From positions 29,181 through 93,180 of the forward strand of contig JBAZPC010000002.1 in assembly GCA_041648395.1 (NCBI GenBank): a stretch of 64,000 nucleotides of DNA, given 5' to 3'. Position 1 is the stretch's first letter, and each line of letters begins with the position of its first letter. The notes beneath the pieces were generated by a model. That model saw nothing but the letters and a program-made list of their open reading frames with translations. It did not search any database and was not told the DNA's origin. The position numbers and the translations under genes are program-made. Below, piece after piece: positions 1-64,000 of the stretch. The stretch comes from Minisyncoccota bacterium (GTDB taxonomy: Bacteria > Patescibacteriota > Minisyncoccia > UBA9983).

Positions 1-589
1 GCGCGGGAGAAAAATATCTTGCCGGAACTTTTTTGATAATTTTCGGCTCGCCGTATGCTTTAACGCTAATAGAGAGGATTGATTCTTTGCCTGCCCTGAG
101 CGAAGTCGAACGGGCAACCATTCTTTCTGCCACTTCTTTTTGCACCATCAAAACCATTCGCGACGGCTGCTTTGCCCCGAGCGAAGTCGAGGGGTCCCCT
201 TCCAAAAATTTTCGCAAAAAATGCGAGGTGATATAGTAAGGAATATTGGCAACAATCTTGTAGTCAGTAGTCAGCATTGAGTAGTCAGTAAATTTTAATA
301 TATCGCCGTTTATTATTTCTAAATTAGAGTATCCCACTTTCCGGCGATCGCTAGATTTTGGTATACTCTTAAATTTTTCATTCAGATAATCAGCCAGTCG
401 TTCATCTTTTTCAATGGCAATCACTCGTCCTCGCGGCACCGCTTTCAGTAGCGCCTCTGTTAAAATTCCCTTGCCTGGCCCGACTTCCAAAATAATATCA
501 TCCGGCTTTAAATCCGCCGTCTTCATGATGTCAGCGATAATTTTTTTAGAATTAAGAAAATTTTGTCCGAGAAATTTATTCGGCTTCAT
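1..589 (-). CDS. rsmA: 16S rRNA (adenine1518/1519-N6)-dimethyltransferase RsmA/KsgA, N-terminal ~196 aa; gene runs off the window start
   Basis: Own translation of the minus strand from ATG(rc) at 587-589 gives MKPNKFLGQNFL...LEVGPGKGILTEALL (SAM-binding motif) ...NIPYYITS. It is absent from the ORF track because no stop lies in the window. Its ATG overlaps the pcrA stop (ATGA). It contains an in-frame heptamer repeat at 260-292. Confidence 0.75.
   Translation of the reverse strand, partial: MKPNKFLGQNFLNSKKIIADIMKTADLKPDDIILEVGPGKGILTEALLKAVPRGRVIAIEKDERLADYLNEKFKSIPKSSDRRKVGYSNLEIINGDILKFTDYSMLTTDYKIVANIPYYITSHFLRKFLEGDPSTSLGAKQPSRMVLMVQKEVAERMVARSTSLRAGKESILSISVKAYGEPKIIKKVPARYFSPA
260..292. 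repeat. Heptamer tandem repeat (tagtcag/cattgag units; AGTAGTCAGTA family), in frame within ksgA
   Basis: It encodes the TDYSMLTTDYK segment. Confidence 0.8.
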
Positions 590-2514
590 AAAATTTCAAT
601 GATTTCTTCTTCTATTAATTGATTTTCGTTTTTCTCCAACTTCATCAAATGCTCCGGGATGTCCGACAAAAAGCGCGACGGGAGATTCATTTGCCGGCCG
701 CCGAAAATTGTGCGGACAATACTGAACGACAAAAATAATTTTTCCTTGGCGCGCGTGAGCGCGACATAAAATAATCTTCGCTCTTCCTCCTCTTTTTCCG
801 CGTTATTCGCGCCGAAGCCAGAGTGCGGAAATAATCCTTGCTCCATCCCGACAATAAAAACATTTTCAAACTCCAGCCCCTTGGCGGCATGGACGGTCAT
901 CAAACGCGCTCCTTCTTTTTTATTTTTGTCGCCAAAATCCAAATTATCTTGGTCGCTCATTAATGCCGCGTCGGTAATCATTTTTTCCATTCCCAACGGT
1001 GTCTCAAGCGAGTCATAGCGCGAGGCGATACTTACCAATTCCTTTAAGTTCTCCAGCCGTTCTTTGTCGTCATCGCTTCCGTTTTCCAAAAAATCCTGGT
1101 AGTCGGTTTTTTTCATAATAAATTTAACCACTTCCGACGGCCGGCTATTTTCAATCTTTTCTTTTATTTGGTCAAGAACAGCCAGAAAATCCCCTATTTT
1201 TTTCTCCATCTCTATCGGCAGTTTTTTTTGAGCAAAATAATTAAGGATACTCACTTTGCCGATTCCGCGCGGAGGCACATTGATAACCCTTTTGAAATCA
1301 AGGAGGTTGTCGCGATTCAAGGCCGCCCGAATGAAAGAAAAAATATCTTTTACTTCTTTGCGTTCATAAAATCTCGTGCCGAGAACATTGTACGGAATCC
1401 CGCGCTTCAAACATTCTTCCTCAAAAATCCGCGACTGGAAATTCGCCCTGTATAAAACAGCAACCTCCGAAGGTTTAACCTTCGTTTTAATCAGCTCTTT
1501 TATTTTATGAACGACAAATTCCGCCTCCTCTTTCTCGTTCATCGCCTCAAAAAGAGAAATCACCGCGCCTTCTTCGCGGGTGGCAGAAAGTTTTTTCTCC
1601 TTTCTCATTTTATTTTTTTCTATCACTCTTGCCGCCGCCTCCAAGATATTTTTCGTTGAGCGATAATTTTCTTCAAAGACAATAGTTTTAACTTCCGGAA
1701 AATCTCTTTCAAAGTTTATGATGTTTCTGAAGTCCGCTCCCCGCCAACCATAAATCGCCTGGTCAATGTCGCCGATGACGCAAATATTTCTGTGCTTCTC
1801 CGCTAAAATTTTTGAAAGTTCATATTGGCTTTTGTTTGTGTCTTGATATTCGTCAATTAAAATATATTGCCATAAGTTTTGGTAATGGCTTCTCGCCTCT
1901 TTGTCTTTTTTAAAAAGAAGAACGGTTTTTAAAATAAGGTCGTCAAAATCCAACGCCTGATGAGCCTTTAGTTTTTTTTCATATGCATCCCAGATATTGC
2001 TTAATTTTCTCGGGAAAAAATCCCGGCCGGCGATTTCTTCAAAATCCTCGCAGCTTATCAGGTCGCCCTTGTATCTTGAAATCATATTCAGCATTTTATC
2101 CGGTTGAAACTGCTTTGGGTCAATGCCCAATTCTCTGATTGATTCTTTGATGACTTCCAGCGCGTTTTCTTTGTCAAAAATGGAAAAATTTTTGTTTATG
2201 CCCAGGCCTCTCCCGTGATTGCGCAAAATAAAAACCCCAAGGGAGTGGAAGGTGCTGACGAACGGAGTAGTCAGTATTGAGTAGTCAGTAGTCAGTAATT
2301 TATTTATCCTTTCCTTCATCTCGCCCGCCGCCTTGTTGGTGAAAGTGATGGCCAAGATTCGCTCCGGCTCCGTTCCCTGCTCCACCAAATGGGCGACCCG
2401 ATGGGCGATGGCTCTGGTTTTGCCCGCTCCGGCTCCGGCCAAGACAAGCAACGGTCCATTTTTATGCAAGACCGCTTCCTTTTGAGCTTCATTTAGTCCC
2501 TCTAAAAGATTCAT
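586..2514 (-). CDS. pcrA: ATP-dependent DNA helicase PcrA/UvrD family
   Basis: Walker A GAGAGKTR, UvrD motifs (TFHSLG, DEYQDTN, VGDIDQAIYGWRGA) and 642 aa length. It contains an in-frame heptamer repeat at 2266-2298. Confidence 0.9.
   Translation of the reverse strand: MNLLEGLNEAQKEAVLHKNGPLLVLAGAGAGKTRAIAHRVAHLVEQGTEPERILAITFTNKAAGEMKERINKLLTTDYSILTTPFVSTFHSLGVFILRNHGRGLGINKNFSIFDKENALEVIKESIRELGIDPKQFQPDKMLNMISRYKGDLISCEDFEEIAGRDFFPRKLSNIWDAYEKKLKAHQALDFDDLILKTVLLFKKDKEARSHYQNLWQYILIDEYQDTNKSQYELSKILAEKHRNICVIGDIDQAIYGWRGADFRNIINFERDFPEVKTIVFEENYRSTKNILEAAARVIEKNKMRKEKKLSATREEGAVISLFEAMNEKEEAEFVVHKIKELIKTKVKPSEVAVLYRANFQSRIFEEECLKRGIPYNVLGTRFYERKEVKDIFSFIRAALNRDNLLDFKRVINVPPRGIGKVSILNYFAQKKLPIEMEKKIGDFLAVLDQIKEKIENSRPSEVVKFIMKKTDYQDFLENGSDDDKERLENLKELVSIASRYDSLETPLGMEKMITDAALMSDQDNLDFGDKNKKEGARLMTVHAAKGLEFENVFIVGMEQGLFPHSGFGANNAEKEEEERRLFYVALTRAKEKLFLSFSIVRTIFGGRQMNLPSRFLSDIPEHLMKLEKNENQLIEEEIIEIL
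2266..2298. repeat. Heptamer tandem repeat (AGTAGTCAGTA family), in frame within pcrA
   Basis: It encodes the LLTTDYSILTTP segment. Confidence 0.8.
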
Positions 2515-2759
2515 GCGACCATCATAGCACCATTTCCGCTATCCACAGGTTTGTTTTGGCTTGGCTAAAAAGGTTGACTTTTGGGTCGGTTCTGGTAGGA
2601 TAGGAATGTTGTTGAAAGGTTGATATAGAGAGAAATTACCAGTAAACCCTTCATTTTAAACATATTTCTACTAACTCTCAAAGTCCTGCTGACATTCCAA
2701 GTAGCAAGAAGCAGGGCCAAATATCGCAATTTTTTGTTGCCTATGGTGGCTTAGCTCTT

Positions 2760-3740
2760 TTGCTTTTGGCTTTTTTTGTCTTTTCCTCTACGGCTCACGC
2801 TGGCTTTTTTTCTTTTTTAAATAATATCCTTGGTTCAAAAAACCAAGAAAAACCGATTTATAATTCACAAACCGTTTCCCTTTTGGAAGGGTCGCTATCT
2901 CCCGAATCGGGAACAGGCAAAGGCGGAGGAGATATAACAATTGTCAATAATGCCCTTTTGCCCGACTCTGGACCGTTGGGCACTATCGCCGACATAAAAG
3001 ATAGGAGGGCAACGCCCGACCAGATAAGCATTTATGTGGTTAGAAAAGGGGATAACATTTCCGAAATAGCAAAAATGTTTGATGTTTCGGTAAACACTAT
3101 AATTTGGGCAAACAGTTTAGCTTCCGGGGAATCAATAACTCCTGGTCAAATTCTCGTCATTCTTCCTGTTTCTGGCATTCAGTACACGGTCAAAAAAGGC
3201 GACACGGTGAAAAGTATTGCAAAAAAATTAAGCAGTGACATAACAGAAATCCTCCAATATAACGGCTTGGCGATAAACGACAATTTAACTGAAGGCCAAA
3301 CAATAATAATTCCTAACGCAGATTATTCGGAAACGGAAAAAAGCCCGCCTTCCACTCAATCCATAAAACCAAAAATTTCAAACACGCCGTTTTATGCCGG
3401 ATATTATATGAGGCCCATTGAGGAGGGAAGAAGGTCCCAGAAAATTCATGGATACAACGCCGTTGACTTGGCTGATTCATGCGGAACGCCGGTTATGGCC
3501 GCCGCTAGCGGAGATGTTCTTATAGGCAGAGGCACGGGGTGGAATTCCGGATACGGGCATTATATTGTTCTCGTTCATTCGAACGGCACGCAAACTCTCT
3601 ACGCGCACTTGAGCGAAAACATCGCCACGGAAGGATGGCATGTGACGCAAGGACAAATAATTGGCTACATTGGTTCAACTGGCAAGTCAACTGGCTGCCA
3701 TGTCCATTTTGAAATCCGCGGCGCCCAGAATCCGTTTTAA
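2760..3740 (+). CDS. Secreted peptidoglycan hydrolase with two LysM domains and a C-terminal M23 peptidase domain
   Basis: N-terminal signal/TM segment, two LysM-like segments (YVVRKGDNISEIAKMF..., YTVKKGDTVKSIAKKL...), and an M23 motif GYNAVDLA...GHYIVLVHSNGTQTLYAHL...TGCHVHFEIRG. Confidence 0.85.
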   Translation: MLLAFFVFSSTAHAGFFSFLNNILGSKNQEKPIYNSQTVSLLEGSLSPESGTGKGGGDITIVNNALLPDSGPLGTIADIKDRRATPDQISIYVVRKGDNISEIAKMFDVSVNTIIWANSLASGESITPGQILVILPVSGIQYTVKKGDTVKSIAKKLSSDITEILQYNGLAINDNLTEGQTIIIPNADYSETEKSPPSTQSIKPKISNTPFYAGYYMRPIEEGRRSQKIHGYNAVDLADSCGTPVMAAASGDVLIGRGTGWNSGYGHYIVLVHSNGTQTLYAHLSENIATEGWHVTQGQIIGYIGSTGKSTGCHVHFEIRGAQNPF

Positions 3741-3777
3741 GTATTTAACCGACTTACGATGTCGGTTTTAGTTAAAA
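3711..3777 (+). repeat. Cassette boundary repeat R1: ~30-bp core gaaatccgcggcgcccagaatccgttttaa plus hairpin aaccgacttacgatgtcggtt
   Basis: The core overlaps the last 10 codons and stop of the M23 peptidase gene. A related core recurs at 4769-4798 and 5324-5353, and the hairpin recurs at 5352-5372. Confidence 0.8.
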
Positions 3778-3780
3778 TTT

Positions 3781-4770
3781 ATGAAAAAACGAAATCAAGC
3801 ACAAACAGGCATTGCCCTTATAGAAATCGTCTTAACAATAATGATAATTACTGTAATTGGTGGAATCATTTATTTTTATTGGCAGAAAAATATAAATTAT
3901 ACAGAAATTCAACAAATAGAAAGTCAGCAACAAGCCGTGCAACAGAAATTCGAATGCAATTTATCACCGAAAGAAAATTACATTATAGTTAATGGTAAAG
4001 TAAATTTCCCTCGTGGTATTAAAAACTATACTGATTACGAAATCGTTGTTGCATCCGATACATACAAAATTTCTCTGGATGGCAATTTTTGTGCAAGTGT
4101 TCCTAATGGAGTTTTTATAATTGGAGTGTCTTCGAGTAACGAAAATGATTTTTCTTTACTTTCTGTGATTGTCTCAGAAAAAGATACTGATATCATTATT
4201 AACTCTAAAACAACAGCAGTTGGATTACTTTTTACAACACCTTATTTTCTAAACAACGACCCGGTTAAGGCAACTGAAATTATTAAACAGATAGAAAATA
4301 ATTCAAAAGTAAAAATATTATCCGACCAAATTGAAAACAAGGAAACATTATCTATTAATGATATTGAAAACAGGCCAATATCCGACGCATTTAAAAACGC
4401 TCTGAACTCTGTATTGGGGACAAAAAACGATAACAATAATTCTAAAATTCAACCCCAGGTCATAAATTTTGAAATGACCATAAAACCAGCAAATTATTAC
4501 AAAAACCAAAAAGGAGAAAGTTACATTTATGGGAAACTTATTGACTTAGATAAAAATGCACAAATTGAATTTAAAAAATATCTTGCAACGAAATATTTCG
4601 ATGTAGGATCTAGCCAAATTAGAGTTGACATAATAAACGATACTAAATTTCTGGGCAAACAACCACTTGATGACTACAATAACTTCGAGGTTAAAATTAA
4701 AGGCTATATTATAAGTATAAACGATATTGATAAAGTGCGCATTATTGCTAACGAAATTTTTGTATTTTGA
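3781..4770 (+). CDS. Type IV pilin/pseudopilin-like protein (prepilin-type N-terminal hydrophobic segment)
   Basis: The N-terminus MKKRNQAQTGIALIEIVLTIMIITVIGG resembles the prepilin cleavage/methylation segment. The rest is Asn/Ser-rich and extracellular-like. Confidence 0.5.
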   Translation: MKKRNQAQTGIALIEIVLTIMIITVIGGIIYFYWQKNINYTEIQQIESQQQAVQQKFECNLSPKENYIIVNGKVNFPRGIKNYTDYEIVVASDTYKISLDGNFCASVPNGVFIIGVSSSNENDFSLLSVIVSEKDTDIIINSKTTAVGLLFTTPYFLNNDPVKATEIIKQIENNSKVKILSDQIENKETLSINDIENRPISDAFKNALNSVLGTKNDNNNSKIQPQVINFEMTIKPANYYKNQKGESYIYGKLIDLDKNAQIEFKKYLATKYFDVGSSQIRVDIINDTKFLGKQPLDDYNNFEVKIKGYIISINDIDKVRIIANEIFVF

Positions 4771-4798
4771 AATCCGTGGAGCAAAGAACCCGTTTTAG
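4769..4798 (+). repeat. Cassette boundary repeat R2 (core only): gaaatccgtggagcaaagaacccgttttag
   Basis: About 75% identical to the R1 and R3 cores. The pilin-like gene's stop codon TGA lies inside it. No hairpin follows. Confidence 0.7.
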
Positions 4799-4836
4799 TT
4801 TGATTTTTAATTTAAGCGTGGTATCATCATCGCTAT

Positions 4837-5070
4837 ATGGTCACCATTACCATTCCTCAAAAACTAATAAAAAACGACGACCTAATAATCATTCCTCGCA
4901 AAGAGTATGAAAAGCTTTTCCGTGTTTTTAAAGGGAAAAAACTTACTCCGCTTGACCGAAATTTAGACGAGGCGATTTCAGAATATAAAGCTGGAAAAAG
5001 TTTTGGCCCATTTACCACCGCCGAACAAGGTATCAAATTTCTTAAAAGTCACAGAGCCAAGAGAAAATAA
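4837..5070 (+). CDS. Putative antitoxin (AbrB/MazE-like swapped-hairpin N-terminus) of the RelE/ParE module
   Basis: 77 aa with VTITIPQKLIKNDDLIIIPRKEYEKL, an AbrB/MazE-like beta-hairpin pattern. It ends 3 bp before the RelE-like gene. Confidence 0.45.
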   Translation: MVTITIPQKLIKNDDLIIIPRKEYEKLFRVFKGKKLTPLDRNLDEAISEYKAGKSFGPFTTAEQGIKFLKSHRAKRK

Positions 5071-5073
5071 AAA

Positions 5074-5319
5074 ATGAAACATATTTTTCTTGAACGCTTT
5101 GTAAGGCAACTGGAAAGTTTCCCAATTGATACACAAAATAAATTTTATAAACAATTAAATTTTCTGTTAAATAATATTCGCCACCCATCGCTTCACGCCA
5201 AGAAATATGACGAAACGAAGGGTATCTGGCAAGCAAGAGTGGATAAAAATATCAGATTTTATTTTCAAATTGACGGCGAGACTTATATATTACTTGGGGT
5301 AGAACGCCATAAGAAATAA
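5074..5319 (+). CDS. RelE/ParE-family type II toxin (mRNA interferase)
   Basis: 81 aa with HPSLHAKKYDETKGIWQARVDKNIRFYFQIDGETYILLGVERH, typical RelE/ParE superfamily core, immediately downstream of a small partner ORF. Confidence 0.65.
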   Translation: MKHIFLERFVRQLESFPIDTQNKFYKQLNFLLNNIRHPSLHAKKYDETKGIWQARVDKNIRFYFQIDGETYILLGVERHKK

Positions 5320-5323
5320 ATTA

Positions 5324-5372
5324 GAAATCTGCGGCACCCGAAATCCGTTTTAACCGACTTACGATATCGGTT
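5324..5372 (+). repeat. Cassette boundary repeat R3: core gaaatctgcggcacccgaaatccgttttaa plus hairpin aaccgacttacgatatcggtt
   Basis: Third copy of the core plus hairpin, directly after the RelE gene stop. Translated it reads LEICGTRNPF*, mimicking the M23 C-terminus FEIRGAQNPF*. Confidence 0.8.
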
Positions 5373-5384
5373 CTAAATTAAATA

Positions 5385-5660
5385 ATGAAAAATAATTCTG
5401 TTAAATTTAATGATGGCTGGTGTTTTGCTACAGTAAATGGGCGTTTAGCTGAAATTTATTTTGATAAAAAACGTGGAATTTTTGCACACTGCTATATAGA
5501 CAAAAAAGAATACAACAAATCAGAACAAAAAATGATTGCTTCGGATATTAAAAAATATAAATTTGTTTATAGAAATGGATATTATTTTGATAAAATACAG
5601 AAAGTAAAACACAAAAAAGTTAGCATCTATAAAATTTTTCCAGAGATTAGAAAAATATAA
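5385..5660 (+). CDS. Hypothetical protein (91 aa), last ORF of the cassette array
   Basis: ORF starting 12 bp after the R3 hairpin. No recognisable motif. Confidence 0.3.
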   Translation: MKNNSVKFNDGWCFATVNGRLAEIYFDKKRGIFAHCYIDKKEYNKSEQKMIASDIKKYKFVYRNGYYFDKIQKVKHKKVSIYKIFPEIRKI

Positions 5661-5675
5661 AAAATTACTCAATTT

Positions 5676-7214
5676 TTACTTCGGCCGGTATTGCAATGCT
5701 TCTAAAATGTGTTTTTCTTGAATTTCTTCGGCACCCTCTAAGTCGGCGATGGTGCGCGCCAGCTTGATGACGCGATGGTAGGCCCGACCGGAAAGGTCAA
5801 GCCGTTTGGCGGCTTGGTTTAAAATGTTGGTCACACTATCTGAAAGCGGGCAAAATTTTTTCAGATCTCTGACTCCCATCTCGCTATTAGTTAAAATTTT
5901 CATACTTTTCCCGCCCTTGGCGGAAAATCTTTCACCTTGAATTTTTCTCGCCTTTATCACCCTTTCTTGAATTGCCTTTGACGGCTCGCCTGAAATTTTT
6001 TCGTCCGACAATTTTTCATGCTCCACCTGCGGCACTTCCAGCCATAAATCAATCCTGTCCAAAATCGGGCCGGAGACCTTTCTGGAATAACGCATCAAAG
6101 AACCCTGCGAACAAACGCAAGGTTTTGTTTTTGAATTCAGATTTCCGCAGGGACAGGGATTCATGGCGCAAATGAGAATGAAACGCGCCGGAAAGGTGAG
6201 CGACTCTTTGGCGCGGGAAATGTTTATAACACCGTCTTCTAGCGGCTGACGCAGGGCCTCAATCACCCGCCTTTCAAATTCCGGGAACTCATCAAGAAAC
6301 AAAACACCGCGGTGGCTAAGAGTAATTTCGCCCGGCCGCGGATAAGTTCCTCCGCCGACCAACGCCACATAAGATGAAGTATGATGCGGACTGCGAAACG
6401 GCCTCTCGCTCAAAAAATCTTCCTGCAACGCGCCGGCCACACTGTGAATCAAGGTCGTTTCCAAAACTTCCTCAAAAGAAAAAGGAGGCAGAATGGCGGC
6501 GAGCGCCTTGGCCAACATGGTCTTCCCTGTGCCGGCGGGACCGACCATTAGAACATTATGTCCGCCGGCGGCGGCGATTTCCAAACCGCGCTTGGCGCTC
6601 TCTTGCCCTTTGATGTCAGAAAAATCAAAATTTATTTCTTCAATTAAGTCCTTAAAATCAATTTGCGTTTCCGGTTGTTCGTTAAGATTAAAATCTTTTT
6701 TGCTGTCCAAATGATTTACTATTTCACTTAATGAATCGCAGCCGAAAATTTTTATTCCTCTCACAAGGGCGGCCTCCTTCGTATTTTTATTCGGCACAAA
6801 AATTTCTCCAAAGCCCTGTTTCTGGGCGTATTTTACCAAAGCCAAAGTTCCTTTGACGGGCCGAATCGCTCCGTCAAGCGCCAGTTCGCCGAGAAAAATT
6901 TTTCCGTTCACGTCAAAAGAAATTTGTTTTGAGGCGAGAAGATAAGCCAAAGCGATGGCTAAGTCAAAAACCGGCCCTTCTTTTTTCAAGTCGGCCGGCG
7001 CTAGAGAAATCGTCACTCTTTGATTTTTCTTTTGCGGAGAAACGAATCCGGAATTTTTGATGGCCGCTGAAATTCTGTCTTTTGATTCTTCCACCGCCTT
7101 GTCCGGAAGGCCGACGACGGAAAAAGAATGCAAACCCTGCATCAAATCAACTTCAACTTCTATAATATTGGCTTTTAGACCTGTAACTTGGGCGGAGTAA
7201 ACTTTAACAGCCAT
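5676..7214 (-). CDS. comM: YifB/ComM family Mg-chelatase-like AAA+ ATPase
   Basis: N-terminal Lon-like domain, Walker A GPAGTGKT, and a ChlI-like core with MNPCPCG arginine finger/zinc region. 512 aa. Confidence 0.85.
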   Translation of the reverse strand: MAVKVYSAQVTGLKANIIEVEVDLMQGLHSFSVVGLPDKAVEESKDRISAAIKNSGFVSPQKKNQRVTISLAPADLKKEGPVFDLAIALAYLLASKQISFDVNGKIFLGELALDGAIRPVKGTLALVKYAQKQGFGEIFVPNKNTKEAALVRGIKIFGCDSLSEIVNHLDSKKDFNLNEQPETQIDFKDLIEEINFDFSDIKGQESAKRGLEIAAAGGHNVLMVGPAGTGKTMLAKALAAILPPFSFEEVLETTLIHSVAGALQEDFLSERPFRSPHHTSSYVALVGGGTYPRPGEITLSHRGVLFLDEFPEFERRVIEALRQPLEDGVINISRAKESLTFPARFILICAMNPCPCGNLNSKTKPCVCSQGSLMRYSRKVSGPILDRIDLWLEVPQVEHEKLSDEKISGEPSKAIQERVIKARKIQGERFSAKGGKSMKILTNSEMGVRDLKKFCPLSDSVTNILNQAAKRLDLSGRAYHRVIKLARTIADLEGAEEIQEKHILEALQYRPK

Positions 7215-7219
7215 CGAAA

Positions 7220-7600
7220 TTATTTTTTCTTCGCGTGCTTAATGCAATTTTTGGCGGACGGGTTCGCCTCCAATCTGTCTTCTTCAATCTGTTCGCCCCC
7301 TGTTTCGCAAATCCCAAATTTTCCATTTTTTATTTTTTCCAACGCCTCATTAATAAAAGTGAGCTGGCTTTCAAGCTTGTCTTCAATAGCTGCCCTGTTT
7401 TCCAATTGCTCAAAGGCGTCCGCCAATTCGTTCTTGTCCGCGGTCATGACGTTCATATCGGCCATGGTCAGTTCCCAATCGCCCGCTATCTTCGGATTTT
7501 TCTGTCCGACATGAGAAAGGGCCTCCTCCAGGTCTTTTTTTCTCTTCTCTAGTTTTCCTTTAAAATATTCGGTTTTCTGTTTTGACAACATTTGTTTCAA
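7220..7600 (-). CDS. DksA/TraR-family protein with a degenerate C4 zinc finger
   Basis: Coiled-coil N-terminus and a C-terminal CETGGEQIEEDRLEANPSAKNC segment resembling the DksA/TraR zinc-finger region with only 2 Cys. Confidence 0.45.
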   Translation of the reverse strand: MKQMLSKQKTEYFKGKLEKRKKDLEEALSHVGQKNPKIAGDWELTMADMNVMTADKNELADAFEQLENRAAIEDKLESQLTFINEALEKIKNGKFGICETGGEQIEEDRLEANPSAKNCIKHAKKK

Positions 7601-7630
7601 ATAATAACAGAATGAATTTCAATTGCAAAT

Positions 7631-8497
7631 TTACTGATTCAGATATTGGGGCAGCGCAAAACGTCTGATAATTTCTTCCAAGGCATCTTCTCCAGAAGAC
7701 ACGACAAGATAATCTCTATTTATGAAAGAATAGGAAATAACAGGGATGCCCGACGAGCCGTTCAAAACTCTGGCGTCATGATTTCTTATTACTTTGTCCG
7801 TAAAAGAACTCATGGCCGAAACAATGTCCTTTATCATAAAAATGTCTTTTAAATTGTCAGCCATATTTTCTTCCCATTTCATCATTGAAATAAAAGCTTT
7901 TTCATATGATTTTATTTTGAAAATCAAAGATGGCTGATTATTGTAAACGCTCAACATAAAACTTCCTTCAAAAATATCGGCCGTGTCGCCCGGAAAGGCG
8001 ACGCCAAAATTATCAAACAACTCTTTTGTCGTCGCTAATCTTTTTGTCTGCCCGCCTTCTTTGATGATAGCAATATAGAGGAGTTTGTTTTCTTTGACCG
8101 GCTCTTTGACAATACCCAAAATACTACCAAGAGTTGTTTCTTTTTCAAAATCAGAAATCAGAACCGGCTTAGGCAAAGAAACAACCGGCTGTACAACTTT
8201 TTTCCCGCCAAAAATCGCAAAGCCGCCAATCACCGCGCCGATAATAATTAAAACAGCTCCGGCCAAAATTATGTTTCTTTTGGTAAGAAGGGAAGCGCTT
8301 GGAGCAGCGAAAGAGCCGAAGCCCCTTTTTACCTGCGCCGCCGCCACGTCAACCATGGAAATGCCTTCATCTTTTATGTACTGCGAACTATCGGACTTAA
8401 ACGTCCGCAAAACCGGCAGACCTGTTTGCGCAGATGAGTCCGCTTGTTTAGAACCTCCTTCTTCTGTTGTTGTTTTCTCTTCTGGGAGCATGATCAA
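7631..8497 (-). CDS. Membrane-anchored hypothetical protein
   Basis: Single TM helix (IILAGAVLIIIGAVIGGFAIFGG). No known motif. Confidence 0.35.
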   Translation of the reverse strand: MIMLPEEKTTTEEGGSKQADSSAQTGLPVLRTFKSDSSQYIKDEGISMVDVAAAQVKRGFGSFAAPSASLLTKRNIILAGAVLIIIGAVIGGFAIFGGKKVVQPVVSLPKPVLISDFEKETTLGSILGIVKEPVKENKLLYIAIIKEGGQTKRLATTKELFDNFGVAFPGDTADIFEGSFMLSVYNNQPSLIFKIKSYEKAFISMMKWEENMADNLKDIFMIKDIVSAMSSFTDKVIRNHDARVLNGSSGIPVISYSFINRDYLVVSSGEDALEEIIRRFALPQYLNQ

Positions 8498-8919
8498 AAT
8501 AATGGGTCTTGCGACTTTAAATATTTTTCCGCTTTTTGTATAACCATTTTAACAAAATTCAAATAATCGCTGGCCTCTTTATTGGAAATTATTATTCCGC
8601 CTTCATATAAATCTAGATTTCTTTTCCTTCTCATTTTGTCGCCTATTATTCCCACATTTTTATCGTTCAAAATTATAGATAATTTCTCTAAAATTTTAAC
8701 ATGGTGGCCCTTTCTGCTTTTAATCCTGTGGCCATGCAACGCTATTAAAGCAATGCCTATTTTTATTAGGGCATTATACGAGAAATTAAAAATCACCTCC
8801 TCTTTTTTATTTTTGGCGGCAATATGAAAATCTTTCAACGCGTTGCTAAAATATTTAGAGATTATTTTCTTGTCAAATTTATTTTTCTGGAAAAATCTTG
8901 AGTCAAAACTTATGTTCAT
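8494..8919 (-). CDS. HEPN-domain protein (toxin-like half of a HEPN/MNT pair)
   Basis: 141 aa helical protein with a 4-bp overlap to the upstream nucleotidyltransferase gene. The arrangement is typical of HEPN/MNT modules, but the R-x4-6-H motif is not clear-cut. Confidence 0.5.
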   Translation of the reverse strand: MNISFDSRFFQKNKFDKKIISKYFSNALKDFHIAAKNKKEEVIFNFSYNALIKIGIALIALHGHRIKSRKGHHVKILEKLSIILNDKNVGIIGDKMRRKRNLDLYEGGIIISNKEASDYLNFVKMVIQKAEKYLKSQDPLF

Positions 8920-9461
8920 ATTATTTTTATGTATTTTGAGGAAAAAATGTCTTTTATAAAATGATCCCTTTTTTGTTTTTTTCTTTTAAATTCTTTTTCC
9001 GTCATTTCAATGGAATTTATTTCTCTCCCTGTTAATTCTTGGATTTCTAAAATGGCCTTTTGCAATTTTATCATATCAAAATCGCCAATAATCAAAAGAT
9101 CAATGTCGCTTTCCGAAACAAACCCGCCTTTGGCGTATGAGCCGAAAATGTAAGCAGAATCAATTCCTTTTATCTTTTTTAGCTTATCAGTCAAAATTTT
9201 TTCAAACCCAAATCCTTTCAAAATAATTTTTTTGTATTCTTTGAGAAACGGGTATTTTTTATTCAAAGAGAAAAATCTTTCTTTTCCGCGAAATTCATCT
9301 AGGAGCAAGCCGTCTTTTTTAAGTTCCAAAAGCTTTTTGTGCAGATTTGACGGATTTTCTTTTATTATTTTTGCCAACTCATTGACGTAAAACTTTTCGC
9401 CTTCATTGAGAAAGAAAAAATTGAGTGTTTTTTGAACCAATTTTGACCGCAGTGATATCAT
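8916..9461 (-). CDS. Minimal nucleotidyltransferase (MNT) with N-terminal wHTH
   Basis: GS-x9-DxD motif (IFGSYAKGGFVSESDIDLLI) preceded by a winged-helix-like N-terminus. It overlaps the HEPN gene by 4 bp. Confidence 0.7.
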   Translation of the reverse strand: MISLRSKLVQKTLNFFFLNEGEKFYVNELAKIIKENPSNLHKKLLELKKDGLLLDEFRGKERFFSLNKKYPFLKEYKKIILKGFGFEKILTDKLKKIKGIDSAYIFGSYAKGGFVSESDIDLLIIGDFDMIKLQKAILEIQELTGREINSIEMTEKEFKRKKQKRDHFIKDIFSSKYIKII

Positions 9462-9564
9462 GGTATGATTATACCATAATTATAGTAAATTTCTACAACA
9501 CACAATTTTTTATTTCTTCTTCTATTGAATCAATTATATATTAATATTATCTAAGCTAAAAATT

Positions 9565-9590
9565 AAAGGCGGGAAACATTCCCCGCCTTT
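9565..9590. terminator. GC hairpin aaaggcgggaaacattccccgccttt
   Basis: Palindromic stem aaaggcggg/cccgccttt flanked by T/A runs, downstream of minus-strand ORF 9650-9904. Confidence 0.5.
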
Positions 9591-9649
9591 TTAAATCATA
9601 TTTTACAATTTTTTCTTCATACTTTTAGAAAGGGTGGCGAGGTGAGGTT

Positions 9650-9904
9650 TCACCTCGCCAAGTCAGAAAGAACTATTTGTCCGCAAAGGACTTTTTTAAC
9701 GGTATCTTTGTGCCCGATACGAATGGGCATGTTTCCTCCACATTTTGGACAAGTTAGAGTTTCACACATTTCTAACATCCATTGTTTTTTATAGCCACAT
9801 TTTTTGCAGATATAAATACCGTCATATTGCATACTATCATCAAAAAGATCATAGTAATGCCTTAAAATAAACCTGTTGACTATGCCACAGCCCATATCAA
9901 ACAC
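9650..9904 (-). CDS. Small zinc-ribbon protein (CxxC...CxxC)
   Basis: 84 aa with CKKCG...CPKCGG. Confidence 0.35.
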   Translation of the reverse strand: MFDMGCGIVNRFILRHYYDLFDDSMQYDGIYICKKCGYKKQWMLEMCETLTCPKCGGNMPIRIGHKDTVKKVLCGQIVLSDLAR

Positions 9905-10224
9905 CTCCTTTTTTATTTAACCTTTTCTAAAAGCATTTTATAAAAGAGCAATATTTCCGATAACTTCTTCGTATGCGAAATTATTCTAAGGGTAAAATAG
10001 CAAAACTATCCTTTAAGGTCAAGGAAAATTTTTTTGGCAATCTATTGATGCCGAAACGTTATTTTGTAGTTTTTCTAGTCTTTTATGTGGCTGTGGATAA
10101 ACTTGCTTGAAAGAAATAATTATGATATATTACAGGCACAAGCAATGGCTTATCTGATTTTGATCAAAACCCGCCTAAAAAGCGGGTTTTTGACTTCTTT
10201 AATAGTGATTAAATCTGTCTTTAT

Positions 10225-10440
10225 TTAATCTAAACTCAAAATCATCCACGTATAAAATATTATCAAAAATTTCTTACCGTAAGAAAAGTTTTTGACTAGA
10301 TTTCCAAGTTCTTTAATTCCCACTTTCCATCCAAGATTTTCCTTCCATTTATCCACGTTGCCATAATCAACAACAGTAATCGTTCTTTCTCTTTTTTCTT
10401 TAAAACTATCTAGAAATTCTTTTATGTCTAGCTGGTTCAT
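10225..10440 (-). CDS. Hypothetical small protein
   Basis: 71-aa ORF only. Confidence 0.2.
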   Translation of the reverse strand: MNQLDIKEFLDSFKEKRERTITVVDYGNVDKWKENLGWKVGIKELGNLVKNFSYGKKFLIIFYTWMILSLD

Positions 10441-10460
10441 ATTTAAACCATTTTAAACCA

Positions 10461-12650
10461 TTATCTCCTTCCTCTAAAATTATTATCTCTACGAGGAGGA
10501 CGAGGACGGTCGCCGTTTCGGTCTCCTCCATTGCCTCGCGGGTCAAGTTCGGGATTGTAGTTCGGGTCGGCTTGTTTTAGGGAAAGATTAATTCTTCCTT
10601 TTTCATCCACGCCGATAACTTTGACCGTGACAATTTGGTCCGGCTTCACGATGTCCGTCACTTTTTCCACACGGAACGGCGCCAGTTCGGAAATATGAAT
10701 GAGCCCCTCCTGCCCGCCGCCGATGTCCACCATAGCGCCGAATTCAAACATACGCGTAACGGGGCCAGTGATTGTTTCGCCCGCTTTAAATTCATGAGTC
10801 AAATCCTCAACCATTTTCTTGGCGGCATCCGTATCTTTGTGATTTTTTCCGGTGATAAGCACCGTGCCGTCCTGTTCAATATCAATTTCCGCGCCGGTTT
10901 TTTCCGTAATACCTTTAATAACTTTCCCCGCCGGCCCGATAACCGCCCCGATTTTTTCCGGGTCAATCATAATTTTGACGATTCTCGGCGCGTAAGCGGA
11001 AAGCTCTTTTCTTGTTTCCGGAATTTCTTTAAGCATCGTTTCCATAATTTCCTCTCTCGCCTTTTTCGCCTGTTTCAATGTTTTTTCCAAAATTTCCACA
11101 GTCACGCCGTCAACTTTAACGTCCATTTGAATAGCCGTGACGCCTTCCTTCGTTCCCGCCACCTTGAAATCCATATCGCCATGATGGTCCTCGGGGCCTT
11201 GGATATCCGTGAGAACTTTAAAATTTTTCTCGTCCTTCATCATTAATCCCATGGCAATTCCCGCCACAGGCGCCTTAATCGGCACACCGGCGTCCATTAA
11301 AGCTAAAATTGATGCGCAGATTGAACCTTGCGAAGTGGAGCCGTTTGACGCCATTGATTCGGAAACAATGCGAATGGTGTAAGGAAAAATTTCTCGCGAA
11401 GGAATAATTGCCGACAGCGCCCGCTCCGCCAAAGCGCCATGCCCGATTTCGCGCCTTCCCGGATTTCCCATTCTGCCCGTCTCGCCCGTGGAAAACGGCG
11501 CAAAATTATAATGATGCATAAAATGTTTTTCCGTTTGCACTTCCATTCCTTCAATCAATTGGACATCTTTCGGCCCGCCAAGAGTGACAACAGACAGAAT
11601 ATGCGTTCCGCCTCTGAAGAAAACGCCGGAGCCGTGGAGGGTCGGCAAAAATCCCGCTTTGGCATAAATATTTCTCAATTCATCCATTTTTCTTCCGTCC
11701 GGCCTTTTGTCGTTTTCCAAAATTTCTTTATGAATGATGTCATTCACCTCCTCTTCATAGAGATCGTCGGCTTGATTTTTCTTTTCCTCGCCGAATTTTT
11801 CCGCGGCGGTCTTCATCCATTGATGTTTAAGGTCGCCGATTTCTCCTTTTGCGCCGCCATAAATGGCTTTATCTAAGTCCTTGGCAATTTCTTTTTTGAA
11901 AAAGTCGCGCATGTCGGCCAGTATTTCATCCAAATCAACTTTTGCCTTTTCTTTTCCAATTTCCGAAATTATTTTTTCCTGAAATTTTTGAATAATGGCA
12001 ATTTCTTCAAGCGCCTTTTCCATTCCTTTAATGGTAATATCTTCCGGAACTTCTTTCGCGCCCGCCTCAATCATGTTTATTTTTCCATTTGTTCCGCAGA
12101 TAACGGCATCAAGGATAGAGCTGTTACGCTCTTCATAAGTCGGATTGACGAGAAAATTTTGTCCTCCGTCAGCTGACGGAATGTAGCCCATACGGACGGC
12201 GCCGACCGGTCCGCCCCAAGGGATGTCCGATAGGCCGAGCGCCAGCGAGGCGGCGATGATAGCCGGAATGTCGGAATCATTTTTAGTGTCAATGGAAAGA
12301 ATGAGCATAGTCACTTGCACTTCGTTTCTCATTCGCTGGTCAAACAGCGGTCTGATGGTGCGGTCAATGACGCGGCCGGAAAGAATCGCTTCTTCCGACG
12401 GCCTGCCCTCCCTTCGCATAAATCTGCTTCCAAGAATCTGACCGGCGGCATAAAATCTCTCTTCATAGTCAACGGAGAGTGGGAAATAATCCAAGCCCTC
12501 GCGCTTGTTTTTTCCCATCACCGCCGTGGCAAAAACCGCCGTGTCTTCATAACGGACAAGAACGGAGCCGTTGGCTTGGTCGGCTAAGTCGGATATTTCA
12601 ACGGACAATTTCTTGCCGCCGAAACTTGTTTCGTATTTTTTTATTTGCAT
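10461..12650 (-). CDS. pnp: Polyribonucleotide nucleotidyltransferase (PNPase)
   Basis: 729 aa with two RNase PH-like domains and KH + S1 domains at the C-terminus. The N-terminus MQIKKYETSFGGKKL is typical. Confidence 0.95.
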   Translation of the reverse strand: MQIKKYETSFGGKKLSVEISDLADQANGSVLVRYEDTAVFATAVMGKNKREGLDYFPLSVDYEERFYAAGQILGSRFMRREGRPSEEAILSGRVIDRTIRPLFDQRMRNEVQVTMLILSIDTKNDSDIPAIIAASLALGLSDIPWGGPVGAVRMGYIPSADGGQNFLVNPTYEERNSSILDAVICGTNGKINMIEAGAKEVPEDITIKGMEKALEEIAIIQKFQEKIISEIGKEKAKVDLDEILADMRDFFKKEIAKDLDKAIYGGAKGEIGDLKHQWMKTAAEKFGEEKKNQADDLYEEEVNDIIHKEILENDKRPDGRKMDELRNIYAKAGFLPTLHGSGVFFRGGTHILSVVTLGGPKDVQLIEGMEVQTEKHFMHHYNFAPFSTGETGRMGNPGRREIGHGALAERALSAIIPSREIFPYTIRIVSESMASNGSTSQGSICASILALMDAGVPIKAPVAGIAMGLMMKDEKNFKVLTDIQGPEDHHGDMDFKVAGTKEGVTAIQMDVKVDGVTVEILEKTLKQAKKAREEIMETMLKEIPETRKELSAYAPRIVKIMIDPEKIGAVIGPAGKVIKGITEKTGAEIDIEQDGTVLITGKNHKDTDAAKKMVEDLTHEFKAGETITGPVTRMFEFGAMVDIGGGQEGLIHISELAPFRVEKVTDIVKPDQIVTVKVIGVDEKGRINLSLKQADPNYNPELDPRGNGGDRNGDRPRPPRRDNNFRGRR

Positions 12651-12746
12651 AAAATTCGCTATGCCGAGAGCCGGATTTTCAGATTTTAGAGCACGAATTA
12701 AAATTCATGTTCTACCTATCTGCCAACCCGAAACCTGTGGCATAAA

Positions 12747-13013
12747 TTAAATTGATAATAGCTTTAATGTAGGACGCCCGCCACTTATCCACTGAAAAAC
12801 AGTAAGTATTAATAGAGAAATAATAAATATTATAGTTGCTAAATTTTTATATTTACTATGACTTTCTTTTAATGTGTAATTATCAATGATAAATAAACTA
12901 AAGACATATAGAATTATTATTAATCCAATTAATATTGGATGAGCTACAAATCCACTAACAAGCGCGATAAGTATTGCTACAAGTATTGATGGTATTGATG
13001 TTAAAATTTCCAT
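12747..13013 (-). CDS. Small membrane protein
   Basis: 88 aa with two predicted TM helices. Confidence 0.3.
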   Translation of the reverse strand: MEILTSIPSILVAILIALVSGFVAHPILIGLIIILYVFSLFIIDNYTLKESHSKYKNLATIIFIISLLILTVFQWISGGRPTLKLLSI

Positions 13014-13026
13014 ATATCAAATTATT

Positions 13027-13545
13027 TTACCCCTTTATCAAAAACTTTTTTGTGTTTTCGTCCATGTCGATGAACTCGTCGGCGATTTCTTTTATTTTTG
13101 CCGAGGTTGAACGCCCGAAGGCGATCACCTCCACACGCCTGCCTTGATTTTTTAAATATTCCACAAGCGGCGTGTAATCCCCGTCTCCGCTGGCAATGAC
13201 AATGGTGTCAACAATCTCCGCCGTCTTGATGGCATCAACCGCGATGCCCACGTCCCAGTCCGCTTTTTTCATTCCGCCGTAATATTCTTGAAGTTCTTTG
13301 CTTCTAATCTCAATGCCAAGTTTTGAGAGCGCTTCAAAAAACGGTTTTTCCTCGCCGGTCTTTGTGGAAACAACATAAGCGAAAGCGCGAATGAGCTGTC
13401 TTTGTCCGACAACCGACTCAACCAATTCTTTGAAATTAACTCTCTTTTGATAAATGGCGCGCGCCGAATGATAAAGATTCTGCACGTCAATAAAAACCGC
13501 CACGCGCTGGTTTTTATATTTATCTGAACTAAAGAGAGAGAACAT
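13027..13545 (-). CDS. NYN/LabA-like nuclease-domain protein
   Basis: VFIDVQNLYH...ASGDGDY motifs of NYN/LabA domains. Confidence 0.7.
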   Translation of the reverse strand: MFSLFSSDKYKNQRVAVFIDVQNLYHSARAIYQKRVNFKELVESVVGQRQLIRAFAYVVSTKTGEEKPFFEALSKLGIEIRSKELQEYYGGMKKADWDVGIAVDAIKTAEIVDTIVIASGDGDYTPLVEYLKNQGRRVEVIAFGRSTSAKIKEIADEFIDMDENTKKFLIKG

Positions 13546-13550
13546 AAATT

Positions 13551-13820
13551 TTATTTTTTCTTAAGCTCCAACTTTTTGGCGAGAGCATCGTATCGTTTCG
13601 CGTCTTTTTTGGAAAGATAATTCAACATTGCCCTTCTGTCGGAAATCATTTTTAAAAGGCCCCGGCGGGAATGGTTATCCTTCGGATGCTTTTTCAAATG
13701 CTTGGCAAGCGACTCAATCTGCTCGCTCAAAATGCCGATTTGCGCCTCGGGCGAACCAGTATCTTTGTCATGAAGATGAACTTTTTTGATTACCGCTTGT
13801 TTCTTTTTGGCTGTTAACAT
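13551..13820 (-). CDS. rpsO: 30S ribosomal protein S15
   Basis: 89 aa. ...HLKKHPKDNHSRRGLLKMISDRRAMLNYL matches S15. The canonical rpsO-pnp neighbourhood is present. Confidence 0.9.
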   Translation of the reverse strand: MLTAKKKQAVIKKVHLHDKDTGSPEAQIGILSEQIESLAKHLKKHPKDNHSRRGLLKMISDRRAMLNYLSKKDAKRYDALAKKLELKKK

Positions 13821-13875
13821 AAGACAAATATATCAAAAACCGCCAAACTTTGCAAATTTTGTTATACTGAAACTA

Positions 13876-14760
13876 ATGTCGCACAATATAAAGGAATTGC
13901 ATCGGCAATTCCTTGAATACTTGGAAATAGAAAAAGGGAGGAGCTTGAAGACGGTTGAAAATTACGACCGAGATTTGAGGAAGTTTTTTGAATTTTCCAA
14001 AATTAAGGCACCCTATGAAATTACAGACGAAGCCGTCCGCAATTTTCGCCTTTGGCTCAACAGAAAGGAATTGAAGAAAAAAACGCAGAATTATTATTTG
14101 ATAAGCTTACGGGTTTTTCTGAAATATCTCGCGAAACTGGGAATAAAATCATTGCCGGCGGAAAGAATTGAGCTGGCAAAAATAGGACAAAGAGAATTGG
14201 ATTTGATAACAGAAGAGGAGTTGGCCAGATTATTGGACGCGCCAAAAGGAAACACCCTGAAAGAATTGCGAGACAAAGCAATTTTAGAATTATTATTTTC
14301 CACCGGCTTGCGCGTTTCCGAATTATGCTCATTAAACCGCGACCACATCACGGACGCCCGAGCCGGCGAATTTTCCGTGCGCGGAAAGGGAGACAAAATA
14401 AGGGTGGTTTTTATATCGGACAGCGCCCAGAAAGCGATAAAGGACTATCTAAATAAAAGGGTGGACACGGAAGAGGCGTTATTTGTAAGCGCCGGAAAAA
14501 ACACAACTCGTTTAGACCGCCGTTCCATTGAAAGAATTGTAAAATTTTACGCCATCAAAGCCGGCATTGCCAAAAAAGTGACGCCCCACGTCATCCGCCA
14601 TTGTTTCGCCACGGATTTGCTTTCCAATGGCGCCGACTTGCGCTCCGTTCAATATCTCCTCGGCCATTCTTCCATCACCACTACGCAAATTTACACCCAC
14701 GTCACAGACAAACAACTCCGCGAAGTGCACAAAAAATTCCACGGAAAAGGAAGAAAATAA
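13876..14760 (+). CDS. xerC: Tyrosine site-specific recombinase XerC/XerD family
   Basis: N-terminal SAM-like domain and catalytic R...HxxR...Y (HVIRHCFAT...LGHSSITTTQIYTH). The start is trimmed from the track ORF (13786) to ATG 13876 because the upstream part overlaps rpsO. Confidence 0.85.
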   Translation: MSHNIKELHRQFLEYLEIEKGRSLKTVENYDRDLRKFFEFSKIKAPYEITDEAVRNFRLWLNRKELKKKTQNYYLISLRVFLKYLAKLGIKSLPAERIELAKIGQRELDLITEEELARLLDAPKGNTLKELRDKAILELLFSTGLRVSELCSLNRDHITDARAGEFSVRGKGDKIRVVFISDSAQKAIKDYLNKRVDTEEALFVSAGKNTTRLDRRSIERIVKFYAIKAGIAKKVTPHVIRHCFATDLLSNGADLRSVQYLLGHSSITTTQIYTHVTDKQLREVHKKFHGKGRK

Positions 14761-16248
14761 TTATTTTACAAACCATTTTTTGCGGATTACCTCTATCTCT
14801 TTTCTCTCCACTTCCTCCTTTGTTCCCTTCGCTTTTTTGCCCAGCTCCTCAAGCTCTTTTTCAGACAACGCGTTCAGCTCTTTTGCCTTGTTTTCCAGCC
14901 ATTCTTCCATGTTTTTTGACGGCTCATCAAGCACTTCTTCTAAAAGAGCGTGTAAAATAAAGCCGATTTTTGGCCCCGGTTTCACGTCCAACAATTCCAT
15001 AAGCCGATTTCCGTCAATTTTTAGCATCCCCACGGAAAGCGGCGCTCTCATTGCCTCATCTATCATTGATTCATATTTGCGCAGGCGATAAGGCGACTCC
15101 TTAGGCACGCCCATGCCAATCCGGTCGCTAAAACGAACCTTCATTAAATCCCAAATATTTTCCGGTCCGACATTGCGAACAGTCCTGCGCACAGCAGATA
15201 AAGTAATCTTGTCCGTATCGGAAAAAAACAAATGATAACGGACAAGCTTTGCGATAAGTTCTATGTCCTTTTTGGAAAATTTAAGACGAGATAAAATCTT
15301 AACGGACATTTTTCCGCCAATGACGTCATGTCCGTAAAAAGTCCAGTCCTTGTTTGCTTCGTTCCATTGTCTAGTCGCCGGTTTGGCGACATCATGCAAA
15401 AGAGCCGATAAACGCACAAAAAATGGCCATTTTTTGGACACGGCGTGATCTAAAGCCCTTAAATTATGCTCCCAAACCGTGAATTTATGGTCTTTATTTT
15501 GCTCTATCCCGATTCCCTCTTCCAGCTCCGGAATGACATATTTCAAAACCCCGAGTTCGTTCATTGCGCGTATCCCTTGATTCGCGTTGTCTGACATAAT
15601 GATTTTTTCAAACTCATCTTTGATACGCTCTTTGGCAATCATTTCAAGTAAATGCGCTTTTTTCTTTATGGCTTCCTGTGTTTCATGTGAAATTTTCCAG
15701 CCCAATTCCGCGCTAAATCTTATAGCGCGCAATATCCTCAAGGCGTCTTCTTCAAACCTTTCTTCGGGATTACCAACGGCTTTGATAATTTTATTCTTCA
15801 AATCATCTTGGCCGCCAAACAAATCTATAATTTTATTACTGATTACTGACGACTGATTACTGACTACTGCCATCGCCATGGCATTTATTGTAAAATCCCT
15901 CCTTTTCAGGTCGTCCTCAAGGTTACTTGTGAAACGGACTTCATCTGGATGGCGCTTGTCAGAATATTTGGACTCCAAGCGAAATGGCGTTATTTCTATA
16001 ATTTTCAATGTTTCATCAGAAACATCTTCATTTATTACTCCAACGGTGCCGAATTTATTCTCGTAAATTGTTTTATGAAATAACTCCTGAATTTGCTCTG
16101 GTGTGGCATTTGTCGTTATATCCCAGTCCTTTGGTTTCGCGTGTAACAATAAATCACGCACGCATCCGCCAACCAAAAACGCCTCAAAACCAGCACTTTG
16201 AAGAACTTTAATAGCTTGAGAGATTATTGGAGGAATTTTGCTTCCCAT
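14761..16248 (-). CDS. cca: CCA-adding enzyme / poly(A) polymerase-family tRNA nucleotidyltransferase with HD domain
   Basis: GGCVRDLLL...RDFTINAMA head domain and HD motif (LLHDVAKP). It contains an in-frame heptamer repeat at 15836-15869. Confidence 0.8.
   Translation of the reverse strand: MGSKIPPIISQAIKVLQSAGFEAFLVGGCVRDLLLHAKPKDWDITTNATPEQIQELFHKTIYENKFGTVGVINEDVSDETLKIIEITPFRLESKYSDKRHPDEVRFTSNLEDDLKRRDFTINAMAMAVVSNQSSVISNKIIDLFGGQDDLKNKIIKAVGNPEERFEEDALRILRAIRFSAELGWKISHETQEAIKKKAHLLEMIAKERIKDEFEKIIMSDNANQGIRAMNELGVLKYVIPELEEGIGIEQNKDHKFTVWEHNLRALDHAVSKKWPFFVRLSALLHDVAKPATRQWNEANKDWTFYGHDVIGGKMSVKILSRLKFSKKDIELIAKLVRYHLFFSDTDKITLSAVRRTVRNVGPENIWDLMKVRFSDRIGMGVPKESPYRLRKYESMIDEAMRAPLSVGMLKIDGNRLMELLDVKPGPKIGFILHALLEEVLDEPSKNMEEWLENKAKELNALSEKELEELGKKAKGTKEEVERKEIEVIRKKWFVK
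15836..15869. repeat. Heptamer tandem repeat (AGTAGTCAGTA family, opposite orientation), in frame within cca
   Basis: It encodes AVVSNQSSVISN, inserted between RDFTINAMA and the iiDpfgG motif. Confidence 0.8.
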
Positions 16249-16302
16249 AATTATGTGTATTTATTATTGGCGTCCGCCCCGTATTAATTTGCCTTAAAAA
16301 TA

Positions 16303-16374
16303 TGCCCCCGCCAGGATTTGAACCTAGAATACGACGTCCGAAGCGTCGCGTGATATCCGTTTCACTACAGGGGC
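16303..16374 (-). tRNA. tRNA-Arg (anticodon TCG)
   Basis: Manual fold: acceptor GCCCCUG/CGGGGGC (one G-U), D stem GUGA/UCAC, anticodon stem CGACG/CGUCG with loop CUUCGGA, T loop UUCAAAU. No encoded CCA. Confidence 0.65.
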
Positions 16375-16388
16375 AAATAATACGGGGT

Positions 16389-16463
16389 AAAAAGCGTCGA
16401 GTGATACCTGCCCCGTACTTACACCGAAGGCGTATAGTATGGGGTCCATTTCACTACGGGCGC
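16389..16463 (-). pseudogene. tRNA-like 5' fragment related to the adjacent tRNA-Arg, with a ~38-nt insertion in the D-loop and no 3' half
   Basis: Acceptor-like GCGCCCG, then GUGAAAUGGA...UAUCAC.CGACGCUU aligning to tRNA-Arg(TCG). It is interrupted by the hairpin ccccatactatacgccttcggtgtaagtacgggg, and no anticodon 3' strand or T arm is present. Confidence 0.35.
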
Positions 16464-16588
16464 AATATATCAAATTTAACATAAAAATGTTAGGATGTTA
16501 AGTAAACAAAAGATGATTCTAATGGACATTCTAATGGACAACTTGTCCGCCTTGGAAGGATGTCCGATAGAATTATGTCCGATAGAAA

Positions 16589-17047
16589 ATGGCTCAAACT
16601 AATAAACAAAAAGTAGGAGAAATAGGGGAGGATGTGGCGTGTACGTTTCTTGAGAAACACGGGTATGATATTATTGACCGCAATTATCGCAAGAAGTGGG
16701 GGGAGCTTGATATTGTGGCAAAAAAAGACGGGGTTTTGCATTTTGTTGAAGTAAAGTCAGTTTCTCGTGTAACCGAATACAATCCTAAAACTGATTTTAA
16801 AAAATCAGTTCGGCCGACCAGTTATTGTCATAACTGGTTTAGGCCGGAGGAAAACGTCCATCCTTGGAAAATGAAACGGCTTTATCGGGCAATTCAGACT
16901 TATTTATTAGAAAAAGTTTCAGACTTGCCCGCCGAAGTTTTAACGGAGGAGGGTGAAACAAACTGGCAAATAGATATCTTAGCCGTCTTTCTTGATCTTA
17001 ACACTAGAAAAGCAAAATTTAGACTTACAGAAAATGTGATTTTATAG
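16589..17047 (+). CDS. YraN/UPF0102-family endonuclease-like protein
   Basis: GEIGEDVACTFLEKHGYDIIDRNYRKKWGELDIVAKK pattern of the YraN family. The upstream region has paired direct repeats. Confidence 0.65.
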   Translation: MAQTNKQKVGEIGEDVACTFLEKHGYDIIDRNYRKKWGELDIVAKKDGVLHFVEVKSVSRVTEYNPKTDFKKSVRPTSYCHNWFRPEENVHPWKMKRLYRAIQTYLLEKVSDLPAEVLTEEGETNWQIDILAVFLDLNTRKAKFRLTENVIL

Positions 17048-17063
17048 TATAATTCCAAATTAG

Positions 17064-17134
17064 CGGGGCGTAGTGCAACGGCAGCACGAGACGTTTGGGA
17101 CGTTTTAATCCGAGTTCGAATCTCGGCGCCCCGA
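17064..17134 (+). tRNA. tRNA-Pro (anticodon TGG)
   Basis: Manual fold: acceptor CGGGGCG/CGCCCCG, anticodon stem AGACG/CGUUU with loop UUUGGGA, T loop UUCGAAU. Confidence 0.75.
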
Positions 17135-17147
17135 TTAAATTAAGAGA

Positions 17148-17221
17148 CGGGTTGTAGTATACCGGTAGTACGCGCCCTTCGGGAGGGCGTAGACTGGGTT
17201 CGATTCCCAGCAGCCCGACCA
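17148..17221 (+). tRNA. tRNA-Arg (anticodon CCG), CCA encoded
   Basis: Manual fold: acceptor CGGGUUG/CAGCCCG, anticodon stem CGCCC/GGGCG with loop UUCGGGA, T loop UUCGAUU, 3' ACCA. Confidence 0.75.
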
Positions 17222-17266
17222 ACTTAAACTTTTTTCAAATTCAGCTTCGTTCAGTAATTGCGAAAA

Positions 17267-19453
17267 TTAAAACTTTATTCTTTTGAGGCGGAGGGAGTTT
17301 AGAACCACCGACACCGAGCTGAACGCCATGGCTGCGCCGGCTATCATTGGGTTGAGGAGGATTTTAAAGAAAGGGAAGAGAACGCCCGCCGCCACGGGAA
17401 TTAAAACAATATTGTAAATATACGCCCAAAAAAGATTTTGTTTTATATTTCTTAATGTTTTTCTGGAAAGAAGAATCGCTTTGTAAATTCCCATCGGGTC
17501 TCCTGAAGCCAAAGTGATGCCAGCCGATTCTATGGCAATGTCCGTACCGGTGCCGATGGCAATGCCGATGTCCGCCTGAATGAGCGCCGGCGCGTCATTG
17601 ATGCCGTCGCCGACCATCGCCACAATTTTTCCTTTTTCCTGCAATTCTTTCACCTTCTCTGATTTTTTATCAGGCAAAACGGAAGCCAAAATATTTTTTA
17701 TGCCGACTTTTTCGGCAATGGCTTTTGCTGTTATCTCGTTGTCGCCCGTGATCATCCAAACCTCCATGCCCAGATTATTCAATTTATCAATTGTTTCTTT
17801 TGCCGAGTCCTTCAAGGTATCGGCCAGGCCGATAATTCCCAAGGTTTGTTTTTTATCAGAAAGAATCAAAACGGTTTTGCCTTGGCTTTCCGTATTTTTA
17901 ATTTTTTCTTCAATATCCGGCGCCAGCGCCACATTAAAATCATCCAAAAGTTTTTTGTTGCCAAAAATAAACTCCCGCCCCTCGATTGTTCCGGTAATGC
18001 CCTTGCCAATTATTTCCGAAAAATCCGCAACTTTTTTAAGGGAAATATTTTTTATTTGCGCTTCCATGACAACCGCCTTTGATAACGGATGTGTTGAATT
18101 TTGCGCCAAACTGGCGGAAATTTGCAGAATATCTCCGATAATATCGGTCACCGCCGGCTCGCCCTTTGTTATTGTTCCTGTCTTGTCCAGAACAACGGCG
18201 TTGATACGGCCGGCTGTTTCTAAATATTGCGCGTTCCTGATAAAAATTCCGTTTTCCGCTCCTTTGCCAGTGCCTGTTATGACCGCCACCGGCGTGGCCA
18301 ACCCTAAGGCGCAAGGGCAGGCGACCACAAGAACCGCCACAGCATTAACTAGAGCAAACGTTAAGCGGGGAGCGGGGCCGGCAAAAATCCAAATAATAAA
18401 GGTCAAAACAGAGACAGCCATGACAACGGGAACAAAAAAACCCGTAATTTTATCCGCCAGTTTCTGTATCGGCGCCTTTGTCGCCTGCGCCTCTTCCACT
18501 GTTTTTATAATATGAGAAAGAAAAGTATCTTTGCCAACCTTCAACGCCTTCATTTTAAACACGCCCGCTTTGCTGATGGTGGCGCCTATCACTTCGTTTC
18601 CCTTTTTTTTATCGGAAGGAAGAGATTCTCCGGTAACCATTGATTCGTCAAGAGAAGCGTTTCCTTCAAAAATAATTCCGTCTACGGGAATTTTTTCGCC
18701 TTGTTTTACCAAAAGAATGTCGCCAACCCTCACTTTGTTTATATCTATGTCTTTTATATTTCCGTCAGCGCCGACAAGATGCGCTGTTTTTGCGCCAAGT
18801 TTCAGAAGTTTTTTAATGGCTTCCGAAGCAGCGCCTTTCGCTCTCGCCTCCAAAAATTTTCCCAGCATTATAAAAGTTATAACCACAGCTGAAACATCAA
18901 AATACAGATTAAATCCGAGATTAAAAAGAACAACAGCCGCGCTGAAAAAATATGCCGCTCCTGTGCCAACTGCCACCAGTGAATCCATGCCCGGCCTTAA
19001 ATTTTTAAATTCATAAAAGGATCCTCTCCAAAATTGTGCGCCGACCCAAAACTCCACCGGAGTCGCCAACGCCAAAAGAATCAAGAATGACAAATTTTTC
19101 GGGATAAAAGCGACAGCAGCGCCGCCAAAACTGAGAATAACCGCGATAAGAGAAGCAACAGCGCCGAAAATGAGTTTGTTCCTCAATGTTTTCATTTTTT
19201 TTTCTTCCAACATTTTCGCGTGGTCGTGATGCTCTTCTTCAACTTTATAACCGAGATTTTTAATTTCTTTTATTATCGCTTTTTGATCCATTTCTTTTTC
19301 ATGAGTGAGAAAAAGTTTTTCAGAAACAAGATTAACGCTGGCGCTCTTTACGCCTTCTATTTTTTTTACTACTCCCTCAATGGAAGCCGCGCACGAGGCG
19401 CAATGCATGCCGGAAATTTTTAATGTCGTTTTATTTTCCATAATTTTAATCAA
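17267..19453 (-). CDS. copA: Copper-translocating P1B-type ATPase
   Basis: N-terminal HMA domain (GMHCASCAASIEG), CPC motif in TM6 (ACPCALGLATP), DKTGTIT phosphorylation site and GDGINDAP hinge. Confidence 0.9.
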   Translation of the reverse strand: MIKIMENKTTLKISGMHCASCAASIEGVVKKIEGVKSASVNLVSEKLFLTHEKEMDQKAIIKEIKNLGYKVEEEHHDHAKMLEEKKMKTLRNKLIFGAVASLIAVILSFGGAAVAFIPKNLSFLILLALATPVEFWVGAQFWRGSFYEFKNLRPGMDSLVAVGTGAAYFFSAAVVLFNLGFNLYFDVSAVVITFIMLGKFLEARAKGAASEAIKKLLKLGAKTAHLVGADGNIKDIDINKVRVGDILLVKQGEKIPVDGIIFEGNASLDESMVTGESLPSDKKKGNEVIGATISKAGVFKMKALKVGKDTFLSHIIKTVEEAQATKAPIQKLADKITGFFVPVVMAVSVLTFIIWIFAGPAPRLTFALVNAVAVLVVACPCALGLATPVAVITGTGKGAENGIFIRNAQYLETAGRINAVVLDKTGTITKGEPAVTDIIGDILQISASLAQNSTHPLSKAVVMEAQIKNISLKKVADFSEIIGKGITGTIEGREFIFGNKKLLDDFNVALAPDIEEKIKNTESQGKTVLILSDKKQTLGIIGLADTLKDSAKETIDKLNNLGMEVWMITGDNEITAKAIAEKVGIKNILASVLPDKKSEKVKELQEKGKIVAMVGDGINDAPALIQADIGIAIGTGTDIAIESAGITLASGDPMGIYKAILLSRKTLRNIKQNLFWAYIYNIVLIPVAAGVLFPFFKILLNPMIAGAAMAFSSVSVVLNSLRLKRIKF

Positions 19454-20732
19454 CTACCTCAATTATACCCGATACCATCCCCATCCAACAGCTGAATTTA
19501 TATCTGCCGGGTTTTTGGGGCGTAAACTCTCTCATGGAAATTTCTCCGGGAGATAGTTTTATTTCTCCGTCAAACAAATTTCTCGCTATGACCGCGTTGG
19601 TGCAACCGCTTGTTCCGGTGTCGGTAATTTCCCATCTTACCGGAATGCCCGCTTTTACTTTGAAATAATTTGGTTTGTATCCCGAAGAAGACGCTTCCAT
19701 TTTTATAATCTGCTTCCCGTCAATAATAGACGCCAAATTTTCATTCAAGTTTTTTACTCCCAAGACGTTGAGTTGCGCGTTGATATTATAAAGAGCGAAA
19801 AACAAGACCAAAATTCCGGCAATTTTCATGAATCTTTCCGACCAGCGCGGAATACTTGAAAATTTAACGCTGGAAAAGCCGATGGCCAGCAAGCTAGGCA
19901 AGGTGCCGAGAGAAAACAATCCCATTATCAAACCTCCCTGCAAAGCGCTGCCTGATAAAATCGCCACGCCTTGGGCGGTTAAAGTAAACCCGCAAGGAAG
20001 AAAAAAAGTGAACGCGCCCATAAGAAACGGCGCGCCATGTCCGGGAGGCAGGTGGCCGCCAGCCACCTGCCTTGTCAAAAATTTCGGCATCCTGATCTGG
20101 AATTTCTGGAAAAATTTTATGCCGAGCATTTGCAACGACATTAGAATCATTAGCGCTGAAACAATTATTACAAGAAAAGAAGCTGACTTGAGAGAGAATT
20201 GCAACTTGCCACCCGCGACTCCCAGTAATGCGCCAAAAAAAGAATAAGAAATAATTCTTCCGAAACTAAAAAGCAGATGCGGACGCGGCCCGCTCCATTG
20301 TTTCGCCATGGAAAGAATTACCCCGCCAACCAGCGCCGCACAAGTGGAAAAGCCAGCGGCCAATCCGAATAAAAAGAAAGCAAAGAGAGACGATTTTGCG
20401 TTTATGTTCACCAGAGAAGAAATTCCTGTTTTTCCAATAAGAATAATTCCGGCGACTACAACCGCCGAAATAATTATTATTGACGCAATGCTGTTTTTAG
20501 AGAGATGTTCTTTTTGAAACGGATAGGAAGAGAAAACGTAGCCATTTTCTTTAAAAATTTTATTCAATTTTTCAACAGCAGGCGGAGCACTGTCATATTC
20601 AATTAGAACTTTTCCGTTTGACACGGAAGCGTCCGTCAGTTTCACTCCTTCCATTTCTAAAATTTTTTTTTCAATAAAAATCTCGCACGAGGCGCAATGC
20701 ATACCTTTTACATAATAAACGACTTCCTTCAT
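19446..20732 (-). CDS. Metal-handling membrane protein: N-terminal HMA domain, polytopic membrane core, C-terminal cupredoxin-like domain
   Basis: HMA motif GMHCASCEIFIEK, more than 6 TM helices with Cys-containing segments, and a C-terminus YKPNYFKVKAGIPVRWEITDTG...FSCWMGM resembling a small blue-copper fold. It overlaps copA by 8 bp. The start is ambiguous (TTG at 20768 or ATG at 20732). Confidence 0.5.
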   Translation of the reverse strand: MKEVVYYVKGMHCASCEIFIEKKILEMEGVKLTDASVSNGKVLIEYDSAPPAVEKLNKIFKENGYVFSSYPFQKEHLSKNSIASIIIISAVVVAGIILIGKTGISSLVNINAKSSLFAFFLFGLAAGFSTCAALVGGVILSMAKQWSGPRPHLLFSFGRIISYSFFGALLGVAGGKLQFSLKSASFLVIIVSALMILMSLQMLGIKFFQKFQIRMPKFLTRQVAGGHLPPGHGAPFLMGAFTFFLPCGFTLTAQGVAILSGSALQGGLIMGLFSLGTLPSLLAIGFSSVKFSSIPRWSERFMKIAGILVLFFALYNINAQLNVLGVKNLNENLASIIDGKQIIKMEASSSGYKPNYFKVKAGIPVRWEITDTGTSGCTNAVIARNLFDGEIKLSPGEISMREFTPQKPGRYKFSCWMGMVSGIIEVVD

Positions 20733-20768
20733 AAGAATAATTCTATTCGGTGTGCTAGAATTAAACAA

Positions 20769-21242
20769 ATGGACTCAATGATAAGTAACAATTTGGACAT
20801 ATTTATAAAGCTTTCCGTCGCCATGTTTTTGGGCGTCATTCTCGGTGTTGAAAGAACGGTGGCGCATAAAACCGCCGGCATGAGAACGTACGGATTGGTG
20901 AGTATGGGAGCGGCGCTGTTCGTGGTAATTTCAGAAATGGTTGCCAAAAATTACCTCGGAAATGGCTCCGGAGGAGCCATTTCTTCCGTTGACCCGTTGC
21001 GCATGGCCTCGCAGGTTATCGCCGGCGTTGGCTTTCTCGGCGCGGGCTTGATTATCTTTCAGGAGTCGGGGCAGAGGGTCAGCGGGCTCACCACGGCGGC
21101 GGGGTTGTGGGTTTCCGCCGGCATCGGCATCGCCGCGGGCTTCGGATTTTTCTCTTTGGCAATTTTCGCCGCCGTTCTGTCTCTTTTTGTTTTTACAATT
21201 CTTTGGTTCATCGAGAAAAAAATAAAAGAAATGTCGCAATAA
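20769..21242 (+). CDS. MgtC/SapB-family membrane protein
   Basis: LGVERTVAHKTAGMRTYGLVSMGAALF signature of the MgtC family. The start is trimmed to ATG 20769. Confidence 0.7.
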   Translation: MDSMISNNLDIFIKLSVAMFLGVILGVERTVAHKTAGMRTYGLVSMGAALFVVISEMVAKNYLGNGSGGAISSVDPLRMASQVIAGVGFLGAGLIIFQESGQRVSGLTTAAGLWVSAGIGIAAGFGFFSLAIFAAVLSLFVFTILWFIEKKIKEMSQ

Positions 21243-21330
21243 GATATCCACAAGAATTTTTTAAGAACGCAAAATTTTGTTTCATAAAGAGATAAAATAT
21301 AAGTAGTTTAGATCTTTAAGGAGGTGAGGG

Positions 21331-21555
21331 ATGAAAGAGGGAAAACCGTTTGATTGCGATTATAGAAAAAAACAAGGATACAAAGATATCCACGTAGTTC
21401 CAAAAATAATAAACGGAAAAGAGATCTGCCCCCACACCAAAAATTATGCGTGCAAAAACATAATAAACTGCTCTTTTTATAGCACCCTCTTTGAATCACA
21501 TCTTAGTAGAAGAGATAAAATAATGCACGCCTGCGATTCCTACAACCCCGCTTAA
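21331..21555 (+). CDS. Cys-rich small protein (74 aa)
   Basis: Strong RBS aaggaggtgaggg 5-17 nt upstream, 7 Cys, followed by a hairpin plus T-run terminator at 21556-21580. Confidence 0.35.
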   Translation: MKEGKPFDCDYRKKQGYKDIHVVPKIINGKEICPHTKNYACKNIINCSFYSTLFESHLSRRDKIMHACDSYNPA

Positions 21556-21630
21556 GTGGGGTTGTTTTTTTAATAGGGTTGATCCCGTTAGAGGCAGAGG
21601 CGCTGCGAGCCCTCGCGGCCTCTAATGGGA

Positions 21631-21657
21631 TTGACTTTTGGCCTTAAAAAATATAAT
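21631..21657 (+). promoter_or_regulatory. Sigma70-like promoter TTGACT-N15-TATAAT upstream of the acidic Cys-rich mini-ORF
   Basis: ttgacttttggccttaaaaaatataat, preceded by a nested GC hairpin (agaggc...gcctct). Confidence 0.4.
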
Positions 21658-21667
21658 TTTAAGCATT

Positions 21668-21796
21668 ATGGACGACGATAAAGAAAAGGACGGCTGCGAT
21701 TGCGGTTCATGTCCCGGATGCGGCGCAGATGATGCCAGCGAAACAACCGCCGACGAAAAGGAAGTGGTTGAAACCGAGGACGAAGACGCGGAGTAG
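21668..21796 (+). CDS. Acidic Cys-rich mini-protein (42 aa) MDDDKEKDGCDCGSCPGCGADD...
   Basis: Own translation, not in the ORF track (<60 aa). The CDCGSCPGC cluster suggests metal binding. It has its own promoter and a downstream hairpin cccggcaggaagccggg. Confidence 0.3.
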   Translation: MDDDKEKDGCDCGSCPGCGADDASETTADEKEVVETEDEDAE

Positions 21797-21822
21797 CCAA
21801 AACCCGGCAGGAAGCCGGGCCT

Positions 21823-21893
21823 GCGGGATTAGTTAAATGGTATAATATCAGTTTTCCAAACTGAGGTTAGGAGTTCGATTCCCCTATCCCGCA
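21823..21893 (+). tRNA. tRNA-Gly (anticodon TCC)
   Basis: Manual fold: acceptor GCGGGAU/AUCCCGC, anticodon stem UCAGU/ACUGA with loop UUUCCAA, T loop UUCGAUU (one A-C mismatch in the T stem). Confidence 0.6.
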
Positions 21894-21906
21894 TTTTTTG
21901 GAGTTC

Positions 21907-21984
21907 CCTGCCCGCCATGCGAGCCGCCACGCCCGACTTCGCAAGATGAAGTCGTTGCGGGCGGGCAGGCGAGGCAGGCGGGGA
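21907..21984. repeat. GC-rich palindromic element (CCCGCC...GGCGGG family), nested hairpins
   Basis: cctgcccgcc...ggcgggcagg termini are reverse complements with an inner hairpin. It lies immediately 3' of tRNA-Gly in an otherwise AT-rich genome. Confidence 0.6.
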
Positions 21985-22167
21985 TTCTCCCTGTCCGCAC
22001 CAGACAGGAAAAGTCAAAGAGTTTTGGTTCGCCTCGCTTCGCTCGGCGACTAATTTGTATTGGATTTTGGGGGTAAAAACGAATTGGCGATTCTGCATTT
22101 TGGGGGAAGAAAATTTTTTAATCATAAAGTCGAAATAAATTATTATTAACTATACTATAATGCACAT

Positions 22168-22725
22168 ATGAACAAAACTATTAAATATGCGGGTGTCGCT
22201 GGAATACTTTCTCTAATATTTGTCGTTCCAGTAACGTTTTTTGAAATTCTTAAGAGCTTGAACAAACTTGATGGTGGTTTCACATCGGTATACATTTTTG
22301 TTCTCCTCATATCATTGATTTTGTACATTGTTTTCATACATGGCTTTAAACTTGTTGCGGAAAAATATCAAAATAATTTATTGAGAATATCGTCTTATAT
22401 TTTGATAATTTCTGCCATAGTTTATTACGGCTATTTAGTGCTCACTTTAATTTCTCCAAACCTAGACAATATTGTGATCCAAATTTTGGCCGCAGTAATC
22501 TTTGGAGCAGCAAATATCCCATTCGGGATTGCTTTATTAAAACTAAAGCCACAATTTGGTTCTCTCGCCACTGGTGCAGGCGTTGTAGAAATAATTACAG
22601 GTGTCAGTCTTTTATCGGTTATATTGTCAATCGTTGGAATTTTACTACTCATACCTCTTTATATTTTAACGTCAATGATTTTGTTTCGAGCAGCTAAAAA
22701 AATCGAAACAACTCCAGCAATCTAG
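22168..22725 (+). CDS. Polytopic membrane protein, unknown function
   Basis: 185 aa with about 6 TM helices. Confidence 0.4.
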   Translation: MNKTIKYAGVAGILSLIFVVPVTFFEILKSLNKLDGGFTSVYIFVLLISLILYIVFIHGFKLVAEKYQNNLLRISSYILIISAIVYYGYLVLTLISPNLDNIVIQILAAVIFGAANIPFGIALLKLKPQFGSLATGAGVVEIITGVSLLSVILSIVGILLLIPLYILTSMILFRAAKKIETTPAI

Positions 22726-23040
22726 TTAATCTCTGAATTGCTTTTATTGAATGCCGCCAAAGAAAAACTTGAAATTGTCAGCAGTGCGGCTCCGCCGTCT
22801 TTCCGAATTTTCGCGGGGGGAATTCCTCGCCGCCTGCGGCGAAATGCGTTCGGACTAATTCAAGAATCCCGCATTCAAATCAAAACCTGCAAACAAAATT
22901 TTCCTTGGTGTTCCGCTCTGAACAAGCAGGCGGAGGTTCCCCTAGCTTCACCGCTCGGACGGCGGGGCGGAAGGAGGTTGGGGGAGGAATGGAAATCCAC
23001 AGGGGTTGACTCGTTGTGCTTTCCAGACTTGTGCTATAAT

Positions 23041-23817
23041 ATGAACATTATGGAAATACTTATTTGGCCGATGGTTGGTTTCGTGTTTTTCCTCGTCCTA
23101 TTTGGATTGAGGATAGTTGATCAATATGAGCGCGGAGTTGTGCTTACTCTTGGTAAATACACAGGAACGCGTTCGCCCGGTTTGACGTGGATTCTAATTG
23201 GAATTCAGAAAATGACCAAAGTTGATTTGCGTATCACCACTACCGACATACCACAGCAAGAAGTTATCACAAAAGATAATGTTCCCGTCGGTATCAACGC
23301 GGTAGTATACTTCCAAGTTCAAAATGCCGAGCAGGCTGTTTTAACTATAAAAGATTACACGCTCGCGGTTTCCCAATACGCGCAGGCAGCACTTCGAGAT
23401 GTTATCGGCAGTATTGAACTTGACTCGCTTTTGTCGGAAAGAGAAAAAAATGCCGAAGAAATCCAAAAGATTGTTTCCCAAGCAACGGGGTCTTGGGGTA
23501 TTTTGGTTACTGATATTAAAATCCAAGACATAGAACTTCCAGCAGATATGAAGCGCATCATGGCAAAGCAAGCGGAGGCAGAACGTGAACGCCGAGCAGT
23601 TATCATCAAGGCAGAAGGAGAATTTGCAGCGTCAGAGCGACTTGCTCAAGCGGCTGGTGTCTTAAGTAGTACGCCGGGTGGTATTTCAATGAGAACTCTA
23701 CAAACAATAGAGAAAATAAATCCCGATCCTTCCAAGACGGTTATCTTTGCTTTGCCGGTTGAGTTTTTTGAAGGAATAAAAAGCCTCTCGAAATATTTTA
23801 ATGAAAAACAAAAGTAG
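23041..23817 (+). CDS. SPFH/band-7 (stomatin/prohibitin-like) domain protein
   Basis: N-terminal TM then ...DLRITTTDIPQQEVITKDNVPVGINAVVYFQV...AEAERERRAVIIKAEGEF. The start is trimmed to ATG 23041 because the upstream in-frame stretch is GC-rich noncoding-like. An extended -10 tgctataat sits directly upstream, so the mRNA is possibly leaderless. Confidence 0.8.
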   Translation: MNIMEILIWPMVGFVFFLVLFGLRIVDQYERGVVLTLGKYTGTRSPGLTWILIGIQKMTKVDLRITTTDIPQQEVITKDNVPVGINAVVYFQVQNAEQAVLTIKDYTLAVSQYAQAALRDVIGSIELDSLLSEREKNAEEIQKIVSQATGSWGILVTDIKIQDIELPADMKRIMAKQAEAERERRAVIIKAEGEFAASERLAQAAGVLSSTPGGISMRTLQTIEKINPDPSKTVIFALPVEFFEGIKSLSKYFNEKQK

Positions 23818-23820
23818 TTG

Positions 23821-24630
23821 CTATTTGATTTCTTTCAAAAATCCTTCGATAAGGGCAACTGTCTCATCCGCCTTTTGAAATACTGATTTCCAAATTACAA
23901 CAATATCCGCATCGTTGAAAATTGACCGCTGAACTTCGCGAAGTGTGTCGCCTCCAGCGATAGAGATCATGATGTTGTAATTGCCTTTTATGCGACGAAT
24001 TTCGTGTAAAGGTATTTGTTTTTCCCGATTAAATTTTTCCTCATCTACACCTCGGTGAATAATAACTACAGCCGGAATTTTTTTGAGCGAGCGCAATACC
24101 GATAAAGGAAATTCTACATTCATCATGTCAATCATTGCGTCCAGTCCGCTCTCCTCACATTTTTCCACAAACGAATTGAGGGTTTCTATTGGCGCATTTC
24201 CTAAAGCAATAGCCGCGCTCGCTCCGCCCCTTGCGGCTATCTCAACTTCGGTTTCGCCTCTATCCATTGTTTTCAAATCGGCAACAATGTAGGGAAAAAT
24301 TTCTGTACTATTTTTTGTTGTGGAAGGTGCTGTATTTGTGTTAAAAGCAGTTTGAAAAAGTAACGAGGCTACAGAAATTGAGGACGAAACGGCCGGTGTT
24401 AAAAATTGCCCAGACAAATGCTGTTCGTACCATTGGCGAATTTGCCGTATTCCATGTTCTCCATATCTTTTGATAAGCGGCGTTCCAGCTTCAATAATAA
24501 TTCTGTCGCTTATCGGCAATTGATTGATAATTTCATGAGCGTCCTCAAGCGTACCGTTTAATGCCACTTGCAAATAGCGTTTTTTGGGATTTAACCTATT
24601 TGTTGGTTTGTCAGCCATAGATGGCGTCAT
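23821..24630 (-). CDS. Orotidine-5'-phosphate decarboxylase-family enzyme (3-hexulose-6-phosphate synthase / KGPDC-like)
   Basis: YLQVALNGTLEDAHEIINQLP...IIIEAGTPLIKRYGEHGI matches the HPS/KGPDC signature. The start is trimmed to MTPSMADK (24630) because the upstream in-frame stretch spans the hup terminator. Confidence 0.5.
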   Translation of the reverse strand: MTPSMADKPTNRLNPKKRYLQVALNGTLEDAHEIINQLPISDRIIIEAGTPLIKRYGEHGIRQIRQWYEQHLSGQFLTPAVSSSISVASLLFQTAFNTNTAPSTTKNSTEIFPYIVADLKTMDRGETEVEIAARGGASAAIALGNAPIETLNSFVEKCEESGLDAMIDMMNVEFPLSVLRSLKKIPAVVIIHRGVDEEKFNREKQIPLHEIRRIKGNYNIMISIAGGDTLREVQRSIFNDADIVVIWKSVFQKADETVALIEGFLKEIK

Positions 24631-24714
24631 TATATTAGATTTAGACGAATTTTGCCAATTGTTTCGGTGAAAAAAGAAAAGAAGCCCGCGAGGTAGCCGC
24701 CAGAAAGACATAAA

Positions 24715-24750
24715 AAACAAAAAACCCTCGACACAAGCTCGGGGTTTTTT
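24715..24750. terminator. Hairpin aaaaaccctcgacacaagctcggggtttttt downstream of hup
   Basis: GC stem flanked by A and T runs. The loop motif cgacaagctcgggg recurs at 44462-44496 and in-frame at 49811-49840. Confidence 0.6.
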
Positions 24751-24795
24751 GTTTTTCCTAGCTAGAAAAAAATTATTTGACTGCAAGCAGTGAGT

Positions 24796-25068
24796 TTATC
24801 GAACTGCTTCTTTCAACGCCTTGGCTGCCCTGAATTTCGGGGCTTTTGAGGCCGGGACGCTCACTGCCTCTCCTGTTCTTGGGTTCCTCGCCTGGCGCGC
24901 CTTTCTTTGTTTTACGGAAAAAATTCCCAATCCGGCAATAGAAACTTCGTCTCCTTTTTTGAGAGAAGAAACGATTGAGTCAATCATTGTGTCAACCGCC
25001 TTTTCCGCGTCAACTTTGGTTCCTCCGAGAACATTTTGCACCGCTTCCACAATTCCATTTTTATTCAT
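24796..25068 (-). CDS. hup: DNA-binding protein HU
   Basis: 90 aa with MNKNGIVEAV...GLGIFSVKQRKARQARNPRTGEAV (arm and beta-ribbon). Confidence 0.9.
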   Translation of the reverse strand: MNKNGIVEAVQNVLGGTKVDAEKAVDTMIDSIVSSLKKGDEVSIAGLGIFSVKQRKARQARNPRTGEAVSVPASKAPKFRAAKALKEAVR

Positions 25069-25073
25069 AAATT

Positions 25074-25155
25074 GAGTATTTAGTAGCCAGTATTTTAGTA
25101 GCCAGTATTTTTTAAAAAATTATTCTGACTACTCTTTACTGATTACTGATTACTA
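25074..25155. repeat. Heptamer/15-mer repeat block (agtagccagtatttt x2 plus an inverted ctgactact...tactgattactgattact), intergenic hup-rny
   Basis: It has direct and inverted copies of the same family. Confidence 0.75.
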
Positions 25156-25221
25156 TTATTAATTTTCGACCTGTTATTATATGGCTCTATTATATAGATT
25201 GGCCTTTTTAATGCAATACCC

Positions 25222-26751
25222 TTATCTGGCGTACTCAATTACCCTTGAATCTCTAATAACGCTCACTTTTATCTCGCCCGGGTATTTCAATTCGTCTTCA
25301 ATTTTATCGGCAATTTGGCGCGCCATCTTTTTCGCCTCAATATCGGACACCTTGTCGGGCGTGACGAAGATTCTTATCTCCCGTCCCGCTTGAATGGCGT
25401 ATGACTTTTCCACGCCAGTGAAAGAATTGGCTATTTTTTCAAGGTCTTCCAGCCGTTTCAGGTAATTTTCCAGCGTGTCCCGCCTCGCGCCCGGCCTGGC
25501 GCCGGAGATGGCGTCGGCCGCCTGCACGATCACCGCTTCCACGCTTTCATACGCGTATTCCTCGTGGTGCGCCTGCATGGCCTTGATAATTTTTTCGTCA
25601 ACGTTGAATTTTTGGAGAATCCTCCTGCCGATGTCCACATGCGTCCCTTGGATTTCGTGGTCCATGGCTTTGCCGATATCGTGCAGAAGTCCGGCTTTTT
25701 TCGCCACCTGCACGTCAGCTTTCAATTCTGAGGCCAGCATGCCGGCAAGGTGCGCCACTTCAATGGAATGCTGGAGAACATTCTGGCCGTAGCTTGTCCT
25801 AAAATACAATCTGCCTAAAATAGAAAGGAGTCGCTGGTCAAGGTCAATCAATCCCGTTTCGTACGCAGCCGCTTCTCCTTTTTGTTTGATGAGTTTATCA
25901 ACCTCCATTTTCGCCCGCTCTGCCATCTCCTCAATTCTTGCCGGCTGGATTCTGCCGTCCAAAATCAAATTTTCCAAAGCGATTTTTCCAATCTGCCTGC
26001 GCACGGGGTCAAATGAGGAAATGACAACGGCGCCCGGCGTGTCGTCAACGATAATTTCCACTCCCACGGCCTGCTCCAGCGCCCTAATGTTTCTTCCTTC
26101 CTTGCCGATAATTTTTCCCTTCAAGTCGTCGGAGGGAATAGGCACGGTGGTGGTGGTAACCTCCGAGGCGGTTGAAGAAGCCAGCCGTTGAATGGTGGAA
26201 ACTAAAATATCTTTCGCTTTCCTTTCAAATTCCTCCCTGCCCGTCATTTCCATCTTTTGAATGCGCATCATCAAATCCTGTTCATATTTTTTCTCTGTCA
26301 TTTCTATCAACTCGTTTTTGGCCTGCTCTTCCGAGAGGGAAGAAATTTCTTCCAATTCCGTCATTTTTTTCGCCTCCAGGGCTTCCAGTTCTTCTTTTTT
26401 ATTTTTCAAGAAAACGATTTTTTCCTGAAGATTCTGCGCCTCTTTTTCCACTTCCTCGCGCCTTTTTTCCACATTCTCTTCTTTTTGTAAGGCACGCTCT
26501 TCAAGTTTGCGCACTTGAACAAGGGCGGTTTTTTCCTCCTTTTTTGCTTCTTCTAATATAGATTCTGCTTTTTGTGTCGCTTCTTCTATCGCTTTTTGCG
26601 CCTTGTCTTTGGCGTCAAGAAGGAGCTGTTTTATCTTAAATTCGGCCGAACTTTTTTGTTTAAGAGAGACGAGCTGGTGAAAGAAATAGCCGATGATTAT
26701 TCCTCCCAATCCCGAAAAGCCCGCCAAAAGCACAACTTTGGTTAAATTCAT
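25222..26751 (-). CDS. rny: Ribonuclease Y
   Basis: N-terminal TM, coiled coil, KH domain (GKIIGKEGRNIRALE) and HD domain (LLHDIGKA). 509 aa. Confidence 0.9.
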   Translation of the reverse strand: MNLTKVVLLAGFSGLGGIIIGYFFHQLVSLKQKSSAEFKIKQLLLDAKDKAQKAIEEATQKAESILEEAKKEEKTALVQVRKLEERALQKEENVEKRREEVEKEAQNLQEKIVFLKNKKEELEALEAKKMTELEEISSLSEEQAKNELIEMTEKKYEQDLMMRIQKMEMTGREEFERKAKDILVSTIQRLASSTASEVTTTTVPIPSDDLKGKIIGKEGRNIRALEQAVGVEIIVDDTPGAVVISSFDPVRRQIGKIALENLILDGRIQPARIEEMAERAKMEVDKLIKQKGEAAAYETGLIDLDQRLLSILGRLYFRTSYGQNVLQHSIEVAHLAGMLASELKADVQVAKKAGLLHDIGKAMDHEIQGTHVDIGRRILQKFNVDEKIIKAMQAHHEEYAYESVEAVIVQAADAISGARPGARRDTLENYLKRLEDLEKIANSFTGVEKSYAIQAGREIRIFVTPDKVSDIEAKKMARQIADKIEDELKYPGEIKVSVIRDSRVIEYAR

Positions 26752-26957
26752 ATGCGTAGAGCATTTTGTTCTTATTTTCCATTTTTTTTAAACTCGAACT
26801 GATGCCAAAATTAAATAATAAACTTATGGCTTTATAGTAGCCCATATGATAAAATAAATCAACATAGGGACGAGTGGTGATGGGTTGATGTTATCGAACT
26901 TCAATTTTTTGCGAAGATTTATAATAAGGATATAAAGTATTTTATAAAATAAATCTT

Positions 26958-27395
26958 ATGTTAGTATTTGTTCTAATTTTAATATTAATTGCGATACTGT
27001 ATTCAACTGAACGCGGGAGAGAACTTCTCAAAGATGTTTTGTTATTACCCTTTAAAATAATAGGTATCCCTTTTAAATTAATAAGAGAAGGAAAAGATAG
27101 AATTCAAGAAGAAAAATTAGCACAAGAGATACCCAAAGACAAAGAGGAAATTAAAATATTACTTTCAAAAAAACAGATTGAAATGTTAGATGAAATTAGC
27201 CTCGAAATCGGTTGGAAAAACAATAAAGACATAATTATCGAACAAGTAAAATTTTTTGAAAGTATTTTAGAAAGTGGTGCCGACCCAAGAAATCTTAATT
27301 TGACTGAAAACTTTTACTATATTAAAAGTGGTCTTTTTGAGAAAGCAAAAAAAGAATTATTGGATAAGAGTAAAAACTTTATACCAAAAATATAG
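26958..27395 (+). CDS. Hypothetical membrane-anchored protein
   Basis: N-terminal TM, Lys/Glu-rich, AT-rich codon usage. Confidence 0.3.
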   Translation: MLVFVLILILIAILYSTERGRELLKDVLLLPFKIIGIPFKLIREGKDRIQEEKLAQEIPKDKEEIKILLSKKQIEMLDEISLEIGWKNNKDIIIEQVKFFESILESGADPRNLNLTENFYYIKSGLFEKAKKELLDKSKNFIPKI

Positions 27396-27405
27396 AAGAT
27401 AAATC

Positions 27406-27615
27406 TTGAATGTTATGGATTACTCAAAATTAAAAAAACTTGAAGCAGAATACTTGCATCTTTTAAAAGTATCATCTCAAGGGGAAGAAAGAATAAAATT
27501 ATTTGAATCTAAAAGCATACCACTAGAAAAACATGGAGAACATATTGTATTTTTAGAAAACGAAATCATAAAGTTAAAGGAAGAATTATCATCAGAAGGG
27601 ATTATTTACAAATAA
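27406..27615 (+). CDS. Hypothetical coiled-coil small protein
   Basis: 69-aa ORF, 10 bp after the previous one. Confidence 0.25.
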   Translation: MNVMDYSKLKKLEAEYLHLLKVSSQGEERIKLFESKSIPLEKHGEHIVFLENEIIKLKEELSSEGIIYK

Positions 27616-27979
27616 AAAAATGATAAGTCCACAAACAAAAAAGAATATATTGAAGATGATTTGGCTTAATAATTGAAGTCCGTTTTCAGTTTTCAATAAG
27701 GGCCATTTTTATAAGTATCTAATCATATCCTTACGATCGTATGAATATGATTAATTTCAAATTTTCCAAACAACCCAATATAGTATCCCCTATAAAAGGC
27801 GATAGTATCGGTTAGGGGATAGTAGGTAATGATAATGAGATAAAATAAAATGCAGTTTCCTGTGCTACAAAATTAAATAATAAATCCTAAAAATCTATTG
27901 TCCCTATTTTGAGCGATCGCTGATTTTGGAGACAATGTAAAATGCGAAAAAGGCAAGTTCCTGTGCTACAATTAAAAAA

Positions 27980-29542
27980 GTGGAGAAAAAAATAAGTGAA
28001 ATAAAAAAATATAAACCTGTTGCGCTTGTTATCATTGACGGCTTTGGGGTTTCGCCCGATAAAGTTGGTTCGCCGTGGGAAGCGGCGAAGCATCCGGCGT
28101 TTGAAGAGATAGAAAAAAATTTTCCGTTCACTTCTTTGCAAGCGTCGGGTATCGCCGTCGGTTTGCCGTGGGGGAAAGAAGGGAACAGCGAAGTCGGGCA
28201 TCTTACCATCGGCGCGGGAAAAATAATTTACAATTATCTGCCGCGTATTTCCACCGCCATTGAAGACGGAACTTTTTTCACGAACGAGGCGTTCTTGAAA
28301 GCGGTAAAACATGTGCAGGGCAATAGTTCTTCTTTGCATATTCTCGGTCTTTTTTCTTCCGGCACGGTGCACGCTTACGAGGAGCATCTTTACGCGCTTT
28401 TGGAGTTGGCAAAAAGAAACAATTTGCCGAAAGTTTTTCTGCATCTTTTTTCCGACGGCAAGGACGCCTATCTGAAAGAAGGCGCCGTTTATTTTAAAAA
28501 TTTGGAAAAATATCTTGCCGAGCAATATCCGAACGTAAAAATCGCCTCGGTCATAGGCAGAAAATACGCCATGGACAGAGACGGCAATTGGGACAGGACG
28601 GAAAAAGCGTACAAACTTTTTACTGAAGGGGTAGGTGAGCCGTTTAAGTCGGCTTCGTCGTTCATGGAAGAAAATTACAAAAAAGAAATTTTTGACGAAG
28701 CGGTCCCCGCCGCCTTCGCTGAAGCTACGGCGGGCCAAAGCAGAATCAAAAATGGTGACGCCATAATCTTTTTTAACTTCCGTGAAGATAGTGAGAGACA
28801 ATTATCCAGTATGTTTATAAAGAAAGAAGATGTTTTAGTTGTTACCATGACCGAATACGATAAATCGCTTCCCGCCCTCACCGCTTTCAAATCGCTGGAA
28901 ATTGGTTCGCCTTTGGCAAAAATAATTTCGGACGCCGGTTTGTCCCAACTGCACGTGGCGGAGTCGGAAAAATACGCCCACATCACTTATTTCCTCAACG
29001 GGGGAGAGGAAAAGCCATTCAAAGGGGAGGGAAGGGTTTTGGTGCCGTCGCCTCATGTGCCATCTTACAGCCAGGCGCCGGAAATGTCGGCGGAAAAAGT
29101 TTCTGAAGCGATTATCACGGGATTAAATAAATATGATTTTGTCGCCGCCAATTTCGCCAACGCGGATATGGTGGGACACACCGGAGATTTCAAGGCGACA
29201 GTCGCGGCTTTGGAAAAAATTGATTCTTGTATTAGTAAAATTGCCGCAGAAATTTTAAAGCTTGATGGCATCTTAATTATCACCTCTGACCACGGCAACG
29301 CCGAGGAAAAACTTTACAAGATGACGGGGGAGAAAAAAACAAAGCATTCCATCAATCCGGTGCCGTTTTATTTAATAGGGAATGATTTCAAAAAAGAAAT
29401 GATAGCAACGAGCGACGAGATAGATAAAAATTACAAAGATGTGAAAGGCACTCTTTCCGACGTGGCGCCGACAATTTTGGAACTTTTTGGATTAAAAAAA
29501 CCAGCCGAAATGACCGGTAAAAATTTGCTGGAATTATTTTGA
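27980..29542 (+). CDS. gpmI: 2,3-bisphosphoglycerate-independent phosphoglycerate mutase
   Basis: VIIDGFG...[20 protein letters not shown]...TSDHGNAEE iPGM motifs. 520 aa. Confidence 0.9.
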
Positions 29543-30124
29543 GCCGTTTTTGGTTTTGAGCACGGCGTCAATGATGCCGTATTTTTTCGCCTCGTCGGGA
29601 TCCATAAAAAAATTGCGGTCGGTGTCTTTGGAAATTTTTCCCACCGACTGGCCGGTGTGCTTGGCAATAATTTGATTGAGGCGGTCTTTTGTTTTTATGA
29701 TATGGCGGGCCTCAATATCAACATCAATCGCCTGTCCCTCGGCCCCGCCCATCACTTGATGGAGTAAAATCTCGGAATTTGGCAAAGCAAATCTTTTTCC
29801 TTTCTGCCCCGCGGCCAAAAGCACCGCCCCCATGGAGGCCGCGATTCCCACGCAAATAGTGGAAACATCAGCCTTAATGTGATTCATTGTGTCGTAAACG
29901 GCTAATCCGGCAGTGACCGAACCGCCCGGAGAATTTACATAAAGATAAATATCTTTCTTCGGGTCCTCTTTTTCCAAAAACAAAAGCTGGGCGATTACCG
30001 AGTTTGCCACGCCGTCGGTAATGGGGCCGGCAAGAAAAATAATCCTGTCTTTCAAAAGGCGGGAGTAGATGTCGTAGGCGCGTTCGCCATATTGTGATTT
30101 TTCTATAACTGTTGGAATTAACAT
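29534..30124 (-). CDS. clpP: ATP-dependent Clp protease proteolytic subunit
   Basis: [18 protein letters not shown]...[18 protein letters not shown]...GIAASMGA (Ser-His-Asp triad context). Confidence 0.95.
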
Positions 30125-30831
30125 GATTCTAAAAGTTTAAAGACCTTTTCATTCATTAATATGCCATAAGCATAGTCCTTAGCCCGACCTTCGTCAATTC
30201 CGATGAGCTCTTCTTCTGAAGCTCCCAGCTTTTCGCTTTTCGCGATCTCTCCCAAAATCATGCTGAATTTTATTCTCTTTTCGGCGTTATTTTCGTCGCC
30301 GTTTTTCTTTTCCGCTTCCAAAATTATTTTTGGGATATCTATTTTTGTCGCATCCGCTATTTTTTCCAAAATTTCAACCCTTCTTTTCCCTAGCGCTTTT
30401 ATTTTTTCTTCCTCCGAACCCAATTTATCTTCTTTTGCTTTTTCGATTTTAGAAGCGATGTTTTTGTAATCAGGAAGCTGAATTTCCGGCATAACCGCCG
30501 TTTTTATTTTAAAGCCAAGGGGATTGTTTTTGGCAATTTTTGTGATGCTGATTTGCGGATGGCCGATGGCAAAAATCTTATTTTCTTCAAGAATTTTTTG
30601 GTATTCTTTTTGGAGCGCGATTTCCGCCATTGTTTCCAAAACAGCGCTTTCACCGACTTTCTCAATCAAAACTTTTTCCGGCGCGTTGCCCGGCCTGAAC
30701 CCGTCTATTTTTATTTCCTCCGACATTTCTTTCACCGCCTCGCTCCGAAAACTTTCAAAAATATCGGCTTCTATCTCGCCGGCAATTTCCATCTCCGATC
30801 CGGGAAGTTTTTTTATTTCTAAATTAGTCAT
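30118..30831 (-). CDS. tig: Trigger factor (shortened form)
   Basis: N-terminal ribosome-binding-domain-like sequence and the tig-clpP gene order. Only 237 aa, so a reduced version. Confidence 0.55.
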
Positions 30832-30838
30832 CTGTTTT

Positions 30839-31303
30839 TTATTGTAGAAATTTTATAACCACGCGCCTGTTCGGATCTTCACCTGTGCTTTCCGTGGCGA
30901 TGTCCGGGTATTCGGTCAAAACCGCGTGAACAATTCTTCTGTCGTAGGCGCTCATCGGCTCCATCTCCAGCTCTTTCTTGAAATATCTCACTCTTTGGGC
31001 GCTCATTTTGGCCAGATTTTTTATCTCTTCAATTTTTTTTGCCTGATAATCGTTCACGTCCAGAAAAAACTGGATTTTTTCCAGCTCGTTTTTTTTAAGT
31101 TCGTTCTCGGTAATTTTTTTTAATAGATGGCTTAGCGCTGTCAGATTGTGGCCGTTTTCTCCTATCAATATTCCCGCCTCTCTGGTTCTAATAATAAACT
31201 GCGGACACTCGCTGCTCTCTATTATTTCCACTTCTCCTTGAACTGTCATTTTGTCCAAAAATTCCTCAATCAGCGATTTTATTATTTGTTTCTGTTTTTC
31301 CAT
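30839..31303 (-). CDS. jag: Jag/KhpB-like RNA-binding protein (KH + R3H)
   Basis: C-terminal R3H motif (YDRRIVHAVLTEYPDIATESTGEDPNRRVVI). The yidC-jag order is conserved. Confidence 0.75.
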   Translation of the reverse strand: MEKQKQIIKSLIEEFLDKMTVQGEVEIIESSECPQFIIRTREAGILIGENGHNLTALSHLLKKITENELKKNELEKIQFFLDVNDYQAKKIEEIKNLAKMSAQRVRYFKKELEMEPMSAYDRRIVHAVLTEYPDIATESTGEDPNRRVVIKFLQ

Positions 31304-32036
31304 TGTTTTTTTGCATAATTTTATCGGCTTTTTTTCTCACGATGAATTCATGAATTATAGCGAATGTGTTCATGGTTGTCCAATAAACGGCGATGCCACC
31401 GGAAAGACGGGAGACGATAAAAAAAATGAGAACTGGCATCACATACCTCATCTGAATATTCATATTTCTGGCAAGGTCGTCTTTGAAAGAACTTTTGGCG
31501 CCGGTGTTCAATTTTTTTATCGGCGGGAGAGCCAGTTGCATTTGAATAAATTGGGTAGCGGCGGTGATGAAGCCCAAGATGTAACTTTTTTGGGTTAAAT
31601 CAAAAAGTCCGAGAAAATTTATATTAAAAACCTGCGGGATTTGTAAAAAAGAATAAATATGAGCCGGGTCAAAATGCACGCCAGCGATGAAAACTTTATA
31701 TAAAGCGAAAATAATAGGAATTTGAATTAAGAGCGTGACAAAACCGGAAAAAGGATTGACCCCATGCTGGCGGTAAAGTTCCATGGTTTTCTTGGCTTGC
31801 TCTTGGTTGTCTTTTTTATATTTCTCTTTTATGTCCTTGAGCGCCGGCTCCAGTTGTTTTATTTTTTGCTGGGTGATAATGGCGCGATGGTTGAGAGGAA
31901 AAATAATAAGGCGGACGATTATAGTTAGAATAATAATAGCGAGACCAACATCATGAAAGGGCAGGATGTTTATCAAAAAAACAAGCCCGTTTAAAAACGG
32001 CTCAAAAAAAGCGGCATTAAAGGCGGAAGAAATCAT
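31266..32036 (-). CDS. yidC: Membrane protein insertase YidC/Oxa1 family
   Basis: Five TM core with conserved ...RYVMPVLIFFIVSRLSGGIAVYWTT. Confidence 0.85.
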   Translation of the reverse strand: MISSAFNAAFFEPFLNGLVFLINILPFHDVGLAIIILTIIVRLIIFPLNHRAIITQQKIKQLEPALKDIKEKYKKDNQEQAKKTMELYRQHGVNPFSGFVTLLIQIPIIFALYKVFIAGVHFDPAHIYSFLQIPQVFNINFLGLFDLTQKSYILGFITAATQFIQMQLALPPIKKLNTGAKSSFKDDLARNMNIQMRYVMPVLIFFIVSRLSGGIAVYWTTMNTFAIIHEFIVRKKADKIMQKNNGKTETNNKIAD

Positions 32037-32045
32037 TGTTATATT

Positions 32046-32381
32046 CTAGATAATATTTGCTTTTCTGGAAACCCCCAGAATTTCTTTTTCTAGCTCTTTT
32101 GATTTTAATTTTTCGCTTCCGGGTTTAAAAAAATAGACGGCCGTCGCGCCGGAAACAAAAAGGCCGATGTTTTTCCATACAATATGCCTGGCGCGACGCT
32201 TGATGGTATTTCTTTTAACCGCGCTTTTGGCTGTTTTTTTTGACACAACAAAGGAAAAGGTTGGGTTGTTGTCCTTAGTGTGGATTACTTTTAGATAAAC
32301 GGCTTGGGAGTCGAATCGTTTTCCAAATTTTAAGACCTTTTTTAAAATATCTTTATTTAATCTGTGTTTTTTAGGAAGCAT
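32046..32381 (-). CDS. rnpA: Ribonuclease P protein component
   Basis: 111 aa. MLPKKHRLNKDILKKV...AVKRNTIKRRARHIV matches the RnpA basic motif. It sits next to yidC and is divergent from dnaA. Confidence 0.8.
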   Translation of the reverse strand: MLPKKHRLNKDILKKVLKFGKRFDSQAVYLKVIHTKDNNPTFSFVVSKKTAKSAVKRNTIKRRARHIVWKNIGLFVSGATAVYFFKPGSEKLKSKELEKEILGVSRKANII

Positions 32382-32483
32382 TTTTGTTAATTAAATCATA
32401 CAATAAAAAAGCAAAAGAACAATCTTCACAACTCATCCACGGGATATTAACATATTGGCATGTTTTCACTCTGGCTTTGAAGG

Positions 32484-32510
32484 TTGATGAAAACAAAGAG
32501 CAAGTATAAT
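32484..32510 (+). promoter_or_regulatory. Candidate dnaA promoter TTGATG-N15-TATAAT
   Basis: ttgatgaaaacaaagagcaagtataat ends 8 bp before the dnaA ATG, so the leader is short or absent. Confidence 0.4.
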
Positions 32511-32518
32511 TAATTTTA

Positions 32519-33889
32519 ATGGTTATGGATTTTGATAAACTTTGGAAAGACGCTTTGGTGGAGATAGAGCTCGGTGTTTCAAGGGCCAGTTTTATTACTT
32601 GGTTCAAAAATACCAATATCGCCGGCGAAGAAAACGGGGTGCTCTTCGTAAACGTCCCCAATACCTTCGTTAAAGAATGGCTTTCCGGCAAATATCATAA
32701 ATTTATTTTAAGGGCCGTCCATAATATTCATCCTCATATCAAGAATATAGAATATTTAATATCATCCGTCTCTTCCGCTTTGCCAAAAAATTCAATGGCT
32801 CCGAAAGCTATGCCCGTTCAACAGGAAGAGCAACTTGGTTTTAATGAATTTTATATAGACAAGGAGGCGAATCTTAATCCGAAATATACTTTTGATTCTT
32901 TTATCGTCGGCTCTTTCAATGAAGTGGCGCATGCCGCCGCGACGGCGGTGACAAAAAATCCCGGTTCTGTTTATAATCCTCTTTTTATTTATGGCGGAAC
33001 CGGCTTGGGAAAAACCCACCTTCTTCAGGCGATCGGCAATAAAATGAAAGAACAAAACCAAAGCGCCAAGGTGCATTATATGACATCGGAAAAATTCGCC
33101 TCGGAGTTCATTAATTCCGTTCAAAATAAAACCGTCTATGATTTTAAAGAGAAGTATAGAAAATATAATCTTTTAATAATAGACGATATTCAGTTTTTTT
33201 CGGACAAGCTGAAAATCCAAGAGGAATTTTTTCATATCTTCAACACCCTTTATGAAAGAAACAACCAGATTGTTTTTTCCTCAGATCGGTCGCCCAAGCA
33301 TATTGTCGGGCTTGAAGAGCGCTTGAGGTCGAGGTTTGAAGGAGGAATGATGGTTGATATTTCAAAACCAGAATATGAATCACGTTTGGCGATTTTAAAA
33401 ACAAAAGTTGAAACAAAAGGATTTCCTTTGGACCAGGAGATTATGGAATTTATCGCCGCCAACGTGGAAGATAATATTAGGGAACTGGAAGGCGCTCTTA
33501 ATTCTATTGTTGGCCAATCAAAAATAAAAGGAAAAATTCTTTCTGTTAACGAAATAAAAGAAATATTAAAGAAAAACGCAAAACCACAGAAAACCGTCAC
33601 TTTTTCTGATATTATTAGGGTTATCGCTCAATTTTACGAAATAAACGAAAAAACTATGTTTGAAAAAACAAGGAAGAAAGAGATAGTTAAACCAAGACAA
33701 GTGGCAATGTTTTTATTAAGGGAGGATTTAAATACTTCTTATCCTTTTATCGGCCAAAAATTCGGCCAAAGAGACCATACTACTGTTATTCATGCTTACA
33801 AAAAAATAAGTGGGTTAATAAAAAAAGATGAAAAATTAAATAATGAAATTAATAATATTAGGGGGATATTATATGGAAAAGATGTGTAA
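32519..33889 (+). CDS. dnaA: Chromosomal replication initiator protein DnaA
   Basis: AAA+ Walker A GGTGLGKTHLLQAIGN, sensor motifs, and C-terminal DNA-binding domain (VAMFLLREDLN...FGQRDHTTVIHA). Confidence 0.95.
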   Translation: MVMDFDKLWKDALVEIELGVSRASFITWFKNTNIAGEENGVLFVNVPNTFVKEWLSGKYHKFILRAVHNIHPHIKNIEYLISSVSSALPKNSMAPKAMPVQQEEQLGFNEFYIDKEANLNPKYTFDSFIVGSFNEVAHAAATAVTKNPGSVYNPLFIYGGTGLGKTHLLQAIGNKMKEQNQSAKVHYMTSEKFASEFINSVQNKTVYDFKEKYRKYNLLIIDDIQFFSDKLKIQEEFFHIFNTLYERNNQIVFSSDRSPKHIVGLEERLRSRFEGGMMVDISKPEYESRLAILKTKVETKGFPLDQEIMEFIAANVEDNIRELEGALNSIVGQSKIKGKILSVNEIKEILKKNAKPQKTVTFSDIIRVIAQFYEINEKTMFEKTRKKEIVKPRQVAMFLLREDLNTSYPFIGQKFGQRDHTTVIHAYKKISGLIKKDEKLNNEINNIRGILYGKDV

Positions 33890-34044
33890 AAAAATAATAA
33901 GATGTAGTTTTTATAAAATTTTTATTAACATCTTATTAAATTAAAATAATAATTAAAATAATAATTAAAATAATTTATTAACATATCCACACACTAATAA
34001 TAAATAATAAAATATAAATTTATAAATAATATATTATTAAAACT
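33890..34044. promoter_or_regulatory. Candidate oriC: AT-rich dnaA-dnaN spacer with DnaA-box-like ATATCCACA and three tandem 12-mers
   Basis: 155 bp that is more than 90% AT. A DnaA box (8/9 match to TTATCCACA) lies at 33983-33991. (aataattaaaat)x3 tandem at about 33945-33985 looks DUE-like. A perfect TTATCCACA also lies just after dnaN at 35154-35162. Confidence 0.5.
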
Positions 34045-35148
34045 ATGAAAACTATTTGTTTAAAAAACCATCTTAAAGAAGCTATATATTTATGTGAGAA
34101 AATCACAGGTAAAAATTTAAGTTTACCGATTTTGAGTAATATTCTTATTTCCACTGAAGATAGAAATTTAAAACTTACCGCCACAAATTTGGAAATTGGA
34201 ATAGAAGTTGAAATTCCAGCTAAAATAGAAAAAAAAGGGAAAGTGGCCGTACTGGCGAATATTTTTTCTAGTTTTATTTCTAATATCTCTAATGAAGAAA
34301 ATATAACTCTTGAATCGCAAAATAATAATCTTTTAGTTTCCATACTAAACAGCTCAACTTTAATAAAAGGGCAAAAGCCGGATGATTTTCCGATTCTTCC
34401 AAAGACGAATGAAAAAAGAGAAGTTGAAATTCCAGTCGAAGATTTTATTAAAGGACTCAAGTCGGTTAGCTACGCCGTTTCATTTTCAAATATTAAACCA
34501 GAGATATCGTCGGTTTTTATTTATTCCGGGAAAAATACGCCGCTGACTTTTGTCGCCACTGACTCATTTAGGTTGGCGGAGAAAAAATTCAAATATTCTT
34601 TCCCTGATTTTAAGGGTGTGCTTGTGCCTCAAAGGAGCGTGAGTGAAATTATGAGAATTTTTGACGGAAGAAAAGGAAAGGTTAAATTAATTTTCGATAG
34701 AAACCAAATTTTTGTCGTTCTGGATAATATAAAATTTATTTCCCGGCTCACTGAAGGAGTTTTTCCTGACTATCAGCAAATAATACCGAAAAAATTCACT
34801 ACGGACGTGGTTACGGACAAAAATCTTTTTATCGGCAGTTTAAAAACCGCTTCTGTTTTTTCAAACAAACTTAATGAACTTAACATGGCGGTAAACTCAA
34901 AGAACGGATCGGTTTCAATAAAAACATCAAACACGGAGGCAGGCGAGCATACAGCAAACATTCCGGCCAAGGTAACGGGCGAAGAACTAAAAATGACTTT
35001 CAATCACAAATATATTTACGATTGTCTTCCGCACATTGATTCGGAAAAAATTCTTTTGCGTTTTTCCGGCGAAGGAAAGCCTCTTATCATCACGGGTACC
35101 GACGACAATTCTTTCCAATACATCGCGATGCCAATGAATATGATGTAA
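34045..35148 (+). CDS. dnaN: DNA polymerase III beta sliding clamp
   Basis: 367 aa with a three-domain beta-clamp pattern, adjacent to dnaA. Confidence 0.9.
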   Translation: MKTICLKNHLKEAIYLCEKITGKNLSLPILSNILISTEDRNLKLTATNLEIGIEVEIPAKIEKKGKVAVLANIFSSFISNISNEENITLESQNNNLLVSILNSSTLIKGQKPDDFPILPKTNEKREVEIPVEDFIKGLKSVSYAVSFSNIKPEISSVFIYSGKNTPLTFVATDSFRLAEKKFKYSFPDFKGVLVPQRSVSEIMRIFDGRKGKVKLIFDRNQIFVVLDNIKFISRLTEGVFPDYQQIIPKKFTTDVVTDKNLFIGSLKTASVFSNKLNELNMAVNSKNGSVSIKTSNTEAGEHTANIPAKVTGEELKMTFNHKYIYDCLPHIDSEKILLRFSGEGKPLIITGTDDNSFQYIAMPMNMM

Positions 35149-35327
35149 AAAAGTTATCCACACCTTTGTTATGAAAGCGCTTAATTTCTATTGCGCAAAC
35201 TTTTCATACGCGGGATAATTAAATTAATATTAAAATAGAGTTATGGTCGACTCTGTTTCTGCTTAAAAAAAATAAAATGGCAAAGAAAAAGAAAGCGAAG
35301 AAAGGAAAGAAGAAATAATTTCTCTCT

Positions 35328-35365
35328 TCAAAAAACAAATCCCGGCATTATGCCGGGATTTGTTT
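35328..35365 (+). terminator. Hairpin aaacaaatcccggcattatgccgggatttgtttttt
   Basis: Perfect 12-bp stem plus T-run, downstream of the mini-ORF MAKKKKAKKGKKK (35277-35318). Confidence 0.6.
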
Positions 35366-35382
35366 TTTGGTATAATTAATTT

Positions 35383-35658
35383 ATGGCATGGAGCAGGGCA
35401 TCAAATTTTTTGGAAAAATTCAAAAATTTAAAGCCGCCTAAAAAATTTACTCAAGACGAAACAATTAAGATAATTAACGATATTTTGGGTATTTCCCTGA
35501 AAGACGGCGACATAGAGCAGAAAGGAATGGCTCTTTTTATAAAATCAAAAAACCCGGCGATGAAAAGCGAAATTTTTTTAAGAAAAAACAAAATTCTTGA
35601 AGATTTAAGCAAAAAACTCGGCCATAAGGCGCCGAAAGATATCAGGTTCAGTAATTAA
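35383..35658 (+). CDS. DUF721/DciA-like small protein (tentative)
   Basis: 91 aa positioned after dnaN, as yaaA/DciA-like genes often are. Sequence similarity is weak. Confidence 0.3.
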   Translation: MAWSRASNFLEKFKNLKPPKKFTQDETIKIINDILGISLKDGDIEQKGMALFIKSKNPAMKSEIFLRKNKILEDLSKKLGHKAPKDIRFSN

Positions 35659-38158
35659 TCCTAATAGGGACACTTACTTCCGTTTTGTTTCTTGCTTTGT
35701 CGTAGGCGACAATTTTTAACGTGGCGCTGTCGCTGATTCCCGCCACGGCGGACGGCGCGAAAGAAAAATTAAACGGTTCTTTGTTTAACGAGCCGAGATA
35801 GGTGTTGTTTAAAAAATAATCAACCTGATCCAATCCGAATCTGCTCTGAACCGACAAGCTCACGTTTATGTTGGAGTTCAAATTATAAACTCCTTCTCTT
35901 GTTGGAGAAATTATATTTATTGTCGGAGCGTATTCCGGCCTGTGAACGTCGTCAAATTCTTTCGGCGCGTCGTTAATCGTCTGGTCTTTAATTCCTTGTC
36001 TTGCTGCCCAATCGCGGACAGGTTTCTCCCAAAGTTCAAACTGCGAATCGCTTGCCGGATTTTCCGGTTTCGGTCCGAGCGGATTATTTTTATCAAGCCA
36101 ATACAAAATTGAATGAACTTGAGTGATTGGTTTTTCCACGATAAGTTCTTGGGGGGTGAATTGCGTCGCCAGCTTGCCGGAAATTTTATCTATCTTATAT
36201 GTTTCTCCTCCTTGCCATTCACCGCGAAGAACCGGCTTCGGTTCATTCATTTTTTGTGGAGATTCAAACTCTTCTTTCGGCAGGTCGCTGAAGGCCTCCG
36301 TGAAAAAAGCGTTCCATAACGGCGCGGCGATAAAGCCGGCAACTTTTTTCTCCATGGAAGAATTATCATTGTTTCCGCACCAGACACCCACGGCCAAATT
36401 TGGCGTGTAGCCAAGAACCCAAGCGTCGCGGTAGTCGTTAGTTGTGCCTGTTTTTACCGCCACCTGCCTGTCGGGAAAATAAAGGGCGGATGTTTGGCCA
36501 AAGGCCGGCGCGCGCGCGGTATTATCGGAAAGAATGTCCGTAATTAAAAGGGCGATATTTTTATCCAGAACTTGGTCCGCGGATGATTTATATTCCTCAA
36601 GAATATTTCCTCGGCTGTCTTCAATTTTTAAAATCCCGGTAGTTTTATTTTTTACGCCGTTGTCGGCAAAAACGGAATAAGCTCCAGTCATTTCCAAAAG
36701 AGAAACCTCTCCGCCCCCGAGAACAAGGGTGAGGCCGTATCTGGAAGGGTCAGTTAATGTGCTGATCCCCATGTCGCCCATTGTTTCTAGAGAATCGTTT
36801 ATGCTGGCGAGGTAAAGGGTCTTAACAGAAGGAATATTTATTGACTGAGCCAAGGCATTTCTTAAAATGACATGGCCGCGAAAAACGTGGTCGTAATTTT
36901 CCGGAGAATAGCATTCCTCCTGTTTTGTGTTTGTCCCGGGCTTGGGCGTGTGGTCGGGATTGCAGGAGCTGTTGAATTCCGTGTCCAAATCAAAGAGGAC
37001 GGTGTCGGGCGTAAATCCTTTTTTGAAGGCCGTGGCGTAAACGAATGGTTTTATAGACGAGCCCGGCTGGCGACGAGCGAGAGTAACGTTGAAATTTCCG
37101 CCGTCTTCTTCATTAAAGTAGTCCTTTGAGCCGACCATCGCCAAAATTTGGCCGGTCTTCGGGTCAATAGCTACAAGCGCGGCGTTGGAGGCGTTAAATT
37201 TTTCCTTATTTTCCGCCGCGTACTTTGCCACCAATTCTTCCGCTTTCGCCTGCAGTTTATAATCAAGGGTGGTTAAGACCTTCAGCCCGTCTTGCTCCAA
37301 AACGTCTTTTCCGTATTTGCTTTCCAAATATGATCTTATGAAAATTGAAAAATGCGGGGCCTTAAGCGACTGGTCGCCTTTGTTCATAAAGCTGACTTTT
37401 TCCTTTTTCGCCAGCGCCTCCTCCTCTTCGCTTATAAAACCCAATTCCTTCATTCTTTTTAAGACAAGATTTTTTCTTTCTTCCAGTTCGTTTCTGTGGT
37501 CGCCATAGGGAGAATAATAAGTCGGCGCTTGCGGCAGCGCCGCGAGATACGCCGACTCCGCCAAATCAAGCTGGCCGGCCGGCTTGCCGAAAAAATTCTG
37601 GCTGGACGCCTCAATGCCGTAGTTGCTTCCGCCGTAAGGTATTTCATTCAGATATAATTCAAGAATTTTGTCTTTAGACGTTACCCGTTCAAGTTTTAAT
37701 GTGAGTATCACTTCTTTTATTTTTCTTAAAAAACTTTTATCGCGAGTTAAGAGGGAGTTTTTTATAAGTTGCTGGGAAATAGTTGACCCCCCTTGCTTAA
37801 TGGAACCGGAACCAATGTTGGTAATCATCGCTCTGGCTATTCCGACAAAATCAATACCGTGATGCTGGTAAAAAGTGGAGTCCTCTATGGCGACGGTGGC
37901 GTTTTTTAAATGCCGGGAAATTTGGTCCAAAGGCACCGAGGTTCGCTTGATGTTTTGATGGATATCCCAAAGGAGAACCTTTCCGGTCTTATCGTATATT
38001 TTTGTGGACTGGACAACTTTCCGGCTTTCAAACGCCTCAAAGTCCGGCATTTTTAAAGCGGATATCCAATAAGCAAAAACACTGGCGCCGATTCCGGCTA
38101 GCATTACGGCGAGAAAAATTATTCTATAAAGGAAAGGAAATCTTTTACTTGAAAACAT
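35648..38158 (-). CDS. Class A penicillin-binding protein (PBP1A: glycosyltransferase + transpeptidase)
   Basis: GT51 motifs (EDSTFYQHHGIDF, GGSTISQQL), transpeptidase SxxK/SxN/KTG-like motifs (KTGTTND) and a C-terminal extension. 836 aa. Confidence 0.9.
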   Translation of the reverse strand: MFSSKRFPFLYRIIFLAVMLAGIGASVFAYWISALKMPDFEAFESRKVVQSTKIYDKTGKVLLWDIHQNIKRTSVPLDQISRHLKNATVAIEDSTFYQHHGIDFVGIARAMITNIGSGSIKQGGSTISQQLIKNSLLTRDKSFLRKIKEVILTLKLERVTSKDKILELYLNEIPYGGSNYGIEASSQNFFGKPAGQLDLAESAYLAALPQAPTYYSPYGDHRNELEERKNLVLKRMKELGFISEEEEALAKKEKVSFMNKGDQSLKAPHFSIFIRSYLESKYGKDVLEQDGLKVLTTLDYKLQAKAEELVAKYAAENKEKFNASNAALVAIDPKTGQILAMVGSKDYFNEEDGGNFNVTLARRQPGSSIKPFVYATAFKKGFTPDTVLFDLDTEFNSSCNPDHTPKPGTNTKQEECYSPENYDHVFRGHVILRNALAQSINIPSVKTLYLASINDSLETMGDMGISTLTDPSRYGLTLVLGGGEVSLLEMTGAYSVFADNGVKNKTTGILKIEDSRGNILEEYKSSADQVLDKNIALLITDILSDNTARAPAFGQTSALYFPDRQVAVKTGTTNDYRDAWVLGYTPNLAVGVWCGNNDNSSMEKKVAGFIAAPLWNAFFTEAFSDLPKEEFESPQKMNEPKPVLRGEWQGGETYKIDKISGKLATQFTPQELIVEKPITQVHSILYWLDKNNPLGPKPENPASDSQFELWEKPVRDWAARQGIKDQTINDAPKEFDDVHRPEYAPTINIISPTREGVYNLNSNINVSLSVQSRFGLDQVDYFLNNTYLGSLNKEPFNFSFAPSAVAGISDSATLKIVAYDKARNKTEVSVPIRINY

Positions 38159-38514
38159 TATCTAATATGTTAGTTCCAAAACTTGTTTTTGGCAAACAAA
38201 ATAAAAAGGTCCTATGCGAAAACACAGGACCCGAGACGGCGAGGAGTTAGAAGCCGACAATTATGGCTGCCAGCGCCTTTTTGGCTTCTGTGGGCTGTTT
38301 TTCCACAAACACCCTTTTCAGAGTGTCATGGAAAATTTCCTCCCTTATCTCTTTTTTTCTCCTTTCAATTCTTTTCGTAAAAGAATTTTCTTTTACGAAA
38401 TCATCCAAAAGATTTAACATAATTCACCTCCTTTATTTTTTCTTCCTACATTGTAGCACCTCTGTATTTTTTGTCAATAGTGCCGGAAAAGCCCTTAAAT
38501 GCTACTATCTAAAC

Positions 38515-39669
38515 ATGAAAGACGAGCAAAAGATAAAAGAATTACTGGACAGAGGAGTAAAAAAAATAATAAGCCGGGAAAGTTTGGAAAAAAAACTTAA
38601 ATCGGGAAAAATTTTGCGAATCAAACACGGGGTTGACCCGACAACACCCGACCTGCATCTTGGTTACGCGGTTATTTACAGAAAACTAAAACAATTCCAA
38701 GATCTCGGCCACAAGGTTGTTTTTTTAATCGGCGACTTTACCGGCCGCTTCGGCGATCCGACGGAAAAAACGGAAACCAGAAAAATGCGAGAGAAAAAAG
38801 AAGTCAAAGCCCTGGCAAAAAATTATATAAGCCAAGTCGGGAAAATTCTTGACGCTAAAAAACTTGAGATAAGATACAACGGCGACTGGTATGACAAAAT
38901 GAGCGCCGAGGAACTTCTCCATTTGATGTCAAAGTTTACCACAGCCCAAATGATGCAAAGAGAAATGTTTCAAGAACGCGCAGGGAAAGGGCTTGAGACG
39001 GGATTACACGAACCGGTTTATCCCGTGCTTCAAGGATATGATTCAGTGATGCTTAAGTCGGACGCGACGGCGATAGGAAGCGATCAGGAATTCAACGAGC
39101 TTCAAGGAAGAAGGCTGCAGGAAATATATAATCAAGCGCCGCAGGATTTGGTGATTATGCCGATTTTAACCGGGCTGGATGGAGAGAAAAAAATGAGCCA
39201 AAGCTTGGGAAATTATATTGGCATTACCGAGGCGCCGGAGGCGCAATACGGAAAAATTATGTCTATTCCGGATAAGTTATTATCTGAATACTTTGGATTA
39301 CTGACGGACTTAAGTTTTAATGAAAAAGAAAATCCACGGGATGCGAAAATGCGTTTGGCTTTTGAAATCGTAAAAACTTATCATTCTGAAAAAGAGGCGA
39401 AGAAGGCACAAGAAAATTTTGTTAATCTTTTTCAGAAAAAAGAAATACCTACTGATATTCCGGAAATTAAAATCAAAAAAGAAGAAGCGCTCGGCGATAT
39501 TCTTGTTGAAAATAAAATTATTTCGTCAAAAGGCGAGTTTAGAAGATTGTTAACAGAGAATGCGATAGACGTTGATGGAAAAACAATCACCGATGTTCAT
39601 TATAAAATAGAAAAAACCGCGATTATAAAAATCGGCAAAAGAAAATTCGTAAAAATTATCTTAGCTTAA
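38515..39669 (+). CDS. tyrS: Tyrosine--tRNA ligase
   Basis: HIGH-region variant (DPTTPDLHLGY), KMSQS (KMSKS motif) and a C-terminal S4-like domain. The start is trimmed from the track ORF (38263) to ATG 38515. Confidence 0.9.
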   Translation: MKDEQKIKELLDRGVKKIISRESLEKKLKSGKILRIKHGVDPTTPDLHLGYAVIYRKLKQFQDLGHKVVFLIGDFTGRFGDPTEKTETRKMREKKEVKALAKNYISQVGKILDAKKLEIRYNGDWYDKMSAEELLHLMSKFTTAQMMQREMFQERAGKGLETGLHEPVYPVLQGYDSVMLKSDATAIGSDQEFNELQGRRLQEIYNQAPQDLVIMPILTGLDGEKKMSQSLGNYIGITEAPEAQYGKIMSIPDKLLSEYFGLLTDLSFNEKENPRDAKMRLAFEIVKTYHSEKEAKKAQENFVNLFQKKEIPTDIPEIKIKKEEALGDILVENKIISSKGEFRRLLTENAIDVDGKTITDVHYKIEKTAIIKIGKRKFVKIILA

Positions 39670-39798
39670 TTACTCTTCGTCGTTTGCGCTTGCGAAGTCG
39701 CTGAAATCCTCCTCCTCGTCCACTTCAGCCGGCGCATCGGTTTCCGCGCTGAGTTCATCCTCTTCTCCCTCTAAGTCATATAAATATAAATCTTGCAT
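39670..39798 (-). CDS. Acidic mini-protein (42 aa) MQDLYLYDLEGEEDELSAETDAPAEVDEEEDFSDFASANDEE
   Basis: Own translation. It is convergent with tyrS and shares a stop region with it. Confidence 0.2.
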   Translation of the reverse strand: MQDLYLYDLEGEEDELSAETDAPAEVDEEEDFSDFASANDEE

Positions 39799-39861
39799 AC
39801 TCTCTATTTATCAAAAATATTTTTTTTGGCAAGTGGAAAAGTCACCCCTGTGGATAACCTC

Positions 39862-40344
39862 TCAATATGCTCGGGGCATGCCTACGCTAGAGCAGGTTAT
39901 GGCGCAGGCGATGGCGTCCATTTCGTCGTCTGATTTAGGCGCTTTTTTGAGTTTTAATATTGCTTTCACCATGCTTTGGACTTGCGGTTTCTCCGCCCTA
40001 CCGTAGCCGGTCAAAGCCATTTTTATTTCCAAGGGGGTGAATTCTTTGACGCGAATGTTGTTCAAGGCCGCCAGATAAAGGACCATACCCCTCGCTTCGG
40101 CCACGCCCATTATCGTTTTTTGGTTTTTAAAGAGGAAAAGCTTTTCAACGGCAACAATATCCGGCTTGTGTTTTTTTATTATTTTTTCCAATTTTTCGCC
40201 AAGCGACAAAAGGCGCTGTTCATGCGCGAGCTTTTTGTCTGACTCAAGACAGGTTGAATAAATTAATTTTTCGCCCTTGGCGGTTTTTTCCAAAACCGCG
40301 CAACCAAGCCGGTCAAATCCTGGATCAATGCCTAAAATTATCAT
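39862..40344 (-). CDS. ruvC: Crossover junction endodeoxyribonuclease RuvC
   Basis: MIILGIDPGFDRLGCAV... with catalytic Asp/Glu pattern. 160 aa. Confidence 0.9.
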   Translation of the reverse strand: MIILGIDPGFDRLGCAVLEKTAKGEKLIYSTCLESDKKLAHEQRLLSLGEKLEKIIKKHKPDIVAVEKLFLFKNQKTIMGVAEARGMVLYLAALNNIRVKEFTPLEIKMALTGYGRAEKPQVQSMVKAILKLKKAPKSDDEMDAIACAITCSSVGMPRAY

Positions 40345-40350
40345 AAAATT

Positions 40351-40884
40351 TTATTCCGCATTGGTATAAATATCTTGTATATCGTCGTGGTTGTCCAATT
40401 CTTCAAGAAGTTTATCAAGCGCCTCGGCGTCTTGCTCGCTTAATTCAATAGTGTTTTTTGGAATGTATTTGCCTTCCTTATTTTCAAAAGCCCATATTAC
40501 AGCGCCGGTTTGCGCTAGATTAGCGCCGTTTTTTGAAAGCAGGTGTTTTATCTCTTGTGTCGTCCTGTTTTTATTATCTGTGATTCCTTCTATAACAATT
40601 GCCGTTCCGCCGGGGCCATACGCTTCATAGCGCACATTTTCCAGCTGCGCTCCTTCCAATTTGCCGGCGCCTTTTTTAATGGCGCGTTCAATATTGTCGG
40701 CCGGCATGTTTGCTTCCTTTGCTTTTTCAATAGCAACGCGAAGTTCCGGATTCATATCCGGTTTTTCTCCTTTTCTCGCGGCGAGAGAAATAATTTTGCT
40801 CAACTTCCCAAAAATCTGGCTCCGCTTCGCGTCAGTCACTCCCTTCTGCCTTTTAATTTGAGACCATTTGCTGTGTCCGGACAT
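40351..40884 (-). CDS. YebC/PmpR-family transcriptional regulator (short, 177 aa)
   Basis: MSGHSKWSQIKRQKGVTDAKR...NIERAIKKG signature. It lacks about 60 aa relative to typical YebC. Confidence 0.75.
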   Translation of the reverse strand: MSGHSKWSQIKRQKGVTDAKRSQIFGKLSKIISLAARKGEKPDMNPELRVAIEKAKEANMPADNIERAIKKGAGKLEGAQLENVRYEAYGPGGTAIVIEGITDNKNRTTQEIKHLLSKNGANLAQTGAVIWAFENKEGKYIPKNTIELSEQDAEALDKLLEELDNHDDIQDIYTNAE

Positions 40885-40899
40885 ATAATTAAGTATAAA

Positions 40900-40926
40900 G
40901 CAGTCAGTATTCAGTAGCCAGTATGT
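40900..40926. repeat. Heptamer repeat (agtcagt attcagt agccagt), intergenic yebC / RM gene
   Basis: Same family, different context. Confidence 0.7.
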
Positions 40927-40985
40927 TAGCCACCGAGTGGCGCACAGATTGAAAAAACACTAAAAATGAAGGATAATTAAGCGCA

Positions 40986-43664
40986 ATGGATAAAAATTCA
41001 GCCAAACAAAAAATTCAGGAACTTGTTGAAAAATACGAGGAAGTTTTGAAATCAGGCAAGATAAAGGGATATACCGAGCAGGAAACAAAAAATGGTTTTA
41101 TTGAGCCGCTTTTTAAAATTTTGGGCTGGGACATGACGGATAAAAACGAAATTTCCCTAGAAGAGCAGATTTCCGGCGACCGCGCCGATTATGGCTTTTA
41201 TTTAAACGGCCGGGCCAAATTTTATCTTGAAGCAAAAAAGTTGTCGGCTGACCTGTGGAATGAAAAATTTGCCGAACAATGCATAAAATATTCTTGGAAC
41301 AAAGGCGTCACATGGGCGGTTTTAACTGACTTTGAAAATGTAAAAGTTTTTTGCGCCCAAGTGATAGACAAAAACTTAAACGACAAACTTCTTTTTGATA
41401 TTTCTTACAAAGAATTTATTGAGAGATTTGACCAGCTTTATTTATTATCCAAAGAGGCCTTTGAAAAGGACTTATTGGATGAGTATGCCACCAAAATCGG
41501 CAAAAAACTGCAAAAAGTTTCCGTCGGGGCAAAGCTGTATGAAGATTTGGACGAGTGCAGAAAACTTTTAACAAAAGACCTTCATACTTGGAATAAAGAC
41601 GTGCCGGATGACTTGTTAGATGAAGGCGTACAAAAGATTTTAGACAGATTGGTTTTTATCAGAGTGGCGGAAGACAGGGGAATTGAGTTATCAACTCTCA
41701 AACCGATGATTAACCAATGGAAAACCAGCGGCAAGAATGAAACTCTTTACGAATCAATGGTTGGAAAATTTAGAGAGATGGACGAGACATATAATTCCAA
41801 CTTATTTAGCCCGCATCCGTTTGAAAAATGGGAAGACCACAGCGACGCCACAAAAAAGGTCGTAAAAATTCTCTACGGCGAGGAGGGTTATTACGAATAC
41901 GACTTTAAAGTTATGCCGGCGGATATTTTGGGAGGCGTCTACGAAAGTTATCTCGGGCATCGTCTGCAAAAAGCCAAAAAGGGGCTAACCATAAACAAGG
42001 ACGCCAAGAAGAGAAAAGAGCAGGGGATTTATTACACGCCGGAATTTATTGTTGACTACATAGTTAAAAACGCGCTGAAGCCGGTTTTGGACAAATGCCA
42101 AAGCGTTAACGATTTAAAAAAGATAAAGGTTTTAGATCCGGCTTGCGGTTCCGGTTCTTTTTTATTGAAAGCCGTTGATTTGATAAGCGATAAATACAAA
42201 GAGTTCGGCAATCATAGCGAATTCACAAAGTTGACGATATTGCACGAAAATATCTACGGCGTGGATTTGGACGAAAAAGCGATAGAAATCGCGCGGCTTA
42301 ATTTGCTGATAAACGCGCTGGAGAAAAGGATGAAATTGCCGATTTTAAAAAATATCAGAAACGGCAATTCGCTTATTTCCGGCACGGACGAAGAACTGCA
42401 AAAATATTTCGGCAAAAATTTCCGCGACAAAAAACCATTCAACTGGCAAGAAGAATTTCCGGAAGTATTCAAGGAGGGCGGTTTTGATGTAATAATAGGC
42501 AACCCGCCGTATGTTCAATCTAGAAACCTAAATGACGACGAGCGACATTTTTATTGGAGCAAGTATTTAACTGATACTAACCATTCTGATATTTATTCAT
42601 TTTTTATTGAAAAATCAATAGATATTTTGAAAGAGAAAGGATTTTTGAGCTTTATTACTCCAAATACATGGTTACAAACACCGAGCTTTAAATCTGCTAG
42701 AAAAAAGATTTTTGACGAGAGTAAAGTATTAAAAATCCTGACCTTTGATGAGGGGATAAAAATATTTGGTGACGCCCAAGTATCGAGTGTTGTTTTTGTT
42801 TTACAAAGAGAAGCAGACAACAAAGCAATAGGAAGCAGTCATATAGAGATAGAAAAAGGCGGGATTAACCAAAAGATTAATGAGATAAGTAAAATTAAGC
42901 AAAAAGAAATTGACTCAGAAAAAGGATTCAATATTTTTACAAGCCAAAAACCTCAAAAGATCTTAGATAAAATACTATTAAATTCTGTTGTTTTGGATGA
43001 TATTGGTGAAATTGTTGGTGGCTTAAGAACGGGAGACGATAAAAGATTTTTAAAAGATAAATTAAGCGACCCAGATGATAGAAAATTACTCAGAGGACGA
43101 AATGTAAGCCGTTATTGTTTAGAATGGAATGGAGAATATGTTTGGTATAAACCAGAGATGATGAAGGTTAAACAAGCAGCAGCACCCAAAGAAGCAAAAT
43201 TTTTTGAGGCGAAAGAAAAGCTATTGGTTAGAATGATAACTGGCGGACAACTTATTGCTACCTTTGACGACAATGGCTTTTACTTTTTACAAGATAATCT
43301 TATTTTACCAAAAGAAAAATATAATATTAAATATTTACTAGCCGTTTTAAATTCAAAATTGTCAGGGTTTATAGTTAAAAATTCCGTGTCTAATATAGCA
43401 ATAACACAATCTTTGTTAAAGAAGTTCCCAATTTTTAAAATAGATTTTTCAAATCTAAAAGAAAAAGACAAGCATGACGAGTTAGTTAAATTAGCCGATA
43501 AAATGTTAGATCTAAATAAAGAACTTCAAAAAGTGGAAGAAAATTCTGATAAATGGCATTCTATAAAATCAGAAATAGAAAAAACGGACAAAAAGATAGA
43601 TGAGGAGGTTTATAAATTGTATGGATTGACGGAAGAGGAGATAAGAGTTGTGGAGGGGAAATAA
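40986..43664 (+). CDS. Type IIG restriction-modification enzyme (fused PD-(D/E)xK endonuclease + gamma-class N6-adenine methyltransferase + target-recognition region)
   Basis: N-terminal D...EAK nuclease-like core (GDRADYGFY...FYLEAKKL), MTase motif I LDPACGSGSFLL and motif IV IIGNPPYV, then a long C-terminal region. 892 aa. Confidence 0.7.
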   Translation: MDKNSAKQKIQELVEKYEEVLKSGKIKGYTEQETKNGFIEPLFKILGWDMTDKNEISLEEQISGDRADYGFYLNGRAKFYLEAKKLSADLWNEKFAEQCIKYSWNKGVTWAVLTDFENVKVFCAQVIDKNLNDKLLFDISYKEFIERFDQLYLLSKEAFEKDLLDEYATKIGKKLQKVSVGAKLYEDLDECRKLLTKDLHTWNKDVPDDLLDEGVQKILDRLVFIRVAEDRGIELSTLKPMINQWKTSGKNETLYESMVGKFREMDETYNSNLFSPHPFEKWEDHSDATKKVVKILYGEEGYYEYDFKVMPADILGGVYESYLGHRLQKAKKGLTINKDAKKRKEQGIYYTPEFIVDYIVKNALKPVLDKCQSVNDLKKIKVLDPACGSGSFLLKAVDLISDKYKEFGNHSEFTKLTILHENIYGVDLDEKAIEIARLNLLINALEKRMKLPILKNIRNGNSLISGTDEELQKYFGKNFRDKKPFNWQEEFPEVFKEGGFDVIIGNPPYVQSRNLNDDERHFYWSKYLTDTNHSDIYSFFIEKSIDILKEKGFLSFITPNTWLQTPSFKSARKKIFDESKVLKILTFDEGIKIFGDAQVSSVVFVLQREADNKAIGSSHIEIEKGGINQKINEISKIKQKEIDSEKGFNIFTSQKPQKILDKILLNSVVLDDIGEIVGGLRTGDDKRFLKDKLSDPDDRKLLRGRNVSRYCLEWNGEYVWYKPEMMKVKQAAAPKEAKFFEAKEKLLVRMITGGQLIATFDDNGFYFLQDNLILPKEKYNIKYLLAVLNSKLSGFIVKNSVSNIAITQSLLKKFPIFKIDFSNLKEKDKHDELVKLADKMLDLNKELQKVEENSDKWHSIKSEIEKTDKKIDEEVYKLYGLTEEEIRVVEGK

Positions 43665-43671
43665 AATTTAT

Positions 43672-44184
43672 ATGAAAAACAAAACACCTCAAAAAAAACA
43701 GCCAAAACAATTAAGGACAGCTAGACTCTCTGTGAGTGTCGCAATCCAAGATGCCTTAGAAGTTGGTAAAATTTTAAAAAAATTTGTGGAGATTTTTGGT
43801 GTTTATGATGAGAAAAAGCGTACTGAAATTAAAAATCGTAAAGTTGTTAACGAAGAAATAACAATTAATTTATCTGGATATGAGCTTACTCGAATAAATG
43901 GAGCTTTGCGCGATTATTTAACACTAAGGATAGCAAATATCTTTGATTCGCGTCCTGCTTGCAAATCCCTAAAAGATTATCCCGATATAGATTTAAACAA
44001 AATTAAAAAAATACCGGAAATAAAAAAAATCTTACATGCTCGTGATAATTGGATTGGTCATATCAACAAAAGATTTATTGGACCAGTCGATAAAAAAGTA
44101 CTCTATGGCAAGAAAGTTATTGATTTGTTGCGACAAATTGAAATATTAGTGTGCACCGAAACCATTAAAGAAAAAAACAATTAA
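43672..44184 (+). CDS. Hypothetical protein with possible HEPN-like R-x5-H motif, just downstream of the RM gene
   Basis: HARDNWIGH near the C-terminus. Its start is 8 bp after the RM stop. No other recognisable domain. Confidence 0.3.
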   Translation: MKNKTPQKKQPKQLRTARLSVSVAIQDALEVGKILKKFVEIFGVYDEKKRTEIKNRKVVNEEITINLSGYELTRINGALRDYLTLRIANIFDSRPACKSLKDYPDIDLNKIKKIPEIKKILHARDNWIGHINKRFIGPVDKKVLYGKKVIDLLRQIEILVCTETIKEKNN

Positions 44185-44333
44185 AAAATAACAAAATAAA
44201 TTTATGGCAAAGGCGACATATAAAAACAAAGAAGATTTAAAAAACGCAAAGGAAACAAAAAAATGGAACAAGAAACGGAAAATACCATAAAGCAATTTGT
44301 TGATAAGCGAAACAGGCAAAAAGGAGTAAAAAA

Positions 44334-44520
44334 GTTCTCCCCCCGCTCTTGCGAACGGGGGGCGAGGCCGAAGCCACTTGTGCTTTTATCTTATATCTTT
44401 AACCCCCCGAAGTCAATCCTTTGTGGGTAAACCCCGCCACTCGCGAGTGGCGGGGTAAACAAAAAACCGCCCTTCGACAAGCTCGGGGCGGTTTTTCTCA
44501 GATCAACCCCGCCGAAGCGG
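44334..44520. terminator. Cluster of four consecutive GC hairpins downstream of cspA
   Basis: The four hairpins are ccccccgctcttgcgaacgggggg, ccccgccactcgcgagtggcgggg, aaccgcccttcgacaagctcggggcggtt and ccccgccgaagcgggg. Confidence 0.6.
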
Positions 44521-44528
44521 GGCAGGGA

Positions 44529-44735
44529 TTATGCTTTTGTAACGTTCACGGCGTTCAATCCTTTTTCAGTTTTTTCAACATCAAAAGAAACTTCGTCGCC
44601 TTCTCTAAGATCGTTATATTGCAAACCTCCGGCAAGGTTATTGGAATGAAAGAATAAATCTTTCTGCTCTCCCTCTCGGGAAATAAATCCAAAGCCCTTT
44701 TCCGTAACCAATCTGGCTATTTTGCCTTTTTCCAT
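44529..44735 (-). CDS. cspA: Cold-shock protein CspA family
   Basis: GFGFI RNP1 motif (KGFGFISREG) and FFHSN (RNP2 region). 68 aa. Confidence 0.9.
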   Translation of the reverse strand: MEKGKIARLVTEKGFGFISREGEQKDLFFHSNNLAGGLQYNDLREGDEVSFDVEKTEKGLNAVNVTKA

Positions 44736-44841
44736 CTTTTTAAGGTTTAAGATAAAATGCTTGTAATAAATTAAAGAAACTCAACCTAATCTCTATAACT
44801 TTTCCATTATAGCAACTCCCGTATTGTTTGTCAACAAAAAG

Positions 44842-45603
44842 CTATAAAACCCCTATTTCCTGCTCCAGCCGCTTTTGCTCTATTATTAGTTTTTGCAGTT
44901 CCTGCTCGACAGCTGTTAGCCGCCTTTCTTCTCCTTCAATTTTTCTTTTTAATTCTACCTCTGTCCTTTTTGTTGAATTAGTTTGCGATTGGGATAAATT
45001 TTTGTTTTTTTCCAGCGCTTCAATCTCTTGCTCTATTTCTTTTTCCGCGTTGATTTTTCTAGCCAACTCTAATTCTTTTTTTGAGGCGCTGTCCGGCCCC
45101 TGATTTTTTAAAATAGACAGCTCCTCCTCCAGTTTGCTCAATTTTATTGTAATAAGCGTTACTTGTTGCTTTAACTTATCAAGCTCTTTTTTCTTGGTAT
45201 TAATTTCGTTCTGTTTAAGTGAGATTTTCTGCGCGCCGCTTCTCTTTTTTTGTCCCATTTCCATTTCAAATAATTCTATCTCTCTTCTTATTTTTTCTTT
45301 TTCTTGTTTTTTGTTTAGAATATCATCTTCTTTGAAATTTGTTCTGCCTGAATTTCTTGCTGATTGCTCGGCTATTCTTTCTTTGTTTTTTAAGTCATTC
45401 AGTGCCAAAGTCAGTCCGTTTTTTTCGCTTGTTTTCAAGGCGACTTTCCTTTTTATTTCTTCTAATTCTCTTTTTCGGGCGTCGATTTTTAATTTTTTAG
45501 CCTGTTCTTTTTGAAGACGCGCTCTTTCTTCAAATGCCATTGCTTCTTTCCTCGCTTCCTCCTCTATCCTTTTTTTATTTTCGTCTAATGGATTTACAAT
45601 CAT
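44842..45603 (-). CDS. Charged coiled-coil protein, unknown function
   Basis: 253 aa that is highly E/K/R-rich, immediately downstream of ruvB with a 4-bp overlap. Confidence 0.4.
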
Positions 45604-46646
45604 AATAATTTATTTTGAACCGGCGGTTTTTTGCCTAAATGCTTATAAGCGTGCGGAGTAGCGACTCTTCCGCGTGGCGTGCGCTCCAGAAATCCGAGCT
45701 GAATCAAATACGGCTCGCAAACTTCTTCTATTGTTTCTTCCTCTTCGGAAGAGGCGGCGGCTAATGTTTGGAGGCCAACCGGCCCACCGTTGAATTTATC
45801 TATAAGAATTTCAAGAATCCTTCTGTCGTGGCCGGTTAGCCCGACGTTGTCTATTTCCAAAAGCTCTAGCGCTTTTTTGGCCGTTTCCAAATCTATGGAC
45901 TCTTTTTTATTGACCTGGGCGTAGTCCCTGCATCTTTTTAACAAATGGTTGGCGATGCGCGGAGTAAACCTGCTTCTTTTAGCGATTTCTTCCGCCGCCT
46001 CGCCGCTGATTTCCTCTTCCAAAATTTTTGCCGAGCGTATGATTATTTTTTTAATCTCATCCTTGTCGTAAAAATTCAAACGAAATGTTCCGCCGGAAAA
46101 TCGCGAACGAAGGGGGGAGGAAAGCATGGAGACCCTGGTGGTGGCAGCAATGAGAGTAAACGGCGGAAGATCCAATTGAATGGTTCTTGCCGACGGCCCT
46201 TTGCCGATGATTATATCCAGTGAACCCGACTCCATGGCCGGATAAAGAATTTCTTCAATGAGTTTATTTAGGCGATGGGCCTCGTCAATAAATAAAATAT
46301 CACCGGGTGAAAGGTTGGTAAGAATAGACGCCAGGTCGCCGACTCTTTCTATGGCGGGGCCAGAGGTAACCTTCATTTGCGCGCTCATTTCTTTTGCGAT
46401 AAGATAGGCGAGCGTTGTCTTTCCCAATCCGGCCGGACCGTAAAAAAGAAGATGCTCTGGTGTTTCGTTGCGCTCCAAAGCGGCTCCTAAAAGAATTTTA
46501 AGATTGTTTTTGGTGGATTCTTGGCCAATGTAGTCGTCCCATTTTTGGGGCCGTAACGTTTGGTCAAGAACTTTGTCCCCGCCTGCAATGCTTTGCATAG
46601 CAATGCGGGCAGGTTCTTTATTGAGATTATTTGGGGGGGTTGACAT
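45600..46646 (-). CDS. ruvB: Holliday junction branch migration ATPase RuvB
   Basis: Walker [12 protein letters not shown], sensor motifs and a C-terminal winged helix. Confidence 0.95.
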
Positions 46647-46870
46647 TTTAATTAAAGTTTGCTACTATCAAATAAGCAATTTAAAATCCTATAAAACGGA
46701 TAAACCGCTGCAAAATCCTCTAAGCAACAAGACATTGTCTTATCGGGACTCTTTGAAGGACATTTTGGTTTGCGCCTTTAGGCGACATTTCTGGAATTAT
46801 CCTTATAAAGAAATTCTAAACTTTTGGCACCCATGTTAAAAGAGTTGCTTGGAGGATTTTGAAGCGGTTT

Positions 46871-48535
46871 TTAAAGTTCTATCACTCTTTCCAGTTCATC
46901 AAGAGACGTCACACCCTTGATGACTTTTAAAATTCCGTCCTGCTGCATATTTAAAATTCCCTGCCCTTCCGCTTCTTTCGCTATTTCCGTTTCATTCGGC
47001 ATTTTCATAATAAGTTCTTCAATTTTTTCGTCTACCAATATGGCCTCAAAAATTCCAATTCTGCCTTTGTATCCGATATTGTTGCATGCGGGACACCCCT
47101 TGCTACGCCAAATAGAAACTTCGCCTGTACCTGCCTGCGCAGGCAGGGTTGGCGCCCATTTTTCTATTTTTATTTTTTCTTCCGGCGAGGGCGAAGATTT
47201 TTCCTTGCAGAAATCGCAAAGTTTTCTTGTTAGTCGCTGGGCTAAGGAAATATTGATGGCCGGAGCAATGATGTTCGGATTAACTCCGAGGTCTATAAGA
47301 CGGGGAATGGTGCCGGCGGCGTTGTTGGTATGAAGAGTGGAAAAAACGAGATGGCCGGTTAAGGCCGCGTTCATGGCTATTTTGGCTGTTTCCAAGTCCC
47401 TTATTTCGCCGACCATGATGACGTCCGGGTCTTGGCGAAGAATAGCCCTCAATCCTTCAACAAAGCCGTATCCCTTATCCTCTTCAACTTGGGTTTGGGA
47501 AATCCCCTTGAGATGATATTCCACCGGGTCTTCCAATGTTATTATTTTTATTTCCGAAGAGTATATTTTTTTTAGGAAGGCATAAAGGGTGGTTGTTTTT
47601 CCTGAACCGGTAGGTCCTGTGTTTATAATCATTCCGTTGGGTTTTTTAATTTCTTTCATCAGTATTTGGTACAAGTTTTCTTCTATCCCCAACTCTTCCA
47701 AGGGGACGGAGATTGATTTTGGATTCAAAACTCTCATGACGATTGTCTCGCCATAAGAGCCGGGAATGACTGAAGTTCTTATTTCTATTTCAGTTTCTTT
47801 TATATGAATGCTAAAACGGCCATCTTGCGCCTGGTCGTGGATATTAAGTTTGAGCCCAGAAACAAGTTTTATTCTTGAGAGGAAAAGATTAAACACTTTT
47901 GGTTCAAATGAAAATATGTCGTTAAGCACGCCGTCTAAACGGAAACGCAAACGGATTTGCGTTTCTTGCGGTTCTATATGGATATCGGACGAATTGACGG
48001 CGATGGCGCCGGCTAAAATTATTTCCAGAATTTCCGAAGTGCGGCGGTTTGTTTTTGAAGGTGTGATAGATGAAAAAATTTTTTTCAAGTCATCCAGCGA
48101 TTTTGCCTCTTTTATAAACTCTTCCAATTTTTCCGCCGAAACGTCTATTATTCCAGCTGACATTTCCGTAAAAGCCGGCACCTCGGCGTACTTTTTCCAG
48201 GTCTTCTCCAGCCCTATTTCCGAAACCATGAAAATTTCCGGCTTGTAGCCCTTTTCTTCCAAGTCCTTAAGAATGCCGCTGGTCGCGTCAAGGCCGGGAT
48301 TCAAAACGGCTATTTCAAGTTTCTTTCCTTTTTTTTGGAAGATGGCCATCTTCGCTTTTCTGGCCGTTTCTTCCGGTAATATGATTAAGGCGTCAAGGCC
48401 TACGGTTGTTGTGGCGAGATTTAAATAGGGGATTTTGTATTTTTCGGAAAGAATCATGGCCAAATCCTCAGCTTCCTGTTCGCGCATTTCTTTCAACTTC
48501 TCTTTTTGTTTTTTTTCTGATGAAAAGGTGACCAT
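46871..48535 (-). CDS. pilB: Type IV pilus / type II secretion assembly ATPase (PilB/GspE family)
   Basis: Walker A GPTGSGKTTTL, Asp box, His box and a C-terminal CxxC...CxxC zinc motif (CDFC...CPAC). Confidence 0.85.
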   Translation of the reverse strand: MVTFSSEKKQKEKLKEMREQEAEDLAMILSEKYKIPYLNLATTTVGLDALIILPEETARKAKMAIFQKKGKKLEIAVLNPGLDATSGILKDLEEKGYKPEIFMVSEIGLEKTWKKYAEVPAFTEMSAGIIDVSAEKLEEFIKEAKSLDDLKKIFSSITPSKTNRRTSEILEIILAGAIAVNSSDIHIEPQETQIRLRFRLDGVLNDIFSFEPKVFNLFLSRIKLVSGLKLNIHDQAQDGRFSIHIKETEIEIRTSVIPGSYGETIVMRVLNPKSISVPLEELGIEENLYQILMKEIKKPNGMIINTGPTGSGKTTTLYAFLKKIYSSEIKIITLEDPVEYHLKGISQTQVEEDKGYGFVEGLRAILRQDPDVIMVGEIRDLETAKIAMNAALTGHLVFSTLHTNNAAGTIPRLIDLGVNPNIIAPAINISLAQRLTRKLCDFCKEKSSPSPEEKIKIEKWAPTLPAQAGTGEVSIWRSKGCPACNNIGYKGRIGIFEAILVDEKIEELIMKMPNETEIAKEAEGQGILNMQQDGILKVIKGVTSLDELERVIEL

Positions 48536-48553
48536 GTTTACTTTTATATTATC

Positions 48554-49108
48554 TTATAAAACAACTTCTTTCAATGCCTGCTTCATTTTTATTTCCGCCG
48601 ATGAAAAATTTTCAAAGGGTCCGGATATAAAATATTTTTCTTCAATGTCAGCGTTTATTTTTTCTGCTAGAAAGGGCAGAATTTTCTTCTCCTTGCCGTT
48701 TTCTGTCGCCATGCAGTAAACGCCGTTTTCTTCCTGCCAAAAAACGAAAGAAAGCGGCTGGGGCGGAAAGAAGCCGTTTATTTTTTGGGCTATTTTGTAG
48801 AAAATTTTATTGTCAGCGTATTGAAAATTAGTTTTTTCAAAGTCCTCGGCTGAAATGAAAGTCCACGAGCTTTGCAAATCTTCATTTATGCGAGTGCGCG
48901 CCATGGTCCGACCGAAAAGTTGAGCAAAGGGAATTTTCTGTTCATCGCTGACTTCTTCAGAGAGGTCTTCGTAATCAATATTAATGACAAAAAAATCATC
49001 ATCGTTGTCATAGCTCACCTCCTTCACCTTATATCTGTCTTTCGGCAAACGAATAGAGGAGCGCTTGGCTGAATCAAAGTCCTTAAAGTTTTCACCAATA
49101 TCAGGCAT
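48554..49108 (-). CDS. Hypothetical protein
   Basis: 184-aa ORF next to pilB. Confidence 0.3.
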   Translation of the reverse strand: MPDIGENFKDFDSAKRSSIRLPKDRYKVKEVSYDNDDDFFVINIDYEDLSEEVSDEQKIPFAQLFGRTMARTRINEDLQSSWTFISAEDFEKTNFQYADNKIFYKIAQKINGFFPPQPLSFVFWQEENGVYCMATENGKEKKILPFLAEKINADIEEKYFISGPFENFSSAEIKMKQALKEVVL

Positions 49109-49145
49109 TAGTTAATTCCTAGCACGCAGGCCGGTGTTTTCAAGC

Positions 49146-49173
49146 TTGACAAAATATGCCAATCTGCTATAAT
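49146..49173 (+). promoter_or_regulatory. Near-consensus sigma70 promoter TTGACA-N16-TATAAT
   Basis: ttgacaaaatatgccaatctgctataat, with the RBS aaaggagg and ATG 49213 following. Confidence 0.6.
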
Positions 49174-49212
49174 CTAGACAGAAAAATAAACTAGATCTTT
49201 AAAGGAGGATTT

Positions 49213-49701
49213 ATGAAAAAAATATCAGCATCGGTTCTTTTTGTTGTTTTTATTGCAATAGTTCTTATCGCAACCGGATGCGCAGGTCTCATGGAAACAA
49301 GAAGAGGAGAAACCCGCACAAACCAAGGCGGAGCTGTTGGTTTAGGGTTGGGACTGGCATTTTGCCACAAAAACCCCTATTGCATCGGGGCGGCAACACT
49401 TTTAGGCCTGTTCACGGGAAGCTTTCTTGGCACCGCCGAGAGCGACAAAATCGCCGAACCGAAAGTTGTTGAGGTCGGCGACAAAAAAGTGATTATGGTG
49501 CCGACAGGAATACCCTTTCCCTTTCAAAATCCAAATATCCAAACAAATATCCAGCAGCAGCCGTATTCGAATGAAGAGTGTCGTTTTCAGCCAACAATAG
49601 AATCCCAGGTTGAGTGTTTTCGCGAGAAGACGCGGAACCTAAGGAGCCTAACTGATGCGGAGAATGAATATGCGCGCGAACGGGCGCGCAGAAGATATTA
49701 G
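49213..49701 (+). CDS. Lipoprotein, unknown function
   Basis: Signal peptide with lipobox LIATGC. Confidence 0.5.
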   Translation: MKKISASVLFVVFIAIVLIATGCAGLMETRRGETRTNQGGAVGLGLGLAFCHKNPYCIGAATLLGLFTGSFLGTAESDKIAEPKVVEVGDKKVIMVPTGIPFPFQNPNIQTNIQQQPYSNEECRFQPTIESQVECFREKTRNLRSLTDAENEYARERARRRY

Positions 49702-49756
49702 TCCTTTAGGGGCAGGAAGAAATTCCTGCCCGTTTGTTTTATAATGGAGCAAAGTT

Positions 49757-50212
49757 ATGAAAATTTCTGTTTCAAAAAAGCAGACGAGTAAAATAGCCAA
49801 AGAATTAGCAAAAACCCTTCGACAAGCTCAGGGTAAAAAATTTTTCAACAAAGCTGTTGTTATTGGTCTGTCCGGCGAACTCGGTAGCGGGAAGACGGCT
49901 TTCTGCCAAAGTTTCGCGAAGGCGCTGGGTGTGAAAGAAAAAGTTCACAGCCCAACATTTGTAATTATGAAAAAGTATCCAGTAGTCAGTAGCCAGTATT
50001 CAGTATTATTTCACTTTGATATGTACAGAATTAAAAATCAAAAAGACATTATTACTCTCGGTTGGAAAAAAATAATTTCTGATTCCAGAAACATAATTTT
50101 AGTTGAGTGGGCGGAAAATATCAGAAAAGTTTTTCCCAAAAAACATTTTTGGATAAAAATGTCCCATCTGGGCAAAAAAAGCAGAGGTATTGACATTAAA
50201 TCCGTAAAATAG
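49757..50212 (+). CDS. tsaE: tRNA threonylcarbamoyladenosine biosynthesis protein TsaE
   Basis: P-loop GLSGELGSGKT, HSPTF and HFDMYR motifs. It carries two in-frame repeat insertions: TLRQAQG (49811-49840) and VVSSQYSV (49981-50007). Confidence 0.75.
   Translation: MKISVSKKQTSKIAKELAKTLRQAQGKKFFNKAVVIGLSGELGSGKTAFCQSFAKALGVKEKVHSPTFVIMKKYPVVSSQYSVLFHFDMYRIKNQKDIITLGWKKIISDSRNIILVEWAENIRKVFPKKHFWIKMSHLGKKSRGIDIKSVK
49811..49840. repeat. Hairpin-unit repeat aaaacccttcgacaagctcagggtaaaaaa, in frame in tsaE
   Basis: It encodes TLRQAQGKK. The same cccttcgacaagctcgggg core forms terminator hairpins at 24715-24750 and 44461-44496. Confidence 0.6.
49981..50007. repeat. Heptamer tandem repeat (agtagtcagtagccagtattcagtatt), in frame within tsaE
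   Basis: It encodes the VVSSQYSVL segment. Confidence 0.8.
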
Positions 50213-50258
50213 TATAATCAAGAGCAGAAAAAAGTAAGCAACTTTAAATTTTGAGGAG

Positions 50259-50900
50259 GTGTTTCTGATGAGGAAATTACTGGTTTTTTTAGTGTTTTTA
50301 GTGGTTTTGTTTTATCTGGATAATGTTGAGGCAGCAGAGAAGAAATACTGCGAGTTAAGCAATAATCCTTATACTCTTAAATCTGGCGAGATAGAATATT
50401 CTTTAACAGAGGATACTTTTCTCCCCAATAAAAGAGATGGGAAGGATAAAACGTACTTTTGCTGGCTTCGTAGAGGAGAATTGGTGGTTGCCGACGAAAC
50501 AACAGGGAGAATAACAAGAATTAAAAAATGTTCCAATCCTGTTGTCGGAGAAGCTTATGTTAGCTTGAGAAAAGAAGTTCTCGTTGAGGCTCTCGTCAAA
50601 GCTTTTGAAGCTGCTTCATTATCAACTCCAACTCCACAGCCGCCGCAGCCAACAACCACTCCGGAGTTCGTGGTCATATATTATTATGACCCGCGACTTG
50701 CCGCCCCTGCGCAAAACCAATCGGTTTTTGTAGAGGGCAATAGTGGCGGCTACTATGGCGGCGGCGGAGGATATGGAGGAGGTTATAATAAAACAAAAGT
50801 AAAAAACTATTATAATAATTATTATAATACTCCCCCACCTCCACCCCCATCCCCACCGCCAAGCGGCAAACCGGGGCCGAATCCCCCGGCGCACAGATAA
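50259..50900 (+). CDS. Secreted protein with Gly/Tyr- and Pro-rich C-terminus
   Basis: Signal peptide, then ...GGYYGGGGGYGGGY...TPPPPPPSPPPSGKPGPNPP. Confidence 0.4.
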   Translation: MFLMRKLLVFLVFLVVLFYLDNVEAAEKKYCELSNNPYTLKSGEIEYSLTEDTFLPNKRDGKDKTYFCWLRRGELVVADETTGRITRIKKCSNPVVGEAYVSLRKEVLVEALVKAFEAASLSTPTPQPPQPTTTPEFVVIYYYDPRLAAPAQNQSVFVEGNSGGYYGGGGGYGGGYNKTKVKNYYNNYYNTPPPPPPSPPPSGKPGPNPPAHR

Positions 50901-50995
50901 AATTTGCCCGTCCTGTTTTTCAAAAAAAAGAAAAACAAGGACGGGCCTACTCTTGAGTTTTTAAAAATTAAAAATTAAAAATTCAAAAGTGGATT

Positions 50996-53900
50996 ATGAA
51001 AAAAATTATGAATAAAAATTTAATATTGTTTTCAGGGCTGATAATTTTAGTCGGAGTTTTGGCGCCAACAGTTTTTGCGCAGGCCGCGTATTTTAATACT
51101 GACCCATCGGATCATCCAATATTAAGGGTTGCCAACGCCACAAAAAATCCTTTTTGCACCAGTTGCTGGAATTCAACGGTCACGGCCGATGCCGGCGACA
51201 TTGTTGATTTTGATATTTATTACCACAACACGTCCAGTGAGAAAGCCATTCAGACAATGGTCAACGCCATTCTTCCGTCCGGCAGTTCAAACTCTTTTAC
51301 GGTTTCTGGCAGTGTTTGGGCGCAAAACGCTTCCATGATAAGCGGTTCCGCTCTTATCAATCTTACTTCAAGCCAAAGCTTGTCGTTTATTCCCGGCTCT
51401 GTCAGATGGTATCCCAATCAATCGGCGTCTTTTTCTCCGCTTCTTAACGGGCAGTCCGGCGCTGAAATTATCACTGCGTCCGGTTTGAATATCGGCGACA
51501 TCGCCGCGGGATGGAGCACTCAAGGCCATGTTGTTTTTGGAGTTCAGGTGAGCGGCAGCCCAAATCCTCCTCCCTCGTCTCCTACGGTTTCTATTTCTGC
51601 CTCTCCGAATCCCGTTAATTATAATTCCACAACAAACTTAACATGGTCCTCAACCAATGCCACTTCATGTACCGCTTCCGGCGGATGGTCTGGAACAAAA
51701 GCGACTTCTGGTTCTGAAACAACCGGTTCTCTTGCAAGCGCCCAAACCTACACCCTCACCTGCACGGGCTCTGGCGGAACGACTTCAAATAGCGTTACTG
51801 TCAACGTTAATCAACAACAGGGCCAAGCGCCGACAGTGAACACAAACTCTGCCACCAATGTCGGGCAAATTTCAGCCACTCTTAATGGCTCAATCAATCC
51901 CAATTCCAGCGCCGCTAACGTCTGGTTTGAATGGGGAACAACGCAATCAAGTTTAACTAACACTATCACTTACGGCGGAATCGGCGCAGGCGCTTCGGCT
52001 GTCAACGCCTCCATGACGGTTTCCGGCCTCAACCAGAACACCACTTACTATTTTCGCGCTGTCGCGCAAAACTCCTTTGGCACCGTTCAAGGCCAGATTT
52101 TGAGTTTTACCACAGGAGGTGGAGGGGGAACTGGTTTACCGACAATCACCACAAATCCTGCCACCAACATTGTCCAAACTTCCGCTGACCTTAACGGCGC
52201 CGTCAATCCGAACGGCAGCAATACTAACGCTTGGTTTGAATATGGCACTACCCAATCATTTGGCAGCACCACCACCCAGGTTTCTCAAGGTTCGGGTTCT
52301 TCTAATATTAATTTCGTCAGAAACATTACTGGTCTTCAAAACAACACTACTTATTATTATAGGGCCATTGCTCAAAATTCTTTTGGAACGGTAAACGGTT
52401 CAACGCTTAATTTCACAACTTCTAGCGGTGGCGGGGGAGGGGGAGGAGGCGGTAGCCTCCCTGTTGTAAATACAGGGGATGCGTCAAATATTACAGACAC
52501 ATCCGCGGTATTAAAAGGTTATGCTAACCCCAATAACAGCGATACGAACGCGTGGTTTGAATGGGGTAGGGCTGTCGATGGTCTTGTTAATGTCACAAAT
52601 CAGCAGAATGTAGGGGGCGGAACTTCTTATGTGTCATTTCTTTCTGGTATAACAGGACTCACTTCTGGAACTGTTTATGTTTATCGCGCTGTCGCTCAAA
52701 ATGCCGCTGGCACGGCCTTTGGTTCTACTTTGAGTTTTACAGCCACTGGAGGTGGCGGCGGTGGCGGAGGAGGCGGTGGCGGAGGAGGCGGCTCTTGTTT
52801 GCCTATTGTCACAACTAATTCTGCCAGCTTTATAACCAAGGATTCAGCAACCTTAAGGGGACTTGTGAATCCGCAAGGCCGTTCAACAAGCGGTTGGTTT
52901 GAATATGGCAAATCATACGCTTTAACAAACAGAACTGAATCGCAAACAGCCGGCAGCGGTTCGGTTGATACCGATATATTAAAATATCTCGCCAGCATTG
53001 AATCAAATACCAGCTATTATTTCAGGACCGTGGCTCAAAATAATTGCGGTTCGGCGTACGGCAGTATTGTGAGTTTTACCACAGGGCTTGGCAACGGTAA
53101 TCCGCCGGAAGTCATAACTTTAGCGGCAACAAACATAACTCAAACATCAGCCACCATAAACGGAAACGTTAATCCCAATAATTATGACGTCTCGGCGTGG
53201 TTTGAATGGGGGACAAATCCGACTTTATCAGCTTATACTATTACCCCTACGTCAAATCTCGGCTCGGGAAATTTGTTTAAAGCGATAAGTTCAATGCCTT
53301 ACGGCTTGGCGAACAATTCTGTTTATTATTATCGCGCCGTTGCCCAGAATACCTTTGGCGTCGCGCGCGGAACAATCTTAAATTTTACAACTGGGAAAGT
53401 AGAAGCTCCTATCCCCGGTGTCAGTTTTTCTGTCTGGAAAGAAACAAAAAATCTTTCCTTTCCCAACGGCACGATTTATGTTAATTCATCTTCTATCGGC
53501 GATACGTTGGAATTTTCTCTAAACATAAAAAACAAAAGCTCTGACACATTAAGAAATATCATTGTGAAAGACAAAATTTCTTCTTACTTTGATTTCGTGG
53601 AATCAAGCCCCGGAATCAGTTCTAATTCCTCAGGGAATTCATTGGCGTGGAACATAGATTCTGTTGCTTCGGGGGATACAAAAACAATTACTTTTAAAAT
53701 TAAAACAAAAACTGTTGAGGAAAGCGTTGTTATTTCCAACAACTTCACAATCACTGCCGGCGGAATCACCAGAACATCAAACAGCACGACAAACATTCTT
53801 AACCCTTCTTTGATGGCGCTGGATATAGGCGTTGACAAAGACAACGTCAAGAAAAACGAGACGTACAATTATACCGTTAGGTACAGGAATATCGGAATCG

Positions 53901-54322
53901 CGGACGTTGACAATGTTTTGCTCAAAATAATTTTGCCGCAGAATGTCACCCTGAAAGATTCCCAGCCCAACTACGCCACCGCGGAGAAAAATATTCTCTT
54001 TTACAAAATCGGGAGAGTAAATAAAAACGAAAAAGGAACGATTGACATAAGCGTAAAAGTGAGCGACTCTGCCGAAAGCGGAGAAAAGTTGATTGCTACT
54101 GCTGTTCTTGATTACACCGACGCCTTTGGCGCGTCCCAGCCGAATATTTCTGCCTCAGTCACATCTGTCGTGGAGTCCGGATTCTTTGGCACTGCCGCGG
54201 CGCTTGGTTTTTCCTTTGGTGGTTCAAACTTCGGATTCTATCTTTTGTCGGCGCTCTTGCTGGCCGTCATCGGAGTGGTTGTCTACATCCGCCTTAAAGT
54301 TTCCAAGATGTTGAAAGTGTAA
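50996..54322 (+). CDS. Giant cell-surface protein: signal peptide, about 8 tandem ~95-aa repeats joined by poly-Gly linkers, DUF11-like C-terminal repeats, C-terminal TM anchor
   Basis: The repeated unit is TNxATNIxQTSAxLNGxVNPNGSxTNAWFEYGTT...YYYRAVAQNSFGT.G..L.FTT. Linkers are GGGGGGG (GGN codon runs, for example at 52747-52797). The C-terminus is FYLLSALLLAVIGVVVYI. Confidence 0.7.
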   Translation: MKKIMNKNLILFSGLIILVGVLAPTVFAQAAYFNTDPSDHPILRVANATKNPFCTSCWNSTVTADAGDIVDFDIYYHNTSSEKAIQTMVNAILPSGSSNSFTVSGSVWAQNASMISGSALINLTSSQSLSFIPGSVRWYPNQSASFSPLLNGQSGAEIITASGLNIGDIAAGWSTQGHVVFGVQVSGSPNPPPSSPTVSISASPNPVNYNSTTNLTWSSTNATSCTASGGWSGTKATSGSETTGSLASAQTYTLTCTGSGGTTSNSVTVNVNQQQGQAPTVNTNSATNVGQISATLNGSINPNSSAANVWFEWGTTQSSLTNTITYGGIGAGASAVNASMTVSGLNQNTTYYFRAVAQNSFGTVQGQILSFTTGGGGGTGLPTITTNPATNIVQTSADLNGAVNPNGSNTNAWFEYGTTQSFGSTTTQVSQGSGSSNINFVRNITGLQNNTTYYYRAIAQNSFGTVNGSTLNFTTSSGGGGGGGGGSLPVVNTGDASNITDTSAVLKGYANPNNSDTNAWFEWGRAVDGLVNVTNQQNVGGGTSYVSFLSGITGLTSGTVYVYRAVAQNAAGTAFGSTLSFTATGGGGGGGGGGGGGGGSCLPIVTTNSASFITKDSATLRGLVNPQGRSTSGWFEYGKSYALTNRTESQTAGSGSVDTDILKYLASIESNTSYYFRTVAQNNCGSAYGSIVSFTTGLGNGNPPEVITLAATNITQTSATINGNVNPNNYDVSAWFEWGTNPTLSAYTITPTSNLGSGNLFKAISSMPYGLANNSVYYYRAVAQNTFGVARGTILNFTTGKVEAPIPGVSFSVWKETKNLSFPNGTIYVNSSSIGDTLEFSLNIKNKSSDTLRNIIVKDKISSYFDFVESSPGISSNSSGNSLAWNIDSVASGDTKTITFKIKTKTVEESVVISNNFTITAGGITRTSNSTTNILNPSLMALDIGVDKDNVKKNETYNYTVRYRNIGIADVDNVLLKIILPQNVTLKDSQPNYATAEKNILFYKIGRVNKNEKGTIDISVKVSDSAESGEKLIATAVLDYTDAFGASQPNISASVTSVVESGFFGTAAALGFSFGGSNFGFYLLSALLLAVIGVVVYIRLKVSKMLKV

Positions 54323-54326
54323 ACCA

Positions 54327-54377
54327 CTTAGGAGTTGAACTCCTAAGTAACAAAAATCCCGCCCACGGCGGGATTTT
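54327..54377 (+). terminator. Two hairpins after the surface-protein gene (cttaggagttgaactcctaag; aaaatcccgcccacggcgggatttt)
   Basis: Perfect inverted repeats, the second followed by a T-run. Confidence 0.6.
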
Positions 54378-54404
54378 TGTTATAATATATGCTACAATGC
54401 CATT

Positions 54405-54671
54405 ATGACTATCCAAGAATTCATTAAAAAAAGGCGATACCTAGTTTGGTATGTCAAAGAACCGGAAAATCTTTCTCCGGAATCTATTGTGGAAGCGGTT
54501 TTGAATTACGGAAATTGGGACGATGTGCAGACCCTTATTAAAATTATGGGGATTAAAAAAGTGGCAAAAATTTTTCGCGAAAAATCAAAGCCGTCAAAAA
54601 TGGGCAGGCAAAACTATCGCTCTGAAACAAAAAATTATTTTGGGCTATATTTTAATAAATATGCCAAATAG
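54405..54671 (+). CDS. Small protein translationally coupled to the AbiEii-like gene (putative cognate partner/antitoxin)
   Basis: 88 aa. Its last 11 nt overlap the start of the downstream nucleotidyltransferase. Confidence 0.3.
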   Translation: MTIQEFIKKRRYLVWYVKEPENLSPESIVEAVLNYGNWDDVQTLIKIMGIKKVAKIFREKSKPSKMGRQNYRSETKNYFGLYFNKYAK

Positions 54672-55284
54672 AATGCATAAAGAAATTTTAACAGACGAAC
54701 AGATAAAACTATTGCCGTTGCTGGAAAAATTTTCTAAAAATTTTGGGTTGGTTGGCGGAACCGCAGTCGCGCTTCATATTGGTCACAGGAGATCAATTGA
54801 CTTTGATCTTTTTAGTTTGAAAAAATTTAACAATTTGACGCTTCAAAAAAAAATTTCCAGATATTTCAAAATTGATGAAGTTATAGTGAATAAAGCTGGC
54901 GAATATACAATCTTTATTAAAGGAGTTAAACTTACTTTTTTTCATTATAATTACCCGATTGTTTTTTCAGAACGATTGGATAAAGTTGTTAAATTGCCAA
55001 ATCTTCTGACTTTAGCGGCGATGAAATTATTCGCTATGGGCATGAGGGCAAAGTGGAAAGATTATGTTGATGTCTATTTTATTTTGAAAGAACATTACAC
55101 AATTACTGATATTGTTAAAAAGGGTGAGGAAATTTTTGGCGGAGAATGTAATGAAAAATTATTTCGTTCCCAAATGGCTTATTTTAAAGATGTTAATTAC
55201 TCTGAGTCGGTTGAATATATGAAGGGCTTTGAAGTGAGTGATAAAATTATAAAAAAAGAATTGATAAAATTTAGTTTAAAATAA
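54661..55284 (+). CDS. AbiEii/AbiGii-like (DUF1814) nucleotidyltransferase toxin
   Basis: LVGGTAVALHIGHRRSIDFDLF matches the GG-x-AL...R-S-x-D-[IF]-D core of AbiEii-family NTases. The start is set at MPNRMHKE (ATG 54661). Confidence 0.55.
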   Translation: MPNRMHKEILTDEQIKLLPLLEKFSKNFGLVGGTAVALHIGHRRSIDFDLFSLKKFNNLTLQKKISRYFKIDEVIVNKAGEYTIFIKGVKLTFFHYNYPIVFSERLDKVVKLPNLLTLAAMKLFAMGMRAKWKDYVDVYFILKEHYTITDIVKKGEEIFGGECNEKLFRSQMAYFKDVNYSESVEYMKGFEVSDKIIKKELIKFSLK

Positions 55285-55299
55285 TCAAAACCGAAAGAT

Positions 55300-57495
55300 G
55301 TGAATGCGGAAAGGAAAAATTTGGTTCTCATTGACGCTCACGCGGTTTTGCATCGCGCCTTTCACGCGCTGCCGAATTTCACTTCGTCGTCCGGCGAGCC
55401 GACGGGCGCGCTCTACGGCTTTTCCGCTTTTCTCATAAAAATAATAAAGGAACTAAAACCCGATTACATCGCCGCCTGTTATGATTTGCCTCAGCCGACT
55501 TTTCGTCACGCCGCCTATGAAAATTACAAAGCGCAGAGGCCGAAGATGGATGACATTCTGGCGAAGCAGATAAACCGCTCGCGCGACATTCTCAATGCGT
55601 TTGAAATTCCAATTTACGATTCGCCCGGCTTTGAAGCGGACGATATACTCGGCACTATCAGCCATCAACTATCAGCTTTTAGTCATCAGCTTAAAATTAT
55701 TATCGCTTCCGGTGATTTGGATACATTGCAACTGGTGAGCGATGATGATGTTGTCGTTTATACTTTGAGCAAGGGAATAAAAGAGGCGGTCATATACGAC
55801 GAGAAAGCAGTTAAAGAACGTTATGGCTTCGGTCCGGAGTTAGTGCCAGATTTTAAGGGACTGAAAGGAGACCCGTCTGATAATATTATCGGCGTCAAAG
55901 GAATAGGCGAGAAGACGGCGACAGAACTCATAAAAAAATTCGGCACCATTGAAAATTTATACAAAGAAATTAAAAAGGACTCAGAGATATTAAAAAAAGA
56001 AGGATTCAAACCGAAGGCGATAGAAGTTTTAAAGGAAAACGAGGAGGAGGCGCTTTTCAGCAAGACCTTGGCGGAGATTAGGCGCGACGCGCCGATAAAA
56101 TTTTCTTTGGAAGGCAGCGCGTGGAAAGAATCGTTTGACATTGAAAAAGCAAAATCGCTTTTCGGCGAATTCGGTTTCAGGAGTTTGATTGGCAGAATTG
56201 GCGAGCAAAATTTCCCAAAAGAAAAAGAGGCGCCCAAACCAGAAAATTCGCTTTTTGAAAGATTCAAGGGCCAAGTGCCGGAAAAATTGTTCAACGAGAT
56301 AGAACAACCTCTTGCGGGAATTATTTCCGAGATGGAAAAAACAGGCATTCTTCTTGATATCGCTTATTTGAAAAAATTATCAAAAGATTACCACGGCGAA
56401 CTGGAAAAACTTGAGAAAAAAATATGGAAATTGGCTGGACGGGAATTCAACATTAATTCGCCGAAGCAACTGGGAGAAATCATTTTTGATAAACTGGGAT
56501 TGAAAACAAAAAATCGTTCCACGGACGCCGGAGAATTGGCAAAACTGAAGGGCGCGCACCCTATCATAGAAGAAATCGTTTCTTATCGCGAGCTGGCTAA
56601 ACTTCTTTCAACTTATGTTGACACCTTGCCGAAGTTGGCGGACAAAAACGGCCGGCTGCACACGACCTTTGACCAGGCAGGCACGACCACGGGCAGAATT
56701 TCTTCAAAAAATCCCAATCTCCAAAACATTCCCAAGCGCACGGAGTTGGGAAGAAACGTGCGAAGGGCGTTCATCGTGGACAAAGGGTTCAAGTTAGTGA
56801 GTTTTGATTATTCGCAGATTGAATTGAGAGTGCTGGCGATTTTAAGCGAAGACAAAAAGCTTTTGGAAGTTTTCAAGAAAAATGAGGATGTGCATGATAC
56901 TGTCGCCTCTGAAGTTTTCGGAGTTCCCAAAAACAAAGTTACAGCAGAAATGAGAAGGCGAGCCAAAGTAATAAACTTCGGAATCATTTATGGCATGGGC
57001 ATTAACGCGCTAAAAATGAATCTTGAAACGACAAAAGAGGAAGCGCAGAAATTTTACGACGAATACTTTGCGCACTTCAAAGGCGTGGCGGATTACATTA
57101 AAAGGGTGAAAGAGGACGCCCGCAGAAAGGGCTTCACTGAAACTTTGTTCGGGAGAAAAAGATATTTTCCGGAAATAAAATCTTCTCTTGAATACGTGAG
57201 AAAAGAAGCGGAGCGCATGGCAGTGAACGCGCCGCTGCAAGGCACGGCGGCGGATTTTATTAAATTAGCCATGGTAAGAATAAACGAGGCGCTGGAAAAG
57301 AAGTCGTTAAAATCAAAAGCGCGCCTGCTCTTGCAAATCCATGACGAACTTGTTTTTGAAATAGAAGAGAAAAGTATTTCTGAAATAGCGCCGGAAATAA
57401 AGAAAATTATGGAAAGCGTCTATGAAGGCGATATACCCATGGAGACCCGCGTTGTTGCGGGAAAAAATTGGGAGGATATGGTAGAATGCAAATAA
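55300..57495 (+). CDS. polA: DNA polymerase I (5'-3' exonuclease + polymerase; no obvious 3'-5' exonuclease)
   Basis: FEN-like N-terminus (LIDAHAVLHRAF, GVKGIGEKTA) and Pol A motifs (DYSQIELR, KVINFGIIYG, HDELVFE). Confidence 0.95.
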   Translation: MNAERKNLVLIDAHAVLHRAFHALPNFTSSSGEPTGALYGFSAFLIKIIKELKPDYIAACYDLPQPTFRHAAYENYKAQRPKMDDILAKQINRSRDILNAFEIPIYDSPGFEADDILGTISHQLSAFSHQLKIIIASGDLDTLQLVSDDDVVVYTLSKGIKEAVIYDEKAVKERYGFGPELVPDFKGLKGDPSDNIIGVKGIGEKTATELIKKFGTIENLYKEIKKDSEILKKEGFKPKAIEVLKENEEEALFSKTLAEIRRDAPIKFSLEGSAWKESFDIEKAKSLFGEFGFRSLIGRIGEQNFPKEKEAPKPENSLFERFKGQVPEKLFNEIEQPLAGIISEMEKTGILLDIAYLKKLSKDYHGELEKLEKKIWKLAGREFNINSPKQLGEIIFDKLGLKTKNRSTDAGELAKLKGAHPIIEEIVSYRELAKLLSTYVDTLPKLADKNGRLHTTFDQAGTTTGRISSKNPNLQNIPKRTELGRNVRRAFIVDKGFKLVSFDYSQIELRVLAILSEDKKLLEVFKKNEDVHDTVASEVFGVPKNKVTAEMRRRAKVINFGIIYGMGINALKMNLETTKEEAQKFYDEYFAHFKGVADYIKRVKEDARRKGFTETLFGRKRYFPEIKSSLEYVRKEAERMAVNAPLQGTAADFIKLAMVRINEALEKKSLKSKARLLLQIHDELVFEIEEKSISEIAPEIKKIMESVYEGDIPMETRVVAGKNWEDMVECK

Positions 57496-57496
57496 T

Positions 57497-57877
57497 ATGG
57501 CGAAAGAATCAATTTTAATAGTAGAAGACGACAAGTTTTTCAGGGACTTGGTCTCAAAAAAGCTTGAAAAGAACGGCTTTGAAATGCTTTTGGCCGCCGA
57601 CAGCAAGGAGACGCTTACCCTTTTGGAAGAAAAAAAGCCGTCTCTCATAATTTCAGACCTGATTCTCCCTGGGCTGGACGGCTTTGAACTTATTTCTATT
57701 ATAAAAAAAGACGAAAAGACCAAAGACATACCCGTGATAGTTTTAAGCAACCTTGGGCAAAAAGAAGAAATAGAGAGGGCAATGTCGTTGGGCGCGATTG
57801 ATTTTATGGTCAAAGTGAATTTTACACCAGATGAGATTGTGGAAAAAATCAAAAGGGTCTTAAGCGGAAGGATTTAG
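57497..57877 (+). CDS. Stand-alone response-regulator receiver (REC) domain protein
   Basis: ILIVEDD...D (phospho-acceptor ISDLILPGLDG)...K pattern. 126 aa. Confidence 0.8.
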   Translation: MAKESILIVEDDKFFRDLVSKKLEKNGFEMLLAADSKETLTLLEEKKPSLIISDLILPGLDGFELISIIKKDEKTKDIPVIVLSNLGQKEEIERAMSLGAIDFMVKVNFTPDEIVEKIKRVLSGRI

Positions 57878-57882
57878 GAGCC

Positions 57883-58647
57883 ATGATATATCTTCTTTAT
57901 GGAAAAGATGCAGTGAAGAGCAGACAGAAGTTAAATGAGCTTCTGTATTTTTTTCGTTCCAAAGACAGCAATGTTTCTATTTTTAAAATTGACGAATACG
58001 ATTTTGAAAAAGAAAAACTAGAAGAGCTGTCCCGTTCCAGCACGCTTTTCGGTGGAAAGGTGGTTGTGGTATTCAATAGGATATTTGACGACAAAAATAT
58101 TTCAAAAATTATTCTGGAAAATTTGGACGTGTACGCCGCTTCCAAAAATATTTTTATTTTTTATGAGGAAGAAGTGGACGACAAAAATTTTGATTTAATC
58201 AAAGAAAAAGCGAAGAAAGTTCAGAAATTTAATCTGCCTGCAGGTAGGGAACTAAAAACAAGTAAATTTGGCGGAAAGGACTACGGCGACTATAATCCCT
58301 TTCTTATCTGCGACGCCGTCGGCGAGAAAAATAAAAAAAAGGCGTGGCTTTTATTCCAAGATGCGCTTTTTAAAGGCGTGCCGGCGGAGGAAGTTTTTTG
58401 GAAAATTTGGTGGCAGGCAAAGACAATGCTTTCCGTTAAAATCGCGTCCGATGCGGGAGTAAAAAATCTTGAAAAGGAAACTGGCTTTCATCCGTATGTG
58501 GTAAAGAAAAATCTCGGCTTCTTGAGAAATTTCAGCTTCAAAGAACTTGATATTTTTTCCTGGAAACTCGTGGAGCTTTATCACAACGCCCGCCGTGGCC
58601 TGGCCGATTTCGAAATCGGCTTGGAGAAAATTTTAGTTAACTTTTAA
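57883..58647 (+). CDS. holA: DNA polymerase III delta-subunit-like protein (HolA-like, short)
   Basis: N-terminal MIYLLYGKDAVKSRQKLNEL pattern of delta subunits. 254 aa. Confidence 0.5.
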   Translation: MIYLLYGKDAVKSRQKLNELLYFFRSKDSNVSIFKIDEYDFEKEKLEELSRSSTLFGGKVVVVFNRIFDDKNISKIILENLDVYAASKNIFIFYEEEVDDKNFDLIKEKAKKVQKFNLPAGRELKTSKFGGKDYGDYNPFLICDAVGEKNKKKAWLLFQDALFKGVPAEEVFWKIWWQAKTMLSVKIASDAGVKNLEKETGFHPYVVKKNLGFLRNFSFKELDIFSWKLVELYHNARRGLADFEIGLEKILVNF

Positions 58648-58675
58648 CTTTTATTATGTTAATATCATAAACAGC

Positions 58676-59047
58676 ATGGAAAAAATTAAAATTCTTGTCG
58701 TAGAAGACGACGACTTTTTTAGAGATACTGTTGCTAAAAGATTAGAACGGGAGGGGTTTGATGTGTCTTCTGCTGGGAACAGCAAAGAGGCGTTGGAAAT
58801 TTTAGAGACAAAAAAGCCAAACATTGTCTTACTAGACATAATTCTTCCCGGAATGGACGGCTTTGAACTTCTTTCTCTAATTAAGAAAACAGAGAGTATA
58901 AAGGACATTTCCGTAATGATTTTAAGTAATCTGGGTCAAAAACAGGACATTGAAAAAGCGCTTTCCTTGGGCGCGAAGGACTTTATGATTAAAGTGAATG
59001 TCAACTTGGATCAAATCGTAGAGAGAATTAAAAAAGAAATTTCTTAA
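58676..59047 (+). CDS. Second stand-alone REC-domain protein (paralog of 57497-57877, about 55% identical)
   Basis: ILVVEDDDFFRD...LLDIILPGMDGFELLSLIKK...LSNLGQKQDIEKALSLGAKDFMIKV. Confidence 0.8.
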   Translation: MEKIKILVVEDDDFFRDTVAKRLEREGFDVSSAGNSKEALEILETKKPNIVLLDIILPGMDGFELLSLIKKTESIKDISVMILSNLGQKQDIEKALSLGAKDFMIKVNVNLDQIVERIKKEIS

Positions 59048-59054
59048 TTTTTAA

Positions 59055-59075
59055 ATTGTCCGCCCGGCAGGATTC
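59055..59075. repeat. 21-bp direct duplicate of the tRNA-Lys 3' end (attgtccgcccggcaggattc), an att-like site
   Basis: Identical to 60787-60807, which comprises the 3' 17 nt of tRNA-Lys plus 4 nt downstream. Confidence 0.75.
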
Positions 59076-59128
59076 CCCGCCCGCCACGCAAGCCAAGCAA
59101 GCTTGTCTTGCTGGCGTTGCGGGCAGGG
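59076..59128. repeat. GC-rich palindromic element, copy A (cccgcccgccacgcaagccaagcaagcttgtcttgctggcgttgcgggcaggg)
   Basis: Its reverse complement matches 61163-61212 over about 49 nt. It is an internally imperfect palindrome. Confidence 0.75.
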
Positions 59129-59185
59129 AACCTCAAACAAATTACGCCCTCGCTTGGGTTAGCGGATTTTTTACTAATATTTATA

Positions 59186-59404
59186 TTATCTTTCTAGTTT
59201 GTTTATTTCTGCTGGCGATAAAAAATCTTCACACTCCTTTTTTAATTTTTCCTTTATTACATCTAACCCCTTCCATTCCTCGCGAGAAAGAGACAATTGT
59301 TCTTTGTCTTCAGTTTTAGTGGTTATTCTATATGCCCGAGTCCTTTTCTTAATATTTTCCCATTCTTTAAATAATCTTTCGCAATATTCTTGTTTATCTT
59401 CCAT
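59186..59404 (-). CDS. Hypothetical small protein
   Basis: 72-aa charged ORF inside the tRNA-Lys-associated module. Confidence 0.25.
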   Translation of the reverse strand: MEDKQEYCERLFKEWENIKKRTRAYRITTKTEDKEQLSLSREEWKGLDVIKEKLKKECEDFLSPAEINKLER

Positions 59405-59437
59405 AAATTTATTTTACCCTAATAGTAATAAAAAAAA

Positions 59438-59881
59438 TCAGACCATTTCTTTTTTTAGTTTATTGAAACAAATTTTTAGCTTTTCTAAAATAAAATTACT
59501 GCTAATTTGAGGGGGGTTTAATTTAAAATCTAATTTTCCGATTTTGCTAATTCCTAGAATCTTTCCGTGATGGACGCCGAAACACCTATGCCATTGGTAT
59601 ATTTTATTGGCTAAATCTATGTTTATACTAGAATAAGAACTAAGAAAATTTATAAACAATCTTTTTGAAGTTAAGCCGTTTTTAAATCTTGACAAGCCAT
59701 CGATATAACAAAGTGCTAAAATAATCTTTTCTTCTTCGTATTCTCCGCCTATTTTTTCAAGCTGTTTAATTTTAGTTTCATAATTATTAAACCATTTCTT
59801 AATTATTTCTTTGTCTGTCCCGGTCAAAAAACTTTTACGCCACATTCGGAACTCCTCTATATCCTTTTTATTTACTCTCAT
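59438..59881 (-). CDS. Hypothetical protein
   Basis: 147-aa ORF with no recognised motif. Confidence 0.3.
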   Translation of the reverse strand: MRVNKKDIEEFRMWRKSFLTGTDKEIIKKWFNNYETKIKQLEKIGGEYEEEKIILALCYIDGLSRFKNGLTSKRLFINFLSSYSSINIDLANKIYQWHRCFGVHHGKILGISKIGKLDFKLNPPQISSNFILEKLKICFNKLKKEMV

Positions 59882-59898
59882 TGTATTTTACCATTAAC

Positions 59899-60786
59899 TT
59901 AATTTGAAAGTCCGGGAAAAATTATTTGTGCCCTCAAAATTCTCGCCAAAGATTCTACTTTTCCTATTTTTGCAAATGTAGGTATTCCAACATAACAATT
60001 GCCCTTCGGGAAAATAGCTGCACCCCCAGAATTTCCATATTCAATCTTCGCAGAAGTAACATAATAATCTCCTTCGTAACCAGAAATAATACCTTCAGTG
60101 GCAGTAATACCCGTTTCTGTACCTATTCCTGGGTATCCCAATATAACAACACTCTCACCTAAAGAAAGCTGAGTATTACAAACCTGATAGTCGCCTCCTA
60201 TGTTATCAAGATATTTGTCGGGGCTGTTAATTTTGAGAGTTGCCCAGTCATATCCCTGAGACGAAAAAGCAATATTTTCAATAGCTACACTAATAATTTT
60301 GTTATAATTTGGAATTACAATCCTACAAAAATCCGGCCTATAAATAAAATCTTCAAAAACAACATGTCTGTTCGTAATAATACTAACTATAGCATTGTCG
60401 CCATAACCAAAAGTTGATAATATTCCTGAACCACTTTGTATATTGCTACCAAAATTACATTCAACATAAGCTATTTTATTTTTCCACTGTCGGATTATGT
60501 CCGGCAAATCATTTTTTGGTGTCTGCGCTTCTTTAATTATCGTTTTTTGAATAATTTGTGGTTTCTGATTTTTTAGCACCTCTACTTCTTGCCTTAACTT
60601 TTCAACTTCTAAGTCTTTCAGTCGTTGTGTTTCTTGTGCTATTTTTTCTTTCTCAATTTTTTCTGCTTGATATTTTTGGTATTGTTTAATACTAAAATAT
60701 CCTCCACCGCCCAAAACTAAAACGCCCGCAATGATTGCGATTAATATTGGTATTTGAATAAAACCTTTTTGATTTTTAATTCTCAT
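59899..60786 (-). CDS. Membrane-anchored trypsin-like (S1/S1-like) serine protease
   Basis: N-terminal TM plus coiled coil, with a C-terminal ...GYPGIGTETG...GNSGGA motif (the catalytic Ser context). Confidence 0.6.
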   Translation of the reverse strand: MRIKNQKGFIQIPILIAIIAGVLVLGGGGYFSIKQYQKYQAEKIEKEKIAQETQRLKDLEVEKLRQEVEVLKNQKPQIIQKTIIKEAQTPKNDLPDIIRQWKNKIAYVECNFGSNIQSGSGILSTFGYGDNAIVSIITNRHVVFEDFIYRPDFCRIVIPNYNKIISVAIENIAFSSQGYDWATLKINSPDKYLDNIGGDYQVCNTQLSLGESVVILGYPGIGTETGITATEGIISGYEGDYYVTSAKIEYGNSGGAAIFPKGNCYVGIPTFAKIGKVESLARILRAQIIFPGLSN

Positions 60787-60790
60787 ATTG

Positions 60791-60863
60791 TCCGCCCGGC
60801 AGGATTCGAACCTGCGACCCTCTCCTTAAAAGGGAGCTGCTCTACCAACTGAGCTACGGGCGG
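60791..60863 (-). tRNA. tRNA-Lys (anticodon TTT)
   Basis: Manual fold: acceptor CCGCCCG/CGGGCGG, D stem GCUC/GAGC, anticodon loop CUUUUAA, T stem GCAGG/CCUGC with loop UUCGAAU. Confidence 0.75.
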
Positions 60864-60868
60864 ATAAG

Positions 60869-61129
60869 TTACACTTCTGGAAGTATTTTTAATTTTAATC
60901 TATTTTTTAAAAATCTTCTACCAAATCCTGTCTTGAAATATTTCTCTCTTTTTAATGCTGATTGTTTATCTAAACACGCTTCATAATAAACTAATTCTAA
61001 TGGCCATCTATTTTTTGTGGCATCAACTAATCCATTACTATGTTCAATAAATCTTTGTTTCAGGTTTTCACTAAAACCAATGTAAAATTTTTTATCTTTT
61101 TGACTTTGAAGAATATACGTGTAAAACAT
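60869..61129 (-). CDS. Stand-alone GIY-YIG nuclease-domain protein
   Basis: FYTYILQSQKDKKFYIGFSENLKQRFIEHSNG...ELVYYE. The start is trimmed to MFYTY (61129) because the upstream in-frame extension is the GC palindromic element. Confidence 0.75.
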   Translation of the reverse strand: MFYTYILQSQKDKKFYIGFSENLKQRFIEHSNGLVDATKNRWPLELVYYEACLDKQSALKREKYFKTGFGRRFLKNRLKLKILPEV

Positions 61130-61162
61130 TAATTTTTTAAAAATAAATGACCAACTGACCGC

Positions 61163-61212
61163 GCCCGCAACGCCAGCAAGACAAGCTTGCTTGGCTTGCG
61201 TGGCGGGCGGGG
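61163..61212. repeat. GC-rich palindromic element, copy B (inverted relative to copy A)
   Basis: cccgcaacgccagcaagacaagcttgcttggcttgcgtggcgggcgggg is the reverse complement of 59079-59127. Confidence 0.75.
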
Positions 61213-61229
61213 CTACGGGCGGAATTTTT

Positions 61230-61724
61230 TTAAGTGTGCCGATCCGCCAAAACAAACGCGCTGTATGAGTCCGGTTTTATGATTGCCTCAAAGCCGAACC
61301 CTTTCACCATTCCCACCATGCCGTCAATGAAATCCTTGGTCGGGCCGTTTTTTCCCACATCAAGATGAACTTTTATTTTATTATTCCAAAAGAACTCCTC
61401 TCCTAATTTATCTTTTAATCTGCTTTTCAATTCCTGTACAAAAGTGATGGAATGCATTGTCTCTTTGTAAATCCTGTCGCGCAGGGTGGGGCAAAAAACT
61501 TTTTCCGTTTTTGACCAGAAATATCTTCCGCCGTTGCCGACTCTCAAAATGGCGATAGCTGTGACAAATTGAGTTTCGTTGGAACCTTGGGAATCGGAGC
61601 CGACGGTGATTTTGTATTTTGCCTCCGGCTTTTGATTGATATAATTTGCGATTTCCTCAATCAGTTCATCGAATTTGATGTGGCGTTTTAATGTTTCGTT
61701 GTAAAACTTTATATTATCAGACAT
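61230..61724 (-). CDS. DUF458/YkuK-like RNase H-fold protein (tentative)
   Basis: ...KITVGSDSQGSNETQFVTAIAILRVGNGGRYF... resembles the YkuK family. Confidence 0.4.
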   Translation of the reverse strand: MSDNIKFYNETLKRHIKFDELIEEIANYINQKPEAKYKITVGSDSQGSNETQFVTAIAILRVGNGGRYFWSKTEKVFCPTLRDRIYKETMHSITFVQELKSRLKDKLGEEFFWNNKIKVHLDVGKNGPTKDFIDGMVGMVKGFGFEAIIKPDSYSAFVLADRHT

Positions 61725-61729
61725 AAGAT

Positions 61730-62089
61730 TTATAGCGGCAGGTCAAAAGAATATATGCCGGGACCAAGCAATGCCAAACTGATACTTACGGCAACCATCA
61801 ATAACCTCAATATTTTTTCTTCCGTTTTGTTTGAAATAGTTATCAGAGAAACAATGGCGGCTACCTGCGTAAACATTCCGATTGCCAAAAAAATAGCCGA
61901 TAGAATTTCAATAACCCCGATAATTTTTTCTCTCTTTTCCGCTGATTTGAATAATTTATATCCAACTTGCAAAAGAATAACAGCTAAAATCACCCTCAAT
62001 ATCAAAGGAGCCACTTGGGAAAAATTTAAAAGTTCTGGAAATACGCTAAGCATATTCCCATTATAGGCATTAATACGACCGGGAGTCAA
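61730..62089 (-). CDS. DoxX-family membrane protein
   Basis: 119 aa with 3-4 TM helices and LRVILAVILLQVGYKLF. Confidence 0.5.
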   Translation of the reverse strand: MTPGRINAYNGNMLSVFPELLNFSQVAPLILRVILAVILLQVGYKLFKSAEKREKIIGVIEILSAIFLAIGMFTQVAAIVSLITISNKTEEKILRLLMVAVSISLALLGPGIYSFDLPL

Positions 62090-62921
62090 TAATGTTGTTG
62101 TTTTGGTCGTAGAGGATTATTTTGTCATGCTCGTTGTTCCAAAGATTGTATTTTTTATTGAGATAAATTCTCCATTCTGGCTTAAAAAAATCAGAATCAC
62201 GTTTGTGCCGGTTGGCGCAATTATTGTAATTCAATCTATCATTAACATATTGTCTGCAGGCGTCGGTAAAAGAAGATGGTAAGGTGATATATTCCGTGCA
62301 GTTTTTAAAATTATTATTTATGTAATCAATGCAGGCGTTGTCCAGCGTTGCCGGCAGAACCTCGTCTTTTATTGGGTCGGGACAGCTGCCGTAAATCGGC
62401 GGAATAAATGTTTGTAGCTGGTTGAAATATCCGGCGCATTTGTTTAGTTTAAAACTTATTCCTATAGGGCTTTCTCCGCTTGATATTATCGCTTTTTCTC
62501 CGGGAGCGAGAAGAATGTCGTCCAACGTGTTGTCTTGTCCGAGAAAGGGAACGAGGGCGCCTTTCCCTATTTTTATTCTTTCTCCGCCTTTTCCTTCAAG
62601 AGACCAACCGCTTATGTCCACCGAGTTTTTATTGGAAAAAGATGTTTGGATTGATATGAATTCTTTTTTTGGGTCATTTTCTTTTGTTTCAATGCCGGCT
62701 GACAAGTACACGGAGTCCTTTCCTGCGTATCCGCTGGAAGACCCGCCGCTTTGGTTTATCGGCGCTTTGATTTCCTCGGATATTTTATCCACCGGCGATC
62801 CAAAAAACAGTCCTTTTTCTCTCGGTTCTCTTGACGGGCCGCCGAAGGTTAGCCAAATAATAAAAACCGCCACAAAAAACAGAACAGCCCACATCAAGTC
62901 CTTTTTTACATGGTCTTCCAT
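62070..62921 (-). CDS. Secreted/membrane-anchored hypothetical protein with Cys-rich C-terminus
   Basis: N-terminal TM and several Cys in the C-terminal half. Confidence 0.35.
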   Translation of the reverse strand: MEDHVKKDLMWAVLFFVAVFIIWLTFGGPSREPREKGLFFGSPVDKISEEIKAPINQSGGSSSGYAGKDSVYLSAGIETKENDPKKEFISIQTSFSNKNSVDISGWSLEGKGGERIKIGKGALVPFLGQDNTLDDILLAPGEKAIISSGESPIGISFKLNKCAGYFNQLQTFIPPIYGSCPDPIKDEVLPATLDNACIDYINNNFKNCTEYITLPSSFTDACRQYVNDRLNYNNCANRHKRDSDFFKPEWRIYLNKKYNLWNNEHDKIILYDQNNNIIDSRSY

Positions 62922-62933
62922 AAAAAGATTATA

Positions 62934-63851
62934 TCACAGCCGCTGGTGAACAGGGCAGAAGTGCGCCGAGCGTCCGCCGATTCTTATTTTTTTAATAATG
63001 CCGCCGTCGCGCCTTTTGCATTTTTCTCCCGTTTGCTGGTAGGCGTAATGCATTTCTTGATAATGACCTTTTCTGCCGTGGGCGTCGCGATAATCAATAT
63101 AAGAACTGCCGCGCGCTTTAATGGCTTTTTTGAGAATCGGTTTGACGGCGCTGTAAATTTTTTTCAGTTCCACTTCTTTCAGCTTATTCGCCGGCTTCAA
63201 GGGGTGCGCGCCGGCCATCCATAAAATTTCATCGGCGTAGATGTTGCCAATGCCGGCGATGAGCGTTTGGTCCATCAAAACGATTTTAATTTTACCCGAT
63301 TTTTTCCCTATCAACTCTTTAAATTTTACAAAAGTTAATTTCTTATCTAATGCGTCAAGCCCCAGCCCAGCTAGTTCTTCTGGAATTTTTTCTGTTTCTA
63401 AAATAACCACTTTGGCGAATTTGCGCATGTCGCAGAGCGCCAGTTGCTTATTATTAGAAAGAAAAAATAAAAGATGTATGAAGCGATTTTCTGGGTCGCG
63501 AAGAGGACCGGGTTCAATAGAAATCCATTTTTGAGTTTTGAGACCCGTCTTGCCGTCGGGCAGGTTTGATTTTCCCCATTTCCCATATAGTAGGTGCCCT
63601 GTCATTTTTTGATGCACTAAAATTGTTTTACCGCCACCGCGCCCGCCACGCTTCGCTGGCGATGCGGGCGGGGACAAATAAATCAAAATATTTTTCCCGC
63701 GCCGTTCTAATTTCAAAATCTTCTTACTGGCCGTTTCTTTTTTAATTTTTTTCGCGCTGAAAAAATCACTCCAAACATCCCGGATTTTCAATTCGGGCAA
63801 AACTTTTTTCAGGTCATTTACGATTGTCTCAACCTCTGGCAGTTCCGGCAT
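62934..63851 (-). CDS. mutM: Formamidopyrimidine-DNA glycosylase (Fpg/MutM) carrying an in-frame GC-palindromic-element insertion
   Basis: MPELPEVET N-terminus (catalytic Pro2, Glu3), H2TH and a C-terminal zinc finger (CPVHQRL...CxxC). The GC element at 63638-63673 is translated as the LSPPASPAKRGGRGGGKT segment. Confidence 0.85.
   Translation of the reverse strand: MPELPEVETIVNDLKKVLPELKIRDVWSDFFSAKKIKKETASKKILKLERRGKNILIYLSPPASPAKRGGRGGGKTILVHQKMTGHLLYGKWGKSNLPDGKTGLKTQKWISIEPGPLRDPENRFIHLLFFLSNNKQLALCDMRKFAKVVILETEKIPEELAGLGLDALDKKLTFVKFKELIGKKSGKIKIVLMDQTLIAGIGNIYADEILWMAGAHPLKPANKLKEVELKKIYSAVKPILKKAIKARGSSYIDYRDAHGRKGHYQEMHYAYQQTGEKCKRRDGGIIKKIRIGGRSAHFCPVHQRL
63638..63673. repeat. Short GC-rich palindromic element (cgcccgccacgcttcgctggcgatgcgggcgggg), in frame within fpg
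   Basis: It shares termini with the 59076 and 61163 elements. See the fpg feature. Confidence 0.7.
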
Positions 63852-63852
63852 T

Positions 63853-64000
63853 TTATTTTAATATCTTTCGCAGTTCTTCGCGGACGACTTCGCGGTCGTC
63901 CCATTTTATTTTTGTGCCCTTCGGGCCCATGAGCCACGGTTCGGCGCCCTTGCCGGTGATTATCACGGCGTCGCCGGTTTTGGCGTAGGAGAGCGCTTTG
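63853..64000 (-). CDS. Mur-ligase-family C-terminal fragment (gene continues beyond the window end)
   Basis: Own translation gives ...ALSYAKTGDAVIITGKGAEPWLMGPKGTKIKWDDREVVREELRKILK*, a typical Mur ligase C-terminal domain ending. Confidence 0.4.
   Translation of the reverse strand, partial: KALSYAKTGDAVIITGKGAEPWLMGPKGTKIKWDDREVVREELRKILK

Follow-up and report, generated by a model that had tools for sequence, protein, structure and literature searches.

The window analysed here, a stretch of 64,000 nucleotides from a Minisyncoccota bacterium (GCA_041648395.1, JBAZPC010000002.1:29181-93180), carries one family of heptamer arrays at six loci, four in frame within the housekeeping genes ksgA, pcrA, cca and tsaE and two intergenic, at hup and yebC. 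We consider it probable that these are slippage-type arrays filtered by reading frame and by the tolerance of protein loops. The host belongs to the Parcubacteria/Patescibacteria, as shown by the names of its CCA and TsaE homologues (Terrybacteria, Paceibacter, Parcubacteria or Patescibacteria).

The units share the consensus TACTGAC (complement GTCAGTA) with a nearly invariant TACT core (T30 A29 C31 T31 G22 A22 C15 in 31 phased units), and the forms TACTGAC, TACTGAT, TACTGAA and TACTGGC were seen. A search with AGTAGTCAGTA allowing at most one mismatch gave 20 matches, none of them outside the six loci, whereas shuffled sequence led to an expectation of 0.19 (maximum 2). The period-7 consensus scan over 28 nt returned the same six loci only, the fourth as two arms, compared with 0.2 loci in shuffles; the positions given in the earlier note are confirmed. 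Each locus holds 4-5 units, with a period of 7, 4.4-5.0 copies and 75-82% matches at all loci according to TRF, and the array lengths of 27-37 nt are not whole multiples of 7. The window thus contains seven arrays of a single unit, the order and number of units being different at every locus, and no other array-forming units were found in it except A/T-only ones. An assembly artefact was rejected, since the cca array recurs in an independent Logan assembly (SRR8449827, L001) with 100% identity over 4453 nt.

The host genes of the genic arrays were assigned by Pfam. In ksgA (RrnaAD/KsgA; 1-586, minus strand, running past the window edge), the array at 259..292 (minus) reads TTT ACT GAC TAC TCA ATG CTG ACT ACT GAC TAC and codes for FTDYSMLTTDY, in a variable segment with GDIL on one side and YKIVANIPYY on the other. 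The pcrA gene (UvrD/PcrA; 586-2514, minus) carries at 2266..2298 (minus) the array TTA CTG ACT ACT GAC TAC TCA ATA CTG ACT ACT, coding for LLTTDYSILTT; it lies in the interval from motif Ia (TFTNKAAGEMKERINK) to TFHS, and its first codons are the conserved Leu-Leu TTA CTG. The array of cca (CCA enzyme; 14761-16248, minus) at 15836..15870 (minus), GCA GTA GTC AGT AAT CAG TCG TCA GTA ATC AGT AAT, is translated as AVVSNQSSVISN and lengthens the beta hairpin after RDFTINAMA by 7 codons relative to relatives at 92% identity. In tsaE (TsaE; 49757-50212, plus), the array at 49974..50007 (plus), TAT CCA GTA GTC AGT AGC CAG TAT TCA GTA, codes for YPVVSSQYSV and forms the beta-hairpin loop from SPTF to HFDMYR, with 7 codons more than the minimal Parcubacteria form. 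With respect to the mRNA, the genic arrays are found in either orientation. A perfect TACTGAC array is interrupted by stop codons whichever of the six frames is read, and six-frame translation of each genic locus found exactly one of the six open, by way of a variant unit. Since stops (TAG) occur in the reverse orientation too, no genic copy can do without a repaired unit. That the family lies in frame in four housekeeping genes, as first proposed, is upheld.

The residues coded by the genic arrays are predicted by structural models to be surface beta-hairpin loops. In the AF2 model of TsaE (pLDDT 89), residues 76-82 form a hairpin loop flanked by strands 71-75 and 83-88, and in that of CCA (pLDDT 91), residues 127-138 lie in an extended hairpin (125-130/136-141) whose tip, 131-135, is the sole segment with pLDDT below 50. 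PDB alignments of the four hosts agree with the loop placement, which the earlier note had anticipated. Its description of the arrays as added peptide segments needs correction: against solved structures, the net length change is +8 aa in CCA, +4 in TsaE, +3 in PcrA and 0/-1 in KsgA, so two of the four genic arrays mostly re-code a native loop and are not pure insertions.

Presence and absence of the arrays follow steps of three units. Array-bearing and array-free orthologues of cca and tsaE differ by exactly 7 codons, i.e. 21 nt. The RDFT..DLF segment of cca comprises 28 aa in the window and in the relatives P0008 and P0009; in P0002, at 92% identity, its length is 21 aa. The array is absent from relatives at 90-92% identity, which supports, for this gene, the lineage restriction suggested earlier. 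For tsaE, the DNA of the array-free L182 was compared with that of the window, L179 and L180. The TsaE loop is 17 aa long in 56 homologues and 10 aa long in 17, and among 69 nearest-neighbour pairs, 26 differ in loop length by 7 aa. Retention of the frame had been taken as a sign of selection for the insertion; this argument does not hold, since exact 21-nt steps fit unit-wise slippage together with purifying selection on the host gene.

According to the reading we favour, arrays would arise, disappear and arise anew as replication slippage or duplication adds and removes units at proto-repeats, examples being the Leu-Leu codons TTA CTG of pcrA and the Tyr-Pro-Val codons TAT CCA GTA of tsaE. 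Host genes under purifying selection would let pass only 21-nt steps, in tolerant loops and with the stop codon mutated, and because selection filters the steps in this way, the arrays would give the impression of in-frame insertions into essential genes. The tsaE array of L179, four copies of CGTTACG, arose by local amplification of CGT TAT G, which the array-free L182 already has. Slippage has to be set against the conservation of the cca array, which at least matches that of the flanking catalytic motif: its nucleotides show about 81% identity in a comparison of genomes whose CCA proteins share 74%. In addition, independent slippage of arbitrary heptamers would not yield such uniformity as a single unit at six loci in 64 kb.

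A tandem unit that is not a multiple of three is also the classic architecture of phase-variable genes, and the arrays had been suggested to be hypermutable contingency tracts, in which changes in unit number would turn the host genes on or off or alter their products. This we regard as extremely improbable. The tracts are short (at most 5 units) and imperfect (75-82% matches), with interrupting variant units that stabilise them, and the hosts are essential single-copy housekeeping genes, not surface, virulence or restriction-modification genes. Moreover, the sequence is identical in the independent assembly, and array length is unchanged in cca between the window, P0008 and P0009 and in pcrA between the window and L161, at 7-26% protein divergence (74-93% identity).

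Similar arrays occur in other Patescibacteria. In 385 kb of their DNA, heptamer arrays were about 4-fold enriched (80 of period 7 or 14 versus 20 in shuffled sequence), while the control periods were not (period 6, 6 arrays and 1 in the shuffle; period 8, 16 and 13). Orthologous loops are coded there by different heptamers, including CGTTACG, CGAAATC and AAGTTTC, indicating that array positions persist whereas units turn over. The pcrA loops of 16-18 aa have lag-7 autocorrelations of 0.45-0.66 over a baseline of 0.27, values of at least 0.6 being reached by 0.5% of control segments. GC-rich palindromic inserts are nested in the heptamer arrays of L181 tsaE and L167 pcrA.

The intergenic copies occur in both orientations, as previously noted. 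At hup (HU), the left arm of an inverted pair (25075..25111, minus) reads TACTGGC TACTAAAA TACTGGC TACTAAA TACTCAA TTT ATG in forward orientation and ends 3 nt before the start codon, and the right arm (25122..25155, plus) lies downstream of the rny stop codon. In a rny-hup transcript the right arm can pair with the left one to form a hairpin (z = -2.6). The array 5' of yebC (40899..40926, minus), TACTGGC TACTGAA TACTGAC TGCTTTA TACTTAA TTAT ATG, is likewise forward, with a 17-nt gap to ATG. The position of these intergenic copies, forward and directly 5' of start codons, had been missed in the earlier note. Only about 10 of the 51 genes in the window have an SD-like motif, and the forward non-coding copies probably belong to an unstructured leader without a Shine-Dalgarno motif or serve as a regulator site, as has been proposed for TAACTGA repeats (PMC4679880). 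The orthologous yebC array is kept in L179 (YebC 94% identity), and (TAATTCT)n takes its place in L181 (76%); the array position is thus conserved and its unit replaced, which also counts against slippage.

The yebC replacement would suit another explanation, in which the arrays are cis-acting RNA or DNA sites recognised by a trans-acting factor specific to the lineage, for example a regulator of translation or of RNA stability. The hup and yebC leader copies would then be functional and the genic copies extra sites or tolerated spill-over, and as the specificity of the factor drifts, all sites in a genome would switch unit together. Consistent with this, one unit with a nearly invariant TACT core is found at every locus, and in L181 all four intergenic arrays are forward and directly 5' of start codons. 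The same holds across phyla: an 18-mer of the window occurs at more than 120 loci in many phyla and tends to lie immediately 5' of start codons, ORFs of 80 aa or more start within 40 nt of 42 of 127 forward arrays and of 16 of 124 opposite ends (Fisher p=1.6e-4), and gaps of less than 15 nt to the ORF start number 21 forward versus 3 at the opposite end. Effects of heptamer-repeat deletion in the Nostoc recF and recO leaders have been reported (bioRxiv 10.1101/2022.06.06.494920), in line with the regulatory role proposed for TAACTGA. When eight heptamer repeats were tested against viral contigs, ACTGA-core 18-mers were the commonest, with 46 (the window 18-mer), 91 and at least 120 matches, compared with 2-26 for the other five. 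Finally, units are more alike within than between contigs (mean distance 2.29 vs 2.77, permutation p<0.001); however, base composition could explain this similarity, and in other Patescibacteria contigs (L136, L143) many unrelated units stand next to one another. Apart from housekeeping, no common function links the host genes, the genic arrays ignore mRNA orientation, neither the 21-nt quantisation nor the local seeding in L179 requires a reader, and no candidate factor was identified. On balance, we consider a trans-acting factor unlikely.

A broader reading, which we hold to be quite unlikely, is that the dispersed heptamer arrays of Patescibacteria evolve in concert, which would imply a trans-acting, sequence-specific process. 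It would build on two generalisations, namely that the PcrA, KsgA, TsaE and CCA loops and the yebC leader hold arrays across many lineages, and that the unit is lineage-specific and common to the loci of one genome. If true, a templated writer could deposit 7-nt units at susceptible sites or, alternatively, a factor that binds RNA or DNA could act as a reader, co-evolving with the arrays and imposing its specificity on all sites; the ACTGA-core family found across phyla would then mark where a widespread version of the system has acted.

The arrays of ksgA and pcrA lie 2 kb apart in direct orientation and have a 24-nt block (ACTGACTACTCAATRCTGACTACT) in common, within which is the two-base stop-breaking variant TACTCAA that also ends the hup leader. 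In L164, the ksgA and pcrA arrays are again mutually similar, with a different unit, AAnTTTC. Together these resemblances count against slippage and suggest that arrays are copied from one another or are under a common constraint. They might also be read as the trace of a tiny cassette, about 21-33 nt long and either mobile or spread by gene conversion, which would be pasted into permissive sites by template switching or ectopic conversion and would be comparable to Rickettsia palindromic elements (RPEs) or Nostoc small dispersed repeats. The exact presence or absence of 21 nt in cca, between relatives 92% identical, and in tsaE would agree with such a cassette, as would the 46 viral contigs with the window 18-mer and the palindromic inserts in L181 and L167, which show that arrays attract small insertions. 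We nevertheless judge a cassette very unlikely. There is no fixed element, unit order and number varying by locus; no cassette is common to all window loci, and no terminal inverted repeats or target-site duplications were seen at them. The array edges blend into host codons (Leu-Leu in pcrA, Tyr-Pro-Val in tsaE), and the L179 array was built from local sequence.

RPEs are palindromic elements of roughly 100-150 bp with conserved sequence. The window arrays are like them in being a repeat family found in frame in conserved ORFs at tolerant surface positions as well as in non-coding DNA. Unlike RPEs, they are direct heptamers of 27-37 nt without fixed sequence, whose edges merge into host codons, and palindromy, with its hairpin, is limited to locus 4, an inverted pair of two arrays; the analogy drawn earlier fails on length, palindromy and element sequence. 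The small dispersed repeats or MITE-like cassettes treated by Elhai in 2008 are said to have fixed length, conserved sequence and precise presence or absence. Tandem repeats of Borg elements (PMC9879509) are similarly rapidly evolving, of independent origin in ORFs and a source of added low-complexity surface segments; they are reported to create disordered protein regions, and their carriers are extrachromosomal elements of archaea. In contrast to them, the 7-nt unit of the window leaves only 3-unit steps viable and demands stop-codon repair in each array.

By their sequence, the TACTGAC arrays fall into the ACTGA-core class of heptanucleotide direct repeats, which comprises STRR and TAACTGA repeats. 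The STRR heptamers of cyanobacteria reportedly include CCCCAGT, TTGGTCA and CAACAGT (ascribed to Mazel et al. in 1990). They share with the window arrays the heptamer period, the dispersed arrays and related units containing CAGT/ACTG, but they are longer, mostly intergenic and described in heterocystous cyanobacteria. At loci of Microcoleus and Tychonema, the window unit adjoins AATGACT, GTTGACT and CATTGGT units. Among long SSRs, heptamers form the most abundant class, and their origin, including that of STRR, has been ascribed tentatively to slippage of the polymerase (Mrazek et al. 2007, as relayed in PMC4679880 and PMC4692102).

The closest counterpart is TAACTGA, known from marine Beggiatoaceae, cyanobacteria and Bacteroidetes (MacGregor 2015, PMC4679880), from which the window TTACTGA or CTACTGA differs by one base; the relation to this STRR-type repeat, spread over many phyla, had escaped the earlier note. 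Both are 7-nt direct repeats with stops in all three forward frames and ..SVIS.. peptides in the reverse reading, present at many dispersed loci (2-6 copies per set for TAACTGA), patchily distributed across phyla, and in non-coding DNA usually placed a few nt ahead of start codons without a Shine-Dalgarno motif. TAACTGA repeats fall in ORFs occasionally (PMC4679880), the published cases being mostly hypothetical proteins or protein termini, whereas four of the six window loci lie in conserved catalytic domains of essential enzymes. The window arrays further differ in their Patescibacteria host, in having reverse stops (TAG) that are repaired in the genic copies, and in that relatives hold other units at orthologous sites. 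We found no description of in-frame heptamer arrays in housekeeping enzymes, nor of presence and absence quantised in 21 nt. The housekeeping enzymes of Patescibacteria are a new setting for a known class of repeats, and the arrays are not a new mobile element.

All six heptamer loci claimed in the earlier note were found at their positions in the window. The 20 matches to AGTAGTCAGTA with at most one mismatch all fall within these loci, against 0.19 in dinucleotide-preserving shuffles, and a scan of the window with a 28-nt period-7 consensus recovered only these loci; TRF gave a period of 7 with 4.4-5 copies. Four arrays lie in genes identified by Pfam, namely ksgA (1-586, minus strand), pcrA (UvrD/PcrA; 586-2514, minus strand), the CCA-adding enzyme gene cca (14761-16248, minus strand) and tsaE (49757-50212, plus strand). 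Locus 4, an inverted pair, follows the rny stop codon and precedes the hup start codon; locus 5 separates yebC from a divergently oriented type IIG restriction-modification gene. The counts across 31 units phased on the TACTGAC strand (T30/A29/C31/T31/G22/A22/C15) identify TACT(GA) as the conserved part, while the final bases vary (GAC, GGC, GAT, GAA, CAA). Assembly error is ruled out as the source of the arrays, since a separately made Logan assembly matches at 100% identity across 4.4 kb, the cca array included. The G+C content of the window is 40%, and the source names of the CCA and TsaE homologues include Candidatus Terrybacteria, Paceibacter, Parcubacteria and Patescibacteria group. The only Rfam matches in the window at gathering thresholds are five tRNAs; the arrays have none. 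ARAGORN called a "tRNA-Stop" (anticodon tta) at 60790-60863 on the minus strand; its anticodon loop reads CUUUUAA, the canonical loop of tRNA-Lys(UUU), so the call is most likely a register error and a suppressor tRNA was rejected.

In a perfect TACTGAC array every frame is closed, by TGA on one strand and by TAG on the other. At each genic locus just one of the six frames is open, and it is held open by the variant unit TACTCAA in ksgA and pcrA, by TCG replacing TAG in cca, and by AGC CAG TAT in tsaE.

Alignment with orthologues, as the earlier note had proposed, showed that the closest relatives either lack the array or carry other units, which rules out ancestral protein sequence. In cca, five heptamers occupy the same position after RDFTINAMA in the window and in the homologues P0008 (77% identity) and P0009 (74%), and none is present in P0002 (92%) or P0003-P0007. 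The RDFT..DLF segment of the protein has 28 residues with the array and 21 without, a difference of exactly 7 codons, or three units. At the protein level, the hairpin after RDFTINAMA holds different low-complexity inserts in other relatives (P0054, P0060, P0067, P0076 and others), such as PADKAGKPGKNGE.. and PAGQAGLPRK.., with up to 25 extra residues, and its length among relatives runs through 17, 24 and 31 residues. The N-terminal extensions of three further CCA homologues (P0010, P0012 and P0015; e.g. MAQWIERLASDQEIAGSNPAG) resemble, in our reading of the proteins, the translation of an upstream tRNA gene, in which case they would be errors of gene calling in public records.

The TsaE loop between SPTF and HxDxYR is 10 residues long in 17 homologues and 17 long in 56. 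The DNA of a 10-residue form (L182) shows no repeat. The 17-residue form is encoded by AGTAGYC units in the window, by four copies of CGTTACG in an 80% identical relative (L179), by 3.7 copies of CGAAATC in L180, and by CGAAATC units with a nested palindromic insert in L181; the L179 array is a visible amplification of the CGT TAT G found in the short form. Steps of seven residues are clear for TsaE (26 of 69 nearest-neighbour pairs) and not clear for CCA (10 of 102), the pairs being phylogenetically non-independent in both cases. In pcrA, the unit encoding the loop after EMKERINKLL differs between relatives: TACTGAC in the window, TACTGGC in L161 (93% identity), TTACTAC in L125, AAGTTTC in L164, CTACCAA in L168 and AATTTCG in L167. 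PcrA loops of 16-18 residues show a lag-7 autocorrelation of 0.45-0.66 against a baseline of 0.27, and loops of 11-14 residues, from more distant lineages, are without this signal. The ksgA site likewise carries TACTGAC in the window, AATTTTC in L164 and CAAATCC in L126. Two arrays in relatives are broken by short GC-rich palindromic inserts, that of tsaE in L181 (10216-10330; CTGCCCGCAGATGC...GCAGGCGGGC) and that of pcrA in L167 (~3930-3990; TCGGGACCCATTTGGG). These insertions nested in in-frame arrays recall the small dispersed repeats in Nostoc heptamer tracts.

The loop placement suggested earlier is supported by AlphaFold models for TsaE and CCA. In TsaE (pLDDT 89), residues 76-82 form the hairpin loop between strands 71-75 and 83-88; in CCA, residues 127-138 belong to a long hairpin with strands at 125-130 and 136-141, and its tip, 131-135, is the sole segment with pLDDT below 50. 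Alignment to solved structures shows net gains of 8 residues in CCA (6ibp), 4 in TsaE (6n9a) and 3 in PcrA (1pjr), and a change of 0/-1 in KsgA (6ifv). The arrays thus sit in natively variable loops and partly re-code them.

The data are consistent with heptamers being gained and lost unit by unit, in a process of the slippage or duplication kind, with selection on the host gene acting as a filter. The frame would be preserved only by three-unit steps, seven additional residues would be tolerated only in loops, and a stop-breaking mutation would be obligatory for a genic array. Slippage or duplication with selection is supported by these frame, loop and stop-repair features together with the array edges, which fall on conserved codons that are already unit-like (Leu-Leu TTA CTG in pcrA, Tyr-Pro-Val TAT CCA GTA in tsaE). 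The argument that an open frame implies selection on the insertion itself is therefore not needed, since three-unit steps and host-gene selection explain the frame. The suggested resemblance to Rickettsia palindromic elements did not hold, the arrays being of another length, non-palindromic and not fixed in sequence. Hypermutable contingency loci, also offered earlier, were rejected because the tracts are short and imperfect, lie in essential genes, keep their length in relatives and have the same sequence in a second assembly. According to Mrazek 2007, as cited in passages of PMC4679880 and PMC4692102, heptamers are the most abundant class of long simple sequence repeats (SSRs) in bacteria, and polymerase slippage was suggested as their cause.

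The non-coding arrays adjoin start codons. Read on the transcribed strand, the end of the hup leader is ...TACTGGC TACTAAA TACTCAA TTT ATG, and that of the yebC leader is ...TACTGGC TACTGAA TACTGAC TGCTTTA TACTTAA TTAT ATG. The yebC leader array has an ortholog in L179 (YebC 94% identical); in L181 (YebC 76% identity) the position is taken by (TAATTCT)n, and the remaining three intergenic arrays of L181 likewise adjoin start codons. Across phyla, an ORF of at least 80 aa starts within 40 nt of the forward end, as read on the TACTGAC strand, in 42 of 127 arrays and of the other end in 16 of 124 (p=1.6e-4), and gaps below 15 nt number 21 and 3, respectively. Every inverted pair seen in Pyrinomonadaceae runs (AGTAGTC)n-spacer-(GACTACT)n, and several are flanked by divergent genes, each ATG being directly preceded by a forward array. 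Unlike these, the right arm of locus 4 lies downstream of rny; it is predicted to pair with the arm that lies in the hup leader (-29.8 kcal/mol, z = -2.6). Promoter and terminator scans of loci 4 and 5 gave nothing above chance on the relevant strand. The restriction-modification gene beside locus 5 (40927-43664; Eco57I/MmeI-like, 892 aa) has a promoter-like site, TTGAAA-17-GATAAT, and the inverted repeat GCCACCGAGTGGC lies between this site and the array. A second leader unit type, (TTAAAAA)4 at 50961-50988, directly precedes a 1108-aa gene and is kept in the 80% identical relative (L179 7688-7714). About 10 of the 51 main ORFs of the window are preceded by a Shine-Dalgarno (SD)-like motif, and several genes have a TATAAT box 6-10 nt 5' of the start codon, a spacing that suggests leaderless mRNAs; examples of starts with these patterns are at 8916-9461(-), 27980(+), 32519(+) and 62070-62921(-).

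Bacteria have been known since 1990 to carry heptanucleotide repeats, which still lack an explanation of either function or origin. The exact 18-mer (AGTAGTC)2.6 occurs at more than 120 loci among genome representatives, with G+C from 35% to 71%, in Microcoleus, Tychonema, Pyrinomonadaceae and other Acidobacteriota, Caldilineaceae, Anaerolineae, Planctomycetota, Bacteroidetes, Firmicutes, Latescibacterota and others. Neighbouring units at these loci (AATGACT, GTTGACT, CAGTGGT, CATTGGT) are of the classical type of the short heptamer repeats (STRR) of cyanobacteria (Mazel 1990). In 385 kb of Patescibacteria loci, 80 arrays of period 7 or 14 were found vs 20 in shuffles; enrichment was not comparable at period 6 (6 arrays, shuffle 1) or period 8 (16, shuffle 13). 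One Patescibacteria contig (L136/L155, 290-990 and 5460-6450) holds dense clusters of differing arrays within a few hundred bases (AACTTTT, AAACTCA, TTTTCAC, TTTCGAA, AAAGATT, TCTCAAC). Literature searches with exact 14-mers returned just unrelated plant and fungal primers, and no paper connecting heptamer repeats with Patescibacteria was found.

Slippage with a host-gene filter leaves several facts unexplained, and two further readings survive on their account: the arrays may be binding sites of a trans-acting regulator, or they may be copied from one another. Among these facts are the one common unit of every array in the window, and the 24-nt composite, TACTCAA included, common to ksgA and pcrA, whose arrays again resemble each other in L164. 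Another is that the cca arrays are ~81% identical in nucleotides even where the CCA proteins of the two genomes share 74% identity. Units differ by 2.29 mismatches within contigs vs 2.77 between contigs (p<0.001), although this may be an effect of base composition. The idea of one unit per genome has only partial support: it agrees with the window and with L181 (AATT core) but not with L136 and L143, where many unrelated units occur. Exact 18-mer matches in IMG/VR viral and proviral contigs indicate that the arrays are also borne on phage-like DNA, and here the ACTGA-core units dominate, with 46 matches for (AGTAGTC)2.6, 91 for (CAGTGAT)n and at least 120 for (TAACTGA)n vs 2-26 for the other five of eight heptamers, an excess that slippage likewise leaves unexplained. 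An ACTG core does not suffice, (ACTGTAG)n having two matches.

The arrays are a real, well-defined feature and belong to the heptanucleotide direct repeats, a known class that still lacks an explanation. New are the host lineage, the location inside catalytic domains of essential enzymes with turnover quantised at 21 nt, and the persistence of array sites through changes of unit. The window is an unusually clean natural experiment, in which arrays lie within essential enzymes of a minimal genome, a viable change at a genic array is a 21-nt step plus a repaired stop codon, and array-free, array-bearing and unit-replaced orthologues are all at hand. If slippage alone is responsible, a non-triplet SSR can repeatedly reshape the surface loops found in core proteins. 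If a trans-acting reader or writer is instead behind the shared unit and the conserved positions, it would provide a handle on the long-standing STRR/TAACTGA problem and would bear on translation initiation where genomes use few SD sites. In Nostoc, deleting leader heptamer repeats affects expression according to a preprint (bioRxiv 10.1101/2022.06.06.494920). The closest published description to the window arrays is the TAACTGA direct repeat, whose forward copies have stops in every frame; most copies lie a few nucleotides 5' of SD-less start codons, a few lie within ORFs, chiefly at protein ends, and a site for a translational regulator has been proposed as their role (PMC4679880).

Follow-up and report, generated by a model that had tools for sequence, protein, structure and literature searches.

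Stacked foreign gene modules and copies of the M23 peptidase gene end at the M23–ComM junction of a Paceibacteria bacterium

Genes and repeats at the locus

The window, a 64-kb stretch of DNA, derives from a tiny-genome groundwater bacterium of the Patescibacteria/CPR (Paceibacteria). Its M23 peptidase gene, whose synteny with UvrD and ComM extends to about 60 Paceibacteria loci, faces a convergent ComM gene, and four foreign genes, arranged in three blocks, span 1.9 kb between the two stop codons. The insertion site is the final ~34 nt of the M23 gene, called the tail below.

2760–3740, + strand: LysM-LysM-M23 peptidase gene, the target (Pfam Peptidase_M23 8.7e-26, LysM 1.7e-23)
3706–3740, + strand: live tail, copy 1 (HFEIRGAQNPF-stop), by its behaviour a gene-proximal att-like repeat
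3747–3767, + strand: hairpin 1 (AACCGAC-TTACGAT-GTCGGTT), 6 nt past the M23 stop and 13 nt before the start codon of the pilin-like gene
3781–4770, + strand: cargo 1, a 329-aa protein whose N-terminus is of the prepilin type (QTG/IALIE; weak match to NCBIfam PRK10506, E=0.005)
4764–4798, + strand: dead tail copy 2 (FEIRGAKNPF-stop), non-coding, no hairpin after it (repeat comparison)
4800–4827, + strand: promoter-like site for the toxin-antitoxin pair, TTGATT-16-TATCAT with TG
4837–5070, + strand: cargo 2a, 77-aa putative antitoxin, named from its position, ending 3 nt before the toxin gene
5074–5319, + strand: cargo 2b, 81-aa RelE/ParE-superfamily toxin (PHROG RelE-like, E=2.7e-5)
5319–5353, + strand: dead tail copy 3 (LEICGTRNPF-stop), the most decayed at the protein level (repeat comparison)
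5352–5372, + strand: hairpin 2, which shares bases with the copy 3 TAA and forms the left border of the exchanged ORF91 block
5385–5660, + strand: cargo 3, ORF91, small protein found in mobile contexts (from contexts of homologues)
5676–7214, − strand: ComM/YifB (Mg-chelatase-like) gene, convergent right boundary of the proposed hotspot (Pfam Mg_chelatase 2.3e-92)

The interval between M23 and ComM is compositionally foreign, with a GC content of 26–35% across 3751–5700 versus 40–57% in the flanks. The same M23-to-ComM arrangement was independently assembled in ENA ERZ27249422 and Logan SRR8449827, and proteins of the region are also recorded at NCBI and JGI; because these sources agree, an assembly chimera is unlikely.

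Both the coordinates of the original prediction and its three copies of a core repeat held in repeat searches and shuffles, and its translations of copies 2 and 3 were correct. The 30-nt core of copy 1 (gaaatccgcggcgcccagaatccgttttaa, 3711–3740) is matched at 24/30 positions by copy 2 (4769–4798) and at 26/30 by copy 3 (5324–5353). The repeat search lengthened the shared segment to 34 nt (3706–3739, 4764–4797 and 5319–5352), over which copies 2 and 3 are 85% and 82% identical to copy 1, with none expected by chance, and a degenerate pattern allowing ≤3 mismatches found just copies 1 and 3 in 64 kb and nothing in 100 shuffles. Scored with a position matrix derived from the M23 tails of 36 orthologues, copy 2 reached 46 bits and copy 3 reached 31. 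The Q in the live tail is unique to the M23 of the window, K or R being present in relatives, and copy 2 keeps the clade consensus peptide. Since copy 2 is identical at 29/33 positions to the live tail of a related locus, L133 (loci of other genomes bear L numbers), and at 27/33 to copy 1, it resembles a genuine tail that was functional until recently or is of foreign origin. The four amino-acid changes from the consensus in copy 3 fit an older position, farther from the M23 gene. No rightmost copy survives between ORF91 and ComM, where only 15 nt are found. The internal direct repeat RAATCCG...AAYCCG, previously read as a possible protein-binding site, is present in the core, but it derives from the E-I-R and N-P codons; a role as a binding site is not supported, as the DNA is not conserved in orthologous tails, which mostly encode EVR and use other codons.

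The modules turned out largely as anticipated: the pilin-like gene and the RelE/ParE-like toxin were recovered, but the label of AbrB/MazE-like antitoxin was not, as the 77-aa protein gave no family match in profile searches (including Pfam, NCBIfam and PHROG). The 81-aa protein also matched Pfam ParE_toxin, at E=0.0033, which is below the Pfam cut-off. The stop codon of cargo 1 falls inside tail copy 2; its one homologue among 5.8 billion proteins, 74% identical, lies in L144 and again has a tail copy and half a hairpin upstream. ORF91 has 26 homologues, all small Patescibacteria proteins. They were found in the M23/ComM gap in L133 and L145, clustered with HicA and a VirD4-like coupling protein in L143, in runs of small overlapping ORFs in L135–L142, and at an unrelated site in L146.

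The junction in related genomes

Empty sites, the evidence asked for in the original prediction, were found in four of the closest relatives, L083, L132, L084 and L134, whose M23 is 90%, 89%, 86% and 79% identical to that of the window; there the M23 and ComM stops are 2–9 nt apart and the hairpin is missing. The gap spans −8 to 4,513 bp in about 60 species, of which approximately 25 carry inserts. Other cargo occupies this junction in three relatives, and all three have tail remnants and the hairpin. In L085, the live tail is followed by the hairpin, then by an EamA transporter gene and a degraded tail remnant abutting ComM. In L145 the order is live tail, TTGATTTTTAATT (a motif of the promoter-like site in the window, here directly 3' of the tail), degenerate tail, hairpin and ORF91 as sole cargo, while L144 has a dead tail, half a hairpin, the pilin-like gene and then a different neighbour. 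In L133, where ORF91 is again alone, a new M23 tail and a new ComM tail enclose the old M23/ComM junction. Compared with its counterpart in L145, the hairpin-ORF91 block shows 88% identity, versus 70–71% for the adjacent M23 and ComM, which indicates that the block moves as a unit. Its homology has sharp borders, at 5350 and 5665, and this 316-bp exchanged unit is too small for encoding an enzyme.

Tail copies, empty sites, variable cargo and foreign composition together support the serial insertion of foreign modules into the M23 3' end, with regeneration of the target, that had been postulated for this locus. A downstream copy of an ORF's own tail is rare among 1,197 ORF ends tested. The M23 gene of the window has two; the others concerned M23 in L019, ComM in L045 and an ORF inside the L051 gap, besides a borderline M23 match in L032, one unrelated ORF in L046 and a single upstream-only match in L071. 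Own-tail copies numbered 3 in 36.9 kb of M23/ComM gaps versus 2 in 2.36 Mb elsewhere.

It might be proposed that the repeats arose locally, the M23 3' end and a terminator hairpin being tandemly duplicated by slippage or unequal crossing-over, with the cargo landing later; the repeats would then be uninformative on its arrival. Tandem tails of this kind exist, as L017 has one extra copy of its own M23 tail and L019 two, spaced at 48–54 nt with no cargo, and their relative L021 has one tail. Nevertheless, the divergence between copies 1 and 2 is similar to that from other species' tails, that of L133 being even closer, and in L144 the pilin-like cassette brings tail and hairpin into a different array. 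Neither extra tails nor the hairpin were found at the closest empty sites. Recurrence of the same cassettes, tail copies included, at the M23 gene of several unrelated lineages would speak against a local origin, and in part it is already seen. A purely local origin is thus very improbable.

Another explanation would involve transformation, with homologous recombination through the flanking M23 and ComM genes and uptake of relatives' DNA bearing other inserts. Tail copies would then be occasional side effects, produced when one join is homologous and the other illegitimate, or when RecA inserts circularised fragments by a Campbell-type crossover, and no dedicated recombination site or enzyme would be needed. 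CPR bacteria are thought to depend on DNA uptake, and several observations agree with this possibility. Tail copies are absent from most occupied gaps of other species, L133 duplicates the tails of both genes, the dead copies resemble genuine tails of other lineages, and no tyrosine recombinase was detectable in the gap of any of the approximately 25 species with inserts. The duplication length also varies, from 20–30 nt in L017/L019 through 34–90 nt here to ~600 nt of ComM in L045, a range for which a single site-specific enzyme is not an obvious source. On the other hand, double-crossover replacement does not duplicate the anchor, and 34 bp at 80–85% identity is a poor RecA substrate. Flank-mediated recombination should moreover raise the identity of the adjacent M23 and ComM, whereas no such rise accompanies the sharp borders of the hairpin-ORF91 block. 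We regard this route as rather unlikely.

The palindrome and the recombinase question

The hairpin (AACCGACTTACGAT[G/A]TCGGTT) folds as predicted and, as foreseen, follows copies 1 and 3, these two being its only occurrences in the window even with 3 mismatches (0 expected). Its treatment as a locus-specific part of the recombination core was not supported. Exact copies of the 21-mer lie on 46 metagenome contigs, where their neighbours are unrelated genes; the positions include the rpsB–tsf interval, the 3' side of ftsK and the 5' side of a priA-like gene. Inverted doublets are common, and at these dispersed sites the end of the upstream gene was not found duplicated. The palindrome is also present between ordinary core genes where nothing suggests inserted DNA, and was absent from 1.35 Mb of other Paceibacteria loci. 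Occurrence after unrelated genes, half of what the original prediction named as an argument against it, was thus found, for the hairpin only. The loop is conserved and its orientation flips between orthologous sites; in L133 the hairpin is reversed relative to ORF91, so that a tail followed by a hairpin is not a fixed rule for an attP. The account that we favour treats the palindrome as a REP-like or terminator-like element, dispersed in this lineage and carried along with the cassettes. Like REP/BIME/REPIN sequences, it is short, conserved, extragenic and dispersed, lies within operons and after genes, and frequently forms inverted doublets; it differs from them in its low copy density (2 in 64 kb) and in a conserved loop that flips orientation.

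With its usual flanks, the palindrome has 9-bp inverted arms (AAAACCGAC / GTCGGTTTT) on either side of a 7-bp spacer that is asymmetric and conserved, a layout typical of the core sites of tyrosine recombinases. An Xer-family gene lies at 13786–14760, and single-gene or single-operon cassettes with no integrase are shuffled between genomes. Hence the tail, the palindrome or both could be crossover sites of the Xer-like enzyme, in an integron-like or Xer-dependent (IMEX/pdif-like) system. We consider this improbable, and the integron and Xer/dif precedents initially invoked for the locus are not supported. The Xer-like gene is a syntenic core gene, found in more than 30 species at a distance of 4–10 kb downstream from M23, beside empty and full sites alike, and its product scores 129 bits against the 265-bit cut-off of the integron integrase family. 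The palindrome, as noted, also occupies core intergenic regions where no inserted DNA is seen.

Integron arrays and CALINs do share with this locus small, mostly promoterless single-gene units in one orientation that lack their own recombinase, the newest at the entry site, with common toxin-antitoxin cassettes and a hairpin-forming element at each boundary. However, attC sites are 57–141 nt long, with R''/L''-L'/R' boxes and extrahelical bases, whereas the hairpin here has merely 21 nt and is identical between cassettes. Neither IntI nor an attC-sized structure with R/L boxes is present, and the repeated element copies the coding end of a host gene. IMEX/pdif modules are likewise integrase-free, form tandem arrays at one site, carry toxin-antitoxin cargo and use a host Xer-family enzyme, which would be available here. 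Their sites are dif-like, whereas the tail core has no dyad symmetry (no 11-6-11 arrangement) and the M23-ComM locus no GC-skew switch, and the modules are separated by direct repeats, not bracketed by alternating inverted site pairs.

No integrase was detected in the modules of the window, as originally stated. A phmmer screen (E≤1e-3) for tyrosine-type recombinases, with the Xer-like protein of the window as query, found no homologue in the occupied gaps of the ~60 genome-scan loci; thus, not even an intact parent element was seen.

A probable history of the array and its closest known kinds

We propose that the convergent M23/comM junction is probably a gene-insertion hotspot in Paceibacteria, at which three AT-rich foreign modules have been stacked here, most likely by repeated Campbell-type insertion, each time through a single crossover in the final ~34 bp of M23. 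Small circular DNAs would have entered one after another, each with an M23-tail-like segment of its own and, in most cases, the 21-bp palindrome behind it. A crossover within the tail would leave the M23 C-terminus intact and displace the previous tail downstream, where it would decay as a non-coding pseudo-tail. The newest module would thereby adjoin the M23 gene, and the direct repeats would represent attL/attR-like scars. Because the modules encode no recombinase, catalysis would have to act in trans, by a candidate site-specific recombinase or by host homologous recombination on 34–90 bp of homology. We infer a circular intermediate, the place of the crossover, the sequence in which the modules arrived, and the enzyme. 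Several observations speak against this history: the missing hairpin after copy 2, the missing rightmost tail copy next to ComM, the reversed hairpin of L133, the varied duplication lengths, the lack of tail copies in most occupied gaps of other species and the absence of tyrosine recombinase homologues from the occupied gaps of the ~60 loci.

Elsewhere in the window, the 3' 19 nt of a tRNA gene and ~19 nt downstream (60771–60807) are repeated at 59041–59075. These repeats flank a 1.7-kb low-GC island with three genes and no recognised integrase. We count this island as a second case that probably reflects insertion.

The closest known kinds are tandem accretions of integrase-less elements: CIMEs, as in ICESt1/CIME at fda of Streptococcus thermophilus (PMC5704250), the Dehalococcoides ssrA genomic islands, accreted in tandem at the 3' end of a conserved gene (PMC3146451), and tycheposon islands. 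Stacking with the newest element next to the gene, and members devoid of integrase, have precedents there (10.1101/2020.12.28.424599, PMC5704250, PMC3146451). In CIMEs and ssrA islands, as here, each low-GC island is divided from the next by direct repeats of the target 3' end, insertion leaves the target gene whole, the number and content of islands differ among related strains, and some members lack integration genes yet keep attL/attR (PMC5704250, PMC3146451). Unlike those 5–30-kb islands, the units described here are single genes or one operon of 0.3–1 kb, inserted into a protein-coding tail in a CPR bacterium, with a conserved 21-bp palindrome at most junctions and no integrase-bearing member at the site in ~60 genomes. 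Tycheposon islands of Prochlorococcus (10.1101/2020.12.28.424599) likewise reside in a streamlined genome, where repeated integrations at one site push older elements deeper and scatter partial target copies and degenerate remnants. Tycheposons, however, bring their own tyrosine recombinases together with replication modules, and their targets are tRNA/tmRNA genes (10.1101/2020.12.28.424599), and none of their hallmark genes was seen at the M23/ComM junction. The junction represents a familiar kind of gene-capture hotspot, distinctive in that no block carries its own insertion enzyme.

Tail copies and cargo genes behind the M23 peptidase

The source genome belongs to the Paceibacteria (Patescibacteria/CPR), and NCBI labels two proteins (locus tags WC587_00825 and WC587_00840) as Candidatus Paceibacterota bacterium. 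The genes of interest are arranged as follows:

586-2514, minus strand: UvrD-like helicase
2760-3740, plus strand: LysM-LysM-M23 peptidase (M23)
between M23 and ComM, plus strand: four small genes
5676-7214, minus strand: ComM/YifB (ComM), then a DksA-like gene

The last 34 nt of M23 (the live tail, 3706-3740), encoding HFEIRGAQNPF and the stop codon, recur downstream at 4764-4798 (copy 2, 85% identity) and at 5319-5353 (copy 3, 82% identity), and shuffled sequence gave no comparable match. A palindrome, AACCGACTTACGAT[G/A]TCGGTT (the hairpin), occurs in the window only at 3747-3767 and 5352-5372. These observations confirm the tail repeats and hairpin described in the original prediction. A matrix made from 36 orthologous M23 tails scored copy 2 at 46 bits and copy 3 at 31 bits; among the 2.7 million positions scanned on both strands of related loci, about 1.4 Mb in all, there was no further extra copy. 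No copy of the ComM tail was present in the window. GC content is 26-35% over the 1.9 kb between the M23 and ComM stop codons, versus 40-57% in the flanks; the genes of the cassettes are separated by just 15-66 nt, and the cassettes contain no enzyme remnants. An assembly chimera was rejected, as the arrangement was recovered in at least two independent assemblies (two samples; ERZ27249422 and SRR8449827) and the repeats are shorter than the assemblers' k-mers.

The direct repeat RAATCCG...AAYCCG inside the tail, previously regarded as a possible protein-binding or recombination site, did not survive comparison of the orthologous tails: it is a product of the E-I-R and N-P codons and is unconserved as DNA.

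The first cargo gene encodes a 329-aa protein with a prepilin-type N-terminus (QTG/IALIE) and weak profile support, which has almost no homologues, the single one being in the relative L144. It is followed by a putative toxin-antitoxin pair, equipped with its own promoter-like site directly after copy 2, in which the gene for a 77-aa putative antitoxin, without any family match, lies 3 nt upstream of that for an 81-aa RelE/ParE-like protein (PHROG RelE-like, E=2.7e-5; Pfam ParE_toxin, 18.4 bits, under the 23-bit cut-off). The last gene, ORF91, encodes a member of a family that comprises 26 proteins, all small and from Patescibacteria. Elsewhere the family is found in mobile-element contexts, either next to HicA and a VirD4-like coupling protein or within series of small overlapping ORFs. 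A phage origin of the array was rejected, since the exact 21-mer of the hairpin is absent from 2.9 million viral contigs and PHROG matches are confined to the RelE-like toxin.

The M23-ComM junction in related genomes

A scan of species-representative genomes yielded about 60 loci with conserved UvrD-M23-ComM-DksA synteny. Their M23 and ComM stop codons are between -8 and 4,513 bp apart, with contents that are unrelated between species; the junction is therefore a hotspot. Empty sites, sought as a check on the original prediction, were found in four relatives, L083 (M23 90% identical), L132 (89%), L084 (86%) and L134 (79%), where the two stop codons are 2-9 nt apart and neither a hairpin nor an extra tail is present; in several more distant species the stop codons overlap.

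Occupied sites differ in their cassettes, as had also been anticipated. In L085 (M23 84% identical), the live tail is followed by ACTAG, an identical hairpin, an EamA transporter gene and a degraded tail remnant (GATCCGCGGGGT...), which adjoins the ComM end and forms the right end of the insert. L133 (M23 85% identical) carries an ORF91 homologue and a reversed hairpin adjoining the live ComM end; an old junction, enclosed by a new M23 tail on one side and a new ComM tail on the other, consists of an M23-tail remnant, AAAC and a ComM-tail pseudo-copy about 35 nt long. L144 begins with a dead tail copy and half a hairpin, followed by the pilin-like homologue and a different neighbour; the pilin-like cassette occupies a different position here, in another array. 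In L145 the order is live tail, TTGATTTTTAATT (a motif also present after copy 2 of the window), degenerate tail, hairpin and ORF91. From the hairpin to the stop codon of ORF91 (window 5350-5665), identity to L145 is 88% with sharp borders, against only 70-71% for the core genes, which indicates that a 316-bp unit was exchanged between lineages. A hotspot driven purely by homology or transformation is a reading that we regard as unlikely; the sharp borders of the hairpin-ORF91 unit argue against transfer through recombination in the flanking genes.

Duplications of other lengths occur at the same junction. L045 has a much longer one, in which an insert is flanked by two copies of a stretch of about 600 nt from the ComM 3' end (11690-12301 and 12839-14372); the 30-nt ComM tails are identical, and about 540 nt lie between the copy and the full-length gene. 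In a second clade of related genomes (Parcubacteria LiPW_30-like), copies of the genome's own M23 tail are present without cargo at 48-54-nt spacing, one in L021 (11005-11110), two in L017 (10996-11146) and three in L019 (10972-11176). These copies, separated by a unit of about 28 nt (GGGTTTCGYCCGA...TTTAG), may represent small arrays or scars at this site, and in these genomes the live tail pairs with sequence just past the stop codon (AAACCC...GGGTTT). A control search took 1,197 ORF ends of the window and the related loci and looked for a further copy of each within 5 kb; away from the M23-ComM junction it gave just one downstream match (L046) and one upstream-only match (L071).

Inside the gap of another locus, L051 (12556-13593), a 345-aa ORF (N-terminus ...ENLLIAWQEFLPGKKNR...) looks by eye like a group II intron- or retron-type reverse transcriptase. 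Elsewhere in the window, a second low-GC block (8494-10460, 28-34%) between a 288-aa gene and PNPase holds small ORFs and a nucleotidyltransferase (NTP_transf_2/Polbeta) gene with an adjacent 141-aa partner, a pair that is HEPN/MNT-like by arrangement. It is another variable spot, because L084 has different genes there (His_Phos_1 and two small ORFs); the general scan of ORF tails reported no tail repeat in it.

A dispersed palindrome

The hairpin, a perfect 7-bp stem with a 7-nt loop, is identical between cassettes. The exact 21-mer is present in 46 metagenome contigs (L086-L131). Its flanks there are unrelated to M23 (between rpsB and tsf, after ftsK, upstream of a priA-like gene, among other places), and no metagenome site has a duplicated upstream gene end: among about 45 distinct contexts, upstream sequence repeats downstream in the window's alone, so the hairpin is no general marker of gene-tail duplication. 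It usually lies 5-30 nt from neighbouring ORFs, commonly with A-rich sequence on its left and T-rich sequence on its right. Inverted doublets are frequent (L086, L087, L090, L095, L096, L099, L103, L104, L113, L116, L126 and L129) and form a stem of about 21 bp (for example L096 1250-1295; L126 837-878 and 4418-4434), and the loop is inverted between the orthologous sites of L092 and L094.

In view of these varied flanks, doublets, loop inversion and lack of gene-end duplication, the hairpin is a dispersed REP-like or terminator-like element and not part of an M23-specific site; the AACCGACTTACGATNTCGGTT palindrome is a dispersed element of a subgroup of groundwater Paceibacteria. Like REP/REPIN sequences, it is a short conserved extragenic palindrome, scattered over unrelated loci and found in inverted doublets. 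REP/REPIN sequences come with a RAYT (Y1 HUH) transposase and in high copy number; the density of the hairpin is low, 2 per 64 kb in the window. A limited literature search found no paper describing REP/REPIN-like elements in CPR. The hairpin has no Rfam match at E<=1 and was not called by a simple intrinsic-terminator scan; a terminator role may nevertheless apply, many copies elsewhere having A-tract/T-tract flanks. A function as a DNA-uptake sequence was judged unlikely because of the low density; other Paceibacteria loci, 1.35 Mb in total, contain no copy. In about 100 kb of sequence from the window's own clade, all copies are in the M23-ComM gap, adjoining a tail that is live or dead and preceding three different cargo genes, and the hairpin clearly travels with the inserted DNA.

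Several other repeats were noted in the window. A GC-rich repeat (GCTTGGCTTGCGTGGCGGGCGGGG and variants; 59080-59135, 61189-61212 and 63650-63673) forms a long inverted repeat beside a dead tRNA fragment and also lies inside the N-terminal region of a GIY-YIG ORF and in an Fpg/Nei-like ORF, where it is translated as ...PPATQAKQACLAGVAG... or ...PPASPAKRGGRGGG...; it may represent a second class of palindromic element, one that tolerates in-frame insertion. A short AGTAGTCAG-based repeat is found at 266-303 and 2266-2303, downstream of the UvrD-like gene and within its 5' coding part (translated TTDYS-ILTT), with a match in L133 (678-713). Two paralogous single-domain response-regulator genes (57497-57877 and 58676-59047) lie 1.2 kb apart with 71% identity over 200 nt, and a 1108-aa protein (50996-54322) is made of internal repeats of about 310 nt (repeat families D3-D7).

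Recombinases, known systems and a possible mechanism

The sole tyrosine recombinase in the window is a Xer-family protein (13786-14760), about 10 kb from the array. It passes the NCBIfam cut-off just for the archaeal-type XerA model, and falls well under those of integron integrases (129 bits versus 265 for TIGR02249; 85 versus 435 for NF011946). More than 30 species encode a homologue 4-10 kb downstream of M23, at empty and full junctions alike, and GC skew shows no inflection at 3.7-5.7 kb; no finding links this enzyme to the array, in which it may or may not take part. A screen for tyrosine recombinases found none in the M23-ComM gaps of the roughly 60 loci, and over these loci and the window it brought to light no integrase-bearing relative using the same att site. 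The claim that the cassettes bring no integrase of their own holds.

The integron and Xer/dif precedents invoked originally fared worse, and a system of either type is highly improbable here. An integron has IntI, with its extra domain, beside attI, whereas the window's one tyrosine recombinase is a syntenic core gene; attC sites measure 57-141 nt and carry R''-L''/L'-R' boxes, in contrast to a boundary with a 7-bp stem and 7-nt loop. The dif-type sites of IMEX and pdif modules, 28-31 bp long, have inverted 11-bp arms around a 6-8-bp centre, whereas the repeats in the tail core are direct and without dyad symmetry; chromosomal dif lies at the replication terminus, and the array is away from any GC-skew inflection. 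By these defining features, the array is not an integron, IMEX or pdif module.

The closest known kinds are the accretion of integrative elements and CIMEs at gene 3' ends (PMC5704250), the tandem ssrA islands of Dehalococcoides (PMC3146451) and tycheposon islands (10.1101/2020.12.28.424599). As in integrative elements and CIMEs, direct repeats of the target 3' end (attL/attR-type) bound the units, here three 34-nt tails and the L085 remnant, and relatives have empty target sites. The array differs from all these kinds in four respects: each unit is a single gene, no member with an integrase is visible, the DNA has entered a protein-coding tail at a convergent junction of a CPR bacterium, and a conserved palindrome stands at most junctions.

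A second, classical-looking integrase-less case with duplication of the target 3' end is present in the window. The 3' 19 nt of a tRNA gene and about 19 nt downstream, a stretch of 38 nt (60771-60807), are repeated 1.7 kb away (59041-59075, 89% over 35 nt). These repeats, within 59041-59085 and 60771-60863, bracket a 1.7-kb island of 27-35% GC with three minus-strand genes, encoding a 295-aa trypsin-like protease with a TM segment and proteins of 147 and 72 aa, and no integrase. ARAGORN called the tRNA (60790-60863, minus strand) 'Stop, anticodon tta at position 35'; with its anticodon loop CTTTTAA it fits tRNA-Lys(UUU) after a one-base register shift, and assignment as a suppressor is probably artefactual. 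The adjoining gene (60869-61255) is of the GIY-YIG family.

Live tail, cargo and dead tails alternate, relatives have empty sites, the composition is foreign and the cassettes are shuffled. Taken together, this is the signature that single-crossover insertions leave when one follows another, and it supports the serial insertion with target regeneration originally proposed; that local duplication alone produced the copies has at best a slim chance. In this mechanism, each insertion into the M23 3' end would bring a replacement tail. The newest cassette would be the one adjoining M23, which fits the retention of the clade consensus FEIRGAKNPF by copy 2 (29/33 against the L133 live tail) and the four amino-acid changes from that consensus in copy 3. 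Catalysis would occur in trans, as three clean decays of integrase-bearing islands seem unlikely. One classical site-specific integrase is disfavoured, since duplication lengths vary and no integrase-bearing relative was found. On balance, we lean towards Campbell-type cassette insertion catalysed in trans.

A more specific, and quite improbable, version is that the 21-25-bp palindrome (arms AAAACCGAC / GTCGGTTTT around a conserved asymmetric spacer, TTACGAT) is more than a REP-like hairpin and serves as the site where a recombinase acting in trans, perhaps the lone Xer-family enzyme, makes the crossover. A family of enzyme-free single-gene cassettes of Paceibacteria would then enter the stop-codon regions of housekeeping genes (M23, ComM). 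Considered as a double-stranded site, the 21-bp form has arms of 7-9 bp and a spacer of 7 bp, but it occurs many times per genome. Such a system would be a CPR functional analogue of integrons or IMEX, built from different parts.

Genomes of CPR bacteria are of about 1 Mb and hold few recognised mobile elements, and for this reason their acquisition of accessory genes is poorly understood. At the locus described here, individual genes (pilin-like, toxin-antitoxin pair, small mobile-element protein, and a transporter in a relative) have been added, reordered and exchanged between lineages, with the traffic confined to one fixed junction, the flanking essential genes undisturbed and no cassette-borne enzyme. 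If host recombination alone suffices, the locus is still a clean example of hotspot building between convergent core genes. If, on the other hand, a dedicated trans-acting mechanism operates, the tail copies and palindrome would serve as a marker for strain-level gene flux in groundwater metagenomes, and the array would represent a new gene-capture route in a major, uncultivated part of the bacterial tree.

Follow-up and report, generated by a model that had tools for sequence, protein, structure and literature searches.

A probably vertically inherited copper-export operon beside two conserved small genes with cysteine motifs in a Paceibacterota bacterium

In Streptococcus pneumoniae, the copY-cupA-copA operon places the gene of a membrane-attached Cu(I) chaperone with a cupredoxin fold directly 5' of copA. 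Closely spaced cysteines (CxC, CxxC) form thiolate metal sites in bacterial metallothioneins (SmtA/BmtA, MymT) and in the N-terminal CxxCGC nickel site of HypB; a long acidic tail is not known as a metallothionein feature. Protein genes can also share operons with tRNA genes, as in tyrT-tpr of Escherichia coli and in tufB downstream of four tRNAs, and MgtC of Salmonella is under the control of a small peptide, MgtR. Here we analysed a 64,000-nt stretch (the window) from a Paceibacterota (CPR) bacterium, within which the segment 17060-21900 had been described, from sequence alone, as a metal-homeostasis island bracketed by tRNA genes. With moderate confidence we read the segment not as something acquired but as an old copper-export operon joined to a clade-specific module of mgtC, orf74, pep42 and tRNA-Gly(UCC).

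The minus-strand gene copA (17267-19441, with an alternative start at 19453) encodes a Cu(I)-exporting ATPase of the P1B-1 type, 724 aa long from its ATG, as assigned by the gene call, the Pfam domains HMA, E1-E2_ATPase and Hydrolase, and a TIGR01511 score of 608 bits (cut-off 397). The N-terminal HMA motif GMHCASC and the CPC, DKTGT, YN and MxxSS motifs of CopA can all be read in the translation. Its start lies 4 nt past the stop codon of a gene on the same strand (19446-20732) that encodes a 428-aa fusion protein, and the two genes would be translationally coupled. The fusion consists, in order, of an HMA domain (CxxC), a DsbD_2/CcdA-like domain of about seven transmembrane segments (a count from a crude hydropathy scan) with cysteines in STCAAL and LPCGF, and a CupA-like Cupredoxin_1 domain, each above its Pfam cut-off. 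The cupredoxin motif SGC...FSCWMGM provides Cys...CxMxM ligands that align with those of pneumococcal CupA (PDB 4F2E/2MRY, E=4.2e-6) and of the metal-binding domain of pneumococcal CopA (4F2F, E=1.9e-7); the ligands of the cupredoxin Cu(I) site are C74, C111, M113 and M115 (PMC5646241). The DsbD_2 match (PF13386, 106.8 bits versus a cut-off of 24.9) and the two cysteines in membrane helices resemble CcdA/DsbD, whereas the domain here sits between two copper-binding domains in a cop operon and lacks a thioredoxin-like partner domain. The fusion would have three modules: an HMA domain like CopZ in the cytoplasm, a domain with thiols in the membrane, and a cupredoxin of the CupA type that binds Cu(I). 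These domain assignments bear out the metal-related gene content proposed in the sequence-only reading, whose positions for copA, the fusion, mgtC and the 74-aa and 42-aa open reading frames were also correct.

The likeness to copY-cupA-copA is limited in several respects. Pneumococcal CupA has a single anchor helix, whereas its counterpart here is fused to the HMA and DsbD_2 domains and is predicted to face the outside of the cell, and the N-terminal domain of CopA is HMA-type here but cupredoxin-type in the pneumococcus. A metal-sensing repressor gene lies upstream in most Patescibacteria relatives, but it is of the CsoR rather than the CopY type and is missing in the clade of the window. 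Relatives of the fusion are encoded by 205 genome stretches, so that the protein is common in the phylum and not unusual as had been suggested. Among the 80 of these that we kept as species-level Patescibacteria loci, about 70 have copA after the fusion, and a csoR-like gene lies 5' of the fusion in about 60 (the copy of L044 was confirmed as PF02583). No csoR-like gene was found within the window; in its clade the slot 5' of the fusion instead holds mgtC, orf74, pep42 and tRNA-Gly.

The first gene of this module, mgtC (20769-21242, plus strand), encodes a 157-aa MgtC/SapB-like membrane protein with the membrane domain only (PF02308, E=3e-35). It is divergent from the fusion gene, with 36 nt separating the two start codons (the mgtC start was picked by alignment to relatives), and has a dN/dS of 0.05-0.11. 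Next on the plus strand, orf74 (21331-21555) carries a strong Shine-Dalgarno sequence, GGAGGTGA, at 21320-21327 and ends in an intrinsic terminator found by a terminator scan (21542-21572, a 10-bp stem followed by a T-run), equivalents of which exist in relatives. Its 74-aa product is basic (pI 9.0), with invariant C9, C33, C41 and C47, and C68 and H66 in five of seven members. With a dN/dS of 0.38-0.50, orf74 is, as judged from conservation, a translated gene with its own Shine-Dalgarno sequence and terminator. The third gene, pep42 (21668-21796, plus strand), encodes an acidic microprotein of 42 aa (18 of them D or E, charge about -15) whose CDCGSCPGC motif is invariant across seven loci. 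A homologue search for both small genes returned these seven distinct loci, all of one narrow clade and all with the order mgtC, orf74-family gene, pep and tRNA-Gly(tcc), with the Shine-Dalgarno sequence, the terminator and the promoter kept too. Neither gene is too small for standard annotation, since both are called on public contigs (pep42 is the NCBI hypothetical protein WC587_00940), and to call the products Cys-rich overstates their content, which is five cysteines in the 74-aa protein and four in the 42-aa one.

The proposed promoter of pep42, TTGACT (21631-21636) and TATAAT (21652-21657) on the plus strand with a suboptimal spacer of 15 nt, was confirmed by reading the sequence, and both hexamers are kept in six of the seven loci; in L090 a promoter is missing at the pep position. 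Its -35 box is overlapped by the 3' arm of a near-perfect hairpin (21575-21638, plus strand, -40.7 kcal/mol, z -6.8), a window-specific insertion absent from all six relatives. In contrast, the terminator attributed to pep42 did not hold up: the GC hairpin concerned (21803-21819, plus strand, -12.6 kcal/mol) abuts the 5' end of tRNA-Gly, has no T-run and is missing from the terminator scan list. One or two stable hairpins of differing sequence occupy the gap between pep stop codon and tRNA-Gly in every relative, and none of the seven loci has a T-run terminator there. The plus-strand tRNA-Gly (anticodon UCC) that had been placed at this end of the segment was confirmed by ARAGORN and Rfam at 21822-21894; it is directly followed by TTTTTT (21895-21900), and the order pep42 then tRNA-Gly also occurs in L083, L086, L087 and L088. 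Probably pep42 and tRNA-Gly share one transcript, with the tRNA as its 3' portion.

Whether the segment was acquired and whether pep42 is translated were both weighed by comparison with relatives. Integration of a horizontally acquired island between tRNA genes, as the sequence-only reading proposed, could explain why tRNA genes lie on both sides, why distant relatives have other genes between tRNA-Gly and the fusion, and why very close relatives differ in having the copA-fusion pair, with the difference lying right at tRNA-Pro(cgg): the pair is missing in L086 and L087, which retain the mgtC-orf74-pep-tRNA-Gly module. We consider this very unlikely. The GC, GC3 and codon-usage z-scores of copA, the fusion and mgtC are unremarkable (all |z| <2 versus 53 window ORFs), no integrase was found in the segment, and neither tRNA 3' end is copied elsewhere within the window as an att-like repeat. 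The bracketing tRNAs themselves belong to an old syntenic block. Beyond copA's 3' end lie two plus-strand genes that had been taken for tRNA-Pro and tRNA-Arg: the first is indeed tRNA-Pro (UGG, 17064-17134, ARAGORN, Rfam 61 bits), but the second has the anticodon CGG and is also tRNA-Pro (17148-17221, ARAGORN, Rfam), while ARAGORN places tRNA-Arg(tcg) outside the segment on the minus strand (16302-16375). The tRNA-Pro(CGG) gene adjoins the 3' end of copA both here and in distant relatives; L011, L034 and L044 have fusion, copA, tRNA-Pro(cgg), CCA enzyme and tRNA-Arg(tcg) in order, and in L005 the block RNase Y, HU, tRNA-Gly(UCC), fusion, copA, tRNA-Pro(CGG) and CCA enzyme recurs, with the downstream order the same only as far as the CCA enzyme. 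Since this block is kept at about 50-59% protein identity, the lack of cop genes in L086 and L087 is best explained by loss; the 6-nt pep deletion of these two also occurs in L088, which retains the cop genes. The second alternative, in which pep42 goes untranslated as part of a structured 5' leader on precursor tRNA-Gly and its reading frame is an accident of GA-rich sequence, is also improbable, if less so. The promoter has the geometry of a tRNA promoter: its -10 box ends 10 nt 5' of the ATG in the window and three relatives, and in tRNA promoters of these genomes this box typically lies 9-10 nt 5' of the mature tRNA, as with the scanned -10 box TATAAT of tRNA-Pro(UGG) (17048-17053, 10 nt). 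In addition, pep42 has no Shine-Dalgarno sequence at its start, stop codons are also largely missing from the other frames and from the antisense strand, and between the window and L083 its dS is 0.14 (versus 0.84 for mgtC) with a dN/dS of 0.92, so that there may be some nucleotide-level constraint. Against this, variable columns in the alignment favour third codon positions (by position, 16/10/26 over the whole gene and 5/2/13 within codons 1-24, the N-terminal and cysteine part), every indel has a length divisible by three (3, 3, 6 and 9 nt), be they independent events or not, Cys and Pro codons change only synonymously, and all loci keep the ATG as well as the stop codon. Together with a pN/pS of 0.10-0.93, this pattern supports pep42 as a translated gene.

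A metal-binding role for the small proteins competes with two other readings of their function. That orf74 and pep42 assist or regulate MgtC, or act in another non-metal process (redox-active CxxC, acidic-tail mimic), is rather unlikely, although it is the strongest of the alternatives. The mini-proteins co-occur with mgtC in all seven loci, including those that lack copA and the fusion; that one protein is basic and the other acidic suggests a complex, CPGC is similar to the thioredoxin-type CxxC motif, and the control by MgtR offers a precedent. MgtR is hydrophobic, however, whereas pep42 is soluble and acidic and forms a separate transcription unit after a terminator, and its invariant four-cysteine cluster is most simply explained as a metal site. 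Least probable of all is that pep42 is a free-standing version of the Cys-rich C-terminal tail (..GCGCGG..C..) that about 55 of the 80 fusion homologues carry and the window's fusion lacks: the tail core GCGCGG does resemble GCDCGS of pep42, but about 22 tail-less homologues of other lineages have no pep-like ORF nearby, the tail follows a predicted extracellular domain (seven transmembrane segments) while pep42 has no signal peptide, and pep42 is kept at the L086 and L087 loci, which have no fusion gene. A metallochaperone- or metallothionein-like role, as raised for both proteins in the sequence-only reading, may hold but is partly weakened: known metal-protein families gave no match above threshold for either orf74 or pep42, and L086 and L087 keep the module without cop genes at this site, which speaks against a function devoted to copper. 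Searches found no homologue of known function. The FeoB-associated Cys-rich membrane protein family (PF12669), likewise very small with a Gly/Cys-rich motif, was rejected: the 17.2 bits (E=0.006) of a 52-aa TTG-extended form fall below the cut-off of 27 bits, the required N-terminal extension starts at a TTG that is TCG in L083, the true 40-42-aa forms reach only E=0.4-0.9, and pep42 lacks a transmembrane helix and lies near no feoB gene. In its short, closely spaced cysteines pep42 is like the metallothioneins and the HypB nickel site, but no sequence similarity to either was found, and its 4 Cys in 42 residues (9.5%) form a single cluster. No fold was predicted by AF2, as expected if pep42 is metal-dependent or disordered; on this model the peptide is disordered and highly acidic and carries one tetracysteine site.

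The conserved promoter and its tRNA-like spacing at the ATG suggest a near-leaderless peptide gene co-transcribed with tRNA-Gly. As in tyrT-tpr and tufB, a peptide gene would share a transcript with a tRNA, but pep42 lies upstream of the tRNA and starts relative to the promoter where a tRNA 5' end normally sits, so that the transcript would be nearly leaderless. A promoter with tRNA-Gly geometry would drive pep42, the transcript would run on through the protective hairpin into tRNA-Gly, and an RNase P cut at the tRNA 5' end would part the peptide mRNA from the tRNA. Judged from its cysteine motif, the peptide would most likely use its four thiolates to hold a small cluster or a single soft metal ion (Zn, Cu(I) or Fe-S), perhaps jointly with the basic orf74 protein. 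The copper-export operon of this bacterium is ordinary and vertically inherited, in an old housekeeping neighbourhood rich in tRNAs; beside it, on the evidence of their conservation, orf74 and pep42 are real genes of narrow distribution with cysteine motifs, and pep42 most likely binds metal through its tetracysteine site.

The window belongs to the metagenome-assembled genome of a Candidatus Paceibacterota (CPR/Patescibacteria) bacterium. ARAGORN and Rfam place tRNA-Pro(tgg) at 17064-17134 and tRNA-Pro(cgg) at 17148-17221 at one end of the segment 17060-21900, and tRNA-Gly(tcc) at 21822-21894 at the other. The sequence-only reading had described this segment as a metal-homeostasis island bracketed by tRNA-Pro/tRNA-Arg and tRNA-Gly. 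The tRNA-Pro and tRNA-Gly genes are there, and its supposed tRNA-Arg is the second tRNA-Pro (CGG); tRNA-Arg(tcg) lies at 16302-16375 on the minus strand. By ORF calling, Pfam and NCBIfam, the genes between were recovered where that reading had placed them: copA (17267-19441, minus strand; HMA, E1-E2_ATPase and Hydrolase domains), a gene for a 428-aa protein joining HMA, DsbD_2 and Cupredoxin_1 domains (19446-20732, minus strand; hereafter the fusion), mgtC (20769-21242, plus strand; PF02308), the 74-aa ORF orf74 (21331-21555) and the 42-aa ORF pep42 (21668-21796). The observation was thus largely right, with two errors. Its remark that the two small genes escape standard annotation does not hold, as both are already gene-finder calls and pep42 is in NCBI as 'hypothetical protein WC587_00940'. 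Rfam returned only tRNAs over the region, apart from a chance-level miRNA match of the hairpin at 21564-21657.

The copA product scored 608 bits against TIGR01511 (cut-off 397) with an HMA match at E=6e-15, and its translation carries GMHCASC, CPC, DKTGT, YNIV and MAFSS, which identifies it as a P1B-1 Cu(I)-exporting ATPase. The Cupredoxin_1 match of the fusion (35.2 bits; Pfam cut-off 27) was refined by phmmer, which related the C-terminal domain to two pneumococcal proteins, CopA through its metal-binding domain (4F2F, E=1.9e-7) and CupA (2MRY/4F2E, E=4.2e-6). Pneumococcal CupA hands Cu(I) to CopA and binds it through C74, C111, M113 and M115 (PMC5646241), and the SGC...FSCWMGM stretch of the fusion aligns to these ligands (one Cys plus CxMxM). 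Based on these matches and the aligned ligands, the C-terminal domain is CupA-like. It ends a protein that begins with an HMA domain of the CopZ type and continues with a membrane domain resembling CcdA/DsbD, two helices of which carry Cys. Hydropathy combined with the positive-inside rule suggests, as a crude prediction, seven helices that place the N terminus on the inner and the CupA-like domain on the outer side of the membrane. CupA has a single N-terminal anchor and a cytoplasmic soluble domain, whereas the fusion has an HMA domain and about seven hydrophobic segments, with the CupA-like domain predicted, crudely, to face outward. How CupA stays reduced was left open for the pneumococcal protein (PMC5646241), and a CcdA-like thiol carrier fused to a CupA-like domain suggests a route for keeping such a chaperone reduced.

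The architecture of the fusion was confirmed, while its description as unusual was not: it is common in the phylum. Sampling one genome per species, a search recovered 205 stretches that code for a relative. Among the best 80 loci, which are almost all from Patescibacteria, about 70 show copA downstream of the fusion in the same orientation, and about 60 show a csoR-like gene of 90-102 aa some 30-300 nt before the fusion (PF02583 at E=3e-17 for the copy in locus L044). These frequencies make csoR, fusion and copA the usual order, and this appears to be the standard Patescibacteria copper operon, an analogue of pneumococcal copY-cupA-copA, of which the window carries a csoR-less variant. No csoR was found by tblastn in the 64-kb window, where the divergent mgtC occupies that position, and csoR is likewise absent from this site in its close relatives. 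A brief literature search found no paper describing the arrangement or the fusion protein. In about 55 of the 80 homologues, a low-complexity linker leads into a C-terminal Cys-rich tail (..SGAxGCGCGGGG..SCG.. or GGSCGxNGxCGCGG); the tail is absent from the window protein, which ends right after the domain, and from about 22 others.

The tRNA-flanked placement had been taken to suggest horizontal acquisition. Measured against 53 ORFs of the window with 120 aa or more, neither GC content nor codon usage of the larger genes deviates: GC z-scores are +0.60 for copA, +0.45 for the fusion and +1.40 for mgtC, the GC3 z-score of mgtC is +1.85, z-scores of codon-usage distance range from -1.8 to +0.4, no value reaches 2 in either direction, and copA ranks with the most typical genes of the window. 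The 3' ends of tRNA-Gly and tRNA-Pro each occur once in the window when up to three mismatches are allowed, leaving no att-like repeats, and Pfam detected no integrase domain in the segment. The flanks also recur in distant relatives. After copA, tRNA-Pro(cgg), the CCA-adding enzyme gene and tRNA-Arg(tcg) follow in three Patescibacteria loci (L011, L034, L044) as in the window, and a fourth, L005, has tRNA-Pro(cgg) and the CCA enzyme gene after copA and, on the opposite side, RNase Y, HU and tRNA-Gly(tcc), again matching the window. Protein identity to the window in these syntenic relatives is only 50-59%. Since this order recurs in the four loci, the tRNA 'brackets' are best read as part of an old syntenic housekeeping block, and normal composition, missing att repeats and integrase, and syntenic flanks together argue against an island. 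In tRNA-dense CPR genomes, bracketing by tRNA genes is by itself a weak island signal for annotation.

The true variable spot lies beyond that segment, between tRNA-Gly and the HU gene (21895-24711), as compared with L083, L086 and L088, three loci of the narrow clade of the window. In the window this stretch holds the low-GC orf185 together with genes for a Band_7 protein and an OMP decarboxylase; it is empty in L083 and carries a gene of 91 aa in L086 and one of 402 aa in L088. A GC-rich palindromic element (21895-22060; -76.8 kcal/mol, z -3.8) sits directly 3' of tRNA-Gly; a 98-aa gene call at 21829-22125 on the minus strand overlaps both and is probably spurious. What looks like a genuine tRNA-associated insertion, contrasting with the copA-fusion segment, is found at 59055-61212. 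The tRNA at 60790-60863 (minus strand), called 'tRNA-Stop(tta)' by ARAGORN, is a mis-called tRNA-Lys(UUU) and no suppressor tRNA, because a standard 5-bp stem puts CUUUUAA in the anticodon loop. An exact copy of the last 18 nt of this tRNA and 3 further nt (60787-60807) occurs at 59055-59075, and the 1.7 kb between the two copies (GC 0.29-0.34) encodes proteins of 147 aa and 295 aa, the latter a putative trypsin-like protease. A perfect 50-nt inverted repeat joins 59075-59124 and 61163-61212, and the ORF at 60869-61255 is putatively GIY-YIG-like.

At the csoR site of relatives, which in L005 also holds a sigma-factor-like gene and a gene for a 122-aa membrane protein, the window has mgtC, orf74 and pep42. 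The mgtC product (PF02308, 121.6 bits; cut-off 31.4) belongs to the MgtC/SapB family, and its 157 aa comprise the membrane domain alone, under the NCBIfam equivalog cut-offs. Six further distinct loci share this content: L083 (with L084 and L085), L086, L087, L088, L089 and L090. The genomes of L083, L084 and L085 come from Hainich H43 groundwater. The order mgtC, orf74-family gene, pep42-family gene (pep) and tRNA-Gly(tcc) is kept in all seven distinct loci, with the tRNA-Gly interrupted in L089 and L090. The clade is narrow, judging from MgtC identities of 85-91% among the window, L083 and L086, and no pep42-like small ORF with a C.C..C..C-type motif occurs in the other 80 Patescibacteria loci. 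Just 3' of the mgtC stop, ATATCCACA at 21244-21252 matches the DnaA-box consensus TTATCCACA at 8 of 9 positions; it is kept in L083 and L086, and L090 differs by one base. Two loci show further rearrangement. In L089, mgtC is apparently split (101-1658; gene calls of 117 and 95 aa), and between it and the orf74 homologue sits a gene for a 290-aa protein that weakly matches the Bro-N domain. The tRNA-Gly(UCC) after pep in L090 (1088-1370) is broken in the anticodon loop, its 5' half at 1088-1121 and its 3' half from about 1333, by an insert of about 210 nt that holds a complete second tRNA-Gly(tcc) at 1199-1269 and matches no Rfam intron family; the tRNA-Gly of L089 is apparently split likewise (2193-2243).

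The copA and fusion genes are missing from L086 and L087, where mgtC comes directly after tRNA-Pro(cgg); L083, L088 and distant relatives that share these flanks do have them. A 6-nt pep deletion is common to L088, L086 and L087, and because L088 retains both copper genes despite it, loss is the simpler reading of their absence. Whether by loss or gain, the module of mgtC, orf74, pep and tRNA-Gly is independent of the copper genes.

All seven orf74 copies (63-74 aa) are preceded by the Shine-Dalgarno sequence GGAGGTG, and a terminator follows at every locus with downstream sequence read. C9, C33, C41 and C47 are invariant, C68 and H66 occur in five of the seven, and the protein is basic (pI 9.0). 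With dN/dS of 0.38-0.50 against 0.05-0.11 for mgtC, orf74 is a real, fast-evolving orphan gene. A word-indexed search of 5.8 billion proteins returned only itself, an exhaustive HMMER search of 1.84 billion representatives gave one true relative (P0003) and one spurious match, and nothing in Pfam, NCBIfam or PDB sequences exceeded threshold; the AF2 model (pLDDT 44) is unusable.

The pep family comprises seven distinct sequences of 39-42 aa, all with M[DN]DDK, an unchanging CDCGSCPGC and an acidic C-terminal stretch whose last residues are AE; pep42 itself contains 18 acidic residues, and its net charge is near -15. Counted by codon position (1/2/3), variable columns number 16/10/26 over the full alignment and 5/2/13 within the first 24 codons. 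Cys and Pro codons show synonymous changes only, every indel (3, 3, 6 and 9 nt) has a length divisible by three, and pairwise pN/pS is 0.10-0.93, mostly 0.2-0.5. Between the window and L083, dS is 0.14 for pep42 versus 0.84 for mgtC, a hint of extra nucleotide-level constraint. A single-sequence search returned only pep42 itself, a profile search added five clusters, all within the same clade, and nothing exceeded threshold in Pfam, NCBIfam or PDB sequences; AF2 gave no secondary structure (pLDDT 57). Both microproteins are genuine, and they are clean cases of young, clade-restricted genes with strong coding evidence, the narrow distribution limiting their wider importance.

The promoter and terminator claimed for pep42 fared differently. 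TTGACT-N15/16-TATAAT lies 3' of the orf74 terminator in six of seven loci (N15 in the window), while the proposed terminator is a hairpin without a T-run. In the 25-46 nt between the pep stop and tRNA-Gly, all seven loci have one or two stable GC hairpins (-12.6 to -27.3 kcal/mol) of differing sequence, folded individually because the spacer aligns too poorly for a consensus structure; none is followed by a T-run, a T-run or terminator occurs only 3' of the tRNA, and this speaks against an independent transcription unit. The -10 box ends 10 nt before the pep ATG in four loci, 8 nt in one and 24 nt in L086, where a 14-nt tandem duplication (ttttaatcattatg) between promoter and pep accounts for the spacing. 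No Shine-Dalgarno sequence precedes pep. The -10 box also ends 9-10 nt before the product at tRNA-Pro(tgg) of the window and at tRNA-Gly(tcc), which has no pep gene there, and tRNA-Gly(gcc) of L005, and this distance is the commonest among 17 promoter-like sites upstream of 79 tRNAs in these loci. The arrangement suggests that pep42 mRNA would be nearly leaderless and co-transcribed with tRNA-Gly, that RNase P may free it from the tRNA, and that the hairpin could shield its 3' end. The L086 duplication also creates an out-of-frame, two-codon ATG TTT TAA 5 nt before the pep ATG (1293-1352). A near-perfect hairpin of about 60 nt (21575-21638; -40.7 kcal/mol, z -6.8) is inserted between the orf74 terminator and the promoter of pep42 and overlaps the -35 box; none of the six relatives has it, and no second copy occurs in the window.

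Several functions were considered for the microproteins. Pep42 has four Cys in 42 residues as a single cluster and orf74 five in 74, spread out, without match to a metallothionein family, and neither has a Pfam or NCBIfam HMA match as a CopZ-type metallochaperone would. A FeoB-associated Cys-rich membrane protein (PF12669) was matched weakly (17.2 bits; cut-off 27) by a TTG-extended 52-aa form of pep42 only; L083 has TCG in place of the TTG, and no such gene is on record, so this form is not conserved and the match falls away, and pep42 has no hydrophobic segment and no feoB gene was found. A RiPP precursor was rejected, as gene lists show no maturase or transporter gene nearby, and attenuation via Gly codons of tRNA-Gly(UCC) was rejected, as the sole GGA codon is GGT in two relatives. 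Topology and distribution disfavour pep42 as a detached tail of the fusion.

As a best guess, pep42 would bind metal in the cytoplasm through its four Cys thiolates, perhaps in partnership with the basic orf74 protein. L086 and L087, which keep the module without the copper genes, weaken the case for a dedicated copper role, and a link of both microproteins to MgtC, with which they co-occur in seven of seven loci, is a serious rival. A joint reading, which we consider improbable, is that pep42 arose in the tRNA-Gly(UCC) leader as a near-leaderless, RNase P-cut message and, with the basic four-Cys orf74 protein, would form a thiol metal-sensing or -buffering pair replacing the lost CsoR in the copper control of this clade. 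A literature search on peptide genes in tRNA leaders found nothing specific. The most interesting element is a peptide gene within a presumed tRNA transcription unit, and pep42 would exemplify a peptide gene using a tRNA promoter.
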